In this document: piece by piece, positions 1 to 64,000 of the stretch
Layout of the letters: each line of letters starts with the position of its first letter
How positions within the stretch are numbered: the first letter of the stretch is position 1
Sequence record: OP557970.1
Source of the DNA: Escherichia phage ph0021
DNA length: 64,000 nucleotides
Direction: 5' to 3' (one strand)
The notes under the pieces: generated by a model
Told to the model about the DNA's origin: nothing
Database searches by the model: none
Seen by the model: the letters and a program-made list of their open reading frames with translations, nothing else
Made by a program: the position numbers and the translations under genes

Positions 1-630
1 TCAACTGTAGGTGGATCTGTCATTTGGCATCAAGGAAATTTTCCATTGAATTCAGCCGGTGACGATGTACTCTACAAATCATTTAAAATATATTCAGAAT
101 ATAATAAACCACAGGCAGCTGATAACGATTTCGTTTCTAAAGCTAATGGTGGTACTTACACCGGTCCAATTACTATTAATTACGGGGTAAATAGTTATCT
201 TCAATTAAGTAATAATGAAACCCCCATTCGAATTCGTTCTGGTGGCGGTACCGGTAATACTCTTGTAGTTGGCGGCTCTTCCGGTGGTATTAGTTTTAGA
301 CCTGCAGGTAGTGAAATCACTACTGGACAAATTACCATTACGCCAGAAGGTTTGACAACATTTACCAGGGCTGTAACGGCTCCATCGGTAACTGTTACAT
401 CTACTCCTTCCGCAGCATCTGATGTTACTCGTAAAGATTATGTTGATGGAGCAATAAATACTGTTACAGCAAATGCAAACTCTAGGGTATTACGCTCTGG
501 AGACACTATGACAGGAAATTTAACTGCGCCAAACCTTTTTTCACAGAATCCTGCATCTCAACCTTCACACGTTCCACGATTTGACCAAATCGTAATGAAG
601 GATTCTGTTCAAGATTTCGGCTATTATTAA
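1..630 (+). CDS. 36: long tail fibre protein gp36, 5'-truncated at window edge
   Basis: Frame open from position 1 to stop at 630; sits immediately upstream of gp37 as in T4; first in-frame start in window is TTG at 46. Confidence 0.65.
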
Positions 631-638
631 GAGGACTT

Positions 639-3605
639 ATGGCTACTTTAAAACAAATACAATTTAAAAGAAGCAAAACTGCAGGTCAACGTCCTGCTGC
701 TTCAGTATTAGCCGAAGGTGAATTGGCTATAAACTTAAAAGATAAAACAATTTTCACAAAAGATGACTCAGGTAGTGTTATAGAATTAGGTTTAAAATAT
801 GGAGGAACAATTGATGGTTCTTTAACTGTTAATGGAAACATAATTGGAAATTTAACAGGTAACGCTGCAACTGCAACGAAATTAAAAACAGCACGAAAAA
901 TTAATGGTATATCCTTTGATGGGTCAAAAGATATCACGCTAACTCCATCTGACATAAATGTCAATAGCACAACGTTTATAAAAAATAACGGCGAATTACC
1001 TGTTGATGCTAATTTAGATGAGTATGGGCCTGTTGAAGAATATCTTGGAGTTTGGTCGAAAGCAACTTCAACCAACGCTCAACCAGCAAATAAATTTCCA
1101 GAAGAAAATGCTGTAGGTGTTCTAGAAGTATTTGTGGCCGGTCAATTTGCTGGTACTCAGAGATATACAACTAGATACGGAAATGTTTATATTCGTTCCT
1201 TGACTGCTACATGGAACGGAGTAAATGGTCCGTGGAGTGTGTGGCGAAATATTCAATCCGGTACTCGTCCACTGTCAACAACAATTGATCTTAATGATCT
1301 AGGAGGCGCTGAACACCTTGGTTTGTGGCGAAATAGTTCAAATTCCATTGCTACCTTTGACAGAAATTTCCCAGAAGAGGGGTCGTCAGCTCAAGGTCTT
1401 TTGGAAGTATCTGAAGGTGGAAACTATTCTCGTACACAAAGATATACAACCAGATTTGGAGTTGTTTATACTCGCTGTCTTACTGCTGCATGGGATGCAT
1501 CTGCGCCTAAATGGGGACCGTGGCAACAAGTCGGTAATGTCACACCGGCGACTTTCTATGATGGAGATCTGAATGATTTTAAAACTCCTGGGTTATATAA
1601 TATTTTAGGCACTGATGCCGTTATTAACTGTCCTACAGGTGAAGGTTTGCCGACTGTTATTGTTGGTTTGCTGGAAGTTAAACAGCGTGCTTCTGGCGGT
1701 GCTATTTTCCAAAAATTTACTACTGCCGGAACAGGTGCAACTACTCGCGATCGTATTTTTGAGCGTGCATATACTGGTGGTGCGTGGGGTGCATGGAACG
1801 AAGTATATACATCTTATTCTCTGCCAATTACTTTGGGTATGGGTGGTATTAAAGCTCAATTAGCGGAGTTAGATTGGCAAACCTTTGATTTTGTCCCTGG
1901 TAGTATGTTTAGTGTTCCTTTGAACAAAATAAAGAATATGCCCGCAAATATGGATTGGGGCACGATTGATGGAAACCTGGTTATGTTTTCCGTTGGTCCT
2001 AGCGAACACACTAGCACAGGACGTACTGTTCAGATTTGGCGTGGTACTGTATCCCAGACAAACTACCGTTATTTTGTCGTTCGTGTATTCGGTAATTCAG
2101 GAAATAGAACTTGCACAGTTCGTCGTGTTGTTCTTGAAGACGGATCACATACTTGGACTGCTAAACAAGATTTTAATGGCGCAGTTAACTTTAACTCTAC
2201 TGTTAACCTTAATAACACTACCACATTTAAAACAGAAGTTAAATTTCGCTCATTGAATGCATTCCGTATGTATGGCGGAAAATTTGGTACATTTTTACGT
2301 AATGATGGAGAGAGTCTTTATATTCTTTCCACCGACGAAGATGATCAAGATGGAAACTTTAATACAAATAGACCTTTCCGTTATGAATTAAGAACTGGTG
2401 ATGTTACTTTAGGTGGTATTAGTGGTGCTAACGTTTTAAAATTAAAACGTGATTCTCTCACCGCATTTTTTGGTGGTGATATTAACATGAAAGGCTTGAT
2501 GACTTTTGACGCCGGACGTTTAGGATCACGAGATTATTTTAAATTTAACCATTGGGGTGATAGTAATAATGCGCGTGATAACATTATTCAGTTAGAAGAC
2601 AGCAAAGGCGCTCATTTTTCCACTGAACGTACTTTAGCGACTGGTGCAATTAAGACTAAATTTTTTGGTGAAATTGAATCCGATGGTAAATTGGTTATTA
2701 AACGTCCGGGTGATTCTATTGTATTATCAGCACCTGCTAATAATTCTTTGCATATTCGCGGTGATATAGACGGGACTGGTAACTGGTATATTGGTAAAGG
2801 TGGTACTGATAATGGATTAGCGTTCTATAGTTATGCTACTAATGCTGGTGTATACATTACAAACGCAGGAGATATCTCGCTAAGTCCAAAGGGTGCCGAA
2901 ATGGCTCAGGTCAATAACGTTCGATTATATGTTCATGGTGAACGTTGGACCGCTAGTCAACCAGGTGATTGGGGCAGTCAGTGGCAAGTGGAAGCGCCAA
3001 TATTCGTCGATCATGGTTATGTTGGATCAGATAGCTATTATCCAATTATTAAAGGAAGAAGTGTAGTCACCAATCAAGGGTTTGTAACTGCCGTCGATCT
3101 TGGTATTCGTCGTGTCAATAACAATTGGGGACAAGCAATTATTCGTGTTGGATCTGCGGAGGCATCGCCAGCGGCTGGACACCCTAACGCGGTATTTGAA
3201 TTTCATTACGACGGTACTTTCTATTCTCCTGGTAATGGTAACTTTAACGATGTGTATATTCGTTCCGATGGTCGTCTTAAGATTAATAAAAAAGAGCTAG
3301 AAAACGGAGCACTTGAAAAAGTATGCCGACTGAAAGTTTATATTTACGATAAGGTTAAGTCTATTAAAGACCGTAGTGTTATTAAACGCGAAGTTGGTAT
3401 TATTGCTCAGGATCTTGAAAAAGAATTACCGGAAGCTGTGTCTAAAGTTGAAGTTGATGGATCTGATGTTCTGACAATTTCTAACTCCGCTGTGAATGCT
3501 CTTTTAATTAAGGCTATCCAAGAAATGAGCGAAGAAATTAAAGAATTAAAAACGCCTTTCTTCACTAAAATTGCTCGCAAAATTAGTAAATATTTTAAAT
3601 TCTAA
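639..3605 (+). CDS. 37: long tail fibre distal subunit gp37
   Basis: 988 aa ORF with SD, followed by gene 38 and holin t; internal triplicated repeat; C-terminal helical tail. Confidence 0.85.
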
Positions 3606-3611
3606 CAACAA

Positions 3612-3625
3612 GGGGCAACGCCCCC
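3612..3625 (+). terminator. GC hairpin (GGGGC-AAC-GCCCC) after gene 37
   Basis: Perfect 5 bp GC stem directly after gp37 stop, followed by CTTTGG; weak T-run. Confidence 0.35.
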
Positions 3626-3639
3626 TTTGGAGATAAATT

Positions 3640-4440
3640 ATGGCAGTAGTTGGTGTTCCTGGTTGGATTGGTAGTTCATCCGTAAATGAAACAGGACAAC
3701 GATGGATGAGTCAAGCGGCTGGTCAATTAAGATTGGGTGTTCCTTGCTGGATGAGTCAATTTGCAGGTCGCTCACGAGAAATTATTCATACACTTGGAGC
3801 AGACCATAACTTCAATGGTCAATGGTTCCGAGATAGATGTTTTGAGGCCGGTAGTGCACCTATAGTGTTTAATATTACAGGTGATTTAGTATCATATTCT
3901 AAAGATGTTCCTTTATTCTTCATGTACGGGGATACGCCTAATGAATATGTTGTTCTTAATATTCATGGTGGTGTTCATATGTGGGGTCGTGGTGGTAATG
4001 GTGGATACACTCACTCAGGAGGCGACGGTAACGGTACACAAGGCGGTCATGTTATTCAAAATGATATCGGCGGACGGCTTCGTATTTGGAACTACGGTGT
4101 TATAGCTGCTGGCGGTGGCGGTGGCGGTGGTATTGCATATCGTCCACACTCAGGGGCAAACTGGCAAGATATCGGTGGCGGTGGTGGTCGACCTTTCGGT
4201 GGCGCTGGCGGTGGCGGTTATTCCGGTGGTGCTGCTTCGTATGAAGGTCCGGGTGGTGGTTATGACTATGGTAACGCACACTCCGGCGCTGGTGGTAATG
4301 CTGGTGCTGCTGGTCAGAATGCATGGTCTGACGGCGGTAAAGTTCTTAAAGTTGGTGTTGGTGGTGCGTCTGGTCATGCAGTGTTTGGATCTTCTCCAAC
4401 TTGGGGTGTTGTTGGAACAATTTACGGACCAAGAGTATAA
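3640..4440 (+). CDS. 38: tail fibre adhesin gp38, T2-type (glycine-rich motifs)
   Basis: 266 aa, conserved N-terminus then several poly-Gly tracts (GGGGGGG, GGGGG) separated by variable segments; located between 37 and t. Confidence 0.8.
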
Positions 4441-4470
4441 TGTGAATAAATACCCTTAAAAGGAGGGTCT

Positions 4471-5127
4471 ATGGCAGCACCTAGAATATCATTTTCGCCC
4501 TCTGATATTCTATTTGGTGTTCTAGATCGCTTGTTCAAAGATAATGCTACCGGGAAAGTTCTTGCTTCCCGGGTAGCTGTCGTAATTCTTTTGTTTATAA
4601 TGGCGATTGTATGGTATAGGGGAGATAGTTTCTTTGAGTACTATAAGCAATCAAAGTATGAAACATACAGTGAAATTATTGAAAAGGAAAGAAATGCACG
4701 CTTTGAATCTGTCGCCCTGGAACAACTCCAGATAGTTCATATATCATCTGAGGCAGACTTTAGTGCGGTGTATTCTTTCCGCCCTAAAAACTTAAACTAT
4801 TTTGTTGATATTATAGCATATGAAGGAAGATTACCTTCAACAATAACTGAAAAATCACTTGGAGGATATCCTGTTGATAAAACTATGGATGAATATACAG
4901 TTCATTTAAATGGACGTCATTATTATTCCAACTCAAAATTTGCTTTTTTACCAACTAAAAAGCCTACTCCCGAAATAAACTACATGTACAGTTGTCCATA
5001 TTTTAATTTGGATAATATCTATGCTGGAACGATAACCATGTACTGGTATAGAAATGATCATATAAGTAATGACCGCCTTGAATCAATATGTGCTCAGGCG
5101 GCCAGAATATTAGGAAGGGCTAAATAA
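4471..5127 (+). CDS. t: holin t
   Basis: 218 aa, N-terminal TM segment, sequence matches T4 holin as remembered (MAAPRISFSPSDILFGVLDRLF...); strong SD AAGGAGG. Confidence 0.9.
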   Translation: MAAPRISFSPSDILFGVLDRLFKDNATGKVLASRVAVVILLFIMAIVWYRGDSFFEYYKQSKYETYSEIIEKERNARFESVALEQLQIVHISSEADFSAVYSFRPKNLNYFVDIIAYEGRLPSTITEKSLGGYPVDKTMDEYTVHLNGRHYYSNSKFAFLPTKKPTPEINYMYSCPYFNLDNIYAGTITMYWYRNDHISNDRLESICAQAARILGRAK

Positions 5128-5400
5128 TTATTTGTTCGTATACATCTCTAGATATCGATATACACCCTCAAAACCCTCGTTGAATTCGTCGATGAGGGTT
5201 TTCTTATCTTCTTGAGTTAATTCAGAAACAATTTTACGGAATGAATTCTGATTTAACTTTCTACCTTCATGCGTTACTCCAATCTCATTCAGAAATGCAA
5301 TAAAATTAGCACGATTCTCAACAATATCTTCTCTGGAAAATTTAATCAAAATAGACGCAACAGTAATAATTTCACGAACTGTATCAATATTTTTATTCAT
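5128..5400 (-). CDS. asiA: anti-sigma70 factor AsiA
   Basis: 90 aa, sequence matches remembered T4 AsiA (MNKNIDTVREIITVASILIKF...); convergent with t. Confidence 0.9.
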   Translation of the reverse strand: MNKNIDTVREIITVASILIKFSREDIVENRANFIAFLNEIGVTHEGRKLNQNSFRKIVSELTQEDKKTLIDEFNEGFEGVYRYLEMYTNK

Positions 5401-5412
5401 TAACTATACCAC

Positions 5413-5565
5413 TCAATTAGTTGACTTTGTTATAATATCATCAGACGTTTGTTTTGTAAACTGGTCTGTGTTATTTTCTTCAAAAATTTTTTCTACGAAT
5501 TCCTTGAACGACTCACGTTCCTGAGCTACATTATGCTCGATTACCATTTCAAGATTATGACTCAT
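5413..5565 (-). CDS. small hypothetical protein (~50 aa) between arn and asiA
   Basis: ATG overlaps arn stop (ATGA coupling); acidic protein; below ORF-track size cutoff, read by hand. Confidence 0.4.
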   Translation of the reverse strand: MSHNLEMVIEHNVAQERESFKEFVEKIFEENNTDQFTKQTSDDIITKSTN

Positions 5566-5840
5566 TCGAAATAATCTTCAATTTCGTAATCATGGACGTA
5601 AATCATTATAGTTTTTAATACATCATCAATACTTTTTCCTGGAGCTGGAATTACGTAAAAATATCCTGCTTTTGAGAGGTCTTTATAAGTTCCAACCAAG
5701 AAATCATTATTCTCGAGATGTAATTCTTCAACTAATTCATTAACAATTGAATGGTATAAATTTGGTAGAAACTTATATAGCTTTTCTAGAATATCAATTT
5801 TGATTGTATATTGAACCACAGATTGAGAATCAATAATCAT
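5562..5840 (-). CDS. arn: anti-restriction (McrBC inhibitor) protein Arn
   Basis: 92 aa acidic protein at T4 arn position next to asiA; length matches. Confidence 0.65.
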   Translation of the reverse strand: MIIDSQSVVQYTIKIDILEKLYKFLPNLYHSIVNELVEELHLENNDFLVGTYKDLSKAGYFYVIPAPGKSIDDVLKTIMIYVHDYEIEDYFE

Positions 5841-5923
5841 AGACCTTCCCCTTATGTTTCTGTTTGCGATTAGATTCTTTAAACGCTTTCTTCTTATCCT
5901 TATGAACAGAAGCTTTATTAAAA

Positions 5924-6142
5924 TTATGTTTTGCGACTAAATTGTTCATAGTGCTGAATTACCTCTCTCAAACATTTGCATGTGAATGAAAACTTTTTAG
6001 CTACACCACATTCAAATATGTGTTCTCTTAAATCACGTGTATCAGTATATCCCATCTCAACAATAAAATGCCGTATTAGATTTTTATCTTTATCATTGAG
6101 AGAATTAAAATAATCGGATTTTGAATTAATTTCCCTGGCCAA
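5924..6142 (-). CDS. hypothetical protein (arn.1 position)
   Basis: 72 aa ORF in minus-strand early operon. Confidence 0.5.
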   Translation of the reverse strand: MAREINSKSDYFNSLNDKDKNLIRHFIVEMGYTDTRDLREHIFECGVAKKFSFTCKCLREVIQHYEQFSRKT

Positions 6143-6422
6143 ATTGAATCACCTTCAGTTGACGTTTTAATTCTTTTATCATCTCTTCGTTCATCGCAAT
6201 ATAAAGATCGCGTAAAGCAGGTTTTAACATTCCATTTACTGGAGAACTAAATGGACATACATAATCTTTTCCTACGAGCTTTTTGGTGAATTCCATATCA
6301 CAGAACTGAAATGCCGGTTCATTGGCATAAATTCCCCAATTAGTTGACATCATTTTATTGGCATATTCCAACGCCTGGATTTGATTCTTAATTCCATCAA
6401 TTTGAAACTTTTTAATATTCAT
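6126..6422 (-). CDS. hypothetical protein (arn.2 position)
   Basis: 98 aa ORF, start overlaps upstream gene stop. Confidence 0.5.
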   Translation of the reverse strand: MNIKKFQIDGIKNQIQALEYANKMMSTNWGIYANEPAFQFCDMEFTKKLVGKDYVCPFSSPVNGMLKPALRDLYIAMNEEMIKELKRQLKVIQFGQGN

Positions 6423-6883
6423 TAGTAAAGGTCCTCAGAGTAAAGTTCTTTTTCACTACCACCGTGTTCAATACGTACTTGTCCGGCGTAAGTTGCAATA
6501 ATCATTGCTTCTTCACGTGTCCAGTAATTGCTATACTGATCAATAAACCCTTGGTCATCATCACAAACTTGCTGAGTAACTAATTGGGGTTTAACTACAT
6601 CTAAAACTTCTGCCATATCTTTAGAATAATGACGAGCACCTGGAATAACAAGAGTTCGTCCATCTTTTAATTTAAAACGGTTGGCGGCACAAACAATTCG
6701 TCGTTGATACTTTTGGTTTTCATCCCAGTATGCGGTCTGCCAACAGATTTCAGGAACTTCTTTCAGAATATCTTCTTCTGTGCATTTATAACCATGTGCT
6801 TTAAATTTTTCAACAAGACTTTCTGGAGTTTCACGAGATAAAGGAACATTCAGCATTTTTAAACGATTAATAAATGGGTTCAT
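6422..6883 (-). CDS. hypothetical protein (arn.3 position)
   Basis: 153 aa ORF, tightly packed in operon. Confidence 0.55.
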
Positions 6884-7209
6884 TTAAACCATCCTTTAAT
6901 ACGCTGCCACAGAGTTTTCTGTTGAGCTTTGTTAACACCAATTGAGCGAATAACTGGTTGAGATTCCTGGAATTCTTTATAATCAGCAAGGTAAATTTCG
7001 TAAGCCGATTGAACAAAGGTACTAATCGCTGCCATGAAGTTCTTGCGAATTCCCATAGAGGCTTCAGAACCACCACGGATGATTAAATATTTACCAGTCT
7101 TAATCTTTACGATAGTTCCAAGATAAGCTCCATGGTACCAGATGTCCCACCCCTCTTGAGTGGGTTCTGCACAACGACGAAGTTCATTAACAATTTCTAA
7201 CTTGTTCAT
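6880..7209 (-). CDS. hypothetical protein (arn.4 position)
   Basis: 109 aa ORF, 4-nt overlap with downstream gene. Confidence 0.55.
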
Positions 7210-7219
7210 TATTTATTCC

Positions 7220-7855
7220 TCACAGTTCAGATGCTACGGTGATTACCGCTTCAATGTTTTCTGCCGAGCGTTTAATGTCAAGATACACATTACCGTTTTT
7301 AGCGATTTTACATGACATTCCGATATCAATAAATTTCTGAATATGATGTTCCATCATTTTGTATCCAAAAATTCGCATATTTCCATTATTGTTAATTTCA
7401 AAATTACGAATTCCGTGAGTGCGTTTTTCTAAAATAGCGAGATAGTTACTACGATAAGTTTCAACCTTTTTAAGAACAAATCCATTTTCATCTAAAAGTT
7501 TTAGCATAAGGTCTTTATCTTCTTCCATATCGGAAGTAATCTCACGAGCTTTACGAGTTGCTCGTTTTTTCAGTAGTTCAGGAGCATTTTCCTGTGCATA
7601 TAAAGTTGCTGCATTTGAAATAATATCCTGAGCTTCTCCTGTAATGATTAATCCATCACCAGATTTCTCTACCAGACCTTTTTTAATCAATACCCCAATA
7701 TTACTATTAACTACTGCATTACCTAAATCTGGATGCACCTCACGAACTTCTGCGGCTGTAATGAAATCTTTCTTAGCAATGGTAATTAAAATCGCAGCAG
7801 TTTTTTCATTCAGAACATCGTTAGAAGCTTTGATGATGTAAGTTACTTTAGACAT
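7220..7855 (-). CDS. motA: middle-transcription activator MotA
   Basis: 211 aa, sequence and length match remembered T4 MotA. Confidence 0.9.
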   Translation of the reverse strand: MSKVTYIIKASNDVLNEKTAAILITIAKKDFITAAEVREVHPDLGNAVVNSNIGVLIKKGLVEKSGDGLIITGEAQDIISNAATLYAQENAPELLKKRATRKAREITSDMEEDKDLMLKLLDENGFVLKKVETYRSNYLAILEKRTHGIRNFEINNNGNMRIFGYKMMEHHIQKFIDIGMSCKIAKNGNVYLDIKRSAENIEAVITVASEL

Positions 7856-7891
7856 TTTAATCTCCGTTTCAGTTCATTTATTTGATAGGTC

Positions 7892-7920
7892 TATAGTATC
7901 ATGTTTAAAGCAGAAGTAAA
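7892..7920 (-). promoter_or_regulatory. promoter upstream of motA (GTTTAC -35, TACTAT -10; spacer contains TGCTTTA MotA-box-like motif)
   Basis: Minus strand reads GTTTAC-17nt-TACTAT then leader with GGAG before the motA ATG. Confidence 0.5.
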
Positions 7921-7960
7921 CACTTTTTTGCACTCTTTTTCAAGAGCTCTAATAAAGTAC

Positions 7961-8188
7961 TTACTTAATGTTCAGATTACGAACTTCGATTTCGTCTTCA
8001 TGGGCAAAATCAAACTGTTTGAATTCTGTGTCACCTTTAAATTTAAAAATCATTGTGAAGAAAGTCAGAACACCAGGTTTTTCTTCACGAACTCCACAGA
8101 TATCATATTCAATACCATCTACAACCAGTTTGTTAGCAGTCAGAGCATTTTTAGCTTTAACGATTTCGTTTTCGATTTTAAATTTCAT
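7961..8188 (-). CDS. hypothetical protein (motA.1 position)
   Basis: 75 aa ORF between motA and 52. Confidence 0.5.
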   Translation of the reverse strand: MKFKIENEIVKAKNALTANKLVVDGIEYDICGVREEKPGVLTFFTMIFKFKGDTEFKQFDFAHEDEIEVRNLNIK

Positions 8189-8237
8189 TTTTTGTATCTC
8201 CGGGTTGTTTGTTTCAGTTCATTTATTTGATAGTTGT

Positions 8238-8268
8238 ATAGTACCACAGTATGCTTTGGTTGTAAACC
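8238..8268 (-). promoter_or_regulatory. T4 early-type promoter
   Basis: Minus strand GTTTAC-18nt-TACTAT with AT-rich upstream element; member of repeated promoter family. Confidence 0.6.
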
Positions 8269-8298
8269 GTTTTGTGAAAAAATTTTTGAAATAAAAAA

Positions 8299-8318
8299 GG
8301 GAGAGCCTCGGCTCTCCC
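8299..8318 (-). terminator. intrinsic terminator hairpin
   Basis: GGGAGAGC-CTCG-GCTCTCCC perfect 8 bp stem; minus-strand U-run follows. Confidence 0.55.
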
Positions 8319-8323
8319 TAAAA

Positions 8324-8473
8324 TTACTGCATGACTGTGATAACTGTCATGATAACACGTTGAATTCCGAACGCAAGAAGACCTCCTGCTACGGCAGGAA
8401 CAACACCTAAACCCGCCAGTAAAATGCCACCAGATACTAATGCAGCGCTTGTAATACCTATGAATGGACTCAT
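8324..8473 (-). CDS. small hydrophobic protein (49 aa)
   Basis: ATG overlaps gp52 stop (ATGA); Gly/Ala/Leu-rich, likely membrane peptide; read by hand. Confidence 0.45.
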   Translation of the reverse strand: MSPFIGITSAALVSGGILLAGLGVVPAVAGGLLAFGIQRVIMTVITVMQ

Positions 8474-9798
8474 TTGATTTCCTCTAAATCTTTGGTGTAT
8501 TCTGTAACTACATCAGTAGTTTTCCAATATTCGTTTTCTTCTTTTTTAGCTTTAGCTTCTTCAGCAAGTTTCTTTGCTTCGTCGGAAGTCATATGAAAAA
8601 TATTCATTCCGACTAGTTTATCAACATAAGAAGAATACATCTCAATTTTAGAAAGTTCTTCAGTCAGTTCTTTGCGAGTTTTACCCTGTACAACGATTTC
8701 ACCTGAAATTACTTTCTTAATGAAATGTGCCTTGGCAAAAGCTAAACGAAAAGCTGACTCAGTTTCTTTAATTTTATTATCAATTCGTTTTTGGACATAA
8801 GTTTTACGAACTTCAACGAAGTCTTTGATTAAATCAACTACGTTATCGTAAACTTGTAGTTTTCCTTTCTCATTAATAACCGTAATATTCTGAGAACGAC
8901 GCTCAATCAACCCGAAGTCTTTCATAATTTTTGCATGGCGTTCTTCTTCATTATCGCTCAAAGAGTATTCTTTTCGGAATTTAACTTTGAATCCAAAACC
9001 ATGCTCACCACAAGCATCATCCCATGTAATGAAGCCTTTATCTTCAAGTGGGTCTAAGATTTTACTCACATAAATTTCACGATCATACTTATACGGAATC
9101 TCAGTGATATGCATTTGAGTTCGTGAAGTAAACTTATATGTTCCACGAATTTCATATTGCCCATCAATTTCAACGACTTCACCACGAAATTCTGGGAATT
9201 CTACCTTCGGTTTAGTTACTTTCTTTCCTTGAAGAGCTTGTAATACAGCTTTCTTGACAGAAGAAACACTATGAGGAAGAATGTAAGTTGCATAACCAGT
9301 TGCAATACCGGAAACGCCATTAAGAAGAACAGTAGGAATAATAGGCAAATAGAAAGCAGGCGGAATGTGTTCTTTATCTTGATGTACCGGAGCATATTCA
9401 GTATCTTTATATACGTTATAGAAATTTTTACTTACACGAGCAAAAATATAACGACTTGCTGCTGCCTTTTGGACAGTACGAGAACCAAAGTTTCCTTGAC
9501 CGTCTAACAGAGGAAAGTTATTATTCCAAGTGTTAGCCATCAAAGCACCTGCGTCTTGCGCAGAGTTTTCACCATGATGATATCCAAGGTCCGCTACACC
9601 GCCTGCGATAGAAGCGAGTTTGTGAAACTTATCTTTATTTCCTCGTGCCAAATCAAGAGCTCGAGCAATAACAAATCGTTGAACTGGCTTAAATCCGTCA
9701 ATCATATTTGGAATGGCACGATTTTCAACCGTGTACATAGCATAAGCCAATGCTTCATTATCAATGATACTTTTTAAATCGCGATTATTCAGTTGCAT
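8470..9798 (-). CDS. 52: DNA topoisomerase II medium subunit gp52 (GyrA-like)
   Basis: 442 aa, GyrA N-terminal-domain-like sequence, length matches T4 gp52. Confidence 0.9.
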   Translation of the reverse strand: MQLNNRDLKSIIDNEALAYAMYTVENRAIPNMIDGFKPVQRFVIARALDLARGNKDKFHKLASIAGGVADLGYHHGENSAQDAGALMANTWNNNFPLLDGQGNFGSRTVQKAAASRYIFARVSKNFYNVYKDTEYAPVHQDKEHIPPAFYLPIIPTVLLNGVSGIATGYATYILPHSVSSVKKAVLQALQGKKVTKPKVEFPEFRGEVVEIDGQYEIRGTYKFTSRTQMHITEIPYKYDREIYVSKILDPLEDKGFITWDDACGEHGFGFKVKFRKEYSLSDNEEERHAKIMKDFGLIERRSQNITVINEKGKLQVYDNVVDLIKDFVEVRKTYVQKRIDNKIKETESAFRLAFAKAHFIKKVISGEIVVQGKTRKELTEELSKIEMYSSYVDKLVGMNIFHMTSDEAKKLAEEAKAKKEENEYWKTTDVVTEYTKDLEEIK

Positions 9799-9805
9799 AA
9801 ATTTA

Positions 9806-9943
9806 CCATACTAGTGAATGTAGTGCCATAATAACATCAGAAATGAAAAGCACGACTTGAATTAATCCGAACATTACTCCATAATATAGTGCTACCAATA
9901 AAGTAGCAAGGGCTAATGAATAGCCCAAGATTTTCTTAATCAT
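9806..9943 (-). CDS. small hydrophobic protein (45 aa, 52.1 position)
   Basis: ATG overlaps ac stop; single predicted TM; read by hand. Confidence 0.4.
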
Positions 9944-10093
9944 TAGTAGATAACAACACAAATGTTAAATATGCACACATACCCTGGGCTAAAGCTTGTG
10001 AAAACACACTGCTAGCATCGATACAGATAGTTAAAACACATGCTACTATCCAACAAATAAATGAAATAACTCCTAATAATTTTGCGATATTCA
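9935..10093 (-). CDS. ac: small membrane protein, probable Ac (acriflavine sensitivity)
   Basis: 52 aa hydrophobic ORF between stp and 52 as in T4; read by hand. Confidence 0.5.
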
Positions 10094-10101
10094 TATTTTC
10101 C

Positions 10102-10182
10102 TCACTGGCGTCCGAAGACGCCTTTAGTTTTAAGATTATTACGATAGAACTGCATCACATGTTCGTTATGGAAATTACTCAT
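10102..10182 (-). CDS. stp: Stp peptide (activator of host PrrC anticodon nuclease / restriction inhibitor)
   Basis: 26 aa ORF translating to [26 protein letters not shown], matching remembered T4 Stp; ATG overlaps ndd stop. Confidence 0.75.
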
Positions 10183-10640
10183 TAATATGCCTGCAAAACG
10201 AATTTAAAATTATCAGCCAACATACGGTTCATTTCTTCAAGTGTTTGATACTCAGAATGATGATTACGAGTAAACGCTAAAGCTAACTGTCCTTTTCCAA
10301 ATCCCGTCGTCAGAGGTTTCATCTTAGAAGCAGGCAGATAAAATACTGCGTATGGAACATTGTTATTTGCAATAGTACGTGCAAGCTGAGACCGACGTTG
10401 ACGAATATGACTTAGAACTGCACTGAATCCTTGCTTAGAACGCTGATTACCTACATAAAATCGTGCAGACACGCATGGATTACTAAATGGACGACCATCT
10501 AATTTACTCACTAAAAAGTAAAATCCAGGTTTAGATAAAAAGTCTTTATGCGGAGTTCCCAAAAACCATTCACCGTTCTTGATTGTACCAATAACGGTAG
10601 CGCCAGCATTATTCAGATCAGTAGCAGTCATATATTTCAT
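10182..10640 (-). CDS. ndd: nucleoid disruption protein Ndd
   Basis: Track ORF is N-extended; real start at the ATG giving [13 protein letters not shown]... with SD GAGG; about 152 aa. Confidence 0.8.
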
Positions 10641-10700
10641 ATTAATTTCCTCTAAATTATTTTCTACTCCAAGGCCGCATGAATACACGCGGCCATTAAA

Positions 10701-10916
10701 TTAATCGTCGCAGTCGACGCTCAATTCCCAAAACTCTTCTACGGTATAAGTTTCAGTATCATTTTCAATACAGAAACGTTCATTACTATTATTTGCTAAA
10801 GTAGCGTTAACTGTCATTTTCTCGCTGGTGCTCTTAAGAGGTGAAATACGAATTAACTGATCACCACTATCCAAGCAAAAAATTTCACCAACTTTTACAT
10901 CTTTAAAGATTTTCAT
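10701..10916 (-). CDS. hypothetical protein (ndd.1 position)
   Basis: 71 aa ORF. Confidence 0.5.
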   Translation of the reverse strand: MKIFKDVKVGEIFCLDSGDQLIRISPLKSTSEKMTVNATLANNSNERFCIENDTETYTVEEFWELSVDCDD

Positions 10917-11031
10917 AATTCACCTCAAGGAGTATAAAATCCAAATGCAGTTGTTGACCATCCCATCCAATATGGAAAATTTGCGCCAATGTAAAACATA
11001 AGAATATAAAACCAACCACTCAGCAAATTCA

Positions 11032-11250
11032 TCATTTTACACCATTCCAAATTGTTTCAACCACGGATTTTAAACCATTTTGATGAATATCCATTCCGAC
11101 TACCGTCATCAAATAAATTCCAACTACAACTGAACCTAAGGCAAAAATCAGCATGAAAATGAATAAAGCCGGAAAAATATTATCGAAAAACCATTCAATA
11201 AATGTAAAAGCACTGCGTTTACGCTTCATATTTTCCTCACATAAATCCAA
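11032..11250 (-). CDS. hypothetical small membrane protein
   Basis: 72 aa, two hydrophobic segments. Confidence 0.45.
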   Translation of the reverse strand: MDLCEENMKRKRSAFTFIEWFFDNIFPALFIFMLIFALGSVVVGIYLMTVVGMDIHQNGLKSVVETIWNGVK

Positions 11251-11350
11251 AGTAAACGTTTAATACATCAATCATTAAAACGATTGGGAATATACTCAAA
11301 ACTATTAGTATTATAACTACATTCCATATAGCTTTAACAATCTTTTTCAT
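11237..11350 (-). CDS. hypothetical small membrane protein (37 aa)
   Basis: Track ORF is N-extended across the promoter; real start at the ATG after GGAGG leader (MKKIVKAIWNVVIIL...). Confidence 0.4.
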   Translation of the reverse strand: MKKIVKAIWNVVIILIVLSIFPIVLMIDVLNVYFGFM

Positions 11351-11377
11351 TTTCTGTTCCTCCGTAGTTGATAGGGT

Positions 11378-11408
11378 AATAGTACCACGGAAGAACAGTC
11401 TTGTAAAC
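11378..11408 (-). promoter_or_regulatory. T4 early-type promoter
   Basis: GTTTAC-18nt-TACTAT, conserved leader CAACTACGGAGG. Confidence 0.65.
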
Positions 11409-11593
11409 AACTTTTTTAAAAATATTCGTAATAAATGTGAATACCAATCACTACTGCCGAAACTTGTGCAACCCACCATGCACACGCAATAAGTACAGAA
11501 TTCAAAATTTTCATAATAACCTCATCACAAAAGTAAATGTTAAACAAATTACTGGAATACTAATTAACCAAACAAAACACCAACATAATGAAC

Positions 11594-11857
11594 TCATAGT
11601 TCAATCTCAACGATTTCCAAGTGTTTTTGTTTTATTGCCTTTTTAACACAATCATGGACTAAATATGACCATGAATCATTATATTCTCCATTAACTAATC
11701 GTTGGAGATCTTCACGTGATGATAAGTAAGGTTGATCTGATTCCCATTTTGATAAAAATACTGCAGTAAAAATATCTCCTTCATCTGTAGTTGAAGTCGT
11801 AAATGCAATAAATTCACCGGTAATTTTATGTTTAGCGTAATAAAATTTAAATTTCAT
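11594..11857 (-). CDS. hypothetical protein (88 aa)
   Basis: Real start MKFKFYYAKHK after GGAGG leader; track ORF N-extended into promoter. Confidence 0.5.
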   Translation of the reverse strand: MKFKFYYAKHKITGEFIAFTTSTTDEGDIFTAVFLSKWESDQPYLSSREDLQRLVNGEYNDSWSYLVHDCVKKAIKQKHLEIVEIEL

Positions 11858-11884
11858 TTTTACTCCTCCGTAGCTGATAGTTGT

Positions 11885-11914
11885 ATAGTACCACGGTCCT
11901 TGTGGTATGTAAAC
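11885..11914 (-). promoter_or_regulatory. T4 early-type promoter
   Basis: GTTTAC-18nt-TACTAT, AT-rich UP region, conserved leader. Confidence 0.65.
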
Positions 11915-11931
11915 TGTTTTGTGAAAATTTT

Positions 11932-12489
11932 TTAAATGGAAAGATACCATCCATTGTAGTTGCTTTTTCTTACAACCTTACGAAGGTCTTCTCTGTCACC
12001 GATGAACTTCGGAGTGTACTGGATGACACCTGGATGAATTTCTTTAGTGTTGAATATAATTATACAGTCAGCGACTTGATGATTTAGAATGGGCCCTAGA
12101 TTTATTCCAGAACCGTATGGATACTCTCCGCTGCATCCTGTTGTTACAGAAATCCAACGTGAGCCAGTTTGATGTGTCTTAACTTCTACACGAAGCCCAC
12201 AGTATTTTGGATGTGCTAAAACATCCCACGCGTATGTATATGGATCATCGACATCTTCTTGACCTTTATTAACATACCCGCTTAGCCAATCTGCTACAAA
12301 AAACTCTGCGTATACAGCAATACGACATCTTTCAATAACTTCTGCTTTATCCTGGTTCGGGTTTTGTTTTAAAGAGTATCTTGCAGTATCAGCAATTTTG
12401 ACCTTCATTTCACTAGTCAAGTCACTGTTCGATAGGGTAAATGTCGGAATCTGAAATAGTCTCTGTAAACCCGGATTCGTTTTCTGCAT
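11932..12489 (-). CDS. denB: endonuclease IV DenB
   Basis: 185 aa ORF at T4 denB position between rIIB and ndd; length matches. Confidence 0.65.
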   Translation of the reverse strand: MQKTNPGLQRLFQIPTFTLSNSDLTSEMKVKIADTARYSLKQNPNQDKAEVIERCRIAVYAEFFVADWLSGYVNKGQEDVDDPYTYAWDVLAHPKYCGLRVEVKTHQTGSRWISVTTGCSGEYPYGSGINLGPILNHQVADCIIIFNTKEIHPGVIQYTPKFIGDREDLRKVVRKSNYNGWYLSI

Positions 12490-12751
12490 TTAGACTTTCC
12501 TTTTTACCACTGAGATAAGCGTTATATACTTTAAGAGTGCCGTAATAAATTCGGTCATTTTCATCTAAAGACTCGCGGTCAAGTTCATCAAGCTCCTTTT
12601 TATCCATGACTATAACATCATTACAGTAAAGAAACCCAAGTTTTTCGTGACCAAACTCAAATTTATTACAGTACACAATATTAGCGTGATGATTTCCGTG
12701 CAGTTTAATCTCTTTTATGTCGGAATCACCGATATTCATACAATAAATCAT
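12422..12751 (-). CDS. hypothetical protein
   Basis: 109 aa ORF preceded by hairpin and SD AAGGAAAAATT. Confidence 0.5.
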   Translation of the reverse strand: MIYCMNIGDSDIKEIKLHGNHHANIVYCNKFEFGHEKLGFLYCNDVIVMDKKELDELDRESLDENDRIYYGTLKVYNAYLSGKKESLNAENESGFTETISDSDIYPIEQ

Positions 12752-12771
12752 AATTTTTCCTTAAAACAAAA

Positions 12772-12783
12772 GGGCCGAAGCCC
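12772..12783 (-). terminator. GGGC-CGAA-GCCC hairpin (UUCG loop on minus-strand RNA)
   Basis: Perfect stem flanked by A/T runs; intergenic. Confidence 0.45.
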
Positions 12784-12789
12784 TTTATT

Positions 12790-12984
12790 TTACTTGAATT
12801 GTGCAATTCTTTTCTCTAGACATTCAGCATAAGATTTCATTGAGATGAACTGTGAAAGTAGCAGTTCTTGCTCAACTACACTAACTGTTAGAAACTTTGC
12901 GCTTTCTAAAAATTTACTCAGTGCATTAATTTTGAGCATTAATTGATCGTATTCTTCTTTTACTCGTGCTTGATAACCTAACAT
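12790..12984 (-). CDS. hypothetical protein
   Basis: 64 aa ORF between rIIB and denB. Confidence 0.5.
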   Translation of the reverse strand: MLGYQARVKEEYDQLMLKINALSKFLESAKFLTVSVVEQELLLSQFISMKSYAECLEKRIAQFK

Positions 12985-13000
12985 AATTTTCCTTAGTTAA

Positions 13001-13012
13001 GGGCCGAAGCCC
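13001..13012 (-). terminator. GGGC-CGAA-GCCC hairpin
   Basis: Identical hairpin core just downstream of rIIB stop. Confidence 0.45.
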
Positions 13013-13951
13013 TTATTTAAATTGTTCAGTAACGTCTTCAACTACTTCGTATTGGCAGGTACGCATTTTAGCGTCGTTATAATCAATCGGAATTGATACC
13101 ACATCGCGAGGATGCACTTTAACTTTTACGACTCGGCTGGTTGAACTGCCAAAGTGACGAATATAAGATTTAGAACACACATGCAGACCACGAGAACAAG
13201 TTTGTGTATCATCGTCATTCACACGAGTACGTGGCATTTTAACTACTTTACCCGGACTGTTATCAAAGGTATTTGAGTGACAGTCAAAGTAATTGCTGCG
13301 AACTACTTTCCAAGCATAGAAGTAGCCATCTTCTGTAATTTCAATATCGTTTGCTACCAAGAAATCAAAGAGTCGAGATACCGCTTTTTGGCTTGGGTTT
13401 TCCAGCAGATTTTCCAAGAACGGAAAATAAAATTCAAAGTTTTCGCCTTTTTCCATCGAGTCAAGAATACGATCAACCAAACCAGACCGCAATTCAATAT
13501 TTTGATAGAACAAGCTTCCACCTTCAATTCGAACATCGCCGGAAATATATTTTTCAACAGCGCGACGAACATTAATTTTTTGTGCTGCTTCTTCCAGCTT
13601 ATCCGCTACAAGCAGATTAAGAATTTCCTGGAAGTTTGAATGAGTATTAGGAGTTGCGTTATAAGTTACACCGTCAACAGTAATTGAAATGAATTTTTTA
13701 GATGCATTCCAAATAATGTCAGATTTAGCAACTGGAGCAATAACTGCATCGCTATTAACTTTAACTGTAATATCACCACTAATAGTAACTTTAGAGCGTT
13801 CTGCTTCTTCAGCATTTTTCAAAACACGACGGATTGTGTCAACCGATACACCTTGCCAATCAGCCAATTCCTGCTGGGTGTAATTACCACTTGAATACAG
13901 TTTAACAATTTCAGCTTGTTCGTTTTTGGTCAGGCATTTAATATTGTACAT
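13013..13951 (-). CDS. rIIB: rIIB protein
   Basis: 312 aa, length and position match T4 rIIB directly downstream of rIIA. Confidence 0.9.
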   Translation of the reverse strand: MYNIKCLTKNEQAEIVKLYSSGNYTQQELADWQGVSVDTIRRVLKNAEEAERSKVTISGDITVKVNSDAVIAPVAKSDIIWNASKKFISITVDGVTYNATPNTHSNFQEILNLLVADKLEEAAQKINVRRAVEKYISGDVRIEGGSLFYQNIELRSGLVDRILDSMEKGENFEFYFPFLENLLENPSQKAVSRLFDFLVANDIEITEDGYFYAWKVVRSNYFDCHSNTFDNSPGKVVKMPRTRVNDDDTQTCSRGLHVCSKSYIRHFGSSTSRVVKVKVHPRDVVSIPIDYNDAKMRTCQYEVVEDVTEQFK

Positions 13952-13962
13952 AATTTTCCTTA

Positions 13963-16140
13963 TTAGGCCGCAAGGGCCTTCATAGTTTTAGCGATTTGAG
14001 AAACTTCATCATCACTTAAAGAGTTGCGATAACCGATGAAGTCGGAAACAATACGGAATTTCTTGGTAAACTCAGCAACCATTTTATCACTGTTTTTTGA
14101 AGCATTATTTGACAATACATCAAAAAGATTAGTTACTGTCCAGATGTCATGACCAATGGTATCTTTTCCACCATTAAAATATACACCGCGCAATGAACTA
14201 ACTATATTAGCGAGTCGTGTATATTCTTCAGAAACTTCATCTGTACTGAAGTACTTCATCATAAAATCTAACTCAGGATACTTGATAATTTTATCAATAT
14301 ATCGTTGAGCTGAACTTGAATAACCTACGTACTTATCATAATCTACATCATCAAAAGCATCTACATATAAATCACGCAAAGCTTCAAAAATACACTGGCA
14401 CTGACCGAGTTCTTTTACCTTTTTCTGTAAAAGCGGACGAATAACATAAAATTCATTAATGCCAATAAGATTAGCCATACGAATCAAAATATTCATAGAT
14501 GGATGACAAAGAGATGTAGTACCATCCATAGAGAAAATATCAGAACGATGCATATACGCTACATAACCAGTAATTTCATCTGCTTCTGATGTGAGCGTAA
14601 ATAATTCCTCTTTTTCCCAGCGCCCGTCTTTAATTTCAAACTTAAATGCTGTAGCAGCTTTAGGACGAGGAGCTTTACTTTTAACTACCTTTGGAATATA
14701 GCTTTTAACTAAAGCTTCGATTTCTGACAAATAATGAATGTTAACTTCATCACTTTCAAACATCGCCATAATATCAGGGAGTAAATCAATCTGCGATTCT
14801 ACTTCTGGGTTAATAAACAGAAGGCGTTCGTTATGATGAATATTCAAAGTGTTATTAAATTCACTATCATCTAACGCTCGTGCTAATCCACGAACAATAT
14901 TAACACGATTTTTAATATTATCAATAACGATATTAATTTTTGTTGTATTAATACCAAACAGACGATAACTTGATGCAACGGCTGAAGTTTCATGACTTTG
15001 CTTAATGCGTTTCAGTCGAGGGTCAAGATTTACTTCATACACAACTCCTGCATTGCATAACTTACTATCAGGTTCAAACATGCTTTGCATCTTTTTATAT
15101 GACAGATTTTTAGTCGTGAATTTAACTGAATTACTAATCATATAATCTCGAGCAGAATACCCCATCTTCATCAATTCACGATATGTGTGACGAGGAGATG
15201 TGGATTCTTTAAATCGTTTTACATCTTCATTAAATGCTTTCTCACTGAGTTCTTTAACTCGTTCAATAATATTTTTACGAGTACGATCATCCAGTGAAAG
15301 AGCCTCGCGAGATGGAGCAATATCAAGTGAACCCATTGGAAACTTAATGTAATTCACTTCATTGCGAATGCTTAGCCAGTTACGGTCTCTAATAACACCA
15401 TCGATAGGATAAACAATACCGCCATAGATAGCATATAATCCACCACGATCAGGCCAGTATCTTTCTGGATTTACACCGTAATAGTCATCAAAATCCGGAA
15501 AATAATCAATTTCGCGGTCAAGACCATTAATGATAGCCAAATCTTTGAATGGTCGCATGATATAAGAAACTTCATAAGCAAAGTTTCTAAAGTCTTTTTC
15601 TTCAACTGGAACTACGATTTCAATACCAGTTTTATCATCTGGACCCATTTCTTTTACGAATGTAGGTTTAATCTGTGGACCATCACCATCCATGTAAGCT
15701 ACATAACCACGAATTTCGCCTTTATGATATGAAGTAATACTAAATGTATCAGTATAACTAAACGGAGATTTAGAACCTAAACCAAATCCACCAATGAAAT
15801 CGTTAGATTCAGCCTTAGATGAACTAAAGTATGAATTATACAACCCAGGAGAATTATCATCACCCTGAATATCAAAATCGCTCATACCTGGACCAAAATC
15901 ACGACAAACAAATCGCGGATCTAATCGTCCTGGAACTTGAATGATAAATTTTTCAGGATTTCCATTGAGAGCATGGGCATCAATCATATTGGTAATCAAT
16001 TCACGGACTACTGCGCGAATCTTGTTTGTATACAAATCAGATGACAGAATTTTAAATACTTTAGGAGATGCTGTGATGCTAAATGCTTTTGATTTAGAAC
16101 CATTGCCAAGAATTGTTTCTTTTTCAGTGGTGATAATCAT
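13963..16140 (-). CDS. rIIA: rIIA protein
   Basis: 725 aa, length matches T4 rIIA; N-terminal GHKL-ATPase-like region. Confidence 0.9.
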
Positions 16141-16150
16141 AATTTCCTCA

Positions 16151-16354
16151 TTAATTCATATTGCGTTTAATAACTTCAGCGACTTCTAGTAGTTCATCTT
16201 TAGTTGCAGTGTCAGATTGAATTTTATCTCTAATATCCTTAAAGCGGTTTTTAAACTCTTCAGCTTCTCCCATATCGAAAAAGCGTTGAATGATTCTATA
16301 TTCTCGATGAACTGCTTTATCAAAAAGTTCTAAATTTACTTTATATGATTTCAT
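16151..16354 (-). CDS. hypothetical protein (rIIA.1 position)
   Basis: 67 aa ORF between 39 and rIIA. Confidence 0.5.
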
Positions 16355-16379
16355 TTCAATATCCTCATTTGCCCAATTA

Positions 16380-16409
16380 ATTATACCACATCCTTGTGGT
16401 AAAGTAAAC
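16380..16409 (-). promoter_or_regulatory. T4 early-type promoter (GTTTAC / TATAAT)
   Basis: GTTTAC-18nt-TATAAT; spacer holds palindrome CCACAAGGATGTGG; overlaps 3' end of gene 39. Confidence 0.65.
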
Positions 16410-18229
16410 TACTGGCTCATCCATTCTTTACGAAGGTCAGCATTATCTCCCATGAGCATTTCAAAAAGCTCTTTCCAATTCTCAGGAAGTTTAACAACAT
16501 CATATACTGGGTTTTGAATCATCTCACGATATTCAGATTTTTCCAAAGAGCCAAGTCCTTTAATATAACGGATGCTATGTTTAGGTAGAGCATCTTTGGC
16601 ACTCTCATATTCAGCGACTGTATAAAACCATTCTTGTTTTTTACCAATTTGAGCGATGATTACAGGAGTTTTGACAAAACGAATTCGTCCTTGCTCAAAC
16701 AATTCTGGCCAATTACTAAAAAATCCGAGCAAAGAAGGATAAATGCTTCCTAGACCATCATGGTCGGCATCAGTCATAATAGCAATATTATGATAATTTA
16801 AGTTTTCAGCCTTTTCACCGAGAACTAATCCAGTGATTGCGCAAATATCAAATAGTTCTTTGTTTTTAAGCATATCTGCATAAGACATACCCCAACTGTT
16901 GAGAACTTTACCGCGCAATGGATAACCACCGTGAAGTTCTTTATCACGAACATCAATAAGATATCCGATAGCCGAATCACCCTCAGTTAAGAATAGTGTA
17001 GTGTCAGCATCTTTACCGCAAAGATTCGCTTTAATATGTTTATGAACCTTAGCTTTAGAAGCCTTTTTAGCTGCTTTAGTTTCTGCTGCTTTTTCTGCTG
17101 CCAATTTACGGGCCAAGGCAGCTTCAATAATCGGCATTAAAATTGCTTCATTATTTAGAATAGCGCGTGAAATCTTTTTAGCATCAAGTTGAATATGACT
17201 ACGAATTTCGCCAAATGGAGAAGTCAAACGCTCTTTAGTTTGAGAATCAAATCGCATGTTTTTCATATCACGGACAAACATAACGATAGTCAAACATTCT
17301 TTGACACGTGCTTTAGTCACATCAATTTTGAACTTACGTTTGATTTGCGGAATAAGGTCTTCACAAATATCATCCATAACACAGTCAATGTGATGGCCAC
17401 CATTCTTAGTGTGAATGTTATTGACGTATGTTAATTGACGAAAACCATCCGGTGAACGACCAACCGCAATAGAACAATTTTCTTGTTCTTGAACAATAGC
17501 ATGCTCATCATATTGGCGTGCATATTTCTTAAAATTGCCCTGAACCTTTTTACCATTAAAGGTAAATTGAATATCAGGATAAACTACTGCAAGTGTCTGG
17601 AGACGATCTAGTGTAATGTCAAGATAAACTTGAGATAGCTCATTAGTTTCAAATGACATAAAATCAGGAATGAAAGTAACACGTGTTCCTTTCCATTTTC
17701 CAGGAATATCTTCCCATGATTTATTTTCCATACCATTTGAACAACGAACTACAATATTATTTTGACCGTCGCCAGTTTCACCAACAAACATCACAGAAAA
17801 AATGTTTGTCAAACTAGAACCAACACCGTTCATACCGCCAGTGACGCGTTCTTTATCATCACCGAAGTTACCACCTGCTTTTGGAATAGTCCATGCAGCA
17901 ACAGGACCAGGAATTTCTTCACCGGTAGGTGTTTTGACCATCGCTTGTGGAATACCACGACCGTTATCTTCAACTGTTACTTGATTGTTTTTAATAGTAA
18001 CATTAATTTTATTCGCGAATTTAAACTTAGTACGAATACCTTCATCTACTGAGTTATCGATAATTTCATCAATAAGCTTAACAAGACCAGGTACATACTG
18101 AACACTTTCCCATTTACCAAACAGAAAGCGCTCATGCATTTCATTAGCAGAAGAGCCAATGTACATGCCACTACGCTTTTTGATATGTTCAATATCGCTC
18201 AGAATTTTAATTTCATTCTTAATCATCAC
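16409..18229 (-). CDS. 39: DNA topoisomerase II large subunit gp39 (GyrB-like), unsplit form
   Basis: 606 aa continuous ORF with GyrB ATPase/Toprim sequence; no gene 60 interruption. Confidence 0.9.
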   Translation of the reverse strand: MMIKNEIKILSDIEHIKKRSGMYIGSSANEMHERFLFGKWESVQYVPGLVKLIDEIIDNSVDEGIRTKFKFANKINVTIKNNQVTVEDNGRGIPQAMVKTPTGEEIPGPVAAWTIPKAGGNFGDDKERVTGGMNGVGSSLTNIFSVMFVGETGDGQNNIVVRCSNGMENKSWEDIPGKWKGTRVTFIPDFMSFETNELSQVYLDITLDRLQTLAVVYPDIQFTFNGKKVQGNFKKYARQYDEHAIVQEQENCSIAVGRSPDGFRQLTYVNNIHTKNGGHHIDCVMDDICEDLIPQIKRKFKIDVTKARVKECLTIVMFVRDMKNMRFDSQTKERLTSPFGEIRSHIQLDAKKISRAILNNEAILMPIIEAALARKLAAEKAAETKAAKKASKAKVHKHIKANLCGKDADTTLFLTEGDSAIGYLIDVRDKELHGGYPLRGKVLNSWGMSYADMLKNKELFDICAITGLVLGEKAENLNYHNIAIMTDADHDGLGSIYPSLLGFFSNWPELFEQGRIRFVKTPVIIAQIGKKQEWFYTVAEYESAKDALPKHSIRYIKGLGSLEKSEYREMIQNPVYDVVKLPENWKELFEMLMGDNADLRKEWMSQ

Positions 18230-18253
18230 TTATCCTCGTTTGGTTTCGGGAAT

Positions 18254-18283
18254 ATTATACTCCGGTAATCATAAAGCTAAAGG
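18254..18283 (-). promoter_or_regulatory. candidate middle-type promoter upstream of gene 39 (AGCTTTA box, 12 nt, TATAAT)
   Basis: Minus strand TTTAGCTTTATGATTACCGGAGTATAAT directly after terminator hairpin. Confidence 0.4.
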
Positions 18284-18294
18284 CCCGAAGGCCT
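18281..18294 (-). terminator. AGGCC-CGAA-GGCCT hairpin
   Basis: Perfect 5 bp stem immediately after stop of upstream ORF. Confidence 0.5.
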
Positions 18295-18295
18295 T

Positions 18296-18556
18296 TTATT
18301 TAAAACGAATAGTTGAATCCTTAAAGAACAGTCCAGAACATACTGTTCCTTCTACTTTCTGCCCAGTAGGTCCAATAGCACGAAATCCAGTATGTTGGAA
18401 ATCATTTTCAGAGCAACCGAACCAGTTATATCCAGTGATTTCAATATTAGTAAAACCGCTTGAAGACAAAACTTTGGTTGCATTATCAGCATCAGTACAT
18501 CCTACTAAAGACACTACTAATACTAATGCTGCAATAGAACGATTAATATATTTCAT
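18296..18556 (-). CDS. putative lipoprotein (39.1 position)
   Basis: 86 aa, signal peptide with lipobox LVGC. Confidence 0.55.
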   Translation of the reverse strand: MKYINRSIAALVLVVSLVGCTDADNATKVLSSSGFTNIEITGYNWFGCSENDFQHTGFRAIGPTGQKVEGTVCSGLFFKDSTIRFK

Positions 18557-18559
18557 AAT

Positions 18560-18736
18560 TACCCTTTAAGCAAGTCGTAAAATCCGCCATTCACATGCTT
18601 AGGAGCGGAAACTAACCGAATAGCAATCCGATGACAATCAGGACATACATCAGTATCCCTTTCAGAAATTTTCTTGATTTTTTCATATTCATGTCCGCAA
18701 TCTTCGGATTGGCATTTATAATCATACATTGGCATA
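18560..18736 (-). CDS. small zinc-ribbon protein (58 aa)
   Basis: CxxC...CxxC pattern (MPMYDYKCQSEDCGHEYE...CPDCH); read by hand. Confidence 0.45.
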
Positions 18737-18737
18737 A

Positions 18738-19157
18738 TTATTCCTTAAAGTGTGCTTTCAACATCTGATACAAGGACCATGCTTGTTCATTATTTTCAAT
18801 AATAACTTTCATGATCGGGAATTCTGTGAAATCTTCTATTTGTTCTTGCTCTTCCTGCTCTTGTTCTTCAGCTGCCTGATATGGATTTTCCACTTCATTA
18901 AAGAACTCAGCTTCGCTCGTTGAAAGCCAAATAAAATCTTCATCCAAAATATCTTTACCGGAGGATAACGCCAATCTTCCAGTAGATGTCACAATTTTAG
19001 TAGGACGACCAAGATGGTCAATATCTATAACTTTAAAAGGTTCCATACCTAAACGCCGCGCATAGATTCCGTTATCAGTATGGTCTTTAATAAAATTTTC
19101 TTGAGCTTGTTTATTTTTAAATTGATACCATTTATTAACTTCGAATTTAATAGCCAT
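18738..19157 (-). CDS. hypothetical protein (goF position)
   Basis: 139 aa, acidic EQEQEEQEQ tract. Confidence 0.5.
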
Positions 19158-19375
19158 TAATAAATTTCCTTCCAGTAAGTTGTGCCATCTTCAGTAATTT
19201 CACGAAATACACCGTAAATTGGTTGTTTATCCCCAACCTTTTCATACACATAAACCGAAGTCAAGTGAGTAAACTTAGCAGTGTGTTCCTTTTGAACTAC
19301 TACCAAATCTGGATCGAATAATACATCTTCAAATTCATCATTAGTGCAATTCTGAACAATTTTACGTTTCATCAT
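19157..19375 (-). CDS. hypothetical protein (cef position)
   Basis: 72 aa ORF. Confidence 0.5.
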
Positions 19376-19473
19376 AATTTCCTCATTAATTGAACATTGG
19401 AGCGATGCGTTTCAGAAGAGTATCAGCGCACCTTTAACGAATTATCCATTTTATTCTTCAAGTTGTTTTCTGT

Positions 19474-19516
19474 ATCAGTAGTTGATATTGATATAGTACC
19501 ATAATCAACTACTGAT
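19474..19516 (-). promoter_or_regulatory. promoter-like -10/leader element flanked by 13 bp perfect inverted repeat
   Basis: ATCAGTAGTTGAT ... ATCAACTACTGAT arms around TACTAT; no GTTTAC -35. Confidence 0.4.
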
Positions 19517-19546
19517 GTATATAGTTTTATGAAAAAATTTTAAACT

Positions 19547-20038
19547 TTATGCATAGCGAGCTTTGCTGTAGTGTTTAATCCAACTTTCAGGAATGACTTT
19601 GTATGTTCCTAAAAATACCGCGTTGTATAACTTAACGCCATCTTCTACCCATTGATCAGTAATGTATGCACACATAGCGCGAGTACGCTGAGGAAGTGGT
19701 TGTCCACCTTCGGTAAATTCAAACTCATAAGGAGCAATGAACTTGATAGCTTGACCAAGTTTCCACTTAAAGTCTACACCTACATGCGAAGTATCAATCG
19801 TTTCAATTCCTTTAGCAGGAACAGCTTTCAAAAACGCAGGCTCAAGAAATTTCCATCGAACATAACCAAACTGGGGCTTAGACATTCCATCTTTAGCAAT
19901 GATACGTACTTTTACTTCAGAATCTTCATCTTTAACACCGTGTTTAAGCTGAATGCTTACAACTTCGACCAATTTTCCTGCTGCTTTAGAACGGGATTTA
20001 TCAGATACACGAGCAATTTCACCGATATTAATATTCAT
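19547..20038 (-). CDS. MotB-like protein
   Basis: 163 aa at T4 motB position; paralog of adjacent 182 aa ORF. Confidence 0.5.
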   Translation of the reverse strand: MNINIGEIARVSDKSRSKAAGKLVEVVSIQLKHGVKDEDSEVKVRIIAKDGMSKPQFGYVRWKFLEPAFLKAVPAKGIETIDTSHVGVDFKWKLGQAIKFIAPYEFEFTEGGQPLPQRTRAMCAYITDQWVEDGVKLYNAVFLGTYKVIPESWIKHYSKARYA

Positions 20039-20082
20039 AATTATCTCTCACTTGTTAAAAAGATTTTATACTCCACAGGACC

Positions 20083-20112
20083 ATTATACTCTGGTCCCAA
20101 GAGTTTGTAAAC
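20083..20112 (-). promoter_or_regulatory. T4 early-type promoter (GTTTAC / TATAAT)
   Basis: GTTTAC-18nt-TATAAT upstream of motB-like gene. Confidence 0.65.
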
Positions 20113-20660
20113 TAGCTTACACGAACATTAATCACTGCGCTACGAGGAACTACAGAGTATTCTCCAGCATGAACTACGTTCAGAAGTTCAACACCATCTT
20201 CAATCCACTGGTCTGTTACCCAACCACAGATAGGATTATCAAAAGGACGACGGATAGACACAGCAGCACACAACAAGTCTGTAGGGTCTTGTTCTTCAAC
20301 TTCTTGGAACAGGATGAACTCATCTTCATAAACCAGGTTTTTCTTTATTTTGTTATTATCTAACCGGCGACCGTGGATGACGTAAGATTTGTCAAACCAC
20401 TCACTTTTGGCAAATTCTTCAACAATAAATTCGCCTTCGCCAAAAACATCAGTCAGAGTTTTATGACCAGAAATCAAGGCATTAGTTTTAATTTTAGGTT
20501 CAACCAGTTTGTAGGTTTTGCCGATTTCAATAGCGGTAGTCATAGTAGTTTCCTTAATTTCCAGTGGTTTAACAGGGCATACATAAGTGCTTACAACATC
20601 AAAATCAATCAGTTTAGCTACTGGATTTGGTGTGTATTCAGGATTATAATTAAATTTCAT
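20112..20660 (-). CDS. hypothetical protein, paralog of MotB-like protein
   Basis: 182 aa; C-terminal VTDQWIEDGVELLNVVHAGEYSVVP aligns with ITDQWVEDGVKLYNAVFLGTYKVIP in neighbour. Confidence 0.55.
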   Translation of the reverse strand: MKFNYNPEYTPNPVAKLIDFDVVSTYVCPVKPLEIKETTMTTAIEIGKTYKLVEPKIKTNALISGHKTLTDVFGEGEFIVEEFAKSEWFDKSYVIHGRRLDNNKIKKNLVYEDEFILFQEVEEQDPTDLLCAAVSIRRPFDNPICGWVTDQWIEDGVELLNVVHAGEYSVVPRSAVINVRVS

Positions 20661-20662
20661 AA

Positions 20663-21163
20663 TTATCTCATTTCAATAAAATCTACGAGTTCAGCATGGG
20701 ATTTACGGAACATTACTTGATGTCCACCAATGATAACTTCATCTTCAGGAACTTCATATACAGCGAGATAAAATCCTTTAGAAGCTAATTCTTCACGCTC
20801 TTCTCGTGTGAACCATCTCATCATATCATATTCACTAGCGAAAGCAAAATGATAAAGACCTATAAACCATCCGGGAATATGATATTCTACTCCAACATAA
20901 TCTTTCTTGAACTTAGTATTAATTACTATATTAGCGTTTTTAACTAATAGTTTATCTTCGTGCGGTAAAGGAATTCTTTTATTATTATCGCTATGATGCA
21001 TAAAATTAGGTCTGTCATAACCTACGTGTAATAGCCACTCTTCGCTCCATGAATCTATTATACTCCTGTACGGCGTTATTTGAACACAAAGATTTCGACG
21101 TATTGTTATAGCATCTTCATAATCAAGAATACTAAACGATGATTCAACACGATAAATTTTCAT
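20663..21163 (-). CDS. hypothetical protein
   Basis: 166 aa ORF. Confidence 0.55.
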   Translation of the reverse strand: MKIYRVESSFSILDYEDAITIRRNLCVQITPYRSIIDSWSEEWLLHVGYDRPNFMHHSDNNKRIPLPHEDKLLVKNANIVINTKFKKDYVGVEYHIPGWFIGLYHFAFASEYDMMRWFTREEREELASKGFYLAVYEVPEDEVIIGGHQVMFRKSHAELVDFIEMR

Positions 21164-21191
21164 TTTATTATCCTCGGTTAGCTATGGTGTT

Positions 21192-21221
21192 ATAATACCA
21201 TAACTAACCGAGGAAGTAAAC
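21192..21221 (-). promoter_or_regulatory. T4 early-type promoter (GTTTAC / TATTAT) inside long palindrome
   Basis: GTTTAC-18nt-TATTAT; flanked by inverted repeat TCCTCGGTTAG/CTAACCGAGGA. Confidence 0.6.
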
Positions 21222-21227
21222 AACTTT

Positions 21228-21911
21228 TTATCGTTTAGTTGGAAGAGATAGAGGATCGCATTCTTCCTCTGATGGAGCGTCTTCAAGACCCATAGCATAC
21301 CGCAAAGCATACTTCATCATCAGGATGTCTTTCGCACAGTCATGAATGGAATCATGTGCAACAAATCCATCCAAGGTTCCTTTTGGAAGAGGACATGTGG
21401 TCATATCACGAACGAGTAGAAGTGCTTCAATTCTGGTACGAATATCACGCTGATTCCAGAATTTACATGGTTCTAACTTAAATGTGTCAAGTTCATTCTC
21501 AGAAACGCCATTAAAACGTTGAATATCGCGAATGAGATCGACTAAAATTGGAAAATCAAACGACATTCCACGGCACCAGCCTTGAGATTTCCAAGGATCG
21601 ATATTATGCGCATTGATGTAATCATTAAATTTTGCAATACCGTCAATAGTGCTTACATCTTCATCGGATGGTGCAATATTTTTTCTAGCTTCAGGGGATT
21701 GATTCTTCCACCATTCGATAGTGCTTTTAGTAAAAAGACGATGTCCTTTTTGGCTTTTTAAATCAAATTTGATTTTAATGCCGCGTGAAACTAATTCATC
21801 AAATGTTTCAACTACTTCTGGGTTAGGGTCAAAAGCAATTACAGCTAAATCAATAACAGCTGCTTTTTCACCGCTTCCCATTGTTTCAAAATCTATAATA
21901 AAATCAAACAT
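21228..21911 (-). CDS. dexA: exonuclease A DexA
   Basis: 227 aa, DEDD exonuclease-like N-terminus (FDFETMG), matches T4 DexA length and order. Confidence 0.85.
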   Translation of the reverse strand: MFDFIIDFETMGSGEKAAVIDLAVIAFDPNPEVVETFDELVSRGIKIKFDLKSQKGHRLFTKSTIEWWKNQSPEARKNIAPSDEDVSTIDGIAKFNDYINAHNIDPWKSQGWCRGMSFDFPILVDLIRDIQRFNGVSENELDTFKLEPCKFWNQRDIRTRIEALLLVRDMTTCPLPKGTLDGFVAHDSIHDCAKDILMMKYALRYAMGLEDAPSEEECDPLSLPTKR

Positions 21912-22186
21912 TAAATTTTCCTCGCTAAATCACGAATTTGGCCTACAGTATAATCTTGAATATAAACTATATTAATAGGTTCATCAATAAATTTTGCCAT
22001 AGATTCAATATCTTTTTGTATTTCTTCAAGACTGTATATTATCTTTAAAGCTTTTTCGCGAATAGTAACATTATCAGGTCCTGGATTTTCCTCAATGACA
22101 GCTTTGACATTTGTCATAAGAGATTTAAACTGATGCAAACTTAATTCAATCATTAATAATCGCCTTATAAAGATGGCTAATTTCAC
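21911..22186 (-). CDS. hypothetical protein, member of small tandem paralog set
   Basis: 91 aa; shares LEEIxxDL...DYxxGxI pattern with next ORF. Confidence 0.5.
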   Translation of the reverse strand: MKLAIFIRRLLMIELSLHQFKSLMTNVKAVIEENPGPDNVTIREKALKIIYSLEEIQKDIESMAKFIDEPINIVYIQDYTVGQIRDLARKI

Positions 22187-22406
22187 CTAAAACATAATCA
22201 CTGATTGTAACAGTTTTTACTTCACCACAAAAGAATTCTAACGCAATCAAATCTCGTTCAATTTCTTCCAATTGAAGCATTAACTTGCCTGATTCAGTTT
22301 TCACATTTTTGCGATTTTTGCTATAAGCTATTTCATAAATTTCGCTTATTTTATCTTGAAGAAGATAAAACTGATCTTTAGTTATTTCCACGAATAGCTT
22401 CCTCAA
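22146..22406 (-). CDS. hypothetical protein, member of small tandem paralog set
   Basis: 86 aa. Confidence 0.5.
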   Translation of the reverse strand: MRKLFVEITKDQFYLLQDKISEIYEIAYSKNRKNVKTESGKLMLQLEEIERDLIALEFFCGEVKTVTISDYVLGEISHLYKAIIND

Positions 22407-22638
22407 ATTTAATCAATAATTTACAGACGCTTTCATCTAATGTAATTACCGTATCTGTATTACTATGATATGATTGTTTTTCAATTCGTTTAATTGCTAA
22501 TATAGTATCACTTATAAGATAAAGCTTATGAAGCAGCTCAGCTCCTGTTACCATAACATTAAGATTATCTTGCTTATTAGTATGCTTCCTTATACCATCT
22601 ATTAAACGATTTAAATATTTTGAATTGATGTTAATCAT
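22378..22638 (-). CDS. hypothetical protein (dda.1 position)
   Basis: 86 aa. Confidence 0.5.
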   Translation of the reverse strand: MININSKYLNRLIDGIRKHTNKQDNLNVMVTGAELLHKLYLISDTILAIKRIEKQSYHSNTDTVITLDESVCKLLIKFEEAIRGNN

Positions 22639-22644
22639 ATATCC

Positions 22645-23964
22645 TCACACATAAAATACGTCATAACGACCACGGGTAACACCAACATAAAGAAGTTGTT
22701 GAGCCAATTCAGCATCTGCATAATGAATACAAGGCGTATAGATGAAAGCACGATCTACAGACATACCCTGAGCTTTATGGAATGTTGATGCAGGAAGTGC
22801 TTTCACTTTACTAAACTGTGATTTAGCATCCCAAAAATCACTCCACGGAGCTTTTCCGCCTTTATTCCAGTTCTTATAAGTTTCTGCCGTTTTACCTAAA
22901 AATAGGTTAAACTTATATAGCTCTTCATCAGATGAAATTATTTTAATCTTTTCGCGATAATATTCATCATCGCCGTAAGTTTCTACTGTTAAATCCCAAT
23001 GACGAATTAAGTATTCTCCAGGAACACCACGAGCTTTAACAAATGTTGATGTATATTCTGCTTCTATAATACGAACTAATTGTCCATTATTAAAAATAAT
23101 TTCTGACACAGGCTTTCCATCAATTTTATATGTTTTAATTAATGGTTCCTGCATTACAATAATTTCACCGACAATAAAATCTTTATCAGTTTCAAAAATC
23201 TTTTTACGAATAATGCTATTTAACTTGTCAACAGATTTATTCGTAAATGCCATTACGCGATTTTCAAACAAATCATCTAGAGATTTGACGATTGAAAAAT
23301 AATTTACCATAAAATCGCGTAAAGCGGTATCACCAGTAAATCCACGTACTCCATGCCCGTCAACAATTTTATCATAAATCCACTTACCGTTACGAACGTC
23401 AGTAGCTACATCAATAATAGGAGCATTACTGCGTTTAACTTCAGTGAGTTCACACTGATAAAAATCTTTATGTGTAAAGAATGGACTGATATAAGCAGTG
23501 TTTTCTCCTGGGTCAACAGGTCTAATTTGCTTATTATCACCTATTCCAATTATAGTACACCACGGCGGGATAGTTGAAAGCAGAATTTTAAATAGCTTTC
23601 TATCATACATTGACACTTCGTCACAGATTAATACCCTGCATTTAGCTAAATCTGGTACTTCCTTCTGTTCAAAAAGAACATTTTCTTCATATGTTACTGG
23701 GTTAATTTTAAGAATACTATGAATAGTACTCGCTTCTTTTCCTGATAGTTTTGAAAGAATCTTTTTAGCTGCATGAGTAGGAGCTGCTAAAATAATACCA
23801 GTTTCACCTGTAGATATTAGGGCTTCAATAATAAACTTAGTAAGAGTAGTCTTACCGGTACCAGCAGGTCCATTAATAGTTACATGATGTTTCTTTTCTT
23901 TAATAGCCTTCATAACGATGTTAAAGGCATTTTTCTGGCCTTCGGTCAAATCATCAAATGTCAT
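22645..23964 (-). CDS. dda: DNA helicase Dda (SF1B)
   Basis: 439 aa, Walker A GPAGTGKT, matches remembered T4 Dda. Confidence 0.9.
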   Translation of the reverse strand: MTFDDLTEGQKNAFNIVMKAIKEKKHHVTINGPAGTGKTTLTKFIIEALISTGETGIILAAPTHAAKKILSKLSGKEASTIHSILKINPVTYEENVLFEQKEVPDLAKCRVLICDEVSMYDRKLFKILLSTIPPWCTIIGIGDNKQIRPVDPGENTAYISPFFTHKDFYQCELTEVKRSNAPIIDVATDVRNGKWIYDKIVDGHGVRGFTGDTALRDFMVNYFSIVKSLDDLFENRVMAFTNKSVDKLNSIIRKKIFETDKDFIVGEIIVMQEPLIKTYKIDGKPVSEIIFNNGQLVRIIEAEYTSTFVKARGVPGEYLIRHWDLTVETYGDDEYYREKIKIISSDEELYKFNLFLGKTAETYKNWNKGGKAPWSDFWDAKSQFSKVKALPASTFHKAQGMSVDRAFIYTPCIHYADAELAQQLLYVGVTRGRYDVFYV

Positions 23965-24272
23965 CGTAAATTCCCTGCAATTGGTATACTAACAATACGC
24001 CCAGTATCTAAAATTCGCTGATATAATCTTTGTGTGTCTACGTCAGGCTTAACATGTTTAACTTCTATTTTATTAAACCAAAACTTGCGTGGAGTCTCAA
24101 CTAATCTTGGAATTCCCTTACCTAAAGCTAATCGATACTGCTCTTTAAGAGTAGTAAATACTTTATCAGCAATATTCCATTCAAAAAATACAGCAGGACG
24201 ATGTTCATCAAGCGGAACTGGCGCCGTAAATCCGTCTTTGTCTCGGTAAACTATCGCATATACATAAACCAT
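23961..24272 (-). CDS. hypothetical protein
   Basis: 103 aa, overlaps dda start by 4 nt. Confidence 0.5.
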   Translation of the reverse strand: MVYVYAIVYRDKDGFTAPVPLDEHRPAVFFEWNIADKVFTTLKEQYRLALGKGIPRLVETPRKFWFNKIEVKHVKPDVDTQRLYQRILDTGRIVSIPIAGNLR

Positions 24273-24273
24273 A

Positions 24274-25020
24274 TTATCCTCGGATAAGTTTAAAAATTGA
24301 ACAATTTAGCGGATATCCTCTTTTCAGTTTAAGTTTATCAATAAAAGACAAATTTTGATACCGCTCTACACCTTGAATAATTTTATCACACATATCATAT
24401 TGCATTTCTGCTTCTGACAGCTTTTTCACAATTTTCCAATCCGAGCCTTTAAGAAGAACGTTCAATTTAACAACTTCAGCGCCTTCTGCTATACGAGAAC
24501 CATCAATACGAGCTTTAAGTGCTATAATCGTTAGCTTAACGTCAGAAGTTTGTTTTGATTTAGAAAGCTGAGAAATGTGCTCAATTCGGTTTTCACGTTT
24601 TTTCTGTATAGCTTTAATTTGATTATAAGTCTTTTTGATTTTAGCCCATTTCTTTTCATCTAAATTTAGTTTATGAACTTTTTTCGCAGATGAACGACCA
24701 ATTCGCAAAGCAAATAAATCACGCTTTTCAATCAACTCTTCTAAAGTATAATCAGAACGAAATGTATTATACTTTTTCTTTACTGCAATAACATTCCCTT
24801 TAATGTATCCAACGTTATTATCAAAACGTTCTAATGATAATTTCTCTCCTTCAATACGATTATCAAAAGGTTCTCCCGAGTAAGCACAAACTTTCTGATC
24901 TAAAATGTTCTTAATGTAATTGAAGTCTAAGTTAAAATCTTTAGAACGTCTTTTTGCAGATGCCTGAGTATGCTCTAGACGACGTTTAATTTTACGAATT
25001 TGGTTATTAGACAGCTTCAT
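24274..25020 (-). CDS. hypothetical protein at srd position; has HNH-like SLERFDNNVGYIKGNV motif
   Basis: 248 aa, basic/Lys-rich; motif resembles phage HNH endonuclease signature. Confidence 0.55.
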   Translation of the reverse strand: MKLSNNQIRKIKRRLEHTQASAKRRSKDFNLDFNYIKNILDQKVCAYSGEPFDNRIEGEKLSLERFDNNVGYIKGNVIAVKKKYNTFRSDYTLEELIEKRDLFALRIGRSSAKKVHKLNLDEKKWAKIKKTYNQIKAIQKKRENRIEHISQLSKSKQTSDVKLTIIALKARIDGSRIAEGAEVVKLNVLLKGSDWKIVKKLSEAEMQYDMCDKIIQGVERYQNLSFIDKLKLKRGYPLNCSIFKLIRG

Positions 25021-25056
25021 ATTTTTCTCACATCTTACGGACGGTTAACTACTTAT

Positions 25057-25086
25057 ACTATAACATTTTTACCTTAACTTGTAAAC
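25057..25086 (-). promoter_or_regulatory. T4 early-type promoter
   Basis: GTTTAC-18nt-TATAGT upstream of 248 aa ORF. Confidence 0.55.
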
Positions 25087-25143
25087 AACTTTATGTAAAA
25101 ATGCTTTAAAACTTTCATGGTATAATGAATCTAAGTCCTTCCA

Positions 25144-25746
25144 TTATAGATTAAATCCTTCAAAGTCAAGAGTATAGATAGTGTATGTTGAATACTTTTT
25201 ATACTCATATCTATCTGCAATTCTAAATACACTTCCAGCCGGTATCATTACTTCTTGTTCATCTGAAACTAATTCCATATTACGATAACGATGACTATCC
25301 GGAAACTTAAAGTTTGGATTGTATTCTTTACAGCGTAGAGCTTTTATAGCATACTCCTGGAAATTGAATACCATAGGAGCTTTGAATTCAAAAATAACCT
25401 GTGTGTTATACTCTAAACCGGAAGCAAAATGTAGAGCTATATTTTTATCATATGAAGCTGATACGACTTTATCAAATGTAATAATATCAATTCCTTGATT
25501 TAATACTTGCTTAGTCTCAGCTGGAACACCTCTCCAAAGAGGTTTATCGTTTGGAACCAAACGAGATTTGATTATTTCATTTAACCAAGTATGGTCATCT
25601 GGCTTATTAGTAATACAATGAATTAAAAGTTCAATTTCAGATAAATTAAACCCTTCAGAAAGTAATTCTTCACGAATAGAAGCACGCACCGATGCATCCA
25701 TTGATTTTATTTTAAAATCTTTTAGTTGCATTACTGAGTATTTCAT
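25144..25746 (-). CDS. modA: ADP-ribosyltransferase ModA
   Basis: 200 aa; R (LWRGV), S-x-S, E-x-E (EQEVMIP) ART motifs; length matches T4 ModA. Confidence 0.7.
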   Translation of the reverse strand: MKYSVMQLKDFKIKSMDASVRASIREELLSEGFNLSEIELLIHCITNKPDDHTWLNEIIKSRLVPNDKPLWRGVPAETKQVLNQGIDIITFDKVVSASYDKNIALHFASGLEYNTQVIFEFKAPMVFNFQEYAIKALRCKEYNPNFKFPDSHRYRNMELVSDEQEVMIPAGSVFRIADRYEYKKYSTYTIYTLDFEGFNL

Positions 25747-26366
25747 TCAACTACCTCAATATCATAAACTTTAAATATTCCAAACGAATCGTGTAATTTT
25801 TCTTTTGAAATAGAAGTTATTTTATACTTTCCAATTGGAATCATCCATTCTTGTTCACGCACAATCATCATTAAGTTATCAGTACGCTCTGAATCTAATC
25901 CATCAGTATCTTCATACGTGTACTTAAACTCAGTATTAGGAGAAGAAAGTATAATATCGCTGATATGGTCAGAATAATTAAAAGCTTTATCAGTTTTTAA
26001 GCGAAATATTATTTCAGTGAAATACTCAACATAAGAAAAACCGCATGCTGTGTGCAAACTAGTAGTAAATGAATCTACCCTGTTCGTTGAAAACACTTCT
26101 CCAACTTGTAAATCTTTAATAAGTTCTTCTGTTGATTTTGATATACCACGATATAACTGATATGGTGATTTAGTTAAATGCTTTTTAATGATTTTATTCA
26201 ACTGCTGATGAAGAGATTCATTCTTTTTGGCTTCCATACATTGCCAAAGAATTGACTGTTCAAAGTCAGTAAATTTTTCACAGACCTTTTTATACATATC
26301 ATATTGAAAATCAACGCTTTCAGCTTTTATAGATAACTGTTCAACATCTGCAAGATTAATAATCAT
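25743..26366 (-). CDS. modB: ADP-ribosyltransferase ModB
   Basis: 207 aa; LYRGIS, EQEWMIP motifs; paralog of ModA. Confidence 0.7.
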   Translation of the reverse strand: MIINLADVEQLSIKAESVDFQYDMYKKVCEKFTDFEQSILWQCMEAKKNESLHQQLNKIIKKHLTKSPYQLYRGISKSTEELIKDLQVGEVFSTNRVDSFTTSLHTACGFSYVEYFTEIIFRLKTDKAFNYSDHISDIILSSPNTEFKYTYEDTDGLDSERTDNLMMIVREQEWMIPIGKYKITSISKEKLHDSFGIFKVYDIEVVE

Positions 26367-26392
26367 GATAGCCTCCGTATACTTCAGAAGCT

Positions 26393-26421
26393 ATCATATC
26401 ACCGTTAGAAAGGAAAGTAAA
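26393..26421 (-). promoter_or_regulatory. T4 early-type promoter
   Basis: GTTTAC-18nt-TATGAT, leader with GGAGG before modB ATG. Confidence 0.6.
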
Positions 26422-26433
26422 CAACTTTTTGAA

Positions 26434-26616
26434 TTATTTTGCCCAGGGAGCCCAGGGCGGAGGGTCAAGATGGTATGAAGCTAGTTCTTCTAGAAGAGCA
26501 TCTGGGGCTTCAATTCCATAATTCTGTAATACTATACGGTATTCTTTCTTATAATCACTAGAATCATTCTGGTTATTCGTAGAATGATTATCTTCTAACA
26601 TCTCAAATAAATCCAT
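26434..26616 (-). CDS. hypothetical protein
   Basis: 60 aa ORF. Confidence 0.45.
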   Translation of the reverse strand: MDLFEMLEDNHSTNNQNDSSDYKKEYRIVLQNYGIEAPDALLEELASYHLDPPPWAPWAK

Positions 26617-26624
26617 ATTAATTC

Positions 26625-27095
26625 CTAGCGATAAAAACCAAATTGACGATTAGCTTCAATAATCTTTCTTTCTTCTTCGGACATTCTCCAGCGTAGTCCA
26701 ACATCAAAATGGGCCCAGACCATCTTAACAAATGCATTTATGTCTTTAATATCTTCAATGATGAATGTTTTACTTTTAAAAGGCTGACTCGCTAATTTAA
26801 CTTTATCATCTTCAAACAGGTCAAAAAGACCATATTCATGAGCTCTTTTATAGCCTTTAATAGTTAAAGCTTCAGAAGAAGAAAACGGTGAATCAGTATT
26901 CTGCAAAATATCTTCAGTATGCTTTATAATTAGAATAATATTTTCTGGATATTTTCTTTCTTTTATATCTTTAATTAAAAAATCCGGATTTTCTGCTAAA
27001 GGAATAATTAATGAGCATTTTTTATCAAGTGTATTTACTGATTTACCTTCTTTAGACATAAATTCTATTGAATAATGTTTTGCTACTTCAATCAT
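26625..27095 (-). CDS. hypothetical protein
   Basis: 156 aa ORF. Confidence 0.5.
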
Positions 27096-27253
27096 GTGAT
27101 TTCCTTTTGCCTACTAATGGACCATCGGGAATTTTGTTTTCCTGGATATATTTCTCATTTTCTTCCATCATTTTACTGCCAATTTTAAGAAGCAAATTCA
27201 GTGCTTCATTTGCTTTTGCTTTAGCCTCTTCCAATGTCATATCTTTGTTCATG
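27095..27253 (-). CDS. small hypothetical protein (~52 aa)
   Basis: Read by hand; ATG overlaps upstream stop; helical Lys/Glu-rich. Confidence 0.35.
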
Positions 27254-27452
27254 ATTTATCACCATAGATGTCTCTCATCAATTTAAGCGCTGAGCGTTCT
27301 AATTTCTTTTCTTTCTCAGCACTAATCATTGATTTCATCCATTCTTCCGATTCGTTCTGCATTTCTTTATTTGCTTGTTCAACCCAACCATCATCAATGT
27401 ACATTGAGTTTGGTCTACTAAACCATTCAAGTATTTTCTTCAGAACTTTCAT
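27249..27452 (-). CDS. hypothetical protein
   Basis: 67 aa. Confidence 0.45.
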
Positions 27453-27912
27453 TTGTTTTACCTAAAACGACAGTAGGAGCATCGTCAAATTCATGAATTT
27501 TTAGCAAATTTGGATGTAAACTATTCCATACAGAAGAAATAAAATATGATAAAGCGTCTTCACTCGCAATTATAAATTTATTTCCTTTATCTATTTTCCA
27601 ACTATATACTGAATCGTATGAATAAAATGATAAAGGTTTATCATTATATTGTTCTGCGCTAACATTAATGTATTCGGATTTAGTAAATGCTTCAATTGCT
27701 CTAAACGGAATATTTGGCACAGTTTCAATAATACCAATCTTTTTAAGTTTTATTTCAGCATCTTCTGGAACTGGCATTGAAACGAAATTTTCTACGAGAT
27801 ACATTGGGTCACAATAACCCTTATCAATCATTACAGCTACAGTAATTGGAACATCTTTAGCAAATGACATACTATTACTGCTAATATACATTTCAAACAA
27901 AATTGCTTCCAT
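27427..27912 (-). CDS. hypothetical protein
   Basis: Track ORF N-extended; probable start MEAILFEMY (161 aa). Confidence 0.5.
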
Positions 27913-27920
27913 AATTTTCC

Positions 27921-28262
27921 TCAATCGCAAGATGTAGATGAACAACTAGAATCGCAAGAACTTCCACATGAATCGCCTGCCCATACATGAACAGGAACAT
28001 TAGTATCATATGAATCAGAACTAGACTGTGTATTCTGTGTGTTAGATGATGTAGTAGGTGTTGACCAGCGCCAAGGATTTTTATAATATTCTTGGGCTTC
28101 TTCATAAGTCATAGTAACTGCTTCTACTGTTCCATCTCCCATATAAACATACTCAACTGCAGTTAAAGGAAGGTAGTCATTTGAAATAGGAACTACACCT
28201 TCCCCAGGAGTCGTAGAGAAAAAATCCGTAAAGAAACTTTTAAACCAATTAAAGATAAACAT
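27921..28262 (-). CDS. hypothetical protein with Cys/Ser-rich C-terminal tail
   Basis: 113 aa ending [18 protein letters not shown]. Confidence 0.5.
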
Positions 28263-28468
28263 TACAAAAAGCCTCTCTTGAATTCGACTTGCTTTTCACC
28301 ATAATCATATCGAATCTCTGCATTAAATTCGACAGAACCATCTGCGTACATCATAAATGAATGCACAATAACTTCTGTAGACCATGGCTGTAATTCATAT
28401 TTCTTCATTACATGTCGTGAAATGATAATATCTAAATCTTCATTCGGTTTAATCCAACGATTTAACAT
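28262..28468 (-). CDS. hypothetical protein
   Basis: 68 aa. Confidence 0.45.
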   Translation of the reverse strand: MLNRWIKPNEDLDIIISRHVMKKYELQPWSTEVIVHSFMMYADGSVEFNAEIRYDYGEKQVEFKRGFL

Positions 28469-28539
28469 AGTGCTCTCCTCTATAAGATAATTCTATTATA
28501 CCATACTCATTTTGATATGTAAACCATTTAAATGAAAAA

Positions 28540-28557
28540 GGACTCCCGAAGGAGTCC
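28540..28557 (-). terminator. intrinsic terminator after soc
   Basis: GGACTCC-CGAA-GGAGTCC 7 bp stem, U-run follows on minus strand. Confidence 0.55.
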
Positions 28558-28563
28558 TTGAAT

Positions 28564-28807
28564 TTATTCACCAGTTACTTTCCACAAATCTTCATTTGCA
28601 GCAATCCATTCAGTACGTTGATTTTCTTCATATACTGTAGAATATGCTGCTTTTTCTGAAGGGAACGTCTGGTAATGAGCACCAGAAATTTTGTGAACAT
28701 CAGAATAAAGAGGGAAAGCTACAGAAATTTCTTTACCCTGAATTGTTACCACCATCAACTGCTTGGTCAAATGTTTTAATATTAACATAACCGCGAGTAC
28801 TAGCCAT
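28564..28807 (-). pseudogene. soc: small outer capsid protein Soc, reading frame disrupted
   Basis: ATG after SD gives MASTRGYVNIKTFDQAVDGGNNSG then stop; conserved GKEISVAFPLY...WKVTGE continues in another frame. Confidence 0.6.
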
Positions 28808-28823
28808 GTAATTCTCCTTTTAT

Positions 28824-29033
28824 TTAAATTACATGATTATTTATAATAAATTCTCGCGGAACGTTAAAATACCCGATTTTAGTTAATATAACAACATCAC
28901 CGTTAATAATTACCGGAGAATAATCTTCTGGAGCATTAAATTTCCAATGGGCTCTAATATTATATCCATCAGAACCAAATGCTCGAGTAGCCGGTCTCCC
29001 GGCTTTTTGCCACGCGTAGAAATCAAATTTCAT
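28824..29033 (-). CDS. hypothetical protein
   Basis: 69 aa ORF between 56 and soc. Confidence 0.45.
   Translation of the reverse strand: MKFDFYAWQKAGRPATRAFGSDGYNIRAHWKFNAPEDYSPVIINGDVVILTKIGYFNVPREFIINNHVI
28838..28845 (-). promoter_or_regulatory. late promoter TATAAATA
   Basis: Exact TATAAATA on minus strand about 30 nt upstream of soc ATG. Confidence 0.6.
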
Positions 29034-29224
29034 TTTGAATGCTCTATAATTAATTTTAAAGCTTCTTCACTGACAAAAATTTCGTCAGGACCTTCTATAA
29101 CTTCAACCGTACGAAGTTGATTAGTTAAGAGCTCACATACGAGCTCCTTGTTATAATCTTTAAATAGTTGGTCAATACGTTTCTTATGGGCTTTCTTAAG
29201 CTGACGCTTATTTAAACGAGCCAT
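29030..29224 (-). CDS. hypothetical protein
   Basis: 64 aa, basic. Confidence 0.45.
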   Translation of the reverse strand: MARLNKRQLKKAHKKRIDQLFKDYNKELVCELLTNQLRTVEVIEGPDEIFVSEEALKLIIEHSK

Positions 29225-29742
29225 TAATAACCTCGGTCTTGACGGGCGAAATTTTCGGCATTTTTCAGATAATAAAGTTTAAAGATTTCTTCTGCTGTAA
29301 GACCAAGACCCTGGAACATATTCAGAACGAAATGAAGAATATCAATCATTTCAAATTTAATTTCTAACTGGTCTTGTGGAGACAAATCAGTAATCAGAGT
29401 TTCACGACGTTCACCATGCTGCGACTTCCAAGGTTTCCATACAGCAGATGCGTCTTTTTCACCATTACTCATACCACCAAGAGAAGTCAGAAGTTCACGG
29501 AATTCATCATCAATATAATCTTTCTGATTGCGTAGCCAATCAACAACTTCACCGGCAGTAGCCAAGTCATCAGGATGACGATTATATTCAGGTTTATCTT
29601 TAGCTAAACGAACCTGTAAAGATTTCTGCATGTCAAGCATTACCTGTAGCGGGTCTTTTTCATCACCGAGAATATCCCAATACTCATTTTGAGCTTTATC
29701 AGCGCCTTCGATCAGTTGACTACATTCGTTGAAATGTGGCAT
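29224..29742 (-). CDS. 56: dCTPase/dUTPase gp56 (MazG-like)
   Basis: 172 aa, matches T4 gp56 length and order. Confidence 0.85.
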   Translation of the reverse strand: MPHFNECSQLIEGADKAQNEYWDILGDEKDPLQVMLDMQKSLQVRLAKDKPEYNRHPDDLATAGEVVDWLRNQKDYIDDEFRELLTSLGGMSNGEKDASAVWKPWKSQHGERRETLITDLSPQDQLEIKFEMIDILHFVLNMFQGLGLTAEEIFKLYYLKNAENFARQDRGY

Positions 29743-29743
29743 G

Positions 29744-30394
29744 TTATTTTTCCTTTCTTATGAAGTTTTCTATCATATGTCTATAGCAGATATTAGGATA
29801 ACCTGCCTTGACAGCTATTTTATTAAATTTTGTGCGCTTAGGTCTATTATTATAAACCCATAATTCATAAAGCGCATCATAACTATTCCATATTTCTCCT
29901 CGCCTAGGATTTGGTAAACCATATCGAGGTGAATTTTTACCGCTAAATCTTCCTTTTCGGGCTTTACTCATATTAGCCTTGGCTTCATCGGATATAATTT
30001 TACCTTTATGAGCTAGACGCATTTTGGCTTTAGTTTCTTCTGGGGTCTTTTTGCCTTTAATCCATGACGGCTTGCCATATCTAGGATTATTTTCACCCGA
30101 GAAAAGAACAGAGTTTTGGATTTTAAGGGTTTCTATTAATCTACTTGTTAATTTAACACCTTTATTATATCGCATTAAATTTACAGCATAATGCAATCCT
30201 CTCACATCTGGATATATTTTAGTTAATAATCTATGAGCTATAAAATGCTCACGCGCAGTTAACTCAACAAGATTGTTTTTGTCATCTGCTCCTCCTATAC
30301 ATCTAGGAATTATATGATGACGTTCTTTATATCCGCCAAGATGCCGGCATTTAGCTTTTGTAATTAAAGCCGAGTAAATTTTTTGGTAATTCAC
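29744..30394 (-). CDS. HNH homing endonuclease with NUMOD3-like repeats
   Basis: 216 aa; HHIIPRCIGG...NLVELTAREHFIAH HNH motif; two GxNxPRYG / KxKMxxAxKG repeats; GTG start after SD AAAGGA. Confidence 0.75.
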   Translation of the reverse strand: MNYQKIYSALITKAKCRHLGGYKERHHIIPRCIGGADDKNNLVELTAREHFIAHRLLTKIYPDVRGLHYAVNLMRYNKGVKLTSRLIETLKIQNSVLFSGENNPRYGKPSWIKGKKTPEETKAKMRLAHKGKIISDEAKANMSKARKGRFSGKNSPRYGLPNPRRGEIWNSYDALYELWVYNNRPKRTKFNKIAVKAGYPNICYRHMIENFIRKEK

Positions 30395-30464
30395 ATATAT
30401 CCTTTCAATTCATGGGTTAGTAGATTAATTATACAATAAATATATAAAGCAATAAGGAGGACAT

Positions 30465-30665
30465 ATGGTACAAAAATTAATGGCACTTGTTGATGCCATA
30501 AAAGGTAATAAAAAACGTATAGCTTTTACTATTTCTGCTATGGTAGGAATTTTACTCTGGAACTTTATTTTATCACCCATTGCAATTGCACATGGTATTA
30601 ATATTCCAGTAGTTACTCTTGATACATTCGTAGATTTAGCATTTGCTTTAGTTGGGTTAATTTAA
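30465..30665 (+). CDS. small hydrophobic protein (66 aa), opposite strand to surrounding operon
   Basis: ATG with strong SD AAGGAGG 6 nt upstream; two hydrophobic segments; stop abuts gene 61 stop. Confidence 0.45.
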   Translation: MVQKLMALVDAIKGNKKRIAFTISAMVGILLWNFILSPIAIAHGINIPVVTLDTFVDLAFALVGLI

Positions 30666-31690
30666 ATCTTAGCATATTTAGATAACCGCATTTTAGCCAT
30701 CAACCCCTGTGCAATATTATTTTTCATATATTCCATAATTTGTTCAGGGGTTGCACCTTCCTTTCTAATCATATCATTAACATCTTTTGATTTCCAGGGA
30801 GATTTATCCCAAAACATAACTCTTTCTCCTGCATCAACTAATTTAGTCATTCGCTTGATAGTGTCAGGATGACGAGGTTCATTATCTAAAACCCACACTC
30901 GTCTATCTTTAAATGGAACAACTTCTAGGTCTAATTGACCACCCGTAATAGCTATACCATTTTCAATAAAAAGCGAATCTATAGGTCCTTCTAGAACATA
31001 TACATCACCATCTTTAACTCGTTCGACTCCATATATTTTTGTTGCCTCAGGATAAGCTTTAATGGTGATATATTTTTGAGGAGCATCTTTCTTTAATGCA
31101 CGTCCTTGAAAAGACTCAGCTTTTCCATTAGCATTATAAATTGGAATAACAAGACGAGGCTCAGGTATTTCCTTTTTATATGTTCCCGGTGCTATGCTAT
31201 TAACTAATTTAGGCCATTCGGTTGTAAACCAAAGATATTTCCATTTATCCTTTGGAATACAACGAGCTTTTACATATTTTATAATTGGATGGTCTTCCGC
31301 CAGTTTATCTAATCTAACACATGACGGAAGAGATTTAATTATTTTCTTCTCAGGTTGTTTAGGAAGTTCTTTAGGTTTTTCTACTGGACGACTTTTACCT
31401 TTTTCTTTTCTTATTTCAAAGATATACTCACGATATAAATCAGGTTCAAACTCCTTTAAATATATTCCGATTGGTGCATGATAGTTACAGTTATAACAAT
31501 GAATATTTCCTTCATTATTATCGCCATAATACCATCCACGGGCTTTATTTTGGTCGGTTTTTGAATCTCCACAAACAGGGCATCTAAACCGCAATTTAAA
31601 AGTTGAACTATTATTTACTTGTGTGAATTTAGGTAAATGAGCTAATGCACGGTATGCAAACTCATTATCAATCCAAGGTATTGATGACAT
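30662..31690 (-). CDS. 61: DNA primase gp61
   Basis: 342 aa, zinc-ribbon CPVCG...CYNC and Toprim region; length matches T4 gp61. Confidence 0.9.
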   Translation of the reverse strand: MSSIPWIDNEFAYRALAHLPKFTQVNNSSTFKLRFRCPVCGDSKTDQNKARGWYYGDNNEGNIHCYNCNYHAPIGIYLKEFEPDLYREYIFEIRKEKGKSRPVEKPKELPKQPEKKIIKSLPSCVRLDKLAEDHPIIKYVKARCIPKDKWKYLWFTTEWPKLVNSIAPGTYKKEIPEPRLVIPIYNANGKAESFQGRALKKDAPQKYITIKAYPEATKIYGVERVKDGDVYVLEGPIDSLFIENGIAITGGQLDLEVVPFKDRRVWVLDNEPRHPDTIKRMTKLVDAGERVMFWDKSPWKSKDVNDMIRKEGATPEQIMEYMKNNIAQGLMAKMRLSKYAKI

Positions 31691-31692
31691 TT

Positions 31693-31857
31693 TTACTCTT
31701 CTTTTTCTTTAGATTCCTCTTTTTTCTTTTTAGGAATCTGTTCAGGACCTTTATTTACTACAGCGCCTGACGTTGTTCCAGTAGAGATATTTTCAGGATT
31801 ACCACCTGAATCTCCAGCTACCATATCTTCTTTAATAAATTCTTTATATGTTTTCAT
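31693..31857 (-). CDS. small hypothetical protein (61.1 position)
   Basis: About 54 aa, Lys/Glu-rich C-terminus; read by hand. Confidence 0.4.
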   Translation of the reverse strand: MKTYKEFIKEDMVAGDSGGNPENISTGTTSGAVVNKGPEQIPKKKKEESKEKEE

Positions 31858-31858
31858 A

Positions 31859-32215
31859 TTAACCTCTATTCATAAAAGCATTAAAAATTTGGTCATCAAT
31901 AGATGGTGCAGTAATATTTTCTGCATCATTTAGCAAATCATTAATTTCATCAGATAGCATAACACATGTACCTTTATTTCCTGTAATTGTTACTGCGCAA
32001 TTACGAACGTTTTCTTTATTAAATTTTAGGTTAATATTTTCGTAGTGAAAATCCTTTAATGCTGAATATATTTTTAAAATAAAATTGTCTTTTACTACAA
32101 TAAACCCAACCTCACTATTAAAACGTGGTTCATGGAAACTGTAATAAACCTTTTCATCTATAAAATCGTATGAAATTTTTTCCATTTTTAAATATGAAAA
32201 TTCAGAACTATACAT
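31859..32215 (-). CDS. hypothetical protein (61.2 position)
   Basis: 118 aa ORF. Confidence 0.55.
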   Translation of the reverse strand: MYSSEFSYLKMEKISYDFIDEKVYYSFHEPRFNSEVGFIVVKDNFILKIYSALKDFHYENINLKFNKENVRNCAVTITGNKGTCVMLSDEINDLLNDAENITAPSIDDQIFNAFMNRG

Positions 32216-32227
32216 ATTAACCTCTAA

Positions 32228-32521
32228 TTACTCACCTACCACTTCAGCGATAATATTTTTATTATTAAAGTTTTTATCGCAATACAGAACATAATTATAC
32301 TGCATTACACCACCAGACTTAAGCTGTTTTTGCACTTCGGCTTTCATTTCAGGACGATCACGCTCAACGATATTCATAATATCCGCTTCAATTTGAGTTT
32401 CAACTTCAGTCTGATCCGCAGTCATAGACCATTCACACAAATCTTTATCATATCCTGCCATAGCAGGCTGAGCAGCACAAGAAGCCAAAGCAAAAATTGT
32501 AGCAAAGATAAATTTTTTCAT
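32228..32521 (-). CDS. sp: periplasmic protein Spackle (superinfection exclusion)
   Basis: 97 aa with cleavable signal peptide MKKFIFATIFALASCAAQPAMA; position between 61 and 41. Confidence 0.6.
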   Translation of the reverse strand: MKKFIFATIFALASCAAQPAMAGYDKDLCEWSMTADQTEVETQIEADIMNIVERDRPEMKAEVQKQLKSGGVMQYNYVLYCDKNFNNKNIIAEVVGE

Positions 32522-32581
32522 GATAATCTCCTCAGTAGTTTATGTTTATATAGTATCTCAATTTCCAATAAAAGTAAACAG

Positions 32582-32881
32582 TTATTTTAAAACTTCTGCG
32601 TAATCACATGTTACAAACTGTTTCTCTAGCTTAACGATCTTACGAAAATACCTTTTACACTGACGAATCTGCCTCTTCGTAGGGCGAACAGCAAACTTAA
32701 TAAATTCCACTCGACCAAATGGAGGGTTTTCTTCTGCTGGAATATCTAACACCAATTCCCACGTATCTGCAATAAGTGCTTTGAATTGCGTATTTTTCCT
32801 GACGTTATACGGAGTAGGTTTAAATAAAACAATATGCATATTATCCTCGGCAATCCACTTCACACACTTTCTTGTCATCAA
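32582..32881 (-). CDS. hypothetical protein (61.4 position)
   Basis: 99 aa, basic. Confidence 0.5.
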   Translation of the reverse strand: MMTRKCVKWIAEDNMHIVLFKPTPYNVRKNTQFKALIADTWELVLDIPAEENPPFGRVEFIKFAVRPTKRQIRQCKRYFRKIVKLEKQFVTCDYAEVLK

Positions 32882-33023
32882 TGAAAGCTTTAACTAATGC
32901 TTTATTAACTTCAGCATATTGAGTAGTAGCCCATTGAACGTCATCTTTCATCATTGTGATTTCTTTAGTAAACATGCTTTCATTCTTAAACCACCCCATA
33001 AAAACTACCTTTACCAATTCCAT
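32841..33023 (-). CDS. dmd: Dmd, inhibitor of host RnlA/LsoA RNase toxins
   Basis: 60 aa ORF immediately downstream of gene 41; length and position match T4 dmd. Confidence 0.6.
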   Translation of the reverse strand: MELVKVVFMGWFKNESMFTKEITMMKDDVQWATTQYAEVNKALVKAFIDDKKVCEVDCRG

Positions 33024-33081
33024 AACAATCTCCTCATTTAACCAACAAGACTACTATACCATAGTCTTGTCAGCTTGTAAA

Positions 33082-34509
33082 CTAAAATTTTAATTCATTT
33101 GCCAAAGCATCTAACTGAGCTCGTGTGGATTCATTTCTTTGATAACGATTCTGCTCAGCCTGAATCTGTTGTGAACCTGCTACTTCGTTCACTTCAGTTG
33201 GAGTAGAATCTTGTTCAATTTCTACCCATTTCTGATTTCCCTTTTGAACACCCATCAAAAACTTATTCCATTTGTTCTTATCACCATATCGTGATTTGAT
33301 TTGCTTAATGAGTTGTTGTTCAGCAGCTGCTAGCTCCTCGGTTTCAATGACCGCAAGCATAAAATCGGCTGTTGCTGGAAGACCAGCAGATTCTGCAATA
33401 TCGCTCATGTTAACATCAGAAGAATCCCAAGCTTGTTTACCAACCTGTGCTGCAGTCCAAAGAACAGTTTCGGTTTCAACAGCCAGAGCACGCAATTCCT
33501 CTGCAATAGCTTTAACAGTTGTGTAACTATTTTCTGAATAAACTCTAATGCGGCAAGATTTACAAATACCTAGATAGTCGACAATAATGATTGTTGGAAC
33601 AAAATTCTTCTTGAGCTTTAATTCATTTAAAAGTGATCGAAATGTATTAGCGTCTGCTCCACCAGTAGGATATTGCTTAACGATTAAACGACCGAGAGTA
33701 GATTTCTCACGCCATTTTTCCATTTTTCCTTTATACTCAGTGTAAGAAATATGTCCATCATCAATGTCATCAAGAGAAACATCAAGCATATTAGCATCAA
33801 TACGCTTAGCACAGACTTCTTCTGCCATTTCCATGGAAATATAAAGAACATTATGTCCGAGCTGTAAATAATCTGCCGCTAATGAACACAATCCTAATGA
33901 TTTACCAACGTTAACGCCAGCCATTAAAACGTTCAGTGTTCCAGTTTCAGCTCCGCCTTTCGTAATTTTGTTTAGAATTCTGAGTTTAAATGGAACCTTA
34001 CGAGCTTTATTCATATAAGATAGCCAACGTGCTTCATAGTCATCCATCCAATCATGGCCAACGTAGCTATCAAATGAAATTGATAATGCTTGGCGCATGA
34101 TGTCAGGAATAGCACCTACATCTGGCATTTTCTTATTTCGTTTTTCTGGAGGAAGCTCAGCATTGGTTTGAATTTCGATTATTTTAGACGTAGCATTAAA
34201 CATCGCCCTTTGCTGAACATATTTTTCTGTTTCTTTTATTAACCAACTGTGGTCTTCTGGAGAATCAGCTAGTTTTGAAATAAGTGTTTTTACACCAGAA
34301 TATTCTGTTTCAGTAAATGAACTATTTTCTAATGCAACATTTAACGCATTAATAGATGGAACGCTATGGTACTCATTAACATGAGATTTAATTAATTTGA
34401 ATGTATTTTTAGCTGGACCACTTTCAAAATATTCTGAATCCATATATGGCCAAACTTTTGAAAAATAAGCTTGATCAAATATGAGATGAGAAAGAATAAT
34501 TTCTACCAC
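33082..34509 (-). CDS. 41: replicative DNA helicase gp41 (DnaB-like)
   Basis: 475 aa, Walker A GVNVGKS, matches T4 gp41 length. Confidence 0.9.
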   Translation of the reverse strand: MVEIILSHLIFDQAYFSKVWPYMDSEYFESGPAKNTFKLIKSHVNEYHSVPSINALNVALENSSFTETEYSGVKTLISKLADSPEDHSWLIKETEKYVQQRAMFNATSKIIEIQTNAELPPEKRNKKMPDVGAIPDIMRQALSISFDSYVGHDWMDDYEARWLSYMNKARKVPFKLRILNKITKGGAETGTLNVLMAGVNVGKSLGLCSLAADYLQLGHNVLYISMEMAEEVCAKRIDANMLDVSLDDIDDGHISYTEYKGKMEKWREKSTLGRLIVKQYPTGGADANTFRSLLNELKLKKNFVPTIIIVDYLGICKSCRIRVYSENSYTTVKAIAEELRALAVETETVLWTAAQVGKQAWDSSDVNMSDIAESAGLPATADFMLAVIETEELAAAEQQLIKQIKSRYGDKNKWNKFLMGVQKGNQKWVEIEQDSTPTEVNEVAGSQQIQAEQNRYQRNESTRAQLDALANELKF

Positions 34510-34518
34510 ACTTACTCC

Positions 34519-34881
34519 TTAAAAGAATTTAAATTTTTTCTTTGACCTTTTATTAAATGCATCTTGTAGTTGCATTGTAATACATTTTTCTACATGAGGA
34601 GCTAACTCAGCTTTTCTTTCTTGGTCAAGAACAGCAAAGTCCATTACAACCTTTCCATCAACCCAATCCAGTTTAGTTACATACACTATATGTGTAGAGC
34701 CATCTTCTAGTTTAATGACAATCTCCTGGATAACATTTTCCATAGCAGATTTAATTATCTTAAGAGACTTATTAAAAAGACGTTCTTTTCTTTCTTCTTC
34801 CCCCTCCGAAGAGGGGGATTCATCGATAATTTCTAGATCTAAATCTAAATCATCTTTATTCATTAAATTCTTCCATATCAC
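34519..34881 (-). CDS. 40: head vertex assembly protein gp40
   Basis: 120 aa ORF between uvsX and 41 as in T4. Confidence 0.55.
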   Translation of the reverse strand: MIWKNLMNKDDLDLDLEIIDESPSSEGEEERKERLFNKSLKIIKSAMENVIQEIVIKLEDGSTHIVYVTKLDWVDGKVVMDFAVLDQERKAELAPHVEKCITMQLQDAFNKRSKKKFKFF

Positions 34882-36037
34882 TTAACTGCTCGAGGTCAGT
34901 TTCTAAATCAGCAGCTGATTTACTTTTACTTTCTGGAGATTTAAATTTTTCAACCTTTGAGTTAATCAATTCATCAACTTCAGCTTCAACAATTTCATTA
35001 CTATCAATAGCACCTAACTGATAAGCACGTTTAATAGCATCTCGGAATGGTTGATGCTTAAATAAAGGACCCCAGAATGTAGTGCAGTTGGTATCTTTTG
35101 CACGCCAAGATTTTTCTTCGCGAATCATCTCGCCGGTTTCTTCGTCAAGAAATTCACGAGCATACCAACCATTTTTAGGTTTTACTACAAATCCTAATTC
35201 TAGAGCCATATCTAACAATCCAGAATAAGGATCGATACCACCGTCAAATTTAACATCAATAAAGAATTTACTTTTTTCTTTAACGGTACGAGATTTTTCT
35301 ACATTTAGAACAAATTGATACCCCTGAAGATCAGAACCATCTTTAATCTGACGTTTACCGATAATGAATACGGTATCAGCCGAATACATTACGCCTGTAC
35401 CACCTGTCATCACGGTTTTACTAAACATTTCAATTGTTTCAATTGTATGGTTAACCGCAACACATGGAATATTTTTAATGCTAAAATAAGGAGTAACAAT
35501 ACGGAATAATGACTTCAGTGATTTAGCACGAGTCATATCTGCCACAGATTTTTCATTCAAGGCATCTTCCGTTTCTTTCTTAGAAGCCATATTACCGATT
35601 GAGTCGATGAATACAATAACCTTTTCACCACGCTCAATAGCTTCAAGCTGATTCACCATATCAATTTTCAGCTGTTCAACTGACTGAATTGGCGTATGAA
35701 TTACTCGTTCCGGGTCAACTCCCATGGATCGCAAATAAGCTGGAGTAATACCAAATTCACTATCATAGAATAGACAAACCGCGTCAGGATATTTGTTCAA
35801 ATATGCCGCAACCATAGTCAAAGACATATTTGATTTAAAGTGTTTAGAAGGCCCTGCGAAAATAGTTAAACCAGACTGCATACCGCCATCAATCGCGCCA
35901 GAAATAGCAATATTAAGCATTGGGATTTTTGTACGGATTACATCCTTTTCATTAAAGAATTTAGATGTAGTCAGTTCAGCAGTCATTTTAGAAGTGGAAG
36001 CTTTAATCAAACGGGATTTTAAATCTGCAATAGACAT
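34856..36037 (-). CDS. uvsX: recombinase UvsX (RecA-like)
   Basis: 393 aa, Walker A GPSKHFKS, matches remembered T4 UvsX. Confidence 0.9.
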   Translation of the reverse strand: MSIADLKSRLIKASTSKMTAELTTSKFFNEKDVIRTKIPMLNIAISGAIDGGMQSGLTIFAGPSKHFKSNMSLTMVAAYLNKYPDAVCLFYDSEFGITPAYLRSMGVDPERVIHTPIQSVEQLKIDMVNQLEAIERGEKVIVFIDSIGNMASKKETEDALNEKSVADMTRAKSLKSLFRIVTPYFSIKNIPCVAVNHTIETIEMFSKTVMTGGTGVMYSADTVFIIGKRQIKDGSDLQGYQFVLNVEKSRTVKEKSKFFIDVKFDGGIDPYSGLLDMALELGFVVKPKNGWYAREFLDEETGEMIREEKSWRAKDTNCTTFWGPLFKHQPFRDAIKRAYQLGAIDSNEIVEAEVDELINSKVEKFKSPESKSKSAADLETDLEQLSDMEEFNE

Positions 36038-36090
36038 TCATTTTTTCCATAGGCATCATTATATTTTCCTCACTGGTTAAAGATAGAGTA

Positions 36091-36120
36091 ATTATAACAC
36101 AATAAATTTAGGCATTAATC
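36091..36120 (-). promoter_or_regulatory. candidate middle promoter for uvsX (TGCCTAA box, 11 nt, TATAAT)
   Basis: Minus strand AATGCCTAAATTTATTGTGTTATAAT in the intergenic region. Confidence 0.35.
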
Positions 36121-36963
36121 AACTGCTATCGGATGAATAGCATTAAACTTATGAAATGCTTCTGATTTTTCTTTACGTGAAACACACATGCGAAGAACCT
36201 TTAGTGGTTCATCTTCTTCACCCAACGATTTTCGTTTTTCAATATTAGAAGTTTTCCAACGAGCTTGTTCTGGAAACTCTCTATTGATTTGCTCAAGCGC
36301 TCTATTATGTTTAGAATTACTACGAATTGAACTGCACCCGCCAGGAGCTTGTGCTTTTCCAGATACAACCAGATATTTGAACAAGGCCAAATGCGGATAA
36401 CCTTGATTAATTAAATTGAGAAATGCATACATATCTTCGCATAAATCAATTTTTCCATACCCAATTTGTTCTGTCGTAAGTTTTCCGAGGTCATACCATG
36501 TATTCGTGAATCCATATGAATTTTCACGATAATTACCCCAAGATGAAGTAATTTTAAAAATTGGTAAACGAGCATGGCCATGATAATATCCGCAATCCAT
36601 GGCATCCTCAACATATTGAATCAATTCATAGAACTGTTCACGAGTTAATTGATTGACTTTATCTACACAACGACGATCATCTCTTTTTCGCATTGAACTC
36701 ATACGAATAGTAGTATCATCGTCAATCATCCAAATTCGTTGACCTGCATACATATCAGTAATTGCTTTACGAGTTCCAGAAATTCCATTTACATCATCAG
36801 GAATAGTTATAATTTTAGCTTTAGACCCATAGGCATCATAATAAGCTTTTTCTTCGTGTTCACGTACTACAATATGTGGTTCATAATCAGTCGGAAACAT
36901 ATCAAGGGCAGAAACTGCCCCTACACGTTGATAGCTTGGAATTACGAATTGAATCATTTCCAC
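36115..36963 (-). CDS. DNA glycosyltransferase at T4 beta-gt position, probably beta-alpha-glucosyltransferase type
   Basis: 282 aa (not the 351 aa T4 beta-gt), DxD motif WMIDDDTTI. Confidence 0.55.
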   Translation of the reverse strand: MEMIQFVIPSYQRVGAVSALDMFPTDYEPHIVVREHEEKAYYDAYGSKAKIITIPDDVNGISGTRKAITDMYAGQRIWMIDDDTTIRMSSMRKRDDRRCVDKVNQLTREQFYELIQYVEDAMDCGYYHGHARLPIFKITSSWGNYRENSYGFTNTWYDLGKLTTEQIGYGKIDLCEDMYAFLNLINQGYPHLALFKYLVVSGKAQAPGGCSSIRSNSKHNRALEQINREFPEQARWKTSNIEKRKSLGEEDEPLKVLRMCVSRKEKSEAFHKFNAIHPIAVD

Positions 36964-37694
36964 TCACCTTTATAGTCTTTTTTCACAATATGAGTTTCGC
37001 CAGTATTCCACCAATGATCAACCAAGTAAAAATGACGAGAATATACATGAAGACTTCCAACATTCCATATAATAGAACCTGCTTTATACTGACGAGTTGA
37101 ATCGCCGGCATTCAAATCAGATACTAATTTATCTAATACGTATTTTTGCCATGCATAATCATTACGGAATCCGAAGACCACGTCATTTGAGCGCATGCTT
37201 ACTACTGCATTGACTTTCTTATCACGAATCAGGTACTGTACTGTATTAGTACACATGAAATCTGACATACCATCTTTATTGTAGTCAAATTGCATGGATG
37301 GACGAGTATAAATCATGATACCACGTCGAGAATCAGGATTTTGACCAAGTTCAGCTAAACACATATCATACTGGGCATAGTTATCTTCTGACCAAATAGC
37401 CCAACCATAATTCGAGTTAATTTCGCCTTTAGAAGATGCTACCTGCTGCCAAATCTTTGGTGTTTCGCCTGGAATATCTTTAACAAACAAGCTCTTAGAT
37501 TTATACCATTCAAGTTCACGCTGAATGTATTCATCATTAAGAGCGCCAAAAATAAACGGTTCATCTGCTACAAATGATGCGCCAATAATTTCAATAGTTT
37601 TAACACCGGTTTTATCAACTACGAAATCTTTTTCTTTTAATGCAAGCCCCAAATGAAGACGGATTTCTTCAACTGTCATAGAGTCACTAATCAT
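36954..37694 (-). CDS. 42: dCMP hydroxymethylase gp42
   Basis: 246 aa, thymidylate-synthase-like fold, matches T4 gp42. Confidence 0.9.
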   Translation of the reverse strand: MISDSMTVEEIRLHLGLALKEKDFVVDKTGVKTIEIIGASFVADEPFIFGALNDEYIQRELEWYKSKSLFVKDIPGETPKIWQQVASSKGEINSNYGWAIWSEDNYAQYDMCLAELGQNPDSRRGIMIYTRPSMQFDYNKDGMSDFMCTNTVQYLIRDKKVNAVVSMRSNDVVFGFRNDYAWQKYVLDKLVSDLNAGDSTRQYKAGSIIWNVGSLHVYSRHFYLVDHWWNTGETHIVKKDYKGEWK

Positions 37695-37704
37695 TTAAAC
37701 CTCA

Positions 37705-37851
37705 ATTGATACATTCATATTTAACTTGTAACAGTAATAAGCTCCAACCTAAAATAATAGTTGGAATCATAAGAGGAACCGTTACACTATAGTATATACT
37801 TATTATAATCATCAAGATTAAAAGCAACACTGCTATAATTTTGCTTTTCAT
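37705..37851 (-). CDS. small membrane protein (~48 aa)
   Basis: ATG overlaps imm stop; strongly hydrophobic; read by hand. Confidence 0.4.
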
Positions 37852-38099
37852 TCCTTCTCTCTGATGATAATTACTTGATTTGGTTGTGCAGACTTTTTAG
37901 TTTCACCAGCAATTGACCAAATAAATGTAATAAACCAACCAATAATTGACCAGTTAAACAGTAAAGATGTGAAAAAGATTCCTACTGTCGATTTTGACCC
38001 ACGCATCAAGGCAATAAACCATGGAAGCATGTATATAATAATAGCCAACACACCTGAAACTAAAACCATAAAAATTGAACCTGCTACTAAAGTTTCCAT
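37848..38099 (-). CDS. imm: superinfection immunity protein Imm
   Basis: 83 aa, two TM segments, position downstream of 43 region. Confidence 0.7.
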   Translation of the reverse strand: METLVAGSIFMVLVSGVLAIIIYMLPWFIALMRGSKSTVGIFFTSLLFNWSIIGWFITFIWSIAGETKKSAQPNQVIIIREKE

Positions 38100-38106
38100 G
38101 TTTTCC

Positions 38107-38487
38107 TCACTTAGTCAAATTTTTTACACATGAATTATAAGAATTCACTACATACTCCATCGGAGCATTTTTACCGGTACGCCATTGGTAATTATTAGCC
38201 CAATTTGCCCAAAGCTCGGCGCAGTAGTTTTCAATTTTTTCTTCGCGTGTAATTACATCCGAATTACGATATGCTTGAGCAGATTCATCTGGACGAATAG
38301 CTTCGTCAAAATTTGCCTGCATTTGTTCTACTGTTTGCTTTGGAGCTTCTTTATAACACTTGACATTAGGATTATAAAATTTGCTTGAACAGTTTACAAT
38401 TTTTCCTACATCAGACTGATTTACTACCGGTCCTTGAGCTACACAACCAGTAAGACCTAATGCAATAACCAAAATAGCGATTTTCAT
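38107..38487 (-). CDS. putative lipoprotein
   Basis: 126 aa, signal peptide plus lipobox LTGC. Confidence 0.55.
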   Translation of the reverse strand: MKIAILVIALGLTGCVAQGPVVNQSDVGKIVNCSSKFYNPNVKCYKEAPKQTVEQMQANFDEAIRPDESAQAYRNSDVITREEKIENYCAELWANWANNYQWRTGKNAPMEYVVNSYNSCVKNLTK

Positions 38488-38497
38488 AATAATTTCC

Positions 38498-38746
38498 TCA
38501 AATGCAAGTAGTAATTACTCCAGTAGTGCTTATGCAGATATTACCCATTTGCACACCTAAAGACCCATTTGTATTCACATGAAGATTATCATCAATTTTA
38601 ACTGATATTTTACCATTAGTGTGAATAACGGTGCTAGATTCAATCACAGGTTGGGTATCATTTTCAACACTAACAAATGGAACTGCTGCTAATGCAACTA
38701 AACAAACTGCTAAGCATCCCATAACAATTTTCATTTTATTCTCCAA
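38498..38746 (-). CDS. small secreted protein
   Basis: 82 aa with N-terminal signal peptide. Confidence 0.5.
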   Translation of the reverse strand: MENKMKIVMGCLAVCLVALAAVPFVSVENDTQPVIESSTVIHTNGKISVKIDDNLHVNTNGSLGVQMGNICISTTGVITTCI

Positions 38747-38771
38747 ATCTGTATCAGTAGTTGATAGTTGT

Positions 38772-38801
38772 ATAGTACCATAGAAGAACAGTCTTGTAAA
38801 C
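38772..38801 (-). promoter_or_regulatory. T4 early-type promoter
   Basis: GTTTAC-18nt-TACTAT, UP element AAAAAATTTCACAAAA. Confidence 0.65.
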
Positions 38802-38887
38802 AGTTTTGTGAAATTTTTTAGGGAATTCTAAAGGTCCAGAATCATCTGTTTTTCATAAGTATAGATTTATATTACTTGTATGAAAAA

Positions 38888-38903
38888 GGGACCCGGAGGT
38901 CCC
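38888..38903 (-). terminator. intrinsic terminator after gene 43
   Basis: GGGACC-CGGA-GGTCCC stem, U-run on minus strand. Confidence 0.55.
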
Positions 38904-38918
38904 CCTAGATTTATTCTA

Positions 38919-41615
38919 TCAGCCAAACAGGAAGTCTAACGAAGCTTTTTCTTCATAATCCATACCAGCCGATTCACACATACCCGCAAGCGGTTTAACA
39001 AACGATTTTTGGAACAAAGTTGAGTAGTCAATCCAAGACAGTACGTCAGAACGAATTTCTTTTGGAAGTTCTGTGCCCGACGGCCAAGCAATGCACTTAT
39101 CACCAAATGGATTTCCTTCACGCAATGGAAGAACCATTACTTTATTTCCATCCAAAATTGGAGCTACACCTAAACCGCTAACAGCTCGACGATAAGTTAG
39201 CACACCACGAATATGGAACGGACATTTAAATCCTGGCCAACCTTTATCATCATATTTCGCTATATCGTTCGCAGTTTTTACTTCAGCAATAACTTTATAG
39301 TCAAGTTGACGATATTCTTTCTCAAAGTTCTTATAATACTCTTGAACAGACTCTTCGCCTTCTTGAAGAATACGACGAATACTTTCTTCGAGAGCTTCTT
39401 GGACCGCTTTAGGCGTTGAACTTTGCTGAGTTTCCATACCCATGATTTTTAGATGCGGTTCAGCAAATCGCTTATCTTCCATATCATAAACGTTCAGAGC
39501 ATAACGCTTTTTCGCTTTCCAAAATCCACCAACGCCCTTTGAACCAAGTGGAGGGCAAGAAATAGCTTCACGGTCCATATGCATCAGATGCTCGCGGTTA
39601 TTCATATAATCACATAACTCACGATATGCAACATCAATCATAGGTTCCATCTTTTTCTTACCAAACTGATTCATGAATTCAACTAAATCGTTCTGCTCTT
39701 TGAATCGGTCAAGACCAACTTTTTCAATAACTTTATCTACACAAACATATACCGAATCAGTATCACCTGCTGCAATGAAATCTTCTCCATTAGTTCCGCA
39801 CACTTTATTCAGATACTCATTAATTTTACGAGCAATCCACTGAATACCAACTTGGCCGAAAATTGTGATAGCAGTAGCATTTCGCAAATCATAGTAACGG
39901 AAATGAATATTACCAAGAGCACCATAAAGACTGTTAATAAGAATTTTACGGTTCAGTTGATTTGTGTTAGCAAGTGTAGCTGCTTTTTCACATTCTTCAA
40001 TCAGACTATTGAGAACGGATTCGGTGTAATTCGATAGTTCATTTAAGAAATCATCACTGAACTTAACATATCGTTCAACTTCAGGTTTAGTTGAACAAGA
40101 CCCTGCGCCTTTCATAATAATCTTTTTAATAGCTTCGGCATTCATTTCTTCAGCGAACATTTTCTTTTTCCAATCTTTACGCTGGAAAAATACTTTAGCA
40201 ATTTCCTTTGGAATGATACCTTCTTGATGCTTATCGTACATCCATCCATTCGGAGAACAAGAATATTCTTCACTTGGCTTAGGAGCTGTTCCTGCGATAT
40301 ATTCATGAATTGGATGAACTTTAAACTGACCACGAATAGTCTCAGGACTAATGTTAACCTGACGAATAATGCTCGGATACAGAGACGTCAAGTCAAAACT
40401 CATAATATATCGACGAGCAATTGGTTTAGGTTCAAATACAAATGCACCCGGAAAACTTTGTTTAACGTGCGAACCTTGTTGAGGAATAACCTTATGTTCA
40501 CCTTTCAATGAGTTAAAAATAATAGCATCCCAAGTTTTAATAGGACTCATTACACCAGAAAAAGGCATTTTAGCGTAATAAGACATACTTAAAACTAGAT
40601 CGATAAACCCGCGAATTTTATCAATTGCTTGAACTGATTCTACGTCAATGATGTTATAACTAATGTATCGCTGATGATTAGTCTCACGAAGTTTATTAAT
40701 AGGACCGTCGTATGGTAATTTACCTTTTTTGGTTTCATGCTGAGCAACTGATTCCAAAGAGAATGACGGCAAATTAGTAAAAGCGAATTTCTTATACAAA
40801 TCTAAATAATCAAGAATAGATACGCCATCAATAGAATAAATTTCTTTGCTACCGTACATATTTTGGATAAGTTTAGATTTTACTCGACCGATTGGAGAGA
40901 AGCGTTTCATACTACGTTCACCGAGAACTATTTTAACGCGGTTCATGATATACGGAACGTCAAATCCCTCAATATTCCAACCAGTAAAAATAGCAGGTCG
41001 TTTCTGTTCCCAGAGATTGATATATTCCATGAGCATATCACGCTCATTATCGAATGGCATATAAATTACTCGGTCAAGAATTTCTTGAGGAACTTCATCA
41101 CCACCTTCACAGTCAAGCTTAGCAGATAACTTTGCATCCCATTTTGATACTGAACCATACATTGAATTCAAAAGGTCGAAAACATAAAAACGATCATCAA
41201 TTGAATCGTAATGAGTGATAGCATCAATTTCATATTCAGCTTTCATTGGGTCAGGAAATTTATCACCAGTAACCTCAATGTCACAGTTAGCTACACGAAC
41301 AAATTTTCGGTCATAAACAATTTCTGAACCGTATGTATCACTGATATAAGCAAGTTTAAAATCGTTCATACCGAGAGCTTCGAGACCGATGTCTTCCATT
41401 CGTTTCATCCAATCTCGAGCATCTTTCATTGATGGAAATTTTTGAGGAGCGCAGTTTTTACCATAGATGTCTTTGTACTTTGACTCTTCCTTACAATGCC
41501 TAAACATAGTTGGAAGATATTCTACTTCACGAGTACGTTCCTTTCCGTTTTCATCAATATAACGTTCAACAATGTTATTTCCGACTGTTTCAATAGAGAT
41601 ATAAAATTCTTTCAT
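38919..41615 (-). CDS. 43: DNA polymerase gp43 (family B)
   Basis: 898 aa, exonuclease and polymerase motifs (YGDTDS), length matches T4 gp43. Confidence 0.95.
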   Translation of the reverse strand: MKEFYISIETVGNNIVERYIDENGKERTREVEYLPTMFRHCKEESKYKDIYGKNCAPQKFPSMKDARDWMKRMEDIGLEALGMNDFKLAYISDTYGSEIVYDRKFVRVANCDIEVTGDKFPDPMKAEYEIDAITHYDSIDDRFYVFDLLNSMYGSVSKWDAKLSAKLDCEGGDEVPQEILDRVIYMPFDNERDMLMEYINLWEQKRPAIFTGWNIEGFDVPYIMNRVKIVLGERSMKRFSPIGRVKSKLIQNMYGSKEIYSIDGVSILDYLDLYKKFAFTNLPSFSLESVAQHETKKGKLPYDGPINKLRETNHQRYISYNIIDVESVQAIDKIRGFIDLVLSMSYYAKMPFSGVMSPIKTWDAIIFNSLKGEHKVIPQQGSHVKQSFPGAFVFEPKPIARRYIMSFDLTSLYPSIIRQVNISPETIRGQFKVHPIHEYIAGTAPKPSEEYSCSPNGWMYDKHQEGIIPKEIAKVFFQRKDWKKKMFAEEMNAEAIKKIIMKGAGSCSTKPEVERYVKFSDDFLNELSNYTESVLNSLIEECEKAATLANTNQLNRKILINSLYGALGNIHFRYYDLRNATAITIFGQVGIQWIARKINEYLNKVCGTNGEDFIAAGDTDSVYVCVDKVIEKVGLDRFKEQNDLVEFMNQFGKKKMEPMIDVAYRELCDYMNNREHLMHMDREAISCPPLGSKGVGGFWKAKKRYALNVYDMEDKRFAEPHLKIMGMETQQSSTPKAVQEALEESIRRILQEGEESVQEYYKNFEKEYRQLDYKVIAEVKTANDIAKYDDKGWPGFKCPFHIRGVLTYRRAVSGLGVAPILDGNKVMVLPLREGNPFGDKCIAWPSGTELPKEIRSDVLSWIDYSTLFQKSFVKPLAGMCESAGMDYEEKASLDFLFG

Positions 41616-41675
41616 AGATATTCCTTAGTTTATAGCCCGAGTTATTAGGCTCTTGATATATTATACTCCAATTAA

Positions 41676-41689
41676 GGGGCCGAAGCCCC
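41676..41689 (-). terminator. GGGGC-CGAA-GCCCC hairpin
   Basis: Perfect stem between regA stop and gene 43; TATAAT follows on minus strand. Confidence 0.4.
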
Positions 41690-41693
41690 TTGC

Positions 41694-42062
41694 TTAATTA
41701 CCAATCGTATATTTAGGAACGAGTTTCCATTCATGTTTTTGTTTAAAAGAAATAACTCGGAAGTTATTAGTTAAATCTTTCATAAAAGTTCTTTGACCAG
41801 GAACGATTTCAATCAGTCCCCAATCTTCTAACAGCCATGCAATCGAATCACGACGAACTTCATCTTCTTCTGTCATTTCAACCTGGCGACCATCCATACG
41901 AAGCATTTCTTTAAAATGAACGATATAATATAGTCCTTTTTTCTGAAGAATATGACAGGACTGATACAGAACTTTATCTTTATTATTAGCAATTCCCATA
42001 CGAGTCAAAGTTTCTTTTACTTTCAGAAAATCTTCAGGTTTTTTAAGAGTAATTTCAATCAT
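41694..42062 (-). CDS. regA: translational repressor RegA
   Basis: 122 aa, matches T4 RegA length and position. Confidence 0.85.
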   Translation of the reverse strand: MIEITLKKPEDFLKVKETLTRMGIANNKDKVLYQSCHILQKKGLYYIVHFKEMLRMDGRQVEMTEEDEVRRDSIAWLLEDWGLIEIVPGQRTFMKDLTNNFRVISFKQKHEWKLVPKYTIGN

Positions 42063-42063
42063 T

Positions 42064-42627
42064 TTACCATTCCAATGCTAGTTTTTTGAGTTGTTTCTGT
42101 TCTTTTACGTTCTTAGTCACTTCTTTCAAAAAATCATCCGTGACTAATCCTTTAAGTTCTTTTAATACTAAAGGAAGTTTTCCATTTTTAGTAAGAATTG
42201 ATTTATAGTTAATTGCATCATTTGTATTAACTTGATACCGCTTAGCAAGTAACTTAATAATCAATACTTCAGTGGAATCTTCAACTAGTTTTGCCCATTT
42301 ACCATATCTTTTACCACGAGGAACTGCAGCCATTAGATAATTAAAATGGGCTTCATCGCTTAAACCTGATCCAATTAAATTCATAGCATATACAGCTGGC
42401 ATGCACTCTGGAAATTGTGATAATGCATTTTCAACCATGAATTTTGAATAATCTTTTTGAGCAATAGAGCATTTAGTTTTATTATTAATAGCTCCAATTA
42501 TTTCAAAAAACTCATTTTCAGCTTTTTCTTTAAAAGAATCAGCAGCGGATTGGACAGCTGTCCAATCTTTTGAATACCAAGCAACTTGATGCTCGTTTAA
42601 TTGAATATCATCTTCAAATAAGCTCAT
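42064..42627 (-). CDS. 62: clamp loader small subunit gp62
   Basis: Real start MSLFEDDIQ (187 aa); track ORF N-extended. Confidence 0.85.
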
Positions 42628-42628
42628 A

Positions 42629-43588
42629 TCACTTCCACTGCATTTCACATGCTAACTGAATGAAAAGATAAGCTAAATGCAATTCAGTATTAGCTGCAAT
42701 ACCATGATACTGATTATTTTCGCCGACAATTTCGTACATACGAATAATACTCTGTGGAGTTACACGTGAATAGATTTCTTCGGCAAGTTTACCCACGAAC
42801 CACGAATAATCGGCTGCATATTTTGGTGCTAAAGCTCTGAGTTGTTTAACATCTTTATTTTTGAGAGACTCAAGAACATCATCAATAGCACCACGATCGT
42901 TAGTAACCAGTGATAAAATACCAGCATCCAAAACACCTTTAGATGAATAACTATCGAGCTCGCCAATAGTTTTACGAAAATCAGGAAAATTCTTTTTAAC
43001 CAAAGCTGCTACAACTTTCATATCAGCTATAGCAATACCTTCATGTTTACAGATTTCAGTCAATCGACGAATCATCTGCTTCATCATTTCAATTTTATCT
43101 TCATCGGTCGGTTGACCGAATGTGATAACTCGACAGCGTGACTGAAGTGGTTTAATAATACCATCAATATTGTTAGCAGTAATAATAATACTACAGTTTG
43201 AACTATAAGCTTCCATAAAGGAACGAAGATGTCGCTGAGACTCTGCTAATCCTGAACGGTCAAATTCATCAATAACGATTACTTTTTGACGACCATCAAA
43301 TGAAGCTGCGCTAGCAAAATTAGTCAAAGGACCACGAACGAAATCAATTTTACAATCTGATCCATTCACAAACATCATATCAGCATTTACATCATGGCAC
43401 AATGCTTTTGCTACAGTTGTTTTACCTGTTCCTGGAGAAGGAGAATGAAGAATAATATGTGGAATCTTACCTTTACTTGTAATAGATTTAAAGGTTTCTT
43501 TATCAAAGGCGGGAAGAATACATTCATCGATAGTAGATGGACGATATTTCTGTTCAAGAATGTGTTCTTTTTCATTTACGGTAATCAT
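42629..43588 (-). CDS. 44: clamp loader large subunit gp44 (AAA+)
   Basis: Real start MITVNEKEH (319 aa); Walker A GTGKTT. Confidence 0.85.
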
Positions 43589-43623
43589 AATTTCCTCATT
43601 CAAGTTTTAGTGTAAATTATAAA

Positions 43624-43635
43624 GGGCCGAAGCCC
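43624..43635 (-). terminator. GGGC-CGAA-GCCC hairpin between 45 and 44
   Basis: Hairpin followed by TTTATAAT on minus strand. Confidence 0.4.
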
Positions 43636-43639
43636 TCTA

Positions 43640-44329
43640 TTAAAAATCGTGGGTAGAATCAGCTTCAAGAGCTACTACATAATTCGCGTGTTCACCTTCA
43701 AATTTAGCAGCACCTTGTTTACCTTTTGCCCAGAGCAGAAGTTTATAATTTCCTGGTTGCATTTTCATATTTGCCATATTGATAATGAAATTAAATGTAT
43801 TTTCACCATCATAATCACCAAGAGTCAAAGAATATTTAACACGGGTCAGAGCAGAATCTTCTACTTTATTAAAACCGTTAATTACGATTTTACCTTCTTT
43901 TACCGTGATAGCAATTGTATCAATCTGCAGACCACGAGATACACGCAACAGCTGTTGAAGGTCTTCAGCTTTAATTTCAGTAACAACAGATGCTACTGGG
44001 AATGGAATTGGTTTATTAGGAGCAACTACTGTACTCGGATCGGCTGCTGGCCAAAAAATTGTTGAACGGGCATCAGCAATTTTAATATTTCCATCTTCTG
44101 ACTGGGAAATTTCTGCATCATCATCATTAACTAAAGACAGAATACCGAGAAAACCATTCAAATCGTAAATTGCTACATCAAAATCAATAGTGTCAGAAAT
44201 ATTTGCTTCCGCATAAGTTGTACCATTAACTGCACGAGTCATAATAAATTGACCGGATTTAAGCATAATACCAGAGTTAATAGTAGCGAAATTTTTAAGC
44301 AGAGCAGTAGTATCTTTAGACAGTTTCAT
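43640..44329 (-). CDS. 45: sliding clamp gp45
   Basis: 229 aa, matches remembered T4 gp45. Confidence 0.9.
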   Translation of the reverse strand: MKLSKDTTALLKNFATINSGIMLKSGQFIMTRAVNGTTYAEANISDTIDFDVAIYDLNGFLGILSLVNDDDAEISQSEDGNIKIADARSTIFWPAADPSTVVAPNKPIPFPVASVVTEIKAEDLQQLLRVSRGLQIDTIAITVKEGKIVINGFNKVEDSALTRVKYSLTLGDYDGENTFNFIINMANMKMQPGNYKLLLWAKGKQGAAKFEGEHANYVVALEADSTHDF

Positions 44330-44384
44330 GTAATTTCCTTCAATTCAAATGAGATTTAATTTTATAACTAATTTAATAAAGCAA

Positions 44385-44774
44385 TTAACGATTAAAATCA
44401 GCAGCAATTGTTTCCGCAACAATTTGAGCAGCAACAATTAGACGTTCATCTGCATTACCACAATAATCATCTTCAAGGCGTTCGCCACATGAAGTCATAA
44501 TAAATTTAGCACCAGCATTTAGAGATTCTGTCGTATGTTTGCGCATTAGTTCAATCCATTTATTACTTACTTCACGATCGATAGCTTCATAATATGCATG
44601 ACGAGCAGGTGCAGATTTAATTTTGTTCTGAATAACTTCCATTGCGTTATCAGAAAGAGACAAAACCCATGCGCGACGAATTTTATTTTGGTTTTGCGGA
44701 TTTGAGTCAGAACGCACGTGTTTTGGCTGAATATCTTTTACATCAACAGTATAATTCACAGTAATTTTAGTCAT
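44385..44774 (-). CDS. rpbA: RNA polymerase binding protein RpbA
   Basis: 129 aa, length and position match T4 rpbA. Confidence 0.7.
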
Positions 44775-44783
44775 AATACACCT

Positions 44784-44972
44784 TTAGTCATAATAATCAG
44801 TAACAGTCCAAGCTTCATTTCTATTGGACATTATTTTTGTATATTCTGCTTTAAATGCATTCCTAAGCATAGATTCAGTAACTATATGCTCTTCATTAGA
44901 AAAATTATTTCTCAGAATATATCGTTTTATTTCAGGAATAGTTAATAGATGCTGTCCAGTTGAATATTCCAT
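44784..44972 (-). CDS. hypothetical protein (45.2 position)
   Basis: 62 aa. Confidence 0.45.
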   Translation of the reverse strand: MEYSTGQHLLTIPEIKRYILRNNFSNEEHIVTESMLRNAFKAEYTKIMSNRNEAWTVTDYYD

Positions 44973-45027
44973 GTTTTTCCTCCATAGAGATTATACTCTA
45001 ATAAATTAAAGCATAATCTCTTATAAA

Positions 45028-46710
45028 TTAAACCATTACAGTAAATCGACCAACTTTCTTCATTTGAAGATGCTGACCGTATGCTTGCGGGTCATGGTCT
45101 CTATGCGAAATAACAAAAACATTAGTATTTTTTAAACTATCTAAAATAGTTGAAATAGCTTTTACACCTTCAACGTCGGTCGCTGAATCAAAAACTTCAT
45201 CAAGAATTAGTGTGTTTATTTTAACGCCTGAAACTTTTTCAGCAATATCACGCCAAGTAAATAAAAGAGCAATATCAATTCGCGCTTTTTCACCTTGACT
45301 GAATGAAGCATAACTAAAATCTTCACGACCACGTGATTTAATTGTCTCATTAAATTCTTCATCTAATGTAAACACATAATCCGCTTCCATTATTTTAAGA
45401 TAATGGTTAATCTGCTTATTAAATAATGGAATGTACTTTTTAATAATAGCACCTTTAATACCAGAATCTTTGAGCATATCAGTCAAAATTCCTCGGTGGT
45501 ATTTTTCCATTACTAAATTAGTTTTTGTCTTAACAATTTTATCAAGTTCTTCTTGAAGCAGTGCTATTTCATCAGCATGGTCAATAAACTCAGAAGATGC
45601 TTTTTCTATAGCCGCTTTAACCTTTTTAGCTTTATCTACTGCTGCGATCAGAGATTGCTTTTTATTGCGAATATCATTTGCCAACGACTGCTGGGTTTTA
45701 ATATTATCTCGGTATTCATCAACAAGAACTTTTAAATTATCACGATGTGTTGAAAGCTGTTCAAATGAATGCGTACATTCAGAAATTTTATCTTTAATTT
45801 TAGAAACAACTTTATCACCTGAACTTAATTGTGACAAGCAGGTTGGGCATAATCCACCTTCGTGATACATATTAATGACTTTATTATACGAGTCAATTTT
45901 TGATTTAATTAAAACTGCTTCTTGACCGATTTTATTAAATGCATCAGTCGGGTCTTCATCTAAAACAATATTAACTAATCTTTCATTAGCTTCTTCTATT
46001 TCCGATTTTAGCGTTCTAGCTTCTTTTGCCAAATCATCATACATATTTTGAAGACGAGTAAGGTTGTCACCCGTTAATTTTTTCTGGCGTTCAACGTTAT
46101 CATTATATATTTTAATTTGTTGGATAATACTATCTTTTTTAACATCAAGCACTTGGTTTTGTGAATTTAATTCACGTATTAGTGCTTTATTAAGCTTATC
46201 CATTTCAGCTAATGTTCCTACCTCAAGCAGGTCTTCCACAAGCTTTCTTCGCGCAGGGGTCGACAAACCCATGAAAGGGGTATACCCTGCTGTACCAAGG
46301 ACAACAATCTGCTTGAAACTGGCATATGACATTCCGATAAGCTGTTCAAATTCTGCTTGGAAATCTTTACTGCTGGCAGATTCATTAAGACGTGCACCGT
46401 TAACGGTGATTTCGAAAACGTTTGGTTTTTGTCCTCTTTTGATATAGTACTTTTTCTCATCATATTCCATCCACAGTTCAACTAAAAGTTCTTTCTTATT
46501 TGTGCTGTTTATTAATTGACCTTTCTTTACATCACGAAATGGCTTGCCAAAAAGCCCAAATGTGATGGCTTCTAACATAGTAGACTTACCACCGCCATTT
46601 CGTCCAGTAATAAGAGTTTTTTGAACCTTATCTAATTGAATGTCAATAGGATTTCCACCTACTGACATTATATTTTGATACCTAACTCGGTTTAGTTTAA
46701 AATTCTTCAC
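45028..46710 (-). CDS. 46: recombination endonuclease subunit gp46 (Rad50/SbcC-like)
   Basis: 560 aa, Walker A GRNGGGKST, coiled-coil middle, signature and Walker B at C-terminus. Confidence 0.9.
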   Translation of the reverse strand: MKNFKLNRVRYQNIMSVGGNPIDIQLDKVQKTLITGRNGGGKSTMLEAITFGLFGKPFRDVKKGQLINSTNKKELLVELWMEYDEKKYYIKRGQKPNVFEITVNGARLNESASSKDFQAEFEQLIGMSYASFKQIVVLGTAGYTPFMGLSTPARRKLVEDLLEVGTLAEMDKLNKALIRELNSQNQVLDVKKDSIIQQIKIYNDNVERQKKLTGDNLTRLQNMYDDLAKEARTLKSEIEEANERLVNIVLDEDPTDAFNKIGQEAVLIKSKIDSYNKVINMYHEGGLCPTCLSQLSSGDKVVSKIKDKISECTHSFEQLSTHRDNLKVLVDEYRDNIKTQQSLANDIRNKKQSLIAAVDKAKKVKAAIEKASSEFIDHADEIALLQEELDKIVKTKTNLVMEKYHRGILTDMLKDSGIKGAIIKKYIPLFNKQINHYLKIMEADYVFTLDEEFNETIKSRGREDFSYASFSQGEKARIDIALLFTWRDIAEKVSGVKINTLILDEVFDSATDVEGVKAISTILDSLKNTNVFVISHRDHDPQAYGQHLQMKKVGRFTVMV

Positions 46711-46970
46711 AAAAGATTCCTTTTAATGTATCTTTTAGACCATTCTATCATATCATCATAATCTAAAAAGTATTCATCAAATTCAGCCATGCAAACAACA
46801 CCTTGTGCTGCTTTTGATGTGATATAAATTATTCCAACATATCTAGAATCTTCTTCGGTATAATCAATATTTGCTATGAATTCATCATTAATGTCAAATG
46901 TCGAAAACTTCACAGTATGCATCCTTAATACAAGATACAGCCATATCTTGTAATGATTTAGGTGTGTCAT
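46707..46970 (-). CDS. hypothetical protein (46.1 position)
   Basis: 87 aa. Confidence 0.45.
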   Translation of the reverse strand: MTHLNHYKIWLYLVLRMHTVKFSTFDINDEFIANIDYTEEDSRYVGIIYITSKAAQGVVCMAEFDEYFLDYDDMIEWSKRYIKRNLL

Positions 46971-47157
46971 TATCTAAAATGTTAAAGTTAAAAGATACGG
47001 CCCAATCAGTGCAGACCGTTACCTTTTTAATACAATTATCTTCAACCTCTAACGGTTCAAACCAATATTCAATAATTTCTTTATGCCCAATATCATCTTT
47101 TACTTCGCATTCAAAATGCTGACTCATCATAACATTTTTAAATTCATCAAAAGTCAT
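46894..47157 (-). CDS. hypothetical protein (46.2 position), start uncertain
   Basis: 87 aa ORF overlapping previous in another frame. Confidence 0.4.
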   Translation of the reverse strand: MTFDEFKNVMMSQHFECEVKDDIGHKEIIEYWFEPLEVEDNCIKKVTVCTDWAVSFNFNILDNDTPKSLQDMAVSCIKDAYCEVFDI

Positions 47158-48173
47158 TGTGTTGCCTCTACATATAACTGATTTGCATATTGAATAAGTG
47201 CTTCGCGATCAGAATCAGTGATGTCTGGAATTGCATTAATGTATTCTTCCATCAATGTCTGAAGAGATTGAACTTCAACTTCTTCACTATCATCTGACTC
47301 GACAGAGTTATCAATCTTTGACACAACTCGTAATGAATGCACAACTTTTTCTAGTTCAGATTCGAACTTCGTCAGATTTTTGTCTACCTCAGTTACTATA
47401 ACACGTACTGATAGATTTGTAAAATCTTTATAGTCAATTTTTCCCTTAAATGGGTATTGAATTCGACGATGCCAGGTAGTATTGTTTGGAATAAATTCCA
47501 TTCGTTCTGTTTCTGTATCAAACATCCAGAACCCACGAGGGTCATTCTCGTCACCTGCAGTTAGTGTCCATGGTGTCCCAATATATCTGACGTTAGCAGC
47601 CTCAGAGATAGTATGGAAGTGACCAGACCACACTTCTTTATAAGTCTTAAGGAAATCAGGTTCAAGACCGTGAGATTTCATTCCTTTATAAAAATAAAAT
47701 CCGTTCAGTTCCCAGTGACCAATACAAAAAGAAGCAGATGAAGTTTTGATGTGCTCAAGAATTTCACCAGTATTTTCTTCACACATCCAAGGAATTAAAT
47801 CAATTAAACATCCGTCAAAATCTACCGTAGTAGGCTTATCATATACTTTAACATTAGGATATTTAGCCAAAAGCTCAGTAGAGGCATTTGGATGCATTAC
47901 ATTTTTGTAGTGGAGATCGTGATTTCCTACAATAGTATGTAATGTGATTCCAGCAACATCAAGCATTTGAACTATTTCACGGGCAAACTCCATAGTTTTA
48001 TGTGTGATTGCTTTTCGCACATCAAAAATATCGCCGTATTGAATCCATACAGTAATTCCATTTTTCTTAGAATATTCTATTGCTTGTTTAATTCCATCAA
48101 TTTGAATACCGCGAATCCACTCATCATCAGCTTTAACGCCTAAATGCCAATCACCTAAATTTAAAATTTTCAT
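47154..48173 (-). CDS. 47: recombination endonuclease subunit gp47 (Mre11/SbcD-like)
   Basis: 339 aa, phosphoesterase motifs GDWHLG, GNHD. Confidence 0.9.
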   Translation of the reverse strand: MKILNLGDWHLGVKADDEWIRGIQIDGIKQAIEYSKKNGITVWIQYGDIFDVRKAITHKTMEFAREIVQMLDVAGITLHTIVGNHDLHYKNVMHPNASTELLAKYPNVKVYDKPTTVDFDGCLIDLIPWMCEENTGEILEHIKTSSASFCIGHWELNGFYFYKGMKSHGLEPDFLKTYKEVWSGHFHTISEAANVRYIGTPWTLTAGDENDPRGFWMFDTETERMEFIPNNTTWHRRIQYPFKGKIDYKDFTNLSVRVIVTEVDKNLTKFESELEKVVHSLRVVSKIDNSVESDDSEEVEVQSLQTLMEEYINAIPDITDSDREALIQYANQLYVEATQ

Positions 48174-48308
48174 ATATCAAGAACCGTCATTGAAATGCAA
48201 AATAAAATTATTGAAATAAATCCATCTGGAGTGCTAAAGAACCCAATCCAACATGCTCTAGTGAATAGATAAAATGCAAGAAAAAGTATCACATATCCAA
48301 GAAATATC
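48174..48308 (-). CDS. small membrane protein (~44 aa)
   Basis: Hydrophobic ORF read by hand; ATG adjacent to TATAAT. Confidence 0.35.
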
Positions 48309-48335
48309 ATTATATCAAACTCCGTATAAAGCTAA
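48309..48335 (-). promoter_or_regulatory. candidate middle-type promoter (AGCTTTA box, 12 nt, TATAAT)
   Basis: Minus strand TTTAGCTTTATACGGAGTTTGATATAAT right after hairpin; same architecture as element at 18254-18294. Confidence 0.35.
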
Positions 48336-48336
48336 A

Positions 48337-48348
48337 GGGCCGAAGCCC
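48337..48348 (-). terminator. GGGC-CGAA-GCCC hairpin after a-gt
   Basis: Perfect stem immediately after a-gt stop. Confidence 0.5.
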
Positions 48349-48349
48349 T

Positions 48350-49552
48350 TTATTTTGTAATAATGTCAAACTGCTCTTTAAAGCAGAAGCTTGAATCTTG
48401 GTGCTGATACAAAAATTCATAAGCTTTTTCGCGTTCACGGTCATAAAGAGCTCGGTCAGATGACAGTTCTTTAATACGTTCAAATGTTGATTCCATGTCA
48501 TTTTCATCAAACCAAACAATACCGCTATCATGAGAAATTAATGGAGTGTTATCAACACGGAATTTTAAATTTTCGCCAGTAGATTTCCAAAATACCGGAA
48601 TTGTTCCACATGCACCAAGCTCGAGATGAGTATATTCTAAAGAACGTTGTAGATATTTTTTATCCAACTTACTCAACTGATAACCAAAACCGGATTTACT
48701 CATACGTTCAAGCATTTCGCTATTTACATAACGGTCAAGAATTTGCGTTGGCAAATTAGAAGCAATTTTAATTTGGTCTACTTGATGAAGACGATAATAC
48801 TCGTATGGAATTCCTTTTTCTTTAATAGGAATGAACGCTGGAGAACGTTCCAGACCTTCCATAATAGTACTTAGTCCTGCAGGTTTAAGATGTTTTTCGT
48901 GAAAATCAAACATCTGGTAAAAACCTTTCCATGTAGTCGTACGACCAATCCAACGGTTGATATTCATGTTAATTTCAGAAACATCTTTCCAGTAGGTTGA
49001 TCGAACCTTTGCAATATCCATCGGAGGCTGAAAGTTATATACTGTCGGTGCTTCTTCAATATCATCAAACAGAGAAACTGTTTCAGGATACCATTCTTTC
49101 ATCAGAACTTTATTAAAATCGCCATTATCAGAATGGCTAAAAATAACATCAGCTCGACGAACAGTTTCTTCTAATCCCAAATTTCGACGCAAAGAAAGAG
49201 AAGAATGGTCATGTTGATAAACTACAACACGAACAGAAGGTTTAATGTTATCAATAATTTTTTTATAGTTATTAATAGTGTCTTCTTCAACCGAAGTAGC
49301 AGGAACTGAATTAATAATTAGAATATCACAATCATTTACCAGCTTAAGTGTTTTATCATATTCTTTTGCCAATAAAACCGGAATTGAAAATGATTTATAA
49401 TCATGCGCGCAATTACGAGTAAATGATTTATCTTTAGCATAAACCAAAGTTACTTCATGACCATTTTTAATAAACCAATCACGTTGCTCGAGTGAGAATT
49501 TTGTTACACCACAACCTTCAAGACCTCGAGCCATAAAAATACATACTTTCAT
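48350..49552 (-). CDS. agt: DNA alpha-glucosyltransferase
   Basis: 400 aa, length and position after gene 47 match T4 a-gt. Confidence 0.8.
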   Translation of the reverse strand: MKVCIFMARGLEGCGVTKFSLEQRDWFIKNGHEVTLVYAKDKSFTRNCAHDYKSFSIPVLLAKEYDKTLKLVNDCDILIINSVPATSVEEDTINNYKKIIDNIKPSVRVVVYQHDHSSLSLRRNLGLEETVRRADVIFSHSDNGDFNKVLMKEWYPETVSLFDDIEEAPTVYNFQPPMDIAKVRSTYWKDVSEINMNINRWIGRTTTWKGFYQMFDFHEKHLKPAGLSTIMEGLERSPAFIPIKEKGIPYEYYRLHQVDQIKIASNLPTQILDRYVNSEMLERMSKSGFGYQLSKLDKKYLQRSLEYTHLELGACGTIPVFWKSTGENLKFRVDNTPLISHDSGIVWFDENDMESTFERIKELSSDRALYDREREKAYEFLYQHQDSSFCFKEQFDIITK

Positions 49553-49605
49553 TTAATATCCTCTTTGTTTTGGTTTATTTTACCAAAAATTTATAAAGCA
49601 ATATA

Positions 49606-49619
49606 GGAGCCGAAGCTCC
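49606..49619 (-). terminator. GGAGC-CGAA-GCTCC hairpin
   Basis: Perfect 5 bp stem upstream of a-gt. Confidence 0.45.
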
Positions 49620-49621
49620 TA

Positions 49622-49792
49622 TCCGCATAATACACCATACAAAGGCTCATTAGAGCTTCTAAATTTTATGCGCTTATATGTTATAGTTCCTTCTGCTTTA
49701 GCTTTATCATTAGACTCTTTAAAGAGTCTCATCATTTCCTCTTTAGAGGAACGAATTTTATTATAATCTATTTCAGAAGTCTGGGTGTTCAT
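49622..49792 (-). CDS. small hypothetical protein (~56 aa)
   Basis: Read by hand, ATG close to upstream stop. Confidence 0.35.
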
Positions 49793-49795
49793 CTT

Positions 49796-50002
49796 TCATA
49801 ACTGCCACCATTTTTTGACTTGATAAGAATCAACCCACACTTTCATATTAGGGTCTGCTCTTACAATAGGAGGATTAACTTCTTTAATTGAACTATCATG
49901 GTATTCTTTTTCAGAAATTTTCACACAAAGATGACCATTCAAAGATTCAGTAAATCCTGCATTAATTTTAAGACGCTTGAATTTTACGTGTGTAAGCATC
50001 AA
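49796..50002 (-). CDS. hypothetical protein
   Basis: 68 aa. Confidence 0.45.
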   Translation of the reverse strand: MMLTHVKFKRLKINAGFTESLNGHLCVKISEKEYHDSSIKEVNPPIVRADPNMKVWVDSYQVKKWWQL

Positions 50003-50285
50003 TCATATCCTCAATTTGCGATCTAGTAGTCTTCCAAAGAATACTGATGAGTTCATCGTTATATGGCTGTTTTAGAATATCCCGACTTTTCTTGATAGCA
50101 TATTCGTATTGAGCAAAATTATTGTTTTCAGCTGCAATCTGAGCGTGCTTATAAAGACGATTCAGTTCGCGTTTGTTTTTAGACAATAACTTATTTGCTT
50201 TTCTTTCTGCTTCAAGACGGTTCTTTTCTTCAATAGAAGAAATAAGCTTTTCCACTTCATCATTAATTTCGGGTTTATCAGTCAT
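49968..50285 (-). CDS. hypothetical protein
   Basis: 105 aa, helical. Confidence 0.5.
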   Translation of the reverse strand: MTDKPEINDEVEKLISSIEEKNRLEAERKANKLLSKNKRELNRLYKHAQIAAENNNFAQYEYAIKKSRDILKQPYNDELISILWKTTRSQIEDMIDAYTRKIQAS

Positions 50286-50286
50286 A

Positions 50287-50532
50287 TTATTTCTCTAATA
50301 TAAAATAAAAATCATCATCTGTTAAATGATACCGATAGTTTAATTCTACACCATTAGATTTAAAAGCGGTATCATACGGATTTTCTGGATCAATATCAAT
50401 GTCAAGAGCTAAAACTTCCCTGAGATACATTTTAAGTAAATAGGGAATAGCTTCAACTTCAGGTATTTCTTCCAAGAATCCGGAGAGGTTAATCGTTAGC
50501 CTCATATAAAAAATCCAAACTAGGAGAATCAT
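50287..50532 (-). CDS. hypothetical protein
   Basis: 81 aa. Confidence 0.45.
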
Positions 50533-51046
50533 CTACAACACTTTTCTTTTCAGCCCCCGGTGTTCTATAGGTTGATTCTTCGTAATGCGTCATTTTATCG
50601 TAGATGTCTTGAATAAAAGTTTCATCTACTAACGCAACCATATCGTCGTCACGACTGTCATAGACATTGTGAACGAAGTAACTATATTTCTTTGCAACTT
50701 CCTTACGTTCTTTTTTAATACGTTGGACGAATGCATTAAAACAAGCTTGAGTTATATATGCATGTGGGTTTTTATATTTCGTTTCATCAAAATTATGAAG
50801 CCCCTTAATAGAAGCTTCTATACCATCTGCAATCATTTCTTGTTTCCAAGACTGGGTGTATCCTGAAAAGTTGAAACGTTTAGATAAGCCTTCTGCAATA
50901 AGCATAATGGCTAATCCGATAGTATCATTCTGACGAACTACTTTATTTGGGTCTTTATTATTTGCTAATTCTGTTTTCCAATCAATAATAGCTTGTAAAA
51001 GCTCTTTATTGTTTACGTAATTATATTTAGGCTTAGTTTCTGACAT
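50489..51046 (-). CDS. 55: late sigma factor gp55
   Basis: Real start [11 protein letters not shown] (185 aa), matches remembered T4 gp55. Confidence 0.85.
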
Positions 51047-51124
51047 TTTCACCTCTTAGCTCAATTCATAGATCTATTATATCATAATATTTGAAGATCT
51101 ATCTTAAAGCATAGAGGATATCAG

Positions 51125-51394
51125 TTATCTAAGTAAACAGTATGCTTGGAACACTTTCTCCATCATCTTTTTAAATTCATGAATATCTATATAATGACTA
51201 GTTAGATCAGCATGATATAAAAAGTCTAAAAACTTTTCATGTGTACTAACATATTCACTTTCATTTAATTCAGAAACATGGCTTTCCCAATATCCAACAC
51301 CAGTCTTATTTGGGAAAAATGAAATTTTCATGTATTGGTCAACATAGAAAATGCCATAATTTTCAATAGTAATAGAAATATTAATAAATTTCAT
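51125..51394 (-). CDS. hypothetical protein
   Basis: 89 aa. Confidence 0.45.
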   Translation of the reverse strand: MKFINISITIENYGIFYVDQYMKISFFPNKTGVGYWESHVSELNESEYVSTHEKFLDFLYHADLTSHYIDIHEFKKMMEKVFQAYCLLR

Positions 51395-51606
51395 ACATTC
51401 ATCAACTTAGCCGCTTCAAGAGCTGCATCTAGTGAATCAAATTGATCAACATATTCAATCAATTCGCCGTAATTGGCATATAACCACCATTGGCTAAATT
51501 CATACTCAAGGATGAATCCGTTTCCTTCAATTTGAGTTAAACCAATGCCATTTGTATTTACTTCATACCCAGCAAGACGCAAATCGTTAATAAGAGCTTC
51601 GTTCAT
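51391..51606 (-). CDS. hypothetical protein
   Basis: 71 aa. Confidence 0.45.
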   Translation of the reverse strand: MNEALINDLRLAGYEVNTNGIGLTQIEGNGFILEYEFSQWWLYANYGELIEYVDQFDSLDAALEAAKLMNV

Positions 51607-51608
51607 AA

Positions 51609-51935
51609 TTATACCTTAGTAATTTTCAGGTCTGCAAATTTTTTCTTGCGTTGATTTTTCATGCGACGAATAGTTTTATCGGAAATTTCATGCTTTTGAT
51701 AAGCTTTAGATTCTACACCAAAAGCTTTAACATCAAATTCTGACAAGATATATTGAACCAACAATTCACGGATAGTATTACGTCCAATCTTCTGATCATT
51801 CTGTTTCATCATTTGATGAAGCTCTTTTTCCCATTTATCCAAAATTTGAGGAGTTACAATATCGCCTTTTTCTAACAAAGAAACTACTTTATCATATGCG
51901 TAAGAATTGATGGCGTTTTTAATTTGAATAGTCAT
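51609..51935 (-). CDS. hypothetical protein
   Basis: 108 aa, basic C-terminus. Confidence 0.5.
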   Translation of the reverse strand: MTIQIKNAINSYAYDKVVSLLEKGDIVTPQILDKWEKELHQMMKQNDQKIGRNTIRELLVQYILSEFDVKAFGVESKAYQKHEISDKTIRRMKNQRKKKFADLKITKV

Positions 51936-51975
51936 ACATTATCCTCAATTGCATTAAAATTTTATTATCCAAAAA

Positions 51976-51987
51976 GGGCCGAAGCCC
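51976..51987 (-). terminator. GGGC-CGAA-GCCC hairpin
   Basis: Perfect stem flanked by A-run and T-rich sequence. Confidence 0.45.
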
Positions 51988-52188
51988 TTAGCTAAACCGT
52001 TTGGCACCCTTCCAGCCTTCGTACATCATTGCAACTGATAATGACAAAGCTCCTTCGCATGCTGCATACTTATTATTCCAGAACCAATTTAGAAAAACTT
52101 CATCCTCAATACCATTGTGTTTCATGTTCTGGAAAAATTTGGCGCGTTCTTCAGCAATTCGCTGCGATAATTTAGATTCAGGATTCAT
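51988..52188 (-). CDS. hypothetical protein
   Basis: 66 aa. Confidence 0.45.
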   Translation of the reverse strand: MNPESKLSQRIAEERAKFFQNMKHNGIEDEVFLNWFWNNKYAACEGALSLSVAMMYEGWKGAKRFS

Positions 52189-52320
52189 TTAAATTTTCCA
52201 GTTACCATTTTCATCAATAAATTTAATCCAGTCATTTACTGACCACTTGGTCGTATCGCCCTTTGGAGCAACATTTAAAGTATATAATCCCTGTTTAAAA
52301 AGCATGCGTTTGATATTCAT
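52189..52320 (-). CDS. small hypothetical protein (43 aa)
   Basis: Internal ATG with SD GAGGAAAAT; track ORF N-extended. Confidence 0.4.
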   Translation of the reverse strand: MNIKRMLFKQGLYTLNVAPKGDTTKWSVNDWIKFIDENGNWKI

Positions 52321-52327
52321 ATTTTCC

Positions 52328-52621
52328 TCAGCTATAACGATAACACTCGTTTGATTTACGCTTAGCAACTCGTTGAGAAGTATTGTAATCAAAATCATCG
52401 TCAATGTAAACTGATTTTTTCAACTTTCTTACTTCACCACGTAATTGGCGATTTAACTCATCTTTAACTTCTGAATCAATGCCTTTCATTCTACGCCATT
52501 TATCTGAGCGAAAAATGTTTTCAACCATATCTTTATGACTTACACCATCAGGAGCTTTACGCTTTCCGAAATAGTCATAATCACGAACTTTCAAGTCTTT
52601 ACGACGATACGTTTTACCCAT
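52328..52621 (-). CDS. hypothetical protein
   Basis: Probable start MGKTYRRKDL (97 aa), basic. Confidence 0.45.
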   Translation of the reverse strand: MGKTYRRKDLKVRDYDYFGKRKAPDGVSHKDMVENIFRSDKWRRMKGIDSEVKDELNRQLRGEVRKLKKSVYIDDDFDYNTSQRVAKRKSNECYRYS

Positions 52622-52796
52622 GGAGTTTAATTTCCTTAGCAACTGAACTAAATACAGCACGATCACAAATCATCTGTTTATTTAACTTAAGTATAAGATA
52701 ATAAACTTCAAAACCGTTTACATAAGTAACACGAACAACATTACCGTTAATAAGATAATATTGTCCCTTTTTAATTTCTTTATCAACCACAACCAT
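52614..52796 (-). CDS. hypothetical protein
   Basis: 60 aa, first gene after promoter. Confidence 0.45.
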   Translation of the reverse strand: MVVVDKEIKKGQYYLINGNVVRVTYVNGFEVYYLILKLNKQMICDRAVFSSVAKEIKLHG

Positions 52797-52826
52797 ATCA
52801 AATCCTCAAAGGCAATTCATGTGTTA

Positions 52827-52856
52827 ATAATACCACAGTTTGAACTTCTTGTAAAC
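52827..52856 (-). promoter_or_regulatory. T4 early-type promoter (GTTTAC / TATTAT)
   Basis: GTTTAC-18nt-TATTAT. Confidence 0.6.
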
Positions 52857-52937
52857 AACTTTGTGAAAATTATTTTAGGGAATGATAAGAAAGGAACGAT
52901 AGCTTAGAATGGTAATATACAGAATGTGAGAAAGAAA

Positions 52938-52950
52938 GGCCCAGAGGGCC
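52938..52950 (-). terminator. GGCCC-AGA-GGGCC hairpin
   Basis: GC stem just downstream of nrdH stop. Confidence 0.45.
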
Positions 52951-52954
52951 CGTC

Positions 52955-53278
52955 TTAGTCTTCTATGATATCTCTATCATATCCAAGTGAAATGAGAGTT
53001 TCTTTGAAGTGTTTAATGTTCTTTTGTCTAGAATCATTAATGAAAATGACTGGATAACGAATGTTAAGAGATGTGAATCCAGCGCGTTTAGCAAGAGATA
53101 CAATCAGCGGACGATCATACTCAATCTTACCGTTATTTGTAAGAACTTTATAGAAAGTAAAAGGAGCATTGAGCTCCTTTAGAAGTTTTGTAACTGATTG
53201 ACATCCAGGACAACGACCTACTTCATCTGGAATTCCATAGACTTCAATCTTATTCTTTAAGTTCGAGTTTTGTTCCAC
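52955..53278 (-). CDS. nrdH: glutaredoxin-like NrdH
   Basis: CPGC redox motif (GRCPGCQ); start uncertain (possible GTG); track ORF N-extended. Confidence 0.55.
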   Translation of the reverse strand: MEQNSNLKNKIEVYGIPDEVGRCPGCQSVTKLLKELNAPFTFYKVLTNNGKIEYDRPLIVSLAKRAGFTSLNIRYPVIFINDSRQKNIKHFKETLISLGYDRDIIED

Positions 53279-53561
53279 GAGAAATAATTCCTTGGTAAGC
53301 CCAATAAGGAGGATTAACAGAATCCTCACCAGAGTTTTCTTCAGGAAAATAAACCTGGATAACAAATCCAGACTCATCAAAGGTAAAATAAACCGTAGGC
53401 AGTTCACCTAACAAATCGGCACGAGCGTTGATTTCTTCGAGGTCTTGTTCACGTCCAGCCCAAAAACTAGGATTTAGATTACATTCGTAAAAATAATAGT
53501 CATTACCGAACATATCAAACCCATTCCAACTCTCTACCACGTACCGCTCAAAACTAATCAT
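53250..53561 (-). CDS. hypothetical protein
   Basis: 103 aa, acidic. Confidence 0.45.
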   Translation of the reverse strand: MISFERYVVESWNGFDMFGNDYYFYECNLNPSFWAGREQDLEEINARADLLGELPTVYFTFDESGFVIQVYFPEENSGEDSVNPPYWAYQGIISRGTKLELKE

Positions 53562-53563
53562 AA

Positions 53564-53779
53564 TTAAGCCTTTTTATCAAGAACAGAATTCAGTTTGTTA
53601 GTAATTTTATCCAGACGCTCATTGAACTCATTAGAAGATAAGCCCTTTTCTGGAGAAATTAAACTAATAACGAAAAATATAGCAATAAAAGGAATAAGGA
53701 AAATAGCTCCAACTGCCATAAACAGAAAGAATGTTACAGTTGTAAGAAAATCAGCTAAACCTTTACGAAATTTATACAT
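53564..53779 (-). CDS. hypothetical membrane protein
   Basis: 71 aa, one TM segment. Confidence 0.45.
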   Translation of the reverse strand: MYKFRKGLADFLTTVTFFLFMAVGAIFLIPFIAIFFVISLISPEKGLSSNEFNERLDKITNKLNSVLDKKA

Positions 53780-53894
53780 ATTTTACCCTTAATTGATTAA
53801 CCAAGCATTGATAAGCACTAAACTATATTGCGAATAAAATTCTGGACCAAAATGAAAAATCATATCATTTATAGTATCCATAATGTAATTCAAT

Positions 53895-54365
53895 TTAATC
53901 ATGTGTCCACACCCCATCGGTATTTGACCAAAGTCGCTGATTATCTGATCCTCGCCACAGCTTTTTGGTCGGAAGATTTTTCTCATACTTCCCATCAATA
54001 ATAACATCAACATATTTAAGCATTTCTAGTTGTTTAATATCTTCAAACTTATATCCTGTCCACAACCAAATGCTTTTATTGGGATAAAGATTTTTTACTG
54101 TTTGAACCACAGAGTGAATCACATCTCTGTTATCAGGATAAAGAGGGTCACCCCCAGTTATAGTTAATCCTTCTATATAATCATTATTCAAACATTCAAT
54201 TAATTGTTCTAGTGTTTCACCAGTGAATGGAATACCATTTCTAGCATTCCATGTTGATTTATTATAACACCCTTCACATTTATGCAAACAACCTGTAACG
54301 AAAAGAACGGTCCTGCAGCCAGGACCATTAACAAAATCGCAAGGATAAAATCTATCATAATTCAT
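53895..54365 (-). CDS. nrdG: anaerobic ribonucleotide reductase activating protein NrdG
   Basis: 156 aa, radical-SAM CxxxCxxC (CLHKCEGC). Confidence 0.85.
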   Translation of the reverse strand: MNYDRFYPCDFVNGPGCRTVLFVTGCLHKCEGCYNKSTWNARNGIPFTGETLEQLIECLNNDYIEGLTITGGDPLYPDNRDVIHSVVQTVKNLYPNKSIWLWTGYKFEDIKQLEMLKYVDVIIDGKYEKNLPTKKLWRGSDNQRLWSNTDGVWTHD

Positions 54366-56179
54366 TGGTGCTTAACCCTATGCATGATTTCTTTATTTTT
54401 GCCGAGATTAAATCCGCGTTCGTTCGGATTTCCCAAATAACCACATGTTCTTCTTATGGTGTTCATCTTTTTAGGATCAGTTTCTCCACAAATAGAACAA
54501 ACAAATCCGTTTTCAGTAGGAGTCATTTCATGGGTACTTCCGCATGTAAAACACTTATCTACTGGCATATTAACACCAAAATAATCTAAATGCTGTGCAG
54601 CATAATCCCAGACAGCCTCAAGACCTTTTAGGTTATTTTTCATATCAGGAAGTTCAACATAAGAAATGTGACCACCTGTCGCAATGAAATGATATGGGGC
54701 TTCGCGAGAAATCTTTTCAAACGGAGTAATATTTTCTTCTACTGAAACATGGAAACTGTTAGTGTACCATCCTTTATCGGTAACATCTTTTACACTTCCA
54801 TATTTCTCAGTATCAAGTTTACAGAAGCGATAACAAAGGTTTTCAGCAGGAGTCGAATACAAACTAAAAGCAAACCCAGTTCTTTCAGCCCATTGTTTAA
54901 GACGAGCATTCATTTTAGTTAAAATTTCCTGTCCAATATCACGACCGACAAGAATATTCAATTCGTGAATACCAATGTATCCTAAGGACACTGAACTTCT
55001 ACCGTTTTTAAATAACTCAATTATATCATCATCAGGTTTAAGACGAACCCCAAATGCACCTTCTTGGTAAAGAATAGGAGCAACAGTCGCTTTAACTCCT
55101 TTTAAGGAACTAATTCTACACATCAAAGCTTCAAAACATAAATCCATTCGCTCATTGAACAATTCAGTAAATTTCTGTTCATTGAACTGTGTTCCAATAT
55201 AAGAATCCAACGCAATACGAGGAAGATTCAGTGTTACAACACCAAGATTATTACGTCCATCAAGAATTTCATTACCGGTTGAATCTTTCCACGCGCTCAA
55301 GAAACTGCGACAACCCATTGGAGAAACAGGAATAGATGAGCCGGTGATAGCTTTATTGTTCTTAGCTGAAATAATATCAGGATACATCCTTTTGCTTGCA
55401 CACTCTAGAGCAAGCTGCTTAATATCATAGTTCGGATCGTCTTTATAAAGATTAACACCTTCTTCAACGAACATAACAAGCTTAGGGAAAATAGGAGTTA
55501 TCCCATCACGACCAAGACCTTTAATACGATTTTTCAGAATTGCTTTCTGAATCATTCGTTCAGTCCAGTCAGTTCCCGTACCAAATGTAATTGTTACAAA
55601 AGGTGTTTGTCCATTTGAACTAAAGAGAGTATTTACTTCATATTCATAAGCTTGGAATGCATCGTATACGTCTTTTTCTGTTTTAGATTGGGCATAATTC
55701 AATGCATCGGCGATTTGCCATTTTTCTGCATCCTCAATATGTTTTGCATAGGTGCGTTTAACATAAGGAGAAAGTACTTTATCTACATTAGCAAAAGTCG
55801 TTCCGCCATATTGATGGGAAGCAACTTGCGCAGTAATTTGTGCCATAATTGCAGTAGCAACTCCAATTGATTTAGGAGTTTCAATCTGTGCATTACCTAG
55901 CTTAAATCCGTTTTCAAGCATTCCTTTTAAATCTACTAAACAGCAATTAGTAAATGGAAGAGCAGGGGAATAATCAATATCGTGGAAATGGATAATTCCG
56001 CTTTCATGTGCTTTCATAATAAAAGACGGGACCATATTTTTGGCAATGTGTTTAGACACAATACCAGCCATAAGGTCCCGTTGAGTTGGAAAAACACGAG
56101 AATCTTTATTAGCATTCTCGTTTAAAAGGTCTTTATTAGTTTTATGAATCAATCCTTCAATTTCTTTTTCAATTGTCAT
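54362..56179 (-). CDS. nrdD: anaerobic ribonucleoside-triphosphate reductase NrdD, uninterrupted
   Basis: 605 aa continuous ORF, C-terminal glycyl-radical region. Confidence 0.9.
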   Translation of the reverse strand: MTIEKEIEGLIHKTNKDLLNENANKDSRVFPTQRDLMAGIVSKHIAKNMVPSFIMKAHESGIIHFHDIDYSPALPFTNCCLVDLKGMLENGFKLGNAQIETPKSIGVATAIMAQITAQVASHQYGGTTFANVDKVLSPYVKRTYAKHIEDAEKWQIADALNYAQSKTEKDVYDAFQAYEYEVNTLFSSNGQTPFVTITFGTGTDWTERMIQKAILKNRIKGLGRDGITPIFPKLVMFVEEGVNLYKDDPNYDIKQLALECASKRMYPDIISAKNNKAITGSSIPVSPMGCRSFLSAWKDSTGNEILDGRNNLGVVTLNLPRIALDSYIGTQFNEQKFTELFNERMDLCFEALMCRISSLKGVKATVAPILYQEGAFGVRLKPDDDIIELFKNGRSSVSLGYIGIHELNILVGRDIGQEILTKMNARLKQWAERTGFAFSLYSTPAENLCYRFCKLDTEKYGSVKDVTDKGWYTNSFHVSVEENITPFEKISREAPYHFIATGGHISYVELPDMKNNLKGLEAVWDYAAQHLDYFGVNMPVDKCFTCGSTHEMTPTENGFVCSICGETDPKKMNTIRRTCGYLGNPNERGFNLGKNKEIMHRVKHQ

Positions 56180-56649
56180 TTTAAACTCTTTCTAAGCTGC
56201 TTCTTGAATGAAGCTATTAATTGTGTTTTGGTGTCAGATTCATTATATTCAAATCCTCTTTGAAGCATCTCAGCCATCATTTCCTCTTTTCCTAAACGAG
56301 AAAATTCCTTTGATTTATCTCCAACGAAGTTAGGGTGAATATTATTTTGGGTGTAATCGGATTTTAAATAAGTAAGTAAATTTTCTAACCATTCAAGATA
56401 ATCAACCCCTTGTCCCTTTAAGCCAGAACGATTAAATTTATGCTTCATTTGGCCTTCTGCGGCATTACAGAGATTACAAAGCAATCCACGTACCTTTCCT
56501 GCTTTTGGTCCATTTAATTCATGGTCATGATCAAGATGATTAGCTTGAACATCAGGATTTAGTTCTCGTTGGCAAATTAAGCATTTACCGTTTTGCGCAT
56601 CATAAAATTTCTGTTTTTCTTCTTTATATAATTTGCCAGTCAATAACAT
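56176..56649 (-). CDS. 49: endonuclease VII gp49 (Holliday junction resolvase)
   Basis: 157 aa, zinc-binding Cys cluster and H-N-H-like core, matches T4 gp49. Confidence 0.85.
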   Translation of the reverse strand: MLLTGKLYKEEKQKFYDAQNGKCLICQRELNPDVQANHLDHDHELNGPKAGKVRGLLCNLCNAAEGQMKHKFNRSGLKGQGVDYLEWLENLLTYLKSDYTQNNIHPNFVGDKSKEFSRLGKEEMMAEMLQRGFEYNESDTKTQLIASFKKQLRKSLK

Positions 56650-56691
56650 AATAAAACCCTTACCTTAAATAGATAAGGGTATTTATTATTT

Positions 56692-57177
56692 TTAAGTATT
56701 GTAAAACATTTGATTCAATCGCTTATATTGCCGAATCTTTTGGTCAGAAAAAGAAATTTGGGTTTCAAGCCATTCAATATATTCTGCCGCAGCTTGCATC
56801 AAATTTCCTTCATAGCCATCGTTATTTTCTTGTGCAGCTAATTTAGCTAATGCGTATGGAATACGTTCACCTTGAAAATCGGCTTTAGGCTTCTGAACAA
56901 CTTGATTAGTTCTCTCTACAACTTCTTCAATTTCACCATTTTCTACTGATTCAGTATTCCACAAGCACCAATACGTAGTTGGCTTATCGTAGATGTTAAT
57001 AATCTTTCCATCAGAAAGTTCAATTTCAATAATTCCAGTATCAGGTTCTATATCATCTTCACATTCTTTTGCAAGTTCACGAACTTTAAAGACAGTACCT
57101 GCACTAAGTTCCGGCCAGTAATTACATAGCTCTTTATCAGCACGATTAATTCTAAACCACTTATCTACTGTAATCAT
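56692..57177 (-). CDS. pin: protease inhibitor Pin
   Basis: Probable start MITVDKWF giving 161 aa; position after gene 49. Confidence 0.5.
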   Translation of the reverse strand: MITVDKWFRINRADKELCNYWPELSAGTVFKVRELAKECEDDIEPDTGIIEIELSDGKIINIYDKPTTYWCLWNTESVENGEIEEVVERTNQVVQKPKADFQGERIPYALAKLAAQENNDGYEGNLMQAAAEYIEWLETQISFSDQKIRQYKRLNQMFYNT

Positions 57178-57472
57178 GTCCCATCTCCATATCAATTAAG
57201 TCATTTATTGTAGGTTCATTATATACTGTTTCTTCATCAGTGTAAACCGGTTCTTCCGGCTCTGGCTCTACAGTTTCCCATCTAGCCGCCCACCAAGGTT
57301 TAACCCCGAAGCTTATTAAGTTCTTCATAATCAATCCAGGATTCTAATCCTGATGGCAAATCAGATTCAATTTCCCAAAGAAGTTCTTCAATTTTCTGAA
57401 GACGATCTAGTTCTTCGGCTGGAATAGTAACCATTGACGGAGTTCTTGATACACTAATATCGTAAATCATAT

Positions 57473-57688
57473 TTACCCCAATTTAACCATACAATCGCCG
57501 TATTTCCACTTAGAAATAGACTTTTCACCATTAGAATAATAAACTTCGAGTTTAGCACGATTATTTTTAATTTGAATAACCTTGGCTGTCATCAAAGTTC
57601 CATACCCATAATAAACTGCAACTTCATCACCTACATATACCGCGCTTCCGCGGTAATCATGAATATAGTCAGTTCCTTCGAGCATCAT
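57473..57688 (-). CDS. hypothetical protein
   Basis: 71 aa. Confidence 0.45.
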   Translation of the reverse strand: MMLEGTDYIHDYRGSAVYVGDEVAVYYGYGTLMTAKVIQIKNNRAKLEVYYSNGEKSISKWKYGDCMVKLG

Positions 57689-57948
57689 TTAAAATATTCT
57701 CGCAGTTGGTCAAATCCACCAATATGACTTCCATCAGGAGCAAATACCTGGGGCATTGTCAAGCCGATTTGAGTATCACGACCTAGTTTAGTCAGAAGCT
57801 CAGCGATTTTCTCATCATCAAAAACACCTTTTTCCGGCATAATGTTGATAAATTCAAACGGCTGTTTCTTCACGGTCAAAAGACGTTTTGCATTATCACA
57901 ATACACACATTTATGGATGTTGCTATCATAACCATATACTTTAAACAT
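57685..57948 (-). CDS. nrdC: thioredoxin/glutaredoxin NrdC
   Basis: 87 aa with CVYC active site, matches remembered T4 NrdC. Confidence 0.8.
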   Translation of the reverse strand: MFKVYGYDSNIHKCVYCDNAKRLLTVKKQPFEFINIMPEKGVFDDEKIAELLTKLGRDTQIGLTMPQVFAPDGSHIGGFDQLREYFK

Positions 57949-57949
57949 A

Positions 57950-58192
57950 TTATTCCTTAATTCCTAGTACTTGTTTAAAAGTCTCGTCGTAATCAAGACT
58001 TTGGCCCGTTTGTTCTTTATGTTTGTATATAATATCACTTACTTCTGATAGCATATTTTTATATGAACGAGTTAAAGCAGATTTAAGCACGCTGTATCTA
58101 TCAGGAAATTTACCATGTTCATTATAATAAGCTATTGCTAATTCACGGACTGCCTTTTCAGCAGCCTCCATATATTCTTTACGCTTGGTCAT
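57950..58192 (-). CDS. hypothetical protein
   Basis: 80 aa. Confidence 0.45.
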
Positions 58193-58194
58193 TT

Positions 58195-58584
58195 TTAATC
58201 CAAAATATTATTAGGCATTGGTTGAACACCCACAAGTTCTTTAAAGAACTCAGTAGAGTCAGGCAATTTAACCATTTCCGGAGCATGCTTACTGAATTTA
58301 TGTTTACATTGACGGCATTTATATTCAAGCTCTGGTTTACGCCAGTTAATCAATTGAACTTGTTCAGTACCGCATTCAGGGCAATTAGGAACGTTTTTAG
58401 AAGCTCTTTCACGCCGTTCAACCATAGCCATAATAGCATCCCATGCTGGAGGTTTAAAATCTAAATCGTCGCAGCCGTGAATCTTTCCACGCATTTCCAA
58501 ATCGTCTTCTTCACCAGCCATAATAATTTTAATTAGACTGGAATTACTTGAAGCTGCAATGTCTTCTAATAAACGCTTTTTCAT
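58195..58584 (-). CDS. hypothetical zinc-ribbon protein
   Basis: 129 aa, CPECG...CRQCKH. Confidence 0.5.
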
Positions 58585-59507
58585 TTCAATACCTCAATAG
58601 CATTACGTAAACCATTTGCTTTGGCGGTTAAAGCCTTAAGAACTTTAGTATGCTCTTCAATTTGTTTTTCAACTTCAATCAAACGGGCATTGAGATATTC
58701 ACGTTCTTCTTTCATAGTATCATTCCCATGATTGGGTTTTGGTGCAGATTTAAATTCACTAGGGTCCTTTAACTTAATAACAAATTTAGTTTCAAACAGT
58801 GAAAGACCATAATTCGTATTATCATCAAATGATTTAACTACATCCATATTAGATAATAACTCATGCAAATTATAAGACAAAGAACTAATAGTTTCATTGT
58901 GTTTATTAGCTTCGCGTGGTTTCATATACGGAAGATTTTTATATATCTCATGCGGAGCACAAATGATAATTGACAAATCAAATTGTCCATTCTGGGACGA
59001 TGGAGTGAATTTAGCCGTAACCCAGTCTTTTACATTCACATTAATAGTACGATTATCACCATGACAAAACAGTCTACGAGAATGCTTAAAAAGCATATTC
59101 ACGTTATTATTGAATTCGTGTGAAAATTCACTGGCAAATTTTTCTTTACTATCTTTAGAAAACCATTCTTCTAAATAAGTTCTTTTCACGTCATTAATAA
59201 TATTAAATGTAACAACATTAGCATTTGATACATTAGTCTCAATGTAGCTTGGATACATAAATTTTTTAACATTATTAACAGCTATCACAGAAGATAGTAA
59301 TCGGGAACGTTTGAACCACTCGAGCAAAGAACCAAGAGAATGTGAATACGCATTTTGTGTATCTTTACAAATATGGTTTTCCCATCCAATATAGTCTAAA
59401 AAATCACGAAGAATATTATTGATTACTGCTCTGTGTCCTATCTGATAATTACGATGTTTAGTAATAAGACTGTCAAAATAATCAATATAATGTTTACGAG
59501 TTTTCAT
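58581..59507 (-). CDS. hypothetical protein with C-terminal coiled coil
   Basis: 308 aa; C-terminal about 40 aa helical heptad-like segment. Confidence 0.55.
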   Translation of the reverse strand: MKTRKHYIDYFDSLITKHRNYQIGHRAVINNILRDFLDYIGWENHICKDTQNAYSHSLGSLLEWFKRSRLLSSVIAVNNVKKFMYPSYIETNVSNANVVTFNIINDVKRTYLEEWFSKDSKEKFASEFSHEFNNNVNMLFKHSRRLFCHGDNRTINVNVKDWVTAKFTPSSQNGQFDLSIIICAPHEIYKNLPYMKPREANKHNETISSLSYNLHELLSNMDVVKSFDDNTNYGLSLFETKFVIKLKDPSEFKSAPKPNHGNDTMKEEREYLNARLIEVEKQIEEHTKVLKALTAKANGLRNAIEVLK

Positions 59508-59559
59508 GTTCTTCTCACTTGGTTAATGATTTATACTCCGAGCCATCCTTGGCTTTAAA

Positions 59560-60561
59560 TTACTTAATTAACTGTAAAGCTTGTTCCAAACGATCAAGGC
59601 GATTAACAGATTCTTCCCAAATCCTTTTAGCCTTCTCATATTCTTTCTGTGCTTTATTAGAAATTTCTAGAACTTCTTTATAAGCTTTTTCCAATGCAAT
59701 AACTTCTGGACGAATTTCTACCGGTTCAGGCGAATCATCAAGACATTCCATTAGTTCCTCAAGAGTAGTTTCTTCTTTAGGAGTATTCACAATTTCTTCG
59801 CATTTTTGTTGGTAAATTTCTTTATCAGTTAGTGAATAAGCACATTTCACTTCACGAAGACTAATTACAATTTTATATCCTTCCCAACCACCAATATTTT
59901 TGAAAGGATATGTATGAATACTTTTTACAGTTTCCATACAATCCAAAGCCGTCTCTAATTGATGAGTTATAGTGCTAGCAATTGAGAAAAATTTATTAAT
60001 ATTCTTTTGGTTAGCTTCTGGTGTAAAAAATTCGTAATTCACAAAAATAGCTACTTTATTTTTATCAAGCTCATATTCTTTTACGATAATCATATCAGAA
60101 GCCAAAGGATGAATTTGACGATAATCGCCATAACATAATTTAGAAGCTGATTTTAGAATTTGTCCTTTAAAAAGTCTGAAATTACTAATCCAACGACGAG
60201 TAAAAATATTCTTAGGGTCTTCTTTGATATTAAGATGATAAGAATTAACATCACCGAACCAATTGTATCCTATTACATCTTTGGTTCGTTTAATTTCTTT
60301 CCCAAAATTACCAAGAATATCCCGATTAACTAAATATGAAAGAAGACGAGACCCTTTAAAGATTATCTTAATATCATCTTTATCTACACGGCTAGAAATT
60401 TCACGAACTTCATGAATAAATTTACTGGAAGAAACAATACTTGCATCAATACTGCTGAGCCATTGATTGATAATAGAAAGAACAGCGTTCTGACTAGACA
60501 TGGGTTTAACTTTATCATCAATAACCCTATTGAATGATTTGATATATTCGTTGCGAGTCAT
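59560..60561 (-). CDS. hypothetical protein with C-terminal coiled coil
   Basis: Real start MTRNEYIKSF after SD GAGGAG (333 aa); track ORF N-extended. Confidence 0.55.
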   Translation of the reverse strand: MTRNEYIKSFNRVIDDKVKPMSSQNAVLSIINQWLSSIDASIVSSSKFIHEVREISSRVDKDDIKIIFKGSRLLSYLVNRDILGNFGKEIKRTKDVIGYNWFGDVNSYHLNIKEDPKNIFTRRWISNFRLFKGQILKSASKLCYGDYRQIHPLASDMIIVKEYELDKNKVAIFVNYEFFTPEANQKNINKFFSIASTITHQLETALDCMETVKSIHTYPFKNIGGWEGYKIVISLREVKCAYSLTDKEIYQQKCEEIVNTPKEETTLEELMECLDDSPEPVEIRPEVIALEKAYKEVLEISNKAQKEYEKAKRIWEESVNRLDRLEQALQLIK

Positions 60562-60589
60562 ATTAATCTCCTCAGTAGAAAGTAAGAAC

Positions 60590-60619
60590 ATTATACCACA
60601 TCCTTGTGGCAAAGTAAAC
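60590..60619 (-). promoter_or_regulatory. T4 early-type promoter (GTTTAC / TATAAT)
   Basis: GTTTAC-18nt-TATAAT with palindromic spacer CCACAAGGATGTGG. Confidence 0.65.
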
Positions 60620-61638
60620 TAGTTTAGTGCATTTAGTGCGCTGTTCAGTTTAGAACGTTGCTTTGTCAGATTTTGAACCCTTGACTGAGCTTGTTCTAAC
60701 ACCTTTTCAGCTTCTAGCACTTCATTGGTCGCTTTAACGAGTTCATCATCTACTGTCTTAAGAGACTTCTCAATCGCATCCGCGTGCCATTTTTCAACAG
60801 GTTTAAGACTCGGATTTTCAGTAGGAAGAAAATTCACTTTATTAAATTTCCATGCATCTTTATTACCTGAGCTATACATCCAAAATTTAGGATCGTTTGA
60901 TGAGCAATTAGATAAATTTAAGTTATCTTGCACTTCCTGCTTTTTCTCTTGCGGGACTTCATCCTTTCTCAAAAAATCGTATTTAAATGAAACGATCATA
61001 TCAAGTTCATACGTTGTTGTGTCTAATTTAAATCGTTCAAAACGAGGTAAAATCTTAGATTGAACAGCGGCAACAACATCCATATACTTAAATGCTTCTG
61101 TCAACTGTGATTTAAGGCATTCACAAATTGAAAGAGAATTTTTTGTATTAGGTTTAAAGCTAATTCGTGCAGTTCTATTATTTTCTTTTAATGGTCTTAC
61201 TTCCATCTGAAGAGTATAACCATCGAATTTCAGGTTCTTTAAGTTAATGTCAGAACCTTTTAATCGACTAGCCGTCGACAAAATTTGCTTTAATTGTTTA
61301 CGGAATAGAGCAATAAATCTCCATTCAATACGATAATGATTTGGATTAAAAAATCCTGTTGATAAATCAACCTTACTCTGACCAACGCCTTGAACAAATA
61401 GAGGATTTTTATAATCAATAGTTTTACAGAAATCGGTGAGCTGCTCACGAGCAGTCATTTGTGTAATATATCCCGCTTTACTAAAATGACGTAACCATTC
61501 ACTGCTATTCATATACTTAAAGTGAATGGAACTATTAACTCTATCAGGGTCTAAATTATTTTGGCACAAAAATGTCATAACATCACGAGTATAGCTGGCA
61601 TTACGAACCATATCTTCAATTTGAGAACGAGTTTTCAT
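60619..61638 (-). CDS. hypothetical protein with C-terminal coiled coil
   Basis: 339 aa. Confidence 0.55.
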   Translation of the reverse strand: MKTRSQIEDMVRNASYTRDVMTFLCQNNLDPDRVNSSIHFKYMNSSEWLRHFSKAGYITQMTAREQLTDFCKTIDYKNPLFVQGVGQSKVDLSTGFFNPNHYRIEWRFIALFRKQLKQILSTASRLKGSDINLKNLKFDGYTLQMEVRPLKENNRTARISFKPNTKNSLSICECLKSQLTEAFKYMDVVAAVQSKILPRFERFKLDTTTYELDMIVSFKYDFLRKDEVPQEKKQEVQDNLNLSNCSSNDPKFWMYSSGNKDAWKFNKVNFLPTENPSLKPVEKWHADAIEKSLKTVDDELVKATNEVLEAEKVLEQAQSRVQNLTKQRSKLNSALNALN

Positions 61639-61646
61639 GGTGTTCC

Positions 61647-62558
61647 TTAAGATTTAAGTAAATCAACGATTTTAATTAATTTTTCACGCTCAGATTTAGC
61701 TTTACTACTCAATCCAGATAGTCTGAAAATTTCATCATCATATTGTTGAATAGAAATATTCAGCTCTTCAATCTGTTTATTAAAATAATCAATTTGTTCA
61801 GAATGTTTTTCGTTACTACGAACTGGTACAGGTTTTGTAGGCAATTTAGTTGAACTGGATTCATCCGGGCGATAAATTAAAATACAATTTGAACCAATCG
61901 GGCATTTAGCACCAGACACATATTCTAGTGTTCCAGCTTCTTTTAAAACTTCAAAAGCTAAACAGAGATGATGACCCATATTGACATAATCTGTAGAGTG
62001 AGCTCTGATATAATAATCATCTCCACGAGTACTAAATTTAAAGCATTTAAGGTCTTCTGTATTATTAGTTTTAAAAATCATTTGTTTATCTAGACCTTTA
62101 GCTAATCGAGCACCTAATGCTAATAATCGTCGTTGATTTTCCCATAAATCCGCAATCATTTGATCGAATGACAATTTCGGCATTAGTCGACCATAAAGGT
62201 CATATCCTTTATTATAATTGCGAAGAATTTCACTCGCGTTAATACGAGACAACGCTCCAATTTTATTAAGGGCTTTCATGATGCGATTAGATAAACTCAT
62301 TCCAGACCCGTTTGTTCGCTGTAAATGTTTTTCTAATCCAAATCCAATATCAACTTTAAATTTATCTAAAATTTTGGCATGAACATCTCTGTCAATAACA
62401 TTCAAATCCAAAGTTGGGTTAAATCTATGAAAAAATTTATCTGGCTCTCCACGACGAAGTACAGTCCATTCATTCATCATTTTTTTATTAACTAAAGATT
62501 TAATTACTGCATTGACATTATTAATTACTACTGACATATTTTCCTCACTCAATTTCAA
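61647..62558 (-). CDS. hypothetical protein with C-terminal coiled coil
   Basis: 303 aa. Confidence 0.55.
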   Translation of the reverse strand: MKLSEENMSVVINNVNAVIKSLVNKKMMNEWTVLRRGEPDKFFHRFNPTLDLNVIDRDVHAKILDKFKVDIGFGLEKHLQRTNGSGMSLSNRIMKALNKIGALSRINASEILRNYNKGYDLYGRLMPKLSFDQMIADLWENQRRLLALGARLAKGLDKQMIFKTNNTEDLKCFKFSTRGDDYYIRAHSTDYVNMGHHLCLAFEVLKEAGTLEYVSGAKCPIGSNCILIYRPDESSSTKLPTKPVPVRSNEKHSEQIDYFNKQIEELNISIQQYDDEIFRLSGLSSKAKSEREKLIKIVDLLKS

Positions 62559-62952
62559 TTTTACTAAATACGCAGAATATAATGGAAAAGACTATATAAG
62601 CACCACACACAGATTGAACTAATACCATTCCAAAGAACCAAACAATATTATCAAACCTTGTCTGTTTTACGTCGAAAGGACGTAAACTTACAGTAATATT
62701 ATCACCTTTTTCTATTGAAGAATACATCTCCGGTGAAATATATTCGCTAAATCTATAACCGTCTTTGAGTTCATATACAGCAATAAACGATAAACTAGAC
62801 CCCTTTCCTTGAGTTCCTGTAAGGGTATTAACTACAGTAACATCATAATCTTTATAATGCATATAATCATTAATAGCATAATAACCATATGCAACTACTA
62901 CGCATAAACAGCATATCAATAAATTCAATCTTTTAATTATCAACTGTTTCAT
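62545..62952 (-). CDS. hypothetical membrane protein
   Basis: 135 aa, hydrophobic segments at both ends. Confidence 0.5.
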   Translation of the reverse strand: MKQLIIKRLNLLICCLCVVVAYGYYAINDYMHYKDYDVTVVNTLTGTQGKGSSLSFIAVYELKDGYRFSEYISPEMYSSIEKGDNITVSLRPFDVKQTRFDNIVWFFGMVLVQSVCGAYIVFSIIFCVFSKIEIE

Positions 62953-62974
62953 AATAATCTCAATTAAAAGGGCT

Positions 62975-63005
62975 TAGAACCATTATACCATCCTTGGTAT
63001 AAAGC
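62975..63005 (-). promoter_or_regulatory. candidate extended -10 promoter (TGGTATAAT)
   Basis: TATAAT with upstream TG and palindromic TATACCAAGGATGGTATA; no GTTTAC. Confidence 0.4.
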
Positions 63006-63007
63006 GG

Positions 63008-63535
63008 TTATGCGAGTACCGTCTTTAACCGTTCTTCAAACTTCCGAAGAGTATTCTGGCGTTCAGCTCTTTGCTTTTTGTAAGTTTCAATACGCTCTGA
63101 AATGAGAGTGTATCGTTCATTTACTGATTCTTTCATAAAATCAGGAATTTCACGAGAAGCTTTAATCTCATCAAATTTATCAATAACAGCTTGCTCTTCA
63201 GCAATTAAGTTATCATACATCAAAATATCTTTCTTGATGAACTCAATATCTTCTTGAGTTACACGAGATAATTTAGATGCTTTATCCTTTTTGTACTGTT
63301 CGTTAGTATCACGAGACCAGTGTAATGTACGATTTTTATTCGTATTCTTATAAATTTCTACAATACCAATCTCATCAATAATAACGATCCAATTCCAACG
63401 GGATTTGTAAATTTGTCCTCCATCAACCGTGATTTCACCTCCGATTGAGATGTCATTAAAGAACTTGCTTTGTGCTTCAGATTTAAATTTACCATCGTTG
63501 TAATTTACCAGGTTGAAAATATCTTTAGCGTTCAT
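63008..63535 (-). CDS. hypothetical protein
   Basis: 175 aa, helical C-terminus. Confidence 0.5.
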   Translation of the reverse strand: MNAKDIFNLVNYNDGKFKSEAQSKFFNDISIGGEITVDGGQIYKSRWNWIVIIDEIGIVEIYKNTNKNRTLHWSRDTNEQYKKDKASKLSRVTQEDIEFIKKDILMYDNLIAEEQAVIDKFDEIKASREIPDFMKESVNERYTLISERIETYKKQRAERQNTLRKFEERLKTVLA

Positions 63536-63563
63536 TTTGTGTTCCTCCGTAGTTGATAGTTGT

Positions 63564-63593
63564 ATAGTACCACAGAGGAACAGTCTTGTAAAC
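63564..63593 (-). promoter_or_regulatory. T4 early-type promoter
   Basis: GTTTAC-18nt-TACTAT, leader CAACTACGGAGG. Confidence 0.65.
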
Positions 63594-63595
63594 CA

Positions 63596-63910
63596 CTAAA
63601 AGAAACTTCTTTCACAATTTTTTCCACTGAACCAAGCGCTCACTGCTTTCTTAGTCTCAGGAGCGGTGTTATCCATAAACCATTCAAAGGCAGCCTTTTT
63701 ATGATTCTGGAGGGCTTCTCGGGCTTTAATCTGCTCACGGTCTATTAACACTAACATATGAGCCTTTCTTGTCACCAAGGGCTTCTTATGATTCTTGGAG
63801 TATTCCCAGTCATTTGTCCAACGCATTGTCGTTGCGAACTGATGAACCGCGTCTTTAATTTTAGTTTCGTAAATTTCACGAGCCTTTGAGTATAACATCA
63901 CTACCTCCAT
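63596..63910 (-). CDS. hypothetical protein
   Basis: 104 aa, basic. Confidence 0.5.
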   Translation of the reverse strand: MEVVMLYSKAREIYETKIKDAVHQFATTMRWTNDWEYSKNHKKPLVTRKAHMLVLIDREQIKAREALQNHKKAAFEWFMDNTAPETKKAVSAWFSGKNCERSFF

Positions 63911-64000
63911 TCACCAATTTAATTCTAGTCATCTTTTTGATGGCAGTCCATATAATCTATTTCTGAACCGCCTTTTTGTCTTAGAAGACCTCTTATGAAT

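Follow-up and report, generated by a model that had tools for sequence, protein, structure and literature searches.

The published architecture of gp38 comprises five glycine-rich motifs (GRMs) and four hypervariable segments (HVSs) (PMC3157838, PMC12032242). The glycine-rich motifs form a polyglycine-II sandwich, from which the variable loops are displayed to the receptor (PMC12892980, PMC12032242), and the structure 9V85 is that of the receptor-binding domain of PP01 gp38 (PMC12892980). In phage T6, amber mutants of gene 38 give virions of normal morphology that are unable to adsorb (PMC3157838), which supports a role of this type of gp38 in adhesion rather than in assembly. Ox2 binds the loops of OmpA, and FL08 and AV119, which lose infectivity when ompA is deleted, were classed as 'type 1' OmpA adhesins with a broader host range (PMC12032242). 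The gp38 of T4 differs in being 183 aa long, not glycine-rich and, according to its annotation, not a virion component, although its gene too lies between genes 37 and t.

We analysed gene 38 in a window of 64,000 nt, the whole stretch of Escherichia phage ph0021 DNA (OP557970.1) under study, and conclude that the gene very probably encodes the receptor-recognising adhesin gp38 of a T2/T6-type Tequatrovirus, in its Ox2 variant. The initial annotation had put a 266-aa gene 38 product at 3640–4440, and an open reading frame was found at exactly those positions on the + strand:

639–3605, + strand: gene 37, T6-type distal half-fibre subunit of 988 aa, the partner of gp38 (PHROG 1699, 2.7e-224)
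3640–4440, + strand: gene 38, ATG start, 266 aa plus stop (stop included in the coordinates), very probably a receptor-recognising tail-fibre tip adhesin
4471–5127: gene t (holin), open reading frame of 218 aa (Pfam T holin, 4e-117)

The locus has the T-even gene order (36-37-38-t-asiA-arn-motA), and the adjacency of gene 38 to gene 37 upstream and to the holin gene t downstream is as expected of a T2-type gp38.

Composition, family and fold of the gene 38 product

Glycine accounts for 69 of the 266 residues of gp38 (26%), at 12% over aa 1–115 and 36% over aa 116–266, with poly-glycine runs at aa 158–164, 179–183, 190–193 and 205–207. The GC content of the gene climbs to 55–59% at 4000–4400, while that of the flanks is 33–37%. 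Over the tract of glycine codons (4086–4459, both strands) lie four overlapping open reading frames of 52–114 aa in other frames (4086–4244 and 4115–4459 on the + strand, 4100–4324 and 4150–4377 on the − strand); we rejected them as genes and put them down to the GGN repeats combined with the local rise in GC. The reading of gene 38 itself as non-coding or as a low-complexity artefact is ruled out by the full-length profile, structure and homologue matches given below. In the spacer between genes 37 and 38 (3606–3639), a small GC-rich hairpin (GGGGC...GCCCC, about 3611–3628) lies just 5' of a GGAG ribosome-binding site; it was dismissed as a real element, its folding being no better than that of shuffled sequence (z = −0.45). 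Promoter-like and terminator-like matches near gene 38 occurred at chance level only.

Two Pfam profiles cover gp38 from end to end: Gp38_N (PF21721) at aa 1–42 (3.2e-19, 69.1 bits) and GP38 (PF05268) at aa 47–266 (2.5e-67, 227.3 bits, profile positions 1–218 of 218), both with a cut-off of 25 bits. PHROG 2056, 'tail fiber protein; host specificity', matches the protein at 1.8e-109, and its sequence matches to solved adhesins are 9V85, the PP01 RBD (3e-65), and 6F45_D of S16 (5e-43). An AlphaFold2 model built on 57 homologues (mean pLDDT 87.8) was compared with the PDB by Foldseek. The only significant matches were again 9V85 (E 4e-26; target-normalised TM 0.88) and 6F45_D (E 1e-20; TM 0.81), and beyond these two nothing fell under E = 2.5. 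The AlphaFold2 model predicts a three-part fold, made of an N-terminal attachment domain, a beta-helix and a polyglycine-II sandwich. Along the chain, pLDDT is low at aa 1–14, as would be expected of a segment that becomes ordered on its partner; it reaches 93–96 in the beta strands of aa 47–115 and dips slightly at aa 121–130, 171–180 and 231–240, positions that would fit exposed loops.

These matches bear on the alternative that gp38 is a T4-type product, that is, a non-virion chaperone that aids the folding of gp37 while the gp37 tip binds the receptor. All that the two proteins have in common is the gene name and the place downstream of gene 37, to which it may be added that several database records name homologues of gene 38 'distal long tail fiber assembly catalyst'. 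Against a chaperone, the profile and fold matches are to solved fibre-tip adhesins, and the gp37 of the window resembles T4 gp37 only over its first 66 aa and so is without the T4 receptor-binding tip. Homology to the T4 chaperone, the observation that would have told against the initial annotation, was looked for and none was detectable: T4 gp38 (NP_049864, from NC_000866) is without similarity to gp38 here, with a best BLASTP E of 3.7. We base this negative result on the direct BLASTP comparison because no Pfam model was found for T4 gp38 at E ≤ 0.01 and no NCBIfam model matched either T4 gp38 or gp38 of the window. A chaperone role is, in our assessment, hardly conceivable. The tip adhesin of T2 type that had been proposed from the sequence is borne out by the end-to-end matches to PF05268 and PF21721 and by PDB neighbours that are confined to the gp38 proteins of PP01 and S16.

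To delimit the segments of this adhesin, we aligned gp38 with those of Ox2, FL08, AV119, wV7, M1, FL18, T6, T2, PP01 and S16 and, separately, with about 57 database homologues. Five glycine-rich motifs (GRM1–5) separate four hypervariable segments (HVS1–4) in the C-terminal half. The positions of the receptor loops were transferred from the numbering of the PP01 crystal structure, a procedure that returned the correct end residues for each of the five published loops. The parts of gp38 are as follows:

aa 1–46, 3640–3777, + strand: N-terminal attachment domain of the T6 subtype, predicted to bind the gp37 tip (PF21721 at aa 1–42)
aa 47–115, 3778–3984, + strand: conserved N-terminal part of the beta-helix domain, predicted beta strands
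aa 116–122, 3985–4005, + strand: GRM1, GRGGNGG (G116, R117, G118, G119 and G121 invariant)
aa 123–134, 4006–4041, + strand: HVS1, equivalent of PP01 loop A
aa 135–156: conserved beta-helix stretch
aa 157–164, 4108–4131, + strand: GRM2, AGGGGGGG (G158–G162 invariant)
aa 165–178, 4132–4173, + strand: HVS2, equivalent of PP01 loop B, holds N174
aa 179–193, 4174–4218, + strand: GRM3, its end equivalent to PP01 loop C, holds G193 (G182, G183, P185, G187 and G190 invariant)
aa 194–215, 4219–4284, + strand: HVS3, includes the equivalent of PP01 loop D
aa 216–225, 4285–4314, + strand: GRM4, GAGGNAGAAG (G216, G218, G219 and G222 nearly invariant, G225 invariant)
aa 226–240, 4315–4359, + strand: HVS4, equivalent of PP01 loop E
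aa 241–248 and 249–266, 4360–4437, + strand: GRM5 and the conserved C-terminal strands closing the beta-helix (G242, G245, A247, V248, P253, W255, G259 and I261–G263 nearly invariant)

The predicted receptor loops are A (aa 122–130), B (167–176), C (191–194), D (209–214) and E (229–238). Across the roughly 57 homologues, invariant columns cluster at G116–G121, G158–G163, G179–G190, G216–G222 and G242–G245, and the HVSs are without consensus. The alternation of conserved glycine-rich motifs with variable segments, which had been remarked on at the outset as poly-glycine tracts alternating with short variable segments, is thus real and no accident of composition. The conserved N-terminal region described in the same annotation holds within subgroups only: over aa 47–115, 63–65 of the 69 residues are identical to those of T6, M1, FL08 and PP01, but only 26 of 69 to those of T2 and S16. 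The attachment domain (aa 1–46) is identical to that of T6 (46/46) and nearly so to that of M1 (44/46), but shares only 23–29 of 46 residues with FL08, AV119 and T2.

Relation to Ox2 and mosaic structure with T6

The closest characterised relative of gp38 is that of phage Ox2 (GenBank X05675, CAA29158), deposited as 'Bacteriophage Ox2 gene 38 for receptor-recognizing protein' and studied by the Henning laboratory in 1987–1991. The two proteins are identical at 264 of 266 residues and the genes at 795 of 801 nt (99.3%). As here, Ox2 gp38 has 266 aa and is followed by gene t, and the last 251 aa of the two gp37 proteins differ at 9 positions. Four of the six nucleotide differences between the genes are silent; the two coding ones give N174 (4159–4161; K in Ox2), in predicted receptor loop B, and G193 (4216–4218; R in Ox2), in predicted loop C. 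Position 174 appears to be a natural polymorphism, since K174 is also present in wV7 and CE1; N174 is found in FL08, AV119 and most close relatives. R193 occurs only in the Ox2 record of 1987, every other relative examined having G, and may be specific to that strain or an old sequencing error. A full-text literature search did not find the residue positions of the Ox2 host-range mutants Ox2h5, h10 and h12 (Drexler et al. 1989, 1991).

The hypervariable segments, which we compared with those of characterised adhesins as the initial annotation had proposed, are of the Ox2/FL08/AV119 type and unrelated to those of T6, T2, M1, PP01 and S16. Identity to Ox2 is 12/12 in HVS1, 13/14 in HVS2, 22/22 in HVS3 and 15/15 in HVS4, and identity to FL08/AV119 is 10/12, 12–13/14, 19/22 and 14/15; the corresponding values for M1, FL18, T6, T2, PP01 and S16 are 1/12, 0–2 of 14–17, 4–8 of 22–26 and 0–3/15. 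The GRMs stay conserved across all of these phages. FL08 and AV119 share all four variable-segment types with the window, but their N-terminal attachment domain is of another subtype (23–26/46). The PP01 (9V85) and S16 (6F45) adhesins have the beta-helix and polyglycine-II sandwich fold and the conserved GRMs in common with gp38 here, whereas their loops are wholly different (0–2 identical residues in HVS1, HVS2 and HVS4) and both bind OmpC, not OmpA. Three further relatives, all from phages of E. coli or Shigella, are as close as Ox2 or closer: VEc20 (265/266, S14A only) and Sf21 (264/266, S14A and V15A), both identical to the window over aa 116–266, and DalCa (265/266, V257A). The adhesin type assigned initially is therefore right and can be narrowed, as the protein is essentially the Ox2 adhesin itself. 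Neither the gene nor its kind is new: a nearly identical adhesin was described in the late 1980s, and the genome has already been deposited and annotated. Database labels for the homologues are inconsistent ('tail protein and peptidase', 'distal long tail fiber assembly catalyst', 'hypothetical protein', 'tail fibers protein'); the second of these is the name of the T4 chaperone.

Comparison with T6, whose adhesin is Tsx-specific, delimits a cassette within gene 38:

3966–4370, + strand: recombination cassette, in which nucleotide identity to T6 falls to 40–68%

Measured in 60-nt blocks, nucleotide identity to T6 is 92–98% at 3306–3605 and mostly 75–98% at 3606–3965; after the cassette it returns to 97–100% from 4431 into gene t, the DNA of gene t being almost identical in the two phages. 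At the protein level, T6 gp38 has the same attachment domain and 63 of 69 identical residues over aa 47–115, whereas all four of its variable segments are unrelated to those of the window (0–4 identical residues each). A T6-type fibre and attachment domain thus carry an FL08-type specificity cassette, in a clear recombination mosaic. The left junction lies at GRM1 and the right one near the conserved C-terminus, which fits the GRMs as probable sites of recombination, a property long described for the gp38 family. The exchange of this cassette on a T6-type fibre justifies the label of host-range hotspot that had been given to the gene, and the sharp boundary with T6 makes it a clean textbook case of cassette exchange at glycine-rich motifs.

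Predicted receptor and the Pseudomonas host label

Because the loops of gp38 are those of Ox2, FL08 and AV119, its receptor is probably enterobacterial OmpA, a prediction drawn from near-identity of sequence. In FL08, contacts of R165–A170 and D217 with OmpA were predicted in silico, from a model (PMC12032242). The segment equivalent to FL08 R165–A170 is R168–A173 here, in which R168, H170, S171, G172 and A173 of these model-based contacts are kept and V166 of FL08 is replaced by P169; D217 of FL08, likewise a contact predicted in silico, corresponds to N220. Some dependence of infection on the LPS core is possible, since Ox2 reportedly reaches full infectivity only with more than one host factor (PMC3157838). 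The value of the result is practical rather than conceptual: an Ox2/FL08-type cassette predicts OmpA as the receptor, and loss of ompA or variation in its loops is the predicted likely route to host resistance, which is useful in choosing phages for cocktails. The view that the segments present set receptor specificity, taken initially, is only roughly true: OmpA is bound by two sets of segments that are unrelated to each other (PMC12032242), and receptor use can change with only a few point substitutions (PMC3157838).

That a few residues are enough to switch the receptor in T6/PST (PMC3157838) is one reason to consider that gp38, while being an adhesin, has a working receptor other than OmpA (OmpC, an LPS core sugar or a Pseudomonas surface protein) by virtue of substitutions in its loops. 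Both residues that differ from Ox2 fall in predicted loops. N174 corresponds to PP01 K168, which is reportedly close to LPS sugars, and K168N lowers infectivity (PMC12892980); in addition, an identical genome has been deposited under a Pseudomonas host. Neither residue is peculiar to the window, however: N174 is the common state, the alternative K174 is shared by wV7 and CE1 with Ox2, and G193 is present in every relative examined, the odd one being R193 of the 1987 record. Furthermore, the whole receptor-binding part (aa 116–266) is unchanged in VEc20 and Sf21, for which E. coli and Shigella served as isolation hosts. We thus consider a receptor other than OmpA unlikely.

The Pseudomonas label stems from OR584013, 'Pseudomonas phage PsgM02F', which the window matches at 100% identity over its first 25 kb (zero mismatches at 10,440 directly checked positions) and probably over its whole length; the same 25 kb is about 96% identical to many Tequatroviruses of E. 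coli and Yersinia. PsgM02F was isolated and grown on P. syringae pv. garcae, plates on E. coli ATCC 25922 with an efficiency of 0.11%, and is the only Pseudomonas virus in the Tequatrovirus cluster (PMC10815195). Gene 38 is already annotated in OR584013 as 'tail fiber protein; host specificity'. ATCC 25922 carries an O-antigen, and low plating on it is no argument against the use of OmpA. Since aa 116–266 are identical to those of phages from E. coli (including K-12) and Shigella, the gp38 adhesin offers no basis for a Pseudomonas host, and label and adhesin do not match. If the host is real, an adhesin that shares its entire receptor-binding part with E. coli and Shigella phages would serve on it or be bypassed. 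Productive infection of a pseudomonad by a Tequatrovirus, whether gp38 recognised a Pseudomonas protein of the OmpA family, such as OprF, or was bypassed, strikes us as very improbable; mundane causes, either an error in the host assignment or contamination with an enterobacterium or coliphage, seem far likelier than true infection across orders. The contrast between an enterobacterial-type adhesin and the stated Pseudomonas host is the sole point of possible wider weight.

The gp37 partner and a proposed fibre tip

Over its full length, the gp37 of the window shares 90.8% identity with that of T6. Its likeness to T4 and T2 gp37 is limited to the first 66–67 aa, except that T2 gp37 is similar in the C-terminal chaperone region too. 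The motif YIRSD.RLK is present in it as in T2 and T6 gp37. The C-terminal region of gp37 is the following:

gp37 aa 877–988, 3267–3602, + strand: intramolecular chaperone domain, predicted to be cut off (Pfam Peptidase_S74 at aa 876–934, 5.2e-11)

It can be aligned with its counterpart in S16 gp37 (6F45_A). Given that known S74 domains are cut and that processing of T2 gp37 has been reported (Drexler et al. 1986, as cited in PMC3157838), we infer that gp37 would be cleaved after S876 (IRS|DGRLK), removing 112 residues and exposing the tip. In the mechanism that we propose, gp37 would trimerise with the aid of its own C-terminal chaperone domain, which would then be cut off after about S876, and a single gp38 would use its N-terminal domain (aa 1–46) to cap the newly exposed gp37 tip. 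The glycine-rich motifs of gp38 would pack as a polyglycine-II sandwich on a small beta-helix, a scaffold that would hold the variable loops outward to make contact with the surface loops of an outer-membrane protein.

Despite a gp38 that differs only at S14A, VEc20 has a gp37 whose distal module (about 200 aa, roughly aa 694–870) is unrelated to that of the window. The DNA similarity between the window and VEc20 (85–3168) is lost at 2673 and returns at 3245, at the chaperone domain. One attachment domain hence sits on two different mature gp37 tips, which is hard to reconcile with a simple lock-and-key fit between the gp37 tip and the gp38 N-terminus.

Two minor observations concern the wider family. 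A 303-aa protein from an E. coli assembly joins Peptidase_S74 to GP38 domains, as if the C-terminus of a gp37 had been fused to gp38. A cluster of 155 gp38 members is listed at NCBI as 'receptor-recognizing protein [Bacillus cereus]', most probably through phage contamination of an assembly.

Follow-up and report, generated by a model that had tools for sequence, protein, structure and literature searches.

Promoter sites of the leftward early region

The DNA analyzed here is a 64,000-nt stretch of Escherichia phage ph0021 (the window). It shares 100% identity with the Tequatrovirus phage PsgM02F and takes in the leftward early region, with asiA and nrdC.9 as its limits. The preliminary description had listed 13 intergenic promoter sites and put the size of the family at about 14. 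We found all 13 on the minus strand, at most 1 nt from the positions given; 11 match GTTTAC-N17/18-TAYWAT exactly, and the other two deviate in the -10 element only (TATAGT at 25057-25086 and TATGAT at 26393-26422). The listed copies are real, but four others (5432, 28495, 32550, and 33053) had been missed, as had weaker sites inside genes (47395, 52382, and 57218). All sites below lie on the minus strand; coordinates give the core from the -36 G to the end of the -10, scores in bits come from a matrix of two blocks (UP element with -35, extended -10 with -10), and start sites were assumed to lie 7 nt past the -10.

The asiA core (5432..5461; gene start 5400; 34.9 bits) sits within the asiA.1 coding sequence and is 97% identical to T4 at 161211. 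Adjoining motA (start 7855) is a GTTTAC-N17-TACTAT core (7893..7921; 36.5 bits) with a MotA-box-like TGCTTTA inside its spacer; comparison with T4 found no counterpart, and the same promoter type also precedes motA in distant relatives. The counterpart of T4 PmotA (8238..8267; 46.7 bits) precedes a 75-aa ORF (start 8188) and is itself preceded by a terminator hairpin (8298-8319). Motif, matrix, and T4 counterpart all identify the early promoter of a 37-aa ndd.4-like ORF (11379..11408; start 11350). The next one carries the leader CAGCTACGGAGG (11885..11914; 46.4 bits; T4 167086), and the true start of its gene is probably near 11857, which falls within the CDS annotated at 11594-11950. The rIIA.1 promoter (16380..16409; start 16354), whose -36 G overlaps the TAG codon that ends the gene 39 homologue, is 100% identical to T4 at 2458.

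Next come an early-type promoter of cef (19493..19522; 28.4 bits, not a matrix seed; T4 6630) and the promoters of motB (20083..20112; start 20038; matrix hit, T4 7215), motB.2 (21192..21221; start 21163; T4 8218, the P8.1 counterpart), srd (25057..25086; start 25020; 27.7 bits; T4 11851), modB (26393..26422; start 26366; 38.1 bits; T4 13186), mrh.2 (28495..28524; start 28468; matrix hit, T4 15288), and sp (32550..32579; start 32521; 33.8 bits; T4 20109). The dmd promoter (33053..33082; start 33023), with -10 TATAGT, scored 24.2 bits without being a seed (T4 20612), and the gene 41 stop overlaps its -36 G. A 78-aa ORF inserted ahead of imm.1 (start 38734) has its own promoter (38772..38801; 44 bits; T4 27080), the leader of which holds an exact RegB consensus, GGAGAATAAAA. 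The remaining strong sites precede the 55.6 homologue (52827..52856; start 52796; 44 bits; T4 41706), nrdC.4 (60590..60619; start 60561; T4 50973), with a spacer nearly identical to that of 16380, and nrdC.8 (63564..63593; start 63535; T4 53943). The distance to the SD and start codon of the leftward gene is 19-43 nt at 17 of the 18 strong sites, the exception being 19493, which has a 111-nt leader.

Three matrix hits inside genes may be non-functional. One, in the 49.1 homologue (57218..57247; 18.6 bits, leave-one-out -1.7; T4 47452), is a possible weak early promoter that lacks an UP element and has pin (start 57177) about 34 nt downstream. Function is doubtful for the match in the 55.5 homologue coding sequence (52382..52411; 26.7 bits), near which there is no start codon, and for the weak TTTTAC match in gene 47 (47395..47424; 20.2 bits).

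Motif statistics and promoter class

GTTTAC-N16-20-TAYWAT matches 16 times in the window, always on the minus strand, whereas shuffles gave 0.29 on average and 2 at most. GTTTAC alone occurs 36 times on the minus and 14 times on the plus strand, and 10 versus 0 times fully within non-coding DNA, which makes up 5.2% of the window. Aligning the copies, as the preliminary description had proposed, gave the consensus aAaaAa.TttcA.AAA.t.GTTTAC...tgTGgTAttAT, and the two-block matrix finds 21 sites on the minus and 0 on the plus strand at >=12 bits, with 0.21 sites per strand expected from Markov shuffles. In leave-one-out scoring 17 of the 18 seeds keep 8-43 bits. A generic sigma-70 scan of the AT-rich window showed no excess (73 found, 84.5 expected), so the case for promoters rests on the family-specific motif and on the correspondence with T4. 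The same scan is what favors a chance origin of the matches in AT-rich DNA. Such an origin is refuted by the specific motif counts and the 21:0 strand bias; in addition, the sites lie where genes begin, and both T4 and phages of other genera conserve them, which leaves chance a negligible probability.

The copies had been called near-identical. This is true of the blocks (UP element, -35, TGn, and -10) and untrue of most spacers; a spacer is common only to the subfamilies 11379/38772/63564 and 16380/60590. The leader said often to follow the -10 is present at some copies and rarer than claimed: CAACTACGGAGG is exact at two sites, with one mismatch at a third, and CTATCAACTAC (at most one mismatch) comes after the -10 in 5 of the 18 copies and has two further matches off promoters, at 7704 (plus strand) and 37612. 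Of two elements described as lacking GTTTAC, the one at 19474 belongs to the family, with a degenerate -35 (ATATAC, site 19493), but the one at 62975 does not.

The assignment to the T4 early promoter class was borne out by the consensus match and by T4 counterparts for 17 of the 18 strong sites, 94-100% identical and at the same gene junctions, which include those of asiA, motA, motB, motB.2 (P8.1), srd, modB, dmd, and nrdC.8. Applied to the whole T4 genome, the two-block matrix finds 37 sites, all on the early-transcribed strand. T4 early promoters (Pe) are reportedly treated by Liebig and Ruger in 1989, Wilkens and Ruger in 1994, and Miller et al. in 2003. P8.1 is named as a promoter in the literature and Pe133295 through a note in the T4 GenBank record, which has no other promoter features; proteomics classes ModA, ModB, MotB, and Dmd as early T4 proteins. 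The T4 early consensus has GTTTAC at -36 to -31 and an A-rich UP element at -40 to -44, in an 'UP/-35/TGn/-10' arrangement (reviewed by Hinton, 2010, PMC2988021). The sites in the window share the UP element, GTTTAC at these positions, TGn, and -10, as well as strand and junctions, and differ in allelic detail only. Unlike T4, this phage has a second, different motA promoter (7893) with the extra 75-aa ORF, and swapped leaders at some sites (11885, 38772).

MotA/AsiA-dependent middle promoters were considered as another identity for the family. The element at 62982..63005 fits this class: upstream of nrdC.7, on the minus strand, it has the MotA box GCTTTA 12 bp before TATAAT and is 99% identical to T4, where PnrdC.7 is a MotA-dependent middle promoter with its start site at T4 53325 (Hinton, 2010, Table 1). 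We therefore rejected it (the 62975 element) as an early-family member and regard it as the PnrdC.7 counterpart. MotA-box patterns are also enriched in the window (34 versus 12.9 expected). A T4 middle promoter, however, combines a MotA box at -30 with a sigma-70 -10, and the 18 members have a true -35 (GTTTAC at -36 to -31), a 17-bp spacer, and no GCTT centered at -30; even the TGCTTTA of 7893 lies only 7 bp from the -10, instead of the required 11-13 bp. A middle-promoter identity of the family is thus very improbable. We consider the sites to be sigma-70-dependent early promoters (Pe) of a T4-like phage, with a probability of about 0.93, and by analogy with the T4 literature transcription would initiate at them early in infection.

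Each unit begins with an A/T-rich UP element, which would serve the alpha subunits of RNA polymerase. The -35 block, GTTTAC, consists of a conserved G at -36 and TTTACN, and the 17-bp spacer after it closes with an extended -10, TGTGG or TATGG, ahead of the -10 TAYWAT. Downstream comes a short leader of about 20-40 nt, in most cases with GGAG or GAGG as its SD. Unmodified host polymerase would fire the units immediately after infection, transcribing leftward (minus strand) into host-takeover and replication genes. We explain the likeness of the copies in two ways: selection draws all of them towards one very strong consensus, and some also have a common descent or have exchanged segments, as identical spacers and swapped leaders show.

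Copies as possible points of recombination

That the repeats could drive recombination had also been suggested. This idea is already published as the hypothesis of PeSLs, promoter-early stem-loop cassettes with the PST/T4 consensus TTTACW-N17-TAYWAT (Arbiol et al., 2010, PMC2839356; Comeau et al., 2014, PMC4122927). Like PeSLs, the copies here place a repeated early promoter with the same motif and an SD between small genes, and, being short direct repeats, they might now and then act as sites of recombination.

One clear cassette, at motA, supports this. The 75-aa ORF with its own promoter (7902..8223, minus strand) has no T4 equivalent and lies between two promoter/leader copies (7866-7901 and 8211-8246; 36 nt at 92% identity). 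It occurs in 128 phage records and is missing from T2, RB59, ime09, and others, and among relatives one to three promoter-plus-small-ORF units stand ahead of motA. The proposed shuffling of PeSLs fits both observations. Modules are also mosaic: spacers are identical at 12/12 or 11/12 positions among the unlinked sites 11379, 38772, and 63564, and at 11/12 between 16380 and 60590, whereas leaders regroup otherwise (38772 with 19493, 11885 with 63564, and 7893 with 8238).

It is possible, if on balance doubtful, that the elements are chiefly such mobile cassettes, alike through spread and gene conversion, and act in evolution mainly as homologous-recombination linkers to insert, delete, or swap small genes. 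The cassette, the variable unit number, and the reassorted modules all favor this, as does the finding that T4 recombination works at homologies of just 6-10 bp. Against the PeSL expectation, only 3 of about 18 indels relative to T4 touch a promoter or leader, which matches the 18 of about 116 junctions that carry one; this is the chance rate and gives no excess at the copies. The remaining differences mostly involve homing endonucleases, an intron, or promoter-free junctions, and for most copies the junction is fixed, being the same in T4 as in this phage. Moreover, the strong terminator stem-loop just upstream that defines PeSLs is present at only 2-3 of the 18 copies: 8238, 28495 (a UUCG-loop hairpin; upstream MFE -18.3, z -3.4), and, weakly, 7893. 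The stem-loops described below span the promoter, whereas those of PeSLs precede it. Any PeSL role would supplement the promoter function, not replace it.

Predicted hairpins spanning the promoters

Complementarity between the spacer and the leader or SD is seen at 6-7 of the 18 copies in the window and at 14 of the 37 T4 copies. Pairing with a promoter's own leader beats pairing with other leaders (permutation p = 5e-5, window). Helices of <=-15 kcal/mol occur at 10 of 45 non-redundant promoters versus 2.6% of cross pairs, and of the 16 T4 promoters that lie beyond the region shared with the window, 7 qualify versus 4.6% of cross pairs. The spacer pairs with leader and SD at 11379 (helix 11398 to 11354; MFE -22.7, z -4.4) and 63564 (63582 to 63540; MFE -25.8, z -4.9), and with the SD in an 18-bp helix at 21192 (21214 to 21171; MFE -31.3, z -9.7); at 26393 the -10/start-site region pairs with SD and AUG (26403 to 26358; z -3.6). 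A 13-bp perfect inverted repeat crosses the -10 of 19493 (19516 to 19474), an inverted repeat brackets the -10 of 20083 and covers a leader GGAG (20104 to 20070; z -3.6), and a 15-bp helix is centered on the -10 of 33053 (33075 to 33040; z -4.1). The SD is predicted to pair with bases that precede the start site with a probability of 0.6-1.0, as against a probability of about 0.1 that it is paired in the primary transcript.

Other genera retain the pairing at motB.2, nrdC.8, motB, cef, and regB, although the sequences of the arms differ. At regB, across three clades, six positions have changed on both sides, and 62 of 75 cells pair versus 34-41 with the register slid.

On these folding predictions, read-through RNA from upstream would, at about one-third of the copies, form the hairpin and so mask the ribosome site, and RNA started at the promoter, without the 5' arm, would stay open. 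Promoter-inside-hairpin control is known for T4 e, soc, 49, and I-TevI (Uzan & Miller, 2010, PMC3014915); the soc case is visible within the window. There, as we infer here, the 5' arm precedes the start site, and long transcripts hide the SD or AUG while promoter-proximal ones do not. In those genes the hairpin encloses a late promoter, and the silent form is the early read-through RNA, whereas here the enclosed promoter would be an early one, with its -35/-10 spacer as the anti-SD arm. The literature searched gave no description of spacer-leader/SD complementarity at early promoters.

The inverted repeats might instead not gate translation, acting as processing/stability or pause/termination signals for read-through RNA, or being mutational by-products of quasi-palindrome template switching. 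This fits the three of seven window hairpins (19493, 20083, and 33053) whose 3' arms fall short of the SD and cover the start-site region, the tight intergenic space, because of which any intercistronic hairpin must overlap a promoter, and the statement in a review that secondary structure protects GGAG sites from RegB. But no U-tract follows the helices, and at motB.2, nrdC.8, and regB the arms differ by clade, yet the 3' arm always includes the SD, as expected if hiding the SD is selected. We therefore regard the absence of gating as rather unlikely.

Hairpins apart, the repeated motif is an already-known promoter family, real but ordinary. The hairpin subset is a lead beyond the early-promoter finding: as modeled here, these hairpins may restrict translation to transcripts started at that very promoter, at about one-third of the copies.

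An early promoter family of the T4 class

The pattern GTTTAC-N16-20-TAYWAT occurs 16 times in the whole window, on the minus strand only, against 0.29 matches expected, and all 13 sites named in the preliminary description are present (sites are designated here by the window coordinate of the promoter core). Variant -10 boxes are found at 25057 (TATAGT) and 26393 (TATGAT). A two-block matrix derived from the aligned copies, as that description had suggested, returned 21 sites on the minus strand and none on the plus strand, with 0.21 per strand in shuffled sequences. It also picked up two sites absent from the seeds, 33053 (dmd) and 19493, and 17 of the 18 seeds kept scores of 8-43 bits when left out of the matrix. 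We rejected the reading of the family as chance matches. A generic sigma-70 scan of the window showed no enrichment (73 vs 84.5 expected) and is uninformative in this AT-rich DNA; the signal is therefore particular to this promoter family.

Alignment of 18 copies gave the consensus aAaaAa.TttcA.AAA.t.GTTTAC(N12)tgTGgTAttATa.aactAtcaa. GTTTAC is present in 17 of the 18 strong sites and is followed by N18 (N17 at 7893) and then TAnnAT or TAnnGT. As the preliminary description had said of its element at 19474 (here 19493), GTTTAC is missing from this site, which reads ATATAC at -35, yet the matrix scores it as a member of the family. The extended -10 and -10 TAnnnT elements have the consensus tgTGgTAttAT, and these columns are rich in information. 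Most copies carry the UP element aAaaAa.TttcA.AAA at -60 to -38, which is weak at 16380, 20083, and 60590, whose promoters overlap the end of the preceding gene. Many copies show such an overlap, four of them as TAGTTTAC: at 16409, 20112, 33082, and 60619 the conserved -36 G is shared with the TAG stop of the preceding gene, and the UP element therefore falls in coding sequence at these junctions. The copies had been called near-identical, which holds for the consensus blocks but not for most spacers (between -35 and -10), and the leader CAACTACGGAGG, said to follow often, matches exactly at two sites only.

At 17 of the 18 strong sites a leftward gene has its Shine-Dalgarno (SD) sequence and start codon 19-43 nt away. 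Leaders are 19-43 nt long except that of cef (19493), with 111 nt, and their usual SD is GGAG or GAGG. According to a review, the T4 nuclease RegB attacks GGAG in early leaders, and its strong sites fit GGAGRAYARAA. The 38772 leader has an exact copy of this motif, and the motA, motB, motB.2, and cef leaders have it with one mismatch; window-wide it is not enriched (16 vs 10.4), though five matches sit in promoter leaders.

In the published T4 early consensus an A-rich UP element precedes GTTTAC at -36 to -31, a 17-bp spacer leads to the -10 box, and the extended -10 is GT-rich; such 'UP/-35/TGn/-10' promoters are able to out-compete host promoters (Hinton review, PMC2988021). The assignment to this class was borne out by architecture, orientation, and correspondence with T4. 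For 17 of the 18 strong sites T4 has a counterpart at the same junction that is 94-100% identical, upstream of asiA, motA, ndd.4, ndd.6, rIIA.1, cef, motB, motB.2, srd, modB, mrh.2, sp, dmd, imm.1, 55.6, nrdC.4, and nrdC.8. In the papers covered, the only match to a named, studied T4 promoter is the motB.2 site, the positional counterpart of P8.1, an early promoter subjected to mutational analysis (PMC2988021). Applied to the complete T4 genome, the window-derived matrix found 37 sites, on the early-transcribed strand only. The T4 GenBank record holds no promoter features apart from a single note naming Pe133295, and our literature search for T4 start-site maps found nothing usable. From T4 we infer that these promoters would be transcribed early in this phage. 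The repeated promoters are real and were correctly interpreted, and they are already known; as such they offer nothing new, apart from supplying 18 early promoters and one middle promoter as annotation for a genome that has none in its record or paper.

Two annotated genes touch these promoters. The annotated start of CDS 11594-11950 lies inside promoter 11885-11914, probably an annotation error, an SD and ATG near 11857 being the likelier start. The cef promoter, with its inverted repeat, is overlapped by a small CDS on the plus strand (19397-19504) that is probably spurious.

Middle promoters and gene content

The element at 62975 had been counted as a family member lacking GTTTAC. It does not belong to the family: it reads GCTTTA, 12 bp, TATAAT (62982-63005), and is of the MotA-dependent middle type. 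Middle promoters have a MotA box with a GCTT core, its centre near -30, at 11-13 bp before a -10 TAnnnT, and 62982-63005 has this arrangement. The element is 99% identical to T4; T4 PnrdC.7 is a MotA-dependent middle promoter with its start site at 53325 (Hinton 2010 Table 1, PMC2988021). That the whole family consists of middle promoters was considered and rejected.

MotA-box patterns (GCTTNA-N11-13-TANNNT) are enriched in the window (34 vs 12.9 expected), with minus-strand examples at 16221, 18254, 44359, 44988, 48309, 49577, and 62982. Several seem to lie at the positions of T4 middle promoters (PrIIA, P39, P45, P45.2, P47), the coordinate conversion being approximate only. The early promoter at 7893-7921, beside motA, has a MotA-box-like TGCTTTA in its spacer, which at 7-8 bp from the -10 box lies too near for it to activate. 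Distant relatives (L036-L042) have (T/C)GCTT(T/C)AA at this spacer position in their motA promoters, and T4 lacks it; this sequence may indicate MotA autoregulation.

Pseudomonas phage PsgM02F (OR584013.1) matches the window at 100% identity, and many Escherichia and Yersinia T4-like phages are ~97% identical to the window. The host field of OR584013.1 gives Pseudomonas coronafaciens pv. garcae, despite ~97% identity to Tequatroviruses of E. coli and Yersinia, and despite this entry the genome carries E. coli-type sigma-70 early promoters; its authors noted that the cluster contains no other Pseudomonas virus. Coding sequence makes up 94.8% of the window. The 3' end of gp36, gp37, gp38, and holin t lie on the plus strand up to 5127, and the rest is the leftward early/middle region on the minus strand (asiA, motA, 52, ndd, denB, rIIB, rIIA, 39, motB, dexA, dda, srd, modA/B, 41, uvsX, 43, 45, 46/47, 55, nrdD, nrdC.x).

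The large topoisomerase subunit (16409-18229) is a single 606-aa ORF, whereas T4 splits it into genes 39/60 with mobA, 60.1, and a 50-nt translational bypass (T4 2794-3910), all missing from the window. Three replacements involve no promoter: a beta-glucosyl-HMC-alpha-glucosyltransferase in place of T4 segA and beta-gt (36026-36971), a different homing endonuclease in place of dam (29758-30453), and two small ORFs in place of segF (28846-29223). A second minus-strand repeat family occurs at gene ends, the AAGGGC-UUCG-GCCCUU hairpins at 12769-12786, 12998-13015, 18272-18301, 41667-41696, 43614-43643, 48327-48356, and 51966-51995; they are C(UUCG)G tetraloop hairpins/terminators of very high stability, known from T4. 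No Rfam family matched in the window.

Exchange between promoter copies

The idea that the repeated promoters could drive recombination or modular gene exchange is the published promoter-early stem-loop (PeSL) hypothesis (PMC2839356, PMC4122927). A cassette at motA and reassorted modules support it, but there is no excess of indels at promoters. The upstream terminator stem-loop that is the PeSL hallmark is lacking at 15 of the 18 copies, being strong only at 8238 (MFE -20.1, z -4.2) and 28495 (-18.3, z -3.4) and weak at 7893. The window differs from T4 by ~18 insertions, deletions, or replacements. Copy positions were compared with relatives, as had been suggested, to see whether promoters bound gene cassettes: the motA region shows variable cassettes, and three of the ~18 events adjoin a promoter or leader (7902-8223, 11620-11866, 38488-38720). 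Promoters occupy 18 of ~116 leftward junctions, and three of 18 events is therefore the background rate. Most other differences are homing-endonuclease or intron differences or lie at promoter-less junctions.

The motA cassette consists of a 75-aa ORF and promoter 7893, between 8238 (the T4 PmotA counterpart) and motA; the two leaders have 36 nt in common at 92% identity. It is found in 128 phage records and is absent from T2, RB59, ime09, and many others, and relatives carry one to three units of promoter plus small ORF upstream of motA. Spacers are identical among 11379, 38772, and 63564 and nearly identical between 16380 and 60590. Leader groups cut across these spacer groups (38772 with 19493, 11885 with 63564, 7893 with 8238), and the same gene is preceded by different leaders in close relatives. 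Judged by these sequences, exchange between promoter copies has occurred, yet it leaves most of the variation unexplained. The window thus contributes one clean case, at motA, and the caution that most differences from T4 fall away from promoters.

One close relative, L031 (IMGVR_UViG_2974787500_000001), was ruled out as a third cassette arrangement at motA. It has only a 45-bp deletion, ~430 nt upstream of motA, through which the distal promoter of the motA region loses its UP element and -35 and the terminator its T-tract, leaving the 75-aa ORF without a promoter of its own.

Predicted hairpins spanning some early promoters

The spacer is complementary to the leader in 6-7 of the 18 window copies and in 14 of the 37 T4 promoters. 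Within the window, spacers pair better with their own than with other leaders (mean -11.6 vs -8.0 kcal/mol, permutation p = 5e-5), and six sites reach -17.9 kcal/mol or lower. In a non-redundant set of 45 promoters (window, T4, and metagenomic relatives), 10 are at or below -15 kcal/mol, compared with 2.6% of cross pairs; of the 16 T4 promoters that lie beyond the part of T4 matching the window, 7 reach this level, compared with 4.6% of cross pairs.

We folded the read-through RNA, the transcript that enters from upstream and covers the promoter, from -46 to the start codon plus 12 nt. Hairpins with the SD/AUG in the 3' arm are predicted at 11379 (MFE -22.7 kcal/mol, z -4.4), 63564 (-25.8, z -4.9), 21192 (-31.3, z -9.7), and 26393 (-21.8, z -3.6), and hairpins without it at 33053 (-20.2, z -4.1), 20083 (-24.0, z -3.6), and 19493 (-33.7, z -2.6). 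Only the first four place the SD/AUG in a helix whose 5' arm precedes the start site, and the other window copies fail to do so; about 10 of 35 T4 early promoters are predicted to have this helix. At these four sites the SD/AUG region is predicted to pair with bases before the start site with a probability of 0.63-0.72, and its predicted paired share in the primary transcript is 0.08-0.12 at 11379, 21192, and 63564 and 0.35 at 26393. In T4, 17 of the 35 promoters with a nearby SD and ATG have z <= -3, and nine combine this with an SD pairing probability >= 0.75 (motB.2, modB, nrdC.8, regB, ipII, alt.-3, 30.9, alc, and ndd.4), mrh.2 being borderline at 0.5.

Complementarity is kept in other genera despite differing arms (motB.2, nrdC.8, motB, cef, and regB). 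Three genera retain the pairing with arms of different sequence. The motB.2 arms are TCCTCGGTTAGTTATGGT/ACCATAGCTAACCGAGGA in the window and TTCTCCTCATG/CATGAGGAGAA in JS98-like phages, and two clades place them in different registers; nrdC.8 has three different arm pairs, and the arms of motB and cef also differ in other genera. For regB, a small sample of three clades, there are three arm pairs with six positions altered on both sides, and 62 of 75 cells pair; when the register is shifted, 34-41 do. MAFFT broke the register of this set, and the count therefore uses an alignment without gaps in which GTTTAC and GGAG serve as anchors.

The spanning hairpins were also considered as terminators, a reading we rejected because no U-tract follows them. 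A further reading, to which we give a probability of about one in four, is that about one in three T4-type early promoters forms part of a hairpin that limits translation to its own transcripts. The promoter's own -35/-10 spacer would form the 5' arm, and the leader, mostly with its SD GGAG or GAGG, the 3' arm. RNA entering from upstream would then be silent for the hairpin-covered cistron; only RNA started at its own promoter would be translatable, and the same RNA would be open to RegB cleavage. ModB, RegB, Alc, MotB.2, Ndd.4, and others would thus be made only in the brief period of early-promoter firing.

This logic resembles that known for the T4 genes e, soc, 49, and I-TevI, in which a late promoter lies inside the hairpin (PMC3014915), except that the inner promoter here is early. 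The T4 reviews covered name these four genes alone as promoter-inside-hairpin cases, and we claim no priority. We found no description of spacer-to-SD pairing at early promoters in the reviews and papers covered; older T4 papers may mention it. The soc homologue of the window (28788-28850) has the classic arrangement, with the late promoter TATAAATA at -57 and a hairpin, CATGTAATT/AATTACATG, over the AUG.

The promoter-spanning anti-SD hairpins are the sole item here that merits experiment. According to reviews, both the limits on takeover proteins and the sensitivity of GGAG to RegB are incompletely understood. If true, the proposed role would explain how T4-like phages confine toxic takeover proteins to the immediate-early pulse, and why RegB cleaves the same GGAG in some transcripts while others protect it.

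Follow-up and report, generated by a model that had tools for sequence, protein, structure and literature searches.

The two composite elements described here are very probably P39 and P47, two known middle promoters of phage T4 that depend on MotA and AsiA, each joined to an RNA hairpin; this explanation draws on a comparison of their sequence with the published T4 promoter map. The elements lie on the minus strand of a 64,000-nt stretch of DNA from Escherichia phage ph0021 (record OP557970.1), the whole of which we call the window. At both sites the minus strand reads, in order, a stop codon, a GC hairpin with a UUCG loop, TTTAGCTTTA, 12 nt and TATAAT, and the composites extend over 18296-18254 and 48352-48309 (Table 1).

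The hairpin, box and TATAAT that a preliminary description had placed at these two sites were read as claimed on the minus strand, with the right coordinates. The lipoprotein gene that it had put upstream of site 1 is an ORF of 86 aa with a lipoprotein-type signal (..LVGC). Its stems of 4–5 bp have to be lengthened: with the flanking A-U pairs, they are 7–8 bp long. Relative to site 1, the site 2 stem (as DNA, TAAAGGGC-TTCG-GCCCTTTA) carries a compensatory C-G to G-C swap. At site 1, the TTT of the MotA box doubles as the U-run behind the hairpin. At site 2, the transcript start is 8 nt 3′ of the A in the ATG of ORF 47.1, which is 46 aa in length. The 12-nt gap to TATAAT given earlier is correct if measured from the end of the MotA box (..GCTTTA), but it is 11 nt if measured from the end of the shared 11-mer TTTAGCTTTAT.

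The 37-nt pattern CTTCGG-N3-TTTAGCTTTAT-N11-TATAAT was found twice in the window, against 0.00 expected from 100 dinucleotide-preserving shuffles. The exact 11-mer TTTAGCTTTAT occurred four times, against 0.15 expected from shuffles. Its plus-strand occurrences, at 45625 and 49697, were rejected as promoters, as they lack a -10 box at the right spacing and are antisense to coding sequence.

Table 1. Coordinates of the composite elements and associated features in the window, and orthologous units in other genera
Feature	Position	Strand	Sequence	Basis or remark
TAA stop of 39.1-like lipoprotein ORF	18298-18296	-	TAA	Sequence
Site 1 hairpin	18279..18296	-	AAAGGCC-UUCG-GGCCUUU	Sequence and fold; overlaps the stop of the 39.1-like ORF
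P39 MotA box	18272..18281	-	TTTAGCTTTA	Published consensus
P39 spacer (12 nt)	18260..18271	-	TGATTACCGGAG	Sequence
GGAG in P39 spacer	18263-18260	-	GGAG	
P39 -10 box	18254..18259	-	TATAAT	Same in T4
P39 transcript start	18247	-	G	Equivalent to T4 5349, mapped from Hinton 2010 Table 1
Gene 39 ATG	18226	-	ATG	Start codon
TAA stop of a-gt	48352-48350	-	TAA	Sequence
Site 2 hairpin	48333..48352	-	UAAAGGGC-UUCG-GCCCUUUA	Sequence and fold; overlaps the a-gt stop
P47 MotA box	48327..48336	-	TTTAGCTTTA	Published consensus; promoter annotation in phage Lutter
P47 spacer (12 nt)	48315..48326	-	TACGGAGTTTGA	Sequence
GGAG in P47 spacer	48323-48320	-	GGAG	Ribosome-binding site of ORF 47.1
P47 -10 box	48309..48314	-	TATAAT	Sequence; overlaps the ORF 47.1 ATG (48310-48308)
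P47 transcript start	48302	-	T	Equivalent to T4 36576, mapped from Hinton 2010 Table 1
Gene 47 ATG	48173	-	ATG	Sequence
Third composite	49577..49622	-	AUAGGAGC-UUCG-GCUCCUAU, ATTGCTTTA, 11 nt, TAAAAT	Directly upstream of a-gt
P43 unit	41660..41691	-	AAGGGGC-UUCG-GCCCCUU, AATTGGAG, TATAAT	T4 P43 start 29933
motA	7223..7855	-		tblastn, 97.6% identity to T4 MotA, 211 aa; trans-activator acting at the MotA box
asiA	5131..5400	-		tblastn, 100% identity to T4 AsiA; co-activator acting on sigma-70 region 4
Gene 39 unit, Dhakavirus C6			GGGC-TTCG-GCCC, TTTTATGCTTTA	
Gene 39 unit, Gaprivervirus VR25			GGCC-TTCG-GGCC, TTTTTGCTTTA	
Gene 39 unit, Mosigvirus APCEc01			GGGC-TTCG-GCCC, TTTTTGCTTTA	
Gene 47/47.1 unit, Dhakavirus CLB_P2 and UP19			AGGAGC-TTAG-GCTCCT, TTTTTTGCTTTA	
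Gene 47/47.1 unit, Mosigvirus mar005P1			GAACTC-TTCG-GAGTTC, CTTTTTTGCTTTA	
Gene 47/47.1 unit, Moonvirus CF1			GGACC-TTCG-GGTCC, TTTTCTGCTTTT	

Both sites are base-for-base the same in T4, from the hairpin to the transcript start. To place them on the T4 map, the T4 minus strand upstream of all 58 starts in Table 1 of Hinton 2010 (PMC2988021) was inspected. In that table, Guild et al. 1988 is the source for the P39 start at 5349, and the P47 start at 36576 is credited to the same paper together with Hsu & Karam 1990. T4 positions 5349 (G) and 36576 (T) lie 7 nt downstream of exactly these TATAAT boxes. Because the T4 sequence is the same and the published starts lie 7 nt past TATAAT, we identify the two elements with P39 and P47. 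The proposal that genes 39 and 47 are preceded by middle promoters of the MotA type, with transcript 5′ ends past the TATAAT boxes, is thus upheld by promoters already mapped in the same sequence.

The published consensus for middle promoters is (a/t)(a/t)(a/t)TGCTTtA, centred near -30 and separated by 12 ± 1 bp from TAtaaT (PMC2988021). P39 and P47 fit it with TTTAGCTTTA and a 12-nt spacer, in agreement with the earlier statement that the spacing suits middle promoters, and the sole deviation is an A in place of the T before GCTT. Both have TATAAT as the -10 element, in keeping with the form TAnnnT. MotA is reported to tolerate single changes in the box (PMC2988021), and among the mapped T4 promoters an A precedes GCT in 5 of the 48 NGCT boxes. 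The window encodes close homologues of both MotA and AsiA (Table 1). The dependence of T4 P39 and P47 on MotA and AsiA is credited to Guild 1988 in the Hinton review (PMC2988021), and by analogy with T4 the promoters of this phage would be expected to depend on MotA.

The element is alike in this phage and in T4 in sequence, in its position upstream of 39 and 47.1/47, and in box, spacing and -10 element. Elsewhere the phage differs from T4 in having an unsplit gene 39, in the absence of mobB and in an identity of ∼95–99%, whereas the element itself is without difference. The window as a whole is 95–99% identical to several hundred Tequatrovirus (T4-like) genomes, and 100% identical to a record named 'Pseudomonas phage PsgM02F'. 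Several public records already annotate parts of the two sites: at the gene 39 site fPS-90 has a terminator and then a 'predicted middle promoter', fPS-65 has a terminator at the a-gt/47 hairpin, and the phage Lutter record has a promoter over the P47 box and -10 element. Promoter and terminator features are absent at both sites from the T4 GenBank and RefSeq records. Each component (both promoters with their start sites, the hairpin family and the idea of the composite) is therefore already known from the literature or from public annotation. The mapping of P39 and P47 goes back to the late 1980s, the description of the hairpin family to 1988 and the composite stem-loop/promoter concept to 2010–2014, which leaves little discovery value. 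The value is in annotation, as exact promoter, transcript start and hairpin coordinates are fixed in the window and two overlooked copies are added.

These copies bear on the earlier count of the composite, which had been seen twice. The exact composite does occur twice, but the count is too low, as there are also a third copy (49622-49577) and the P43 unit. The third composite has the hairpin ATAGGAGC-TTCG-GCTCCTAT (as DNA) and a canonical box, TTGCTTTA. It is the counterpart of the mapped T4 promoter PmobB (start 38682 in Hinton 2010 Table 1); mobB was not found at this locus of the window by tblastn. At P43, the GCTT motif sits inside the hairpin. The window thus has four hairpin-linked mapped middle promoters, namely P39, P47, the PmobB equivalent and P43. 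When the T4 genome was scanned strictly for a hairpin followed by GCT(T/A), 13–15 nt and TAnnnT, only P39, P47 and PmobB had UUCG loops. Three loose composite matches in the window (9926-9910, 22545-22530 and 5506-5520) were rejected, having weak boxes and no UUCG loop. The matches at 9926-9910 and 22545-22530 had no composite match in the T4 scan, and that at 5506-5520 recurs on the T4 plus strand.

Gene 39 is preceded by the composite in Dhakavirus, Gaprivervirus and Mosigvirus as well, and so is gene 47 in Dhakavirus, Mosigvirus and Moonvirus; the stem sequences differ (Table 1). In a Klebsiella phage the hairpin after 39.1 is retained, but next to it come an early-type promoter and an additional ORF. 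Searching IMG/VR for the exact pattern gave 103 matches, ∼45 of them with real stems (6 bp or longer), and those that could be placed by their flanking sequence were T4-like. In the IMG/VR matches, A preceded GCTTTA only at P39 and P47 of Tequatrovirus and in two further contigs, and all others had T. The conserved A that had been noted at the first position of the box is therefore a feature inside Tequatrovirus, and does not extend to the orthologous promoters of four other genera, where the canonical T is present. Judged from these comparisons, AGCTTTA is a Tequatrovirus-specific variant of the canonical TGCTTTA of the relatives, within a unit conserved across at least five genera of the Tevenvirinae. 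MotA reads minor-groove features at -32 and -33 (PMC2988021), and a swap from A:T to T:A would be expected to change these features little.

CUUCGG hairpins are abundant in the intergenic regions of T4 (Tuerk et al. 1988, as cited in PMC8948821). A scan of the window for GC-rich stems capped by TTCG found 11 on the minus (sense) strand and none on the plus strand. The same scan of T4 gave 20 on the minus strand and three on the plus strand, and all three are where the plus strand is the sense strand, so that 23/23 are sense-oriented. Both hairpins of the composites have a C-G-closed UUCG loop and a complementary stem, and both are intergenic and on the transcribed strand. They share the loop, the closing pair, the GC-rich stem, the intergenic place and the sense orientation with the T4 C(UUCG)G hairpins, and are members of that set with no difference. 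What follows a hairpin of this kind varies. It may be a middle promoter (P39, P47, PmobB and P43), a T4 early promoter (GTTTAC.., for example at window position 28559) or, in T4, the late-promoter motif TATAAATA (T4 125541); many in the window go straight to a ribosome-binding site and ATG, without a U-run.

The predicted fold of the site 1 hairpin has a free energy of about -10.7 kcal/mol and is present in the centroid structure, although its z-score in context is weak (-0.9). For site 2 the values are -13.1 kcal/mol and z = -2.3. Across 12 aligned units the stem covaried, a 7-bp helix being paired in 95% of cells, with 17 changes on both sides of the stem. None of 500 shuffles reached the observed value, and helices slid out of register were paired in 19–70% of cells. 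An Rfam scan of the whole window matched no family.

With bacterial intrinsic terminators, both sites share a GC-rich stem-loop followed by U residues just past a stop codon; they differ in that the U-tract is short and interrupted (UUUAGCUUUAU behind each hairpin) and in that read-through is documented. A simple terminator scan called neither hairpin on the minus strand. This result was not taken as absence of a terminator because the stem had been extended through A/U pairs, leaving too few U's. On the plus strand, the same kind of scan called a terminator at 48333-48352. In a study of 68 intergenic GGAG/U motifs of T4, the GGAG of 47.1 was 'moderately cleaved' by RegB in vivo (Durand 2006, PMC1702504). 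Since this GGAG is upstream of the P47 start, some RNA must read through the hairpin, and termination at the P47 hairpin is partial at best. Middle genes are expressed by extension of early transcripts as well as from middle promoters (PMC2988021). The idea that each unit terminates and then re-initiates transcription is plausible and agrees with the terminator annotations in fPS-90 and fPS-65, but termination is only predicted and read-through is documented. The efficiency of termination, and the share of read-through relative to promoter-initiated RNA, are quantities that we infer.

A working scheme can be proposed for the unit. The stable C(UUCG)G hairpin at the upstream stop codon (39.1 or a-gt) would mark and protect the 3′ end of early transcripts, and with the U-run that follows it probably terminates part of them. 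During the middle period, AsiA would remodel region 4 of sigma-70, MotA would bind the box near -30 and sigma region 2 would bind TATAAT. Transcription would then restart 7 nt past TATAAT, towards gene 39 or gene 47. The T-run is used twice, since it forms the tail of the putative terminator and also the 5′ end of the MotA box, which is rich in A/T. As only 69 nt (site 1) and 39 nt (site 2) separate the stop codon from the next start, the hairpin abuts the -30 box. The overlap at the T-run and these short spaces impose one arrangement on both sites and account for a large part of the shared TTTAGCTTTAT, so that common descent need not be invoked for it.

The GGAG in the spacers allows a wider reading, which we consider unlikely, where the hairpin, MotA box, GGAG and -10 element form a three-way device that includes RegB cutting of read-through RNA and a recombination joint. 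Read-through early RNA would carry the spacer GGAG, and cutting by RegB would both separate and inactivate such RNA. RNA from the middle promoter would start downstream of the GGAG and so escape RegB. The same unit would be a joint that moves cassettes like a-gt and homogenises P39, P43 and P47 within a lineage. Among the orthologues examined, all five for gene 47 (four genera) and three of the four with a MotA-type promoter for gene 39 retain GGA(G/U) in a spacer that is otherwise variable, and a spacer GGAG occurs in three of the four T4 promoters linked to a hairpin. There was, however, no enrichment of GGA[GT] in middle-promoter spacers when the mapped promoters were taken together (7 of 58, against a genome background of 11.9%). 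Positions -16 to -13 of the mapped promoters are purine-rich and without C, which weakens the RegB idea because such a composition partly forces GGAG. A further point against it is that the GGAG of T4 P47 is simply the ribosome-binding site of 47.1. We take the spacer GGAG as a lead, not a finding, on how early RNA is separated from middle RNA.

If the hairpins are not terminators, they could act only after transcription, as barriers to 3′-to-5′ exonucleases and as processing landmarks, with efficient read-through; we regard this as doubtful, though a serious alternative. The interrupted U-tract and the minus-strand scan without a terminator agree with it, as do the read-through RNA indicated by RegB cleavage at the 47.1 GGAG and the production of middle genes by early-transcript extension. 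It is favoured too by the many other UUCG hairpins of the window that lead directly to a ribosome-binding site and ATG without a U-run, and a stabilising role has been published for the CUUCGG hairpin of gene 32 mRNA (PMC8948821). Against this, a stem followed by UUU and more U's within 10 nt resembles moderate intrinsic terminators, the pipelines of annotators call terminators at both sites (fPS-90 and fPS-65), and the stem-loops of early-promoter composites terminated transcription in reporter assays (Arbiol 2010, PMC2839356). An action mainly on the plus strand, terminating antisense or late-direction transcription, is highly improbable. The T-runs are better there (TTTTATTT at site 1 and TTTTGTAATA at site 2), the scan calls a terminator at site 2 and the folds are as stable as those of the minus strand, but the extra-stable UUCG loop forms only in minus-strand RNA (the plus strand has CGAA), the sense orientation is strict in both the window (11 to 0) and T4 (23/23), and there are no plus-strand genes or known plus-strand promoters nearby. 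That the two copies are alike by chance in an AT-rich genome has a negligible probability: it would gain from the two additional exact copies of TTTAGCTTTAT on the plus strand, which are explained by coding composition, but the composite had an expectation of 0.00 in the shuffles, and both sites coincide with mapped promoters and are conserved across genera.

The remaining alternative concerns the origin of the likeness, not the function of the unit. The copies may be alike through recombination, with the stem-loop and middle promoter forming a mobile cassette joint of the PeSL/PmSL type, where gene cassettes would enter or leave and whose copies homogenise, and independent selection on the two motifs would then not be the main cause. 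We hold this to be a reasonable possibility, if short of probable. Between a-gt.2 and 47(.1), a single composite is present in Mosigvirus mar005P1 and in Dhakavirus, as against two in the window and T4, which lie on either side of a-gt (with mobB in addition in T4). Agreement with the single copy extends as far as TTGCTTTATAAA in the left copy and runs from GCTTTATA..CGGA on in the right copy, which puts the apparent crossover zone at the MotA box. P39, P43 and P47 are mosaic: GGGCTTCGGCCC (a hairpin 12-mer) is common to P43 and P47, GGAGTATAATAT to P39 and P43, and CCTTTAGCTTTAT (a 13-mer) to P39 and P47. This mosaic corresponds to a prediction of the published PeSL recombination model, a mechanism described for the early-promoter versions (Arbiol 2010, PMC2839356; Comeau 2014, PMC4122927). 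CGGAGTATAATA is common to T4 P39 and to P47 of phage CLB_P2. Likeness is also seen within lineages, as P39 and P47 of Mosigvirus share TTTTTGCTTTA and CGGATGATAGAAT, and both promoters of T4 have AGCTTTA and CGGAG. On the other hand, few characters and few genomes stand behind the comparison, and the shared 13-mer is within the range found for other promoter pairs (13 to 16 nt) in a shared-word comparison of all 1653 pairs of mapped T4 promoters. The T-run and box are functionally constrained in any case, and genes 39 and 47 are conserved core replication/recombination genes, not ORFs of the hyperplastic regions. Common origin and selection, the two sources suggested earlier for the shared sequence, both probably contribute, and selection alone would not account for all of the likeness. 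Recombinational relatedness would be a real but unproven contributor to the similarity.

The units resemble published PeSL and PmSL elements in that a stem-loop at the upstream stop codon leads immediately into a promoter, behind which come the ribosome-binding site and start codon, and in being repeated in the genome. PeSLs have sigma-70-type early promoters and are found in hyperplastic regions with variable ORFs, whereas the units here have middle promoters and precede core genes. For RB49 and phi1, mini-circles gave proof of recombination between PeSL units (Arbiol et al. 2010, PMC2839356); at the units here, recombination is suggested by their sequence. Comeau et al. 2014 (PMC4122927) introduced the name PmSL for a Mot-box version in Vibrio phage nt-1; in these two papers PmSLs are reported from nt-1 and not from T4. 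A strict PeSL has an early promoter with a -35 box, and at P39 and P47 a Mot box replaces the -35 hexamer; the two units fit the PmSL variant, not the strict PeSL. The a-gt cassette, too, is flanked here by two units. The flanking units of a-gt and the mosaic of P39, P43 and P47 are leads, not findings, on gene shuffling in T4-like genomes. As for position at a cassette boundary, the a-gt locus has two flanking copies here and one copy in Mosigvirus and Dhakavirus (a handful of genomes), and the Klebsiella phage has its extra ORF after the gene 39 hairpin, with P39 itself being located before a core gene.

A third composite of a UUCG-loop hairpin, a MotA box and a -10 box, further to those at the middle promoters P39 and P47, lies directly 5′ of a-gt in the window (see the table). 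As a composite is thus also present directly upstream of this gene, a-gt is placed between two composites, with one on each side. This differs from Mosigvirus and Dhakavirus, in which a-gt is absent from the corresponding position and only one composite is present. The T4 counterpart of the third composite is the middle promoter PmobB; mobB itself is present in T4 but missing here.

At the second composite, that of P47, both the annotated ATG and the ribosome-binding site of ORF 47.1 are 5′ of the P47 start, so that the annotated 47.1 can only be translated from RNA that has passed through the a-gt hairpin. A GTG is found in frame six codons 3′ of the ATG, and this could act as a start codon on P47-initiated RNA. 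The 47.1 GGAG is cut moderately by RegB (Durand 2006, PMC1702504).

At the P39 locus, gene 39 is one 606-aa ORF (16409-18229, minus strand), which is matched without a break by T4 gp39 together with the initial portion of gp60. The gene for the topoisomerase large subunit is therefore unsplit, unlike that of T4, which is divided (gene 60 bypass, mobA insertion). Klebsiella phage Lion_ER11 retains the hairpin after the 39.1 homologue; next in order come a promoter of early type (TTTACA, 17 nt, TATTAT), an additional ORF of 121 aa and then gene 39, which has a separate MotA-type promoter without a hairpin (TTGCTATA, 12 nt, TATAAT).

Features of the hairpin-promoter units and related sites
Feature	Position	Strand	Sequence or location
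Third hairpin/middle-promoter composite: GGAGC-TTCG-GCTCC, ATTGCTTTA, 11 nt, TAAAAT	49577-49622	-	window
47.1 ATG, upstream of mapped P47 start (48302)	48310-48308	-	window
47.1 ribosome-binding site GGAG, upstream of the same start	48323-48320	-	window
P43 unit, GCTT motif within UUCG hairpin GGGGCTTCGG	41660-41691	-	window
UUCG hairpin, T-run, early -35 motif GTTTAC	28538-28559	-	window
UUCG hairpin, T-run, early -35 motif GTTTAC	130339, 58797, 55414, 15303		T4
Region with hairpin ATGACC-TTCG-GGTCAT after 39.1 homologue, early-type promoter, extra ORF and gene 39 promoter	about 480-990		Lion_ER11 (L011)
PtRNAE, P31, P32 group	72593, 131540, 148057		T4, outside window

In the P43 middle-promoter unit, GCTT is 17 nt from TATAAT, compared with 14 nt at P39 and P47; counted from the published start, though, it occupies roughly positions -31 to -28. 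The units with GTTTAC, in the window and in T4, are of the published PeSL (stem-loop plus early promoter) type, the early-promoter form of the P39/P47 architecture. At T4 125541, upstream of alt, the element next to the hairpin on its 3′ side is the late-promoter motif TATAAATA.

Among the mapped T4 middle promoters, PtRNAE matches P31 almost completely across ∼40 nt, with the 16-mer TATTTGTTATTATTAA in common, and P32 is similar to both; near-duplicate middle promoters are therefore not confined to P39 and P47.

An Rfam scan of window positions 1-64000 gave no family at or above the gathering score. The T4 nrdD group I intron (with I-TevII) would map inside the window by its T4 coordinates, and nrdD of this phage may therefore lack the intron. 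The window is typical of Tequatrovirus, with 95-99% identity to coliphages, and is 100% identical to the record ‘Pseudomonas phage PsgM02F’, whose host label (Pseudomonas coronafaciens) looks doubtful.

What the first reader, a model, noticed from the sequence alone, without database searches (positions are those of the whole stretch)
19547..20660. Tandem paralogs at the motB locus
The 163 aa and 182 aa ORFs lie back to back, each with its own early promoter, and share a conserved C-terminal block (AYITDQWVEDGVKLYNAVFLGTYKVIPESW versus GWVTDQWIEDGVELLNVVHAGEYSVVPRSA). The N-terminal regions have diverged. This looks like a duplication followed by divergence, typical of proteins tracking variable host targets.
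Basis: seen in the sequence. Interest (0 to 1): 0.4.

Follow-up and report, generated by a model that had tools for sequence, protein, structure and literature searches.

The report
Known motB / motB.1 phage paralog pair
The two neighbouring genes are the motB and motB.1 early genes of a T4-like phage. They do share a conserved C-terminal domain, but this relationship was published in 2021, so the finding is real and ordinary.

Summary
ORFs 19547-20038(-) (163 aa) and 20112-20660(-) (182 aa) share a C-terminal block: 17/31 identical, BLASTP E 2e-11, profile-profile E 1.4e-13, and a Pfam motB hit above its cut-off. The window is a Tequatrovirus. The 163-aa protein is MotB, 87% identical to T4 MotB. 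The 182-aa protein sits in the motB.1 position and belongs to the MotB.1 family.

The shared C-terminal domain, the different N-terminal domains and a likely duplication were reported by Patterson-West et al. 2021 (PMC7827196). Kim et al. 2025 (PMC12152347) assigned the MotB.1 N-terminal domain to an LSm/SH3-like family with GoF and Frd.2.

- The N-termini are different barrel families, which points to module replacement rather than gradual divergence.
- Klebsiella T4-like phages carry a single gene with a MotB-type N-terminus and a MotB.1-type C-terminus.
- MotB is basic (pI 9.3) and the 182-aa paralog is acidic (pI 4.9).
- All domains are under purifying selection.
- Only motB has its own early promoter. 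The 182-aa gene follows motB.2.

Side finding: the 119-aa T4 reference MotB.1 results from one extra G that is absent from resequenced T4 genomes. The real protein is 143 aa.

The parts
19547..20038 (-). motB coding sequence (163 aa + stop), ortholog of T4 MotB
   Evidence: Pfam PF17613 full-length match, E 5e-94. 87% identical to T4 MotB. Same position as T4 motB, between cef and motB.1.
19838..20038 (-). MotB N-terminal KOW/Tudor-like small beta-barrel (residues 1-67)
19550..19777 (-). MotB C-terminal beta-rich domain (residues 88-163), including a variable hairpin (about residues 96-125)
   Evidence: AF2 strands 97-108, 117-132, 135-142, 145-150 and 154-157, pLDDT 80-93. The hairpin region has pN about 0.4 against pS about 0.5. 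Family alignment.
19583..19675 (-). Shared block in MotB (residues 122-152, MCAYITDQWVEDGVKLYNAVFLGTYKVIPES)
   Evidence: BLASTP and hhalign. pN 0.06-0.09 against pS about 0.6.
20083..20112 (-). T4-early-type promoter of motB (GTTTAC-N18-TATAAT). Its -35 hexamer overlaps the stop codon of the 182-aa ORF.
   Evidence: 11/12 match to the sigma-70 consensus. One of 6 GTTTAC-N16-18-TAYAAT sites in the window, against 0.16 expected. Identical in T4. Annotated as a promoter in JB75 and NBG2.
20112..20660 (-). motB.1-type coding sequence (182 aa + stop)
   Evidence: phrog_2333 full-length match, E 7e-89. Same position as T4 motB.1. 232 homologs, all carrying PF17613. hhalign to the T4-type MotB.1 family: E 9e-40 over 110 columns.
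20544..20660 (-). N-terminal leader of the 182-aa protein (residues 1-39), containing the motif LIDFDVVSTYVCPVKPL (residues 17-33)
   Evidence: Conserved in the family. dN/dS 0.24. The same motif occurs at internal positions in other family members. AF2 gives low confidence here.
20292..20543 (-). SH3/LSm-like barrel of the 182-aa protein (residues 40-123)
20115..20291 (-). C-terminal MotB-type domain of the 182-aa protein (residues 124-182, DPTDLLC...GWVTDQWIEDGVELLNVVHAGEYSVVPRSAV). The core block is residues 144-174, window 20139-20231.
   Evidence: Nearly invariant in the family. Acidic, pI 4.45. The AF2 model is low confidence here.
20663..21163 (-). motB.2 (166 aa). Its stop lies 2 nt before the start of the 182-aa ORF, so the two are probably in one transcription unit.
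   Evidence: ORF list. T4 gene order. phrog_1106.
21192..21221 (-). T4-early-type promoter upstream of motB.2 (GTTTAC ... TATTAT), the probable promoter for motB.2 and the 182-aa gene
   Evidence: Annotated as a T4 early promoter with 1 mismatch in phage ASO78A.

Best explanation
This is the motB-motB.1 gene pair of a T4-like (Tequatrovirus) phage. The two early genes share one small beta-rich C-terminal domain and carry different N-terminal small-barrel domains.

Most likely history (inferred). An ancestral gene had a KOW-like barrel, a short linker motif and the C-terminal domain. It is still single-copy in Klebsiella T4-like phages. It duplicated in tandem long ago. The downstream copy, MotB, kept the KOW barrel, is basic, and has a variable hairpin in its C-terminal domain. 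The upstream copy, MotB.1, kept the ancestral-looking C-terminal sequence, but its N-terminal barrel was replaced by an LSm/FeoA-like barrel of the GoF/Frd.2/MotB.1 family. It is acidic.

Function of MotB. This is shown for T4 MotB and transferred here by 87% identity. It is a non-specific DNA-binding early protein, toxic to E. coli. It co-purifies with H-NS and StpA, changes the H-NS footprint on DNA, de-represses H-NS-regulated genes and doubles burst size.

Function of the 182-aa protein (inference only). It is an early protein co-transcribed with motB.2. The shared block is acidic in both paralogs, so it probably serves as a common structural or partner-binding module rather than as the DNA-contact surface. 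The N-terminal barrel would supply a different specificity, for RNA or protein.
For: - Identity and gene order.
- Shared domain. Bridging sequences extend the homology to the whole C-terminal domain, from DPTDLL to the end.
- Single-copy genes with a KOW barrel and a MotB.1-like C-terminus in Klebsiella phages.
- Old duplication: 58% nucleotide identity in the block, longest identical run 8 nt.
- Purifying selection throughout.
- Charge contrast, pI 9.3 versus 4.9.
- Narrow family: 16 clusters among 1.84 billion representative proteins.
- Literature: PMC6070864 (DNA binding, toxicity, burst size, H-NS/StpA), PMC7827196 (shared C-terminal domain, duplication, KOW and OB prediction), PMC12152347 (LSm-like N-terminal domain of MotB.1).
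Against: - No experiment exists for any MotB.1-type protein with a complete C-terminal domain. The T4 deletion of motB.1 has no phenotype.
- AF2 gives pLDDT below 35 for the C-terminal domain of the 182-aa protein. Its fold is therefore inferred from MotB only.
- The direction of evolution rests on a few bridging sequences, not on a rooted phylogeny. The alternatives are N-terminus replacement in MotB.1 or a recombinant origin of the Klebsiella-phage genes.
- Both N-termini are SH3-like barrels, so very remote homology cannot be excluded.
- Which MotB domain binds DNA is not known.
Confidence: 0.85

Rival explanations
1. Whole-gene tandem duplication followed by in-place sequence divergence of the N-terminal half until similarity was lost. 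No domain replacement is involved.
For: Both N-terminal domains are small SH3-like beta-barrels of similar size, followed by a linker and the same C-terminal domain. Both models hit some of the same PDB barrels (6hq9_B, 2mi6_A, 5ohq_A, 6hum_S). The tandem arrangement is conserved.
Against: Profile-profile comparison finds nothing outside 36 C-terminal columns. The MotB.1 barrel has sequence and structure links to GoF/Frd.2-type barrels instead (phrog_622 E 3e-4; PMC12152347). MotB.1-family proteins visibly gain, lose and duplicate barrels and move a linker motif. Bridging proteins have an unmistakable MotB-type N-terminus with a MotB.1-type C-terminus.
Confidence: 0.2
2. There was no gene duplication. 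A mobile C-terminal module was acquired independently by two unrelated neighbouring genes through domain shuffling.
For: The family is strongly modular, with 1-2 barrels, extra N-terminal modules and a movable linker motif. Similarity is confined to the C-terminal part.
Against: The two genes are always adjacent and in the same orientation. Single-copy lineages have one gene combining features of both. The linker motif plus C-terminal domain are shared as a unit.
Confidence: 0.1
3. Functional rival. The acidic 182-aa MotB.1-type protein is not a nucleic-acid binder. It modulates MotB through a heteromer formed by the shared block, tempering MotB toxicity or DNA binding, or it competes for the same host partner such as H-NS or StpA.
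For: Opposite net charges, +5.8 versus -9.2 at pH 7. The shared block is the most conserved part of both proteins. MotB is toxic. The gene lies immediately upstream, and T4 MotB.1 self-associates on gels.
Against: There are no interaction data. The T4 motB.1 deletion has no burst-size phenotype. Klebsiella phages manage with one gene.
Confidence: 0.15
4. The similarity is a chance or compositional match of a short peptide.
For: Only about 31-36 residues align directly between the two proteins.
Against: E 2e-11 pairwise. Pfam hit above its curated cut-off. hhalign E 1.4e-13. Intermediate sequences connect the two forms over the whole C-terminal domain. The block is under strong purifying selection in both genes.
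Confidence: 0.01

Closest known systems
T4 MotB (Pfam PF17613; Patterson-West et al. 2018, PMC6070864; 2021, PMC7827196)
   Same: The 163-aa protein is 87% identical over its full length. It has the same position, the same early promoter, the same predicted two-domain architecture and a basic pI.
   Different: The only notable difference is a 1-residue indel and substitutions in the variable hairpin, residues about 103-119.
[quoted passage not shown] 2021)
   Same: The 182-aa protein has the same position upstream of motB and a near-identical C-terminal domain (DPTDLLC...GWVTDQWIEDGVELLNVVH...VVPRSAV). Its barrel is homologous (hhalign E 9e-40) and it is acidic. The consensus line of the published Figure S1 contains this protein's N-terminal sequence.
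   Different: It carries a 39-residue N-terminal leader with the IDFDVxSxYVxP motif that T4 MotB.1 lacks. Its barrel is so diverged that BLASTP aligns only residues 103-153.
GoF / Frd.2 / MotB.1 LSm-like fold family (Kim et al. 2025, PMC12152347)
   Same: The predicted N-terminal barrel has the same strand-helix-strand topology. FeoA-type SH3 barrels are among its best PDB matches, as reported for that family. There is a weak profile link to the GoF-type phrog_622.
   Different: There is no significant pairwise similarity to the window's own GoF (E 3.8). The structural scores are weak (Z no higher than 4.1). GoF and Frd.2 lack the MotB-type C-terminal domain.

Membership tests
MotB (PF17613), for the 163-aa ORF | Full-length match to the family profile above the curated cut-off | tested here: met
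   312.9 bits against 25, residues 1-163 on profile positions 1-162. phrog_1671 E 3e-75.
MotB (PF17613), for the 163-aa ORF | N-terminal KOW-like barrel with the RVSxxSRSKAAG motif, plus a beta-rich C-terminal domain | tested here: met
MotB (PF17613), for the 163-aa ORF | Non-specific DNA binding, interplay with H-NS/StpA, toxicity | not testable with these tools
   Only consistent indicators are available: pI 9.3 and 87% identity to the characterised T4 protein.
MotB (PF17613), for the 182-aa ORF | Full-length match including the KOW N-terminal domain | tested here: not met
   The Pfam hit covers only profile positions 117-153 of 162. hhalign aligns 36 columns only. The protein is acidic, pI 4.9. 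It shares a domain with MotB but is not a MotB ortholog.
MotB.1 group, for the 182-aa ORF | Gene immediately upstream of motB, in the same orientation | tested here: met
   The same arrangement is seen in 17 other loci.
MotB.1 group, for the 182-aa ORF | MotB.1-type C-terminal sequence (DPTDLLC, GWVTDQWIEDGVELLNVVH, VVPRS) | tested here: met
MotB.1 group, for the 182-aa ORF | N-terminal barrel homologous to that of T4 MotB.1 | tested here: met
   The hhalign alignment starts at residue 69 of the 182-aa protein and residue 32 of T4 MotB.1, E 9e-40 overall. Intermediates P0256, P0260 and P0266 align through the barrel. BFVD hit to P39415, E 1.8e-9.
LSm-like fold family (GoF/Frd.2/MotB.1) | Bent five-stranded antiparallel sheet (SH3/LSm topology) | tested here: inconclusive
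LSm-like fold family (GoF/Frd.2/MotB.1) | Detectable sequence relationship to GoF or Frd.2 | tested here: inconclusive
   phrog_622 E 3e-4. BLASTP to the window's GoF gives E 3.8. The BFVD hit to GoF of phage VR7 has E 0.06.
LSm-like fold family (GoF/Frd.2/MotB.1) | RNA binding or an effect on RNA stability | not testable with these tools
   In the literature this was shown only for the GoF(D25Y) mutant. MotB.1 had no effect.

The most novel reading that the evidence does not exclude
The acidic MotB.1-type protein and the basic, toxic MotB may form a functional pair through their shared C-terminal block. In this reading MotB.1 acts as a built-in modulator or decoy. It would control how much MotB, or host H-NS/StpA, engages DNA early in infection. 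Earlier negative results for MotB.1 would then be partly explained, because the plasmid constructs encoded the 119-aa reference-genome form, which lacks most of that block.
Probability: 0.1. Interest if true: 0.5.

Novelty: already known. Interest (0 to 1): 0.15.

Why it matters
The paralogy itself adds nothing new. It is in the literature, in Pfam and in many GenBank annotations ('MotB domain-containing protein').

Three by-products could help people working on T4 early genes:
1. The reference-genome MotB.1 (119 aa) is very probably a one-base artefact. The real protein (143 aa) has a complete MotB-type C-terminal domain. Published plasmid experiments apparently used the truncated form.
2. 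The two paralogs have opposite charge, and the shared block is acidic. This argues against the block being the DNA-binding surface and suggests a protein-protein role.
3. Single-copy genes in Klebsiella T4-like phages give an outgroup for reconstructing how the pair arose.

Tried and rejected
- Chance match: rejected.
- Recent duplication or gene conversion: rejected. The block is 58% identical at the nucleotide level, with third positions near random.
- Diversifying selection on the N-termini: not seen. dN/dS is 0.2-0.3.
- Low synonymous divergence in the MotB core block: this appeared in a 9-sequence set and vanished with 17 sequences (pS about 0.6). I treat it as a small-sample artefact.
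- Internal start at Met40 of the 182-aa ORF, suggested by the T4 alignment and a weak promoter-like site at 20643-20671: rejected. The leader is conserved as protein, under purifying selection, and contains a motif found inside other family members.
- Solved structures by sequence: none for either family.
- Rfam on 18200-21300: nothing credible.
- AF2 of the 182-aa protein did not give a usable C-terminal domain (pLDDT below 35), so the two C-terminal folds could not be compared directly.
- Programmed frameshifting as an explanation for the extra G in T4 motB.1: considered and set aside, because resequenced T4 genomes lack the base.

Full report
**What is there.** The window is a Tequatrovirus (T4-like) genome segment. 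Region 19300-21300 is 100% identical to GenBank OR584013 and 98-99% identical to many Escherichia, Shigella and Yersinia T4-like phages. 619 phage records match and 347 cover at least 80% of the query. On the minus strand the gene order is gene 39, small ORFs, goF, cef, a 163-aa ORF, a 182-aa ORF, a 166-aa ORF, then dexA. This is the T4 order cef-motB-motB.1-motB.2-dexA. The 163-aa ORF (19547-20038) is MotB: Pfam PF17613 over its full length at E 5e-94, and 87% identical to T4 MotB. The 182-aa ORF (20112-20660) occupies the motB.1 slot and matches phrog_2333 over its full length at E 7e-89.

**Check of the observation.** Both quoted peptides are present. BLASTP of the two proteins aligns MotB 122-152 with residues 144-174 of the 182-aa protein: 17/31 identical, 23/31 positive, no gaps, E 2e-11. 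Pfam motB hits the 182-aa protein at 36.8 bits against a cut-off of 25, covering only profile positions 117-153. The MotB PHROG profile reaches residues 121-178 at E 4.6e-16. Profile-profile comparison of a 45-sequence MotB alignment and a 37-sequence alignment of the 182-aa family gives one hit of 36 columns, probability 98%, E 1.4e-13. The similarity is therefore real and confined to the C-terminal part.

The promoter statement is only half right. motB is preceded by a textbook T4-early-type promoter, GTTTAC-N18-TATAAT at 20083-20112. It is one of six such sites in the window against 0.16 expected. The 182-aa ORF starts 2 nt after the motB.2 stop. The next early-type promoter lies upstream of motB.2 at about 21192-21221. 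Annotators of near-identical phages marked promoters at exactly these two places.

**Already known.** Patterson-West et al. 2021 (PMC7827196) reported that T4 MotB and MotB.1 share a conserved C-terminal domain but have different N-terminal domains. They suggested that one gene arose by duplication of the other and noted that about 40 phages carry both. They also described MotB.1-group proteins in several categories with distinct N-termini. The consensus line of their Figure S1 contains the N-terminal sequence of the 182-aa protein studied here. Kim et al. 2025 (PMC12152347) assigned the MotB.1 N-terminal domain to an LSm/SH3-like barrel family together with GoF and Frd.2. Several GenBank records already call the 182-aa homolog 'transcription regulator MotB domain-containing protein'. 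Only these two papers in the searchable library mention MotB.1.

For the 182-aa protein only residues 42-123 are modelled with moderate confidence (pLDDT about 75), as a strand-helix-strand barrel. The leader (1-41) and the C-terminal domain (124-182) are below 35. The barrel's best PDB matches are weak, Z no higher than 4.1, to EF-P domain I, FeoA and Tudor. In BFVD it matches T4 MotB.1 at E 1.8e-9 and, marginally, a GoF. No solved structure exists for either family by sequence search.

**How the two genes are related.** The family is very narrow. An exhaustive phmmer search of 1.84 billion representative proteins finds 16 clusters. Among them are bridging proteins (P0274-P0281). They have a MotB-type KOW N-terminus (xRVYVSxxSxSKVAGE), a short motif (V/I)D(T/F)DVxSMYxTP, and then a MotB.1-type C-terminus (DPTDLLC...GWVTDQWIEDGVELLNVV). 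Some also have a hairpin insertion like that of MotB. Aligning these shows that homology covers the whole C-terminal domain, from DPTDLL onward in the 182-aa protein and from about residue 80 in MotB. It is not limited to the 31-residue block.

These bridging genes come from Klebsiella T4-like phages and are single-copy there. In Tequatrovirus and relatives, a MotB.1-type gene always sits directly upstream of motB. RB69-like loci have three tandem members.

The window-type and T4-type MotB.1 barrels are homologous: hhalign gives 110 columns at E 9e-40, and intermediates exist. Neither barrel aligns to the MotB KOW barrel. MotB.1-family proteins also show the following module variation:
- two tandem barrels in the 250-251-aa forms;
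- an extra N-terminal module of about 70 residues in the 247-251-aa forms;
- a linker motif that sits N-terminally in the window protein and internally in others.

The block is 58% identical at the DNA level, with 12/31 identical third positions, so the duplication is old. My reading, which is an inference, is an ancient tandem duplication of a gene with a KOW barrel, the linker motif and the C-terminal domain. The N-terminal barrel in the MotB.1 copy was then replaced, and the C-terminal domain diverged in the MotB copy.

**Selection and charge.** Pairwise dN/dS is 0.2-0.3 in every domain of both genes. In a 17-sequence MotB set the block has pN 0.06-0.09 against pS about 0.6. Only the hairpin at residues about 96-125 approaches neutrality, with pN about 0.4. 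There is thus no sign that the N-termini are racing against variable targets by point substitution.

MotB is basic (pI 9.3, +5.8 at pH 7). The 182-aa protein is acidic (pI 4.9, -9.2), as is T4 MotB.1 (pI 4.6). The shared block is acidic in both, pI about 4.2-4.3.

**Function.** For MotB, the experimentally shown properties of T4 MotB can be transferred: tight non-specific DNA binding, toxicity in E. coli, co-purification with H-NS and StpA, an altered H-NS footprint, de-repression of H-NS-regulated genes, and a twofold burst-size benefit.

For the 182-aa protein nothing has been shown. The T4 motB.1 deletion has no phenotype and plasmid-borne MotB.1 had no effect in an RNA reporter assay. Given the charge data, I infer that the shared C-terminal block is a common structural or partner-binding module rather than the DNA-contact surface. 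I also infer that the acidic paralog is not a MotB-like DNA coater. Whether it binds RNA through its barrel, binds MotB, or binds the same host partner remains open.

**Side finding.** In the T4 reference genome (AF158101.6 = NC_000866.4), motB.1 is annotated as 119 aa. Aligning it with the window shows one extra G (TGGATTGGAAGATGG against TGGATTGAAGATGG) inside the conserved block. Downstream of it, the remaining C-terminal sequence EDGVELLNVVHAGEYSVVPRSAVVAILN is intact in another frame. Three independently resequenced T4 genomes lack the G (MT984581, T4T HM137666 and KJ477684) and encode a 143-aa MotB.1 with a complete C-terminal domain. All 13 other T4, RB55 and RB59 records match over 520 nt rather than 521 nt. 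The 143-aa protein was seen on 256 contigs and the 119-aa form on 2. The 2025 study quotes 13.8 kDa for MotB.1 and built its plasmids by gene synthesis from NC_000866.4. It therefore apparently tested the truncated form.

**Verdict.** The finding is real, correctly located and statistically solid. Interest is low. The small added value lies in the reference-sequence error, the charge contrast and the single-copy outgroup.

Noticed in passing
L001 (T4 NC_000866.4) 3792-4151, compared with window 20139-20231 and loci L003-L005: The 119-aa MotB.1 of the T4 reference genome results from one extra G (TGGATTGGAAGATGG) inside the conserved block. Three resequenced T4 genomes lack it and encode a 143-aa protein with a complete MotB-type C-terminus. 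The 143-aa form is on 256 contigs and the 119-aa form on 2. Published plasmid work quoting 13.8 kDa apparently used the truncated form.
   Followed up: yes
window 20562-20609 (-), residues 18-33 of the 182-aa protein; also P0241, P0250, P0253, P0275, P0279-P0281: A short motif (I/V)D(F/M/T)D(V/I)xS(T/M)Y(V/G/L)xP(V/I)KPL occupies different positions in different family members. It is an N-terminal leader here. Elsewhere it lies between the barrel and the C-terminal domain, or between the KOW barrel and the C-terminal domain. Its role is unknown.
   Followed up: partly
loci L017-L019 (250-251 aa), L009-L010 (249-251 aa), L007/L008/L020, L023-L026: The motB.1 slot is architecturally variable between phages. 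Some forms have two tandem barrels and others an extra N-terminal module of about 70 residues. RB69-like phages have three tandem MotB-family genes. Klebsiella T4-like phages have a single gene with a KOW barrel and a MotB.1-type C-terminus.
   Followed up: partly
window 19673-19753 (-), MotB residues about 96-125: The hairpin insert in the MotB C-terminal domain is the only part of either gene where non-synonymous divergence (pN about 0.4) approaches synonymous divergence (pS about 0.5). It is absent from MotB.1-type proteins.
   Followed up: partly
window 20078-20098 and 21172-21213 (-): Inverted repeats enclose the -10 hexamers of the motB promoter (GGGACCAGAGTATAATGGTCC) and the motB.2 promoter (CCTCGGTTAGTTATGGTATTATAACACCATAGCTAACCGAGG). 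Some annotators call these hairpins terminators. Sub-threshold Rfam microRNA hits at 21150-21233 probably reflect the second hairpin.
   Followed up: no
window 19474-19516: An imperfect inverted repeat with 20-nt arms (85% complementary, 3-nt loop) lies in the 170-nt motB-cef spacer. It is not followed by a T-run on the transcribed strand. A related phage annotates a terminator there.
   Followed up: no
window 16409-18229 (-): Gene 39 (topoisomerase II large subunit) is a single 606-aa ORF. It is not split into genes 39 and 60 as in T4.
   Followed up: no
window 19300-21300: The only 100% identical record is named 'Pseudomonas phage PsgM02F' (OR584013). The sequence is otherwise a typical Escherichia/Shigella Tequatrovirus, 98-99% identical to many E. 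coli phages, so the host label may deserve a second look.
   Followed up: no
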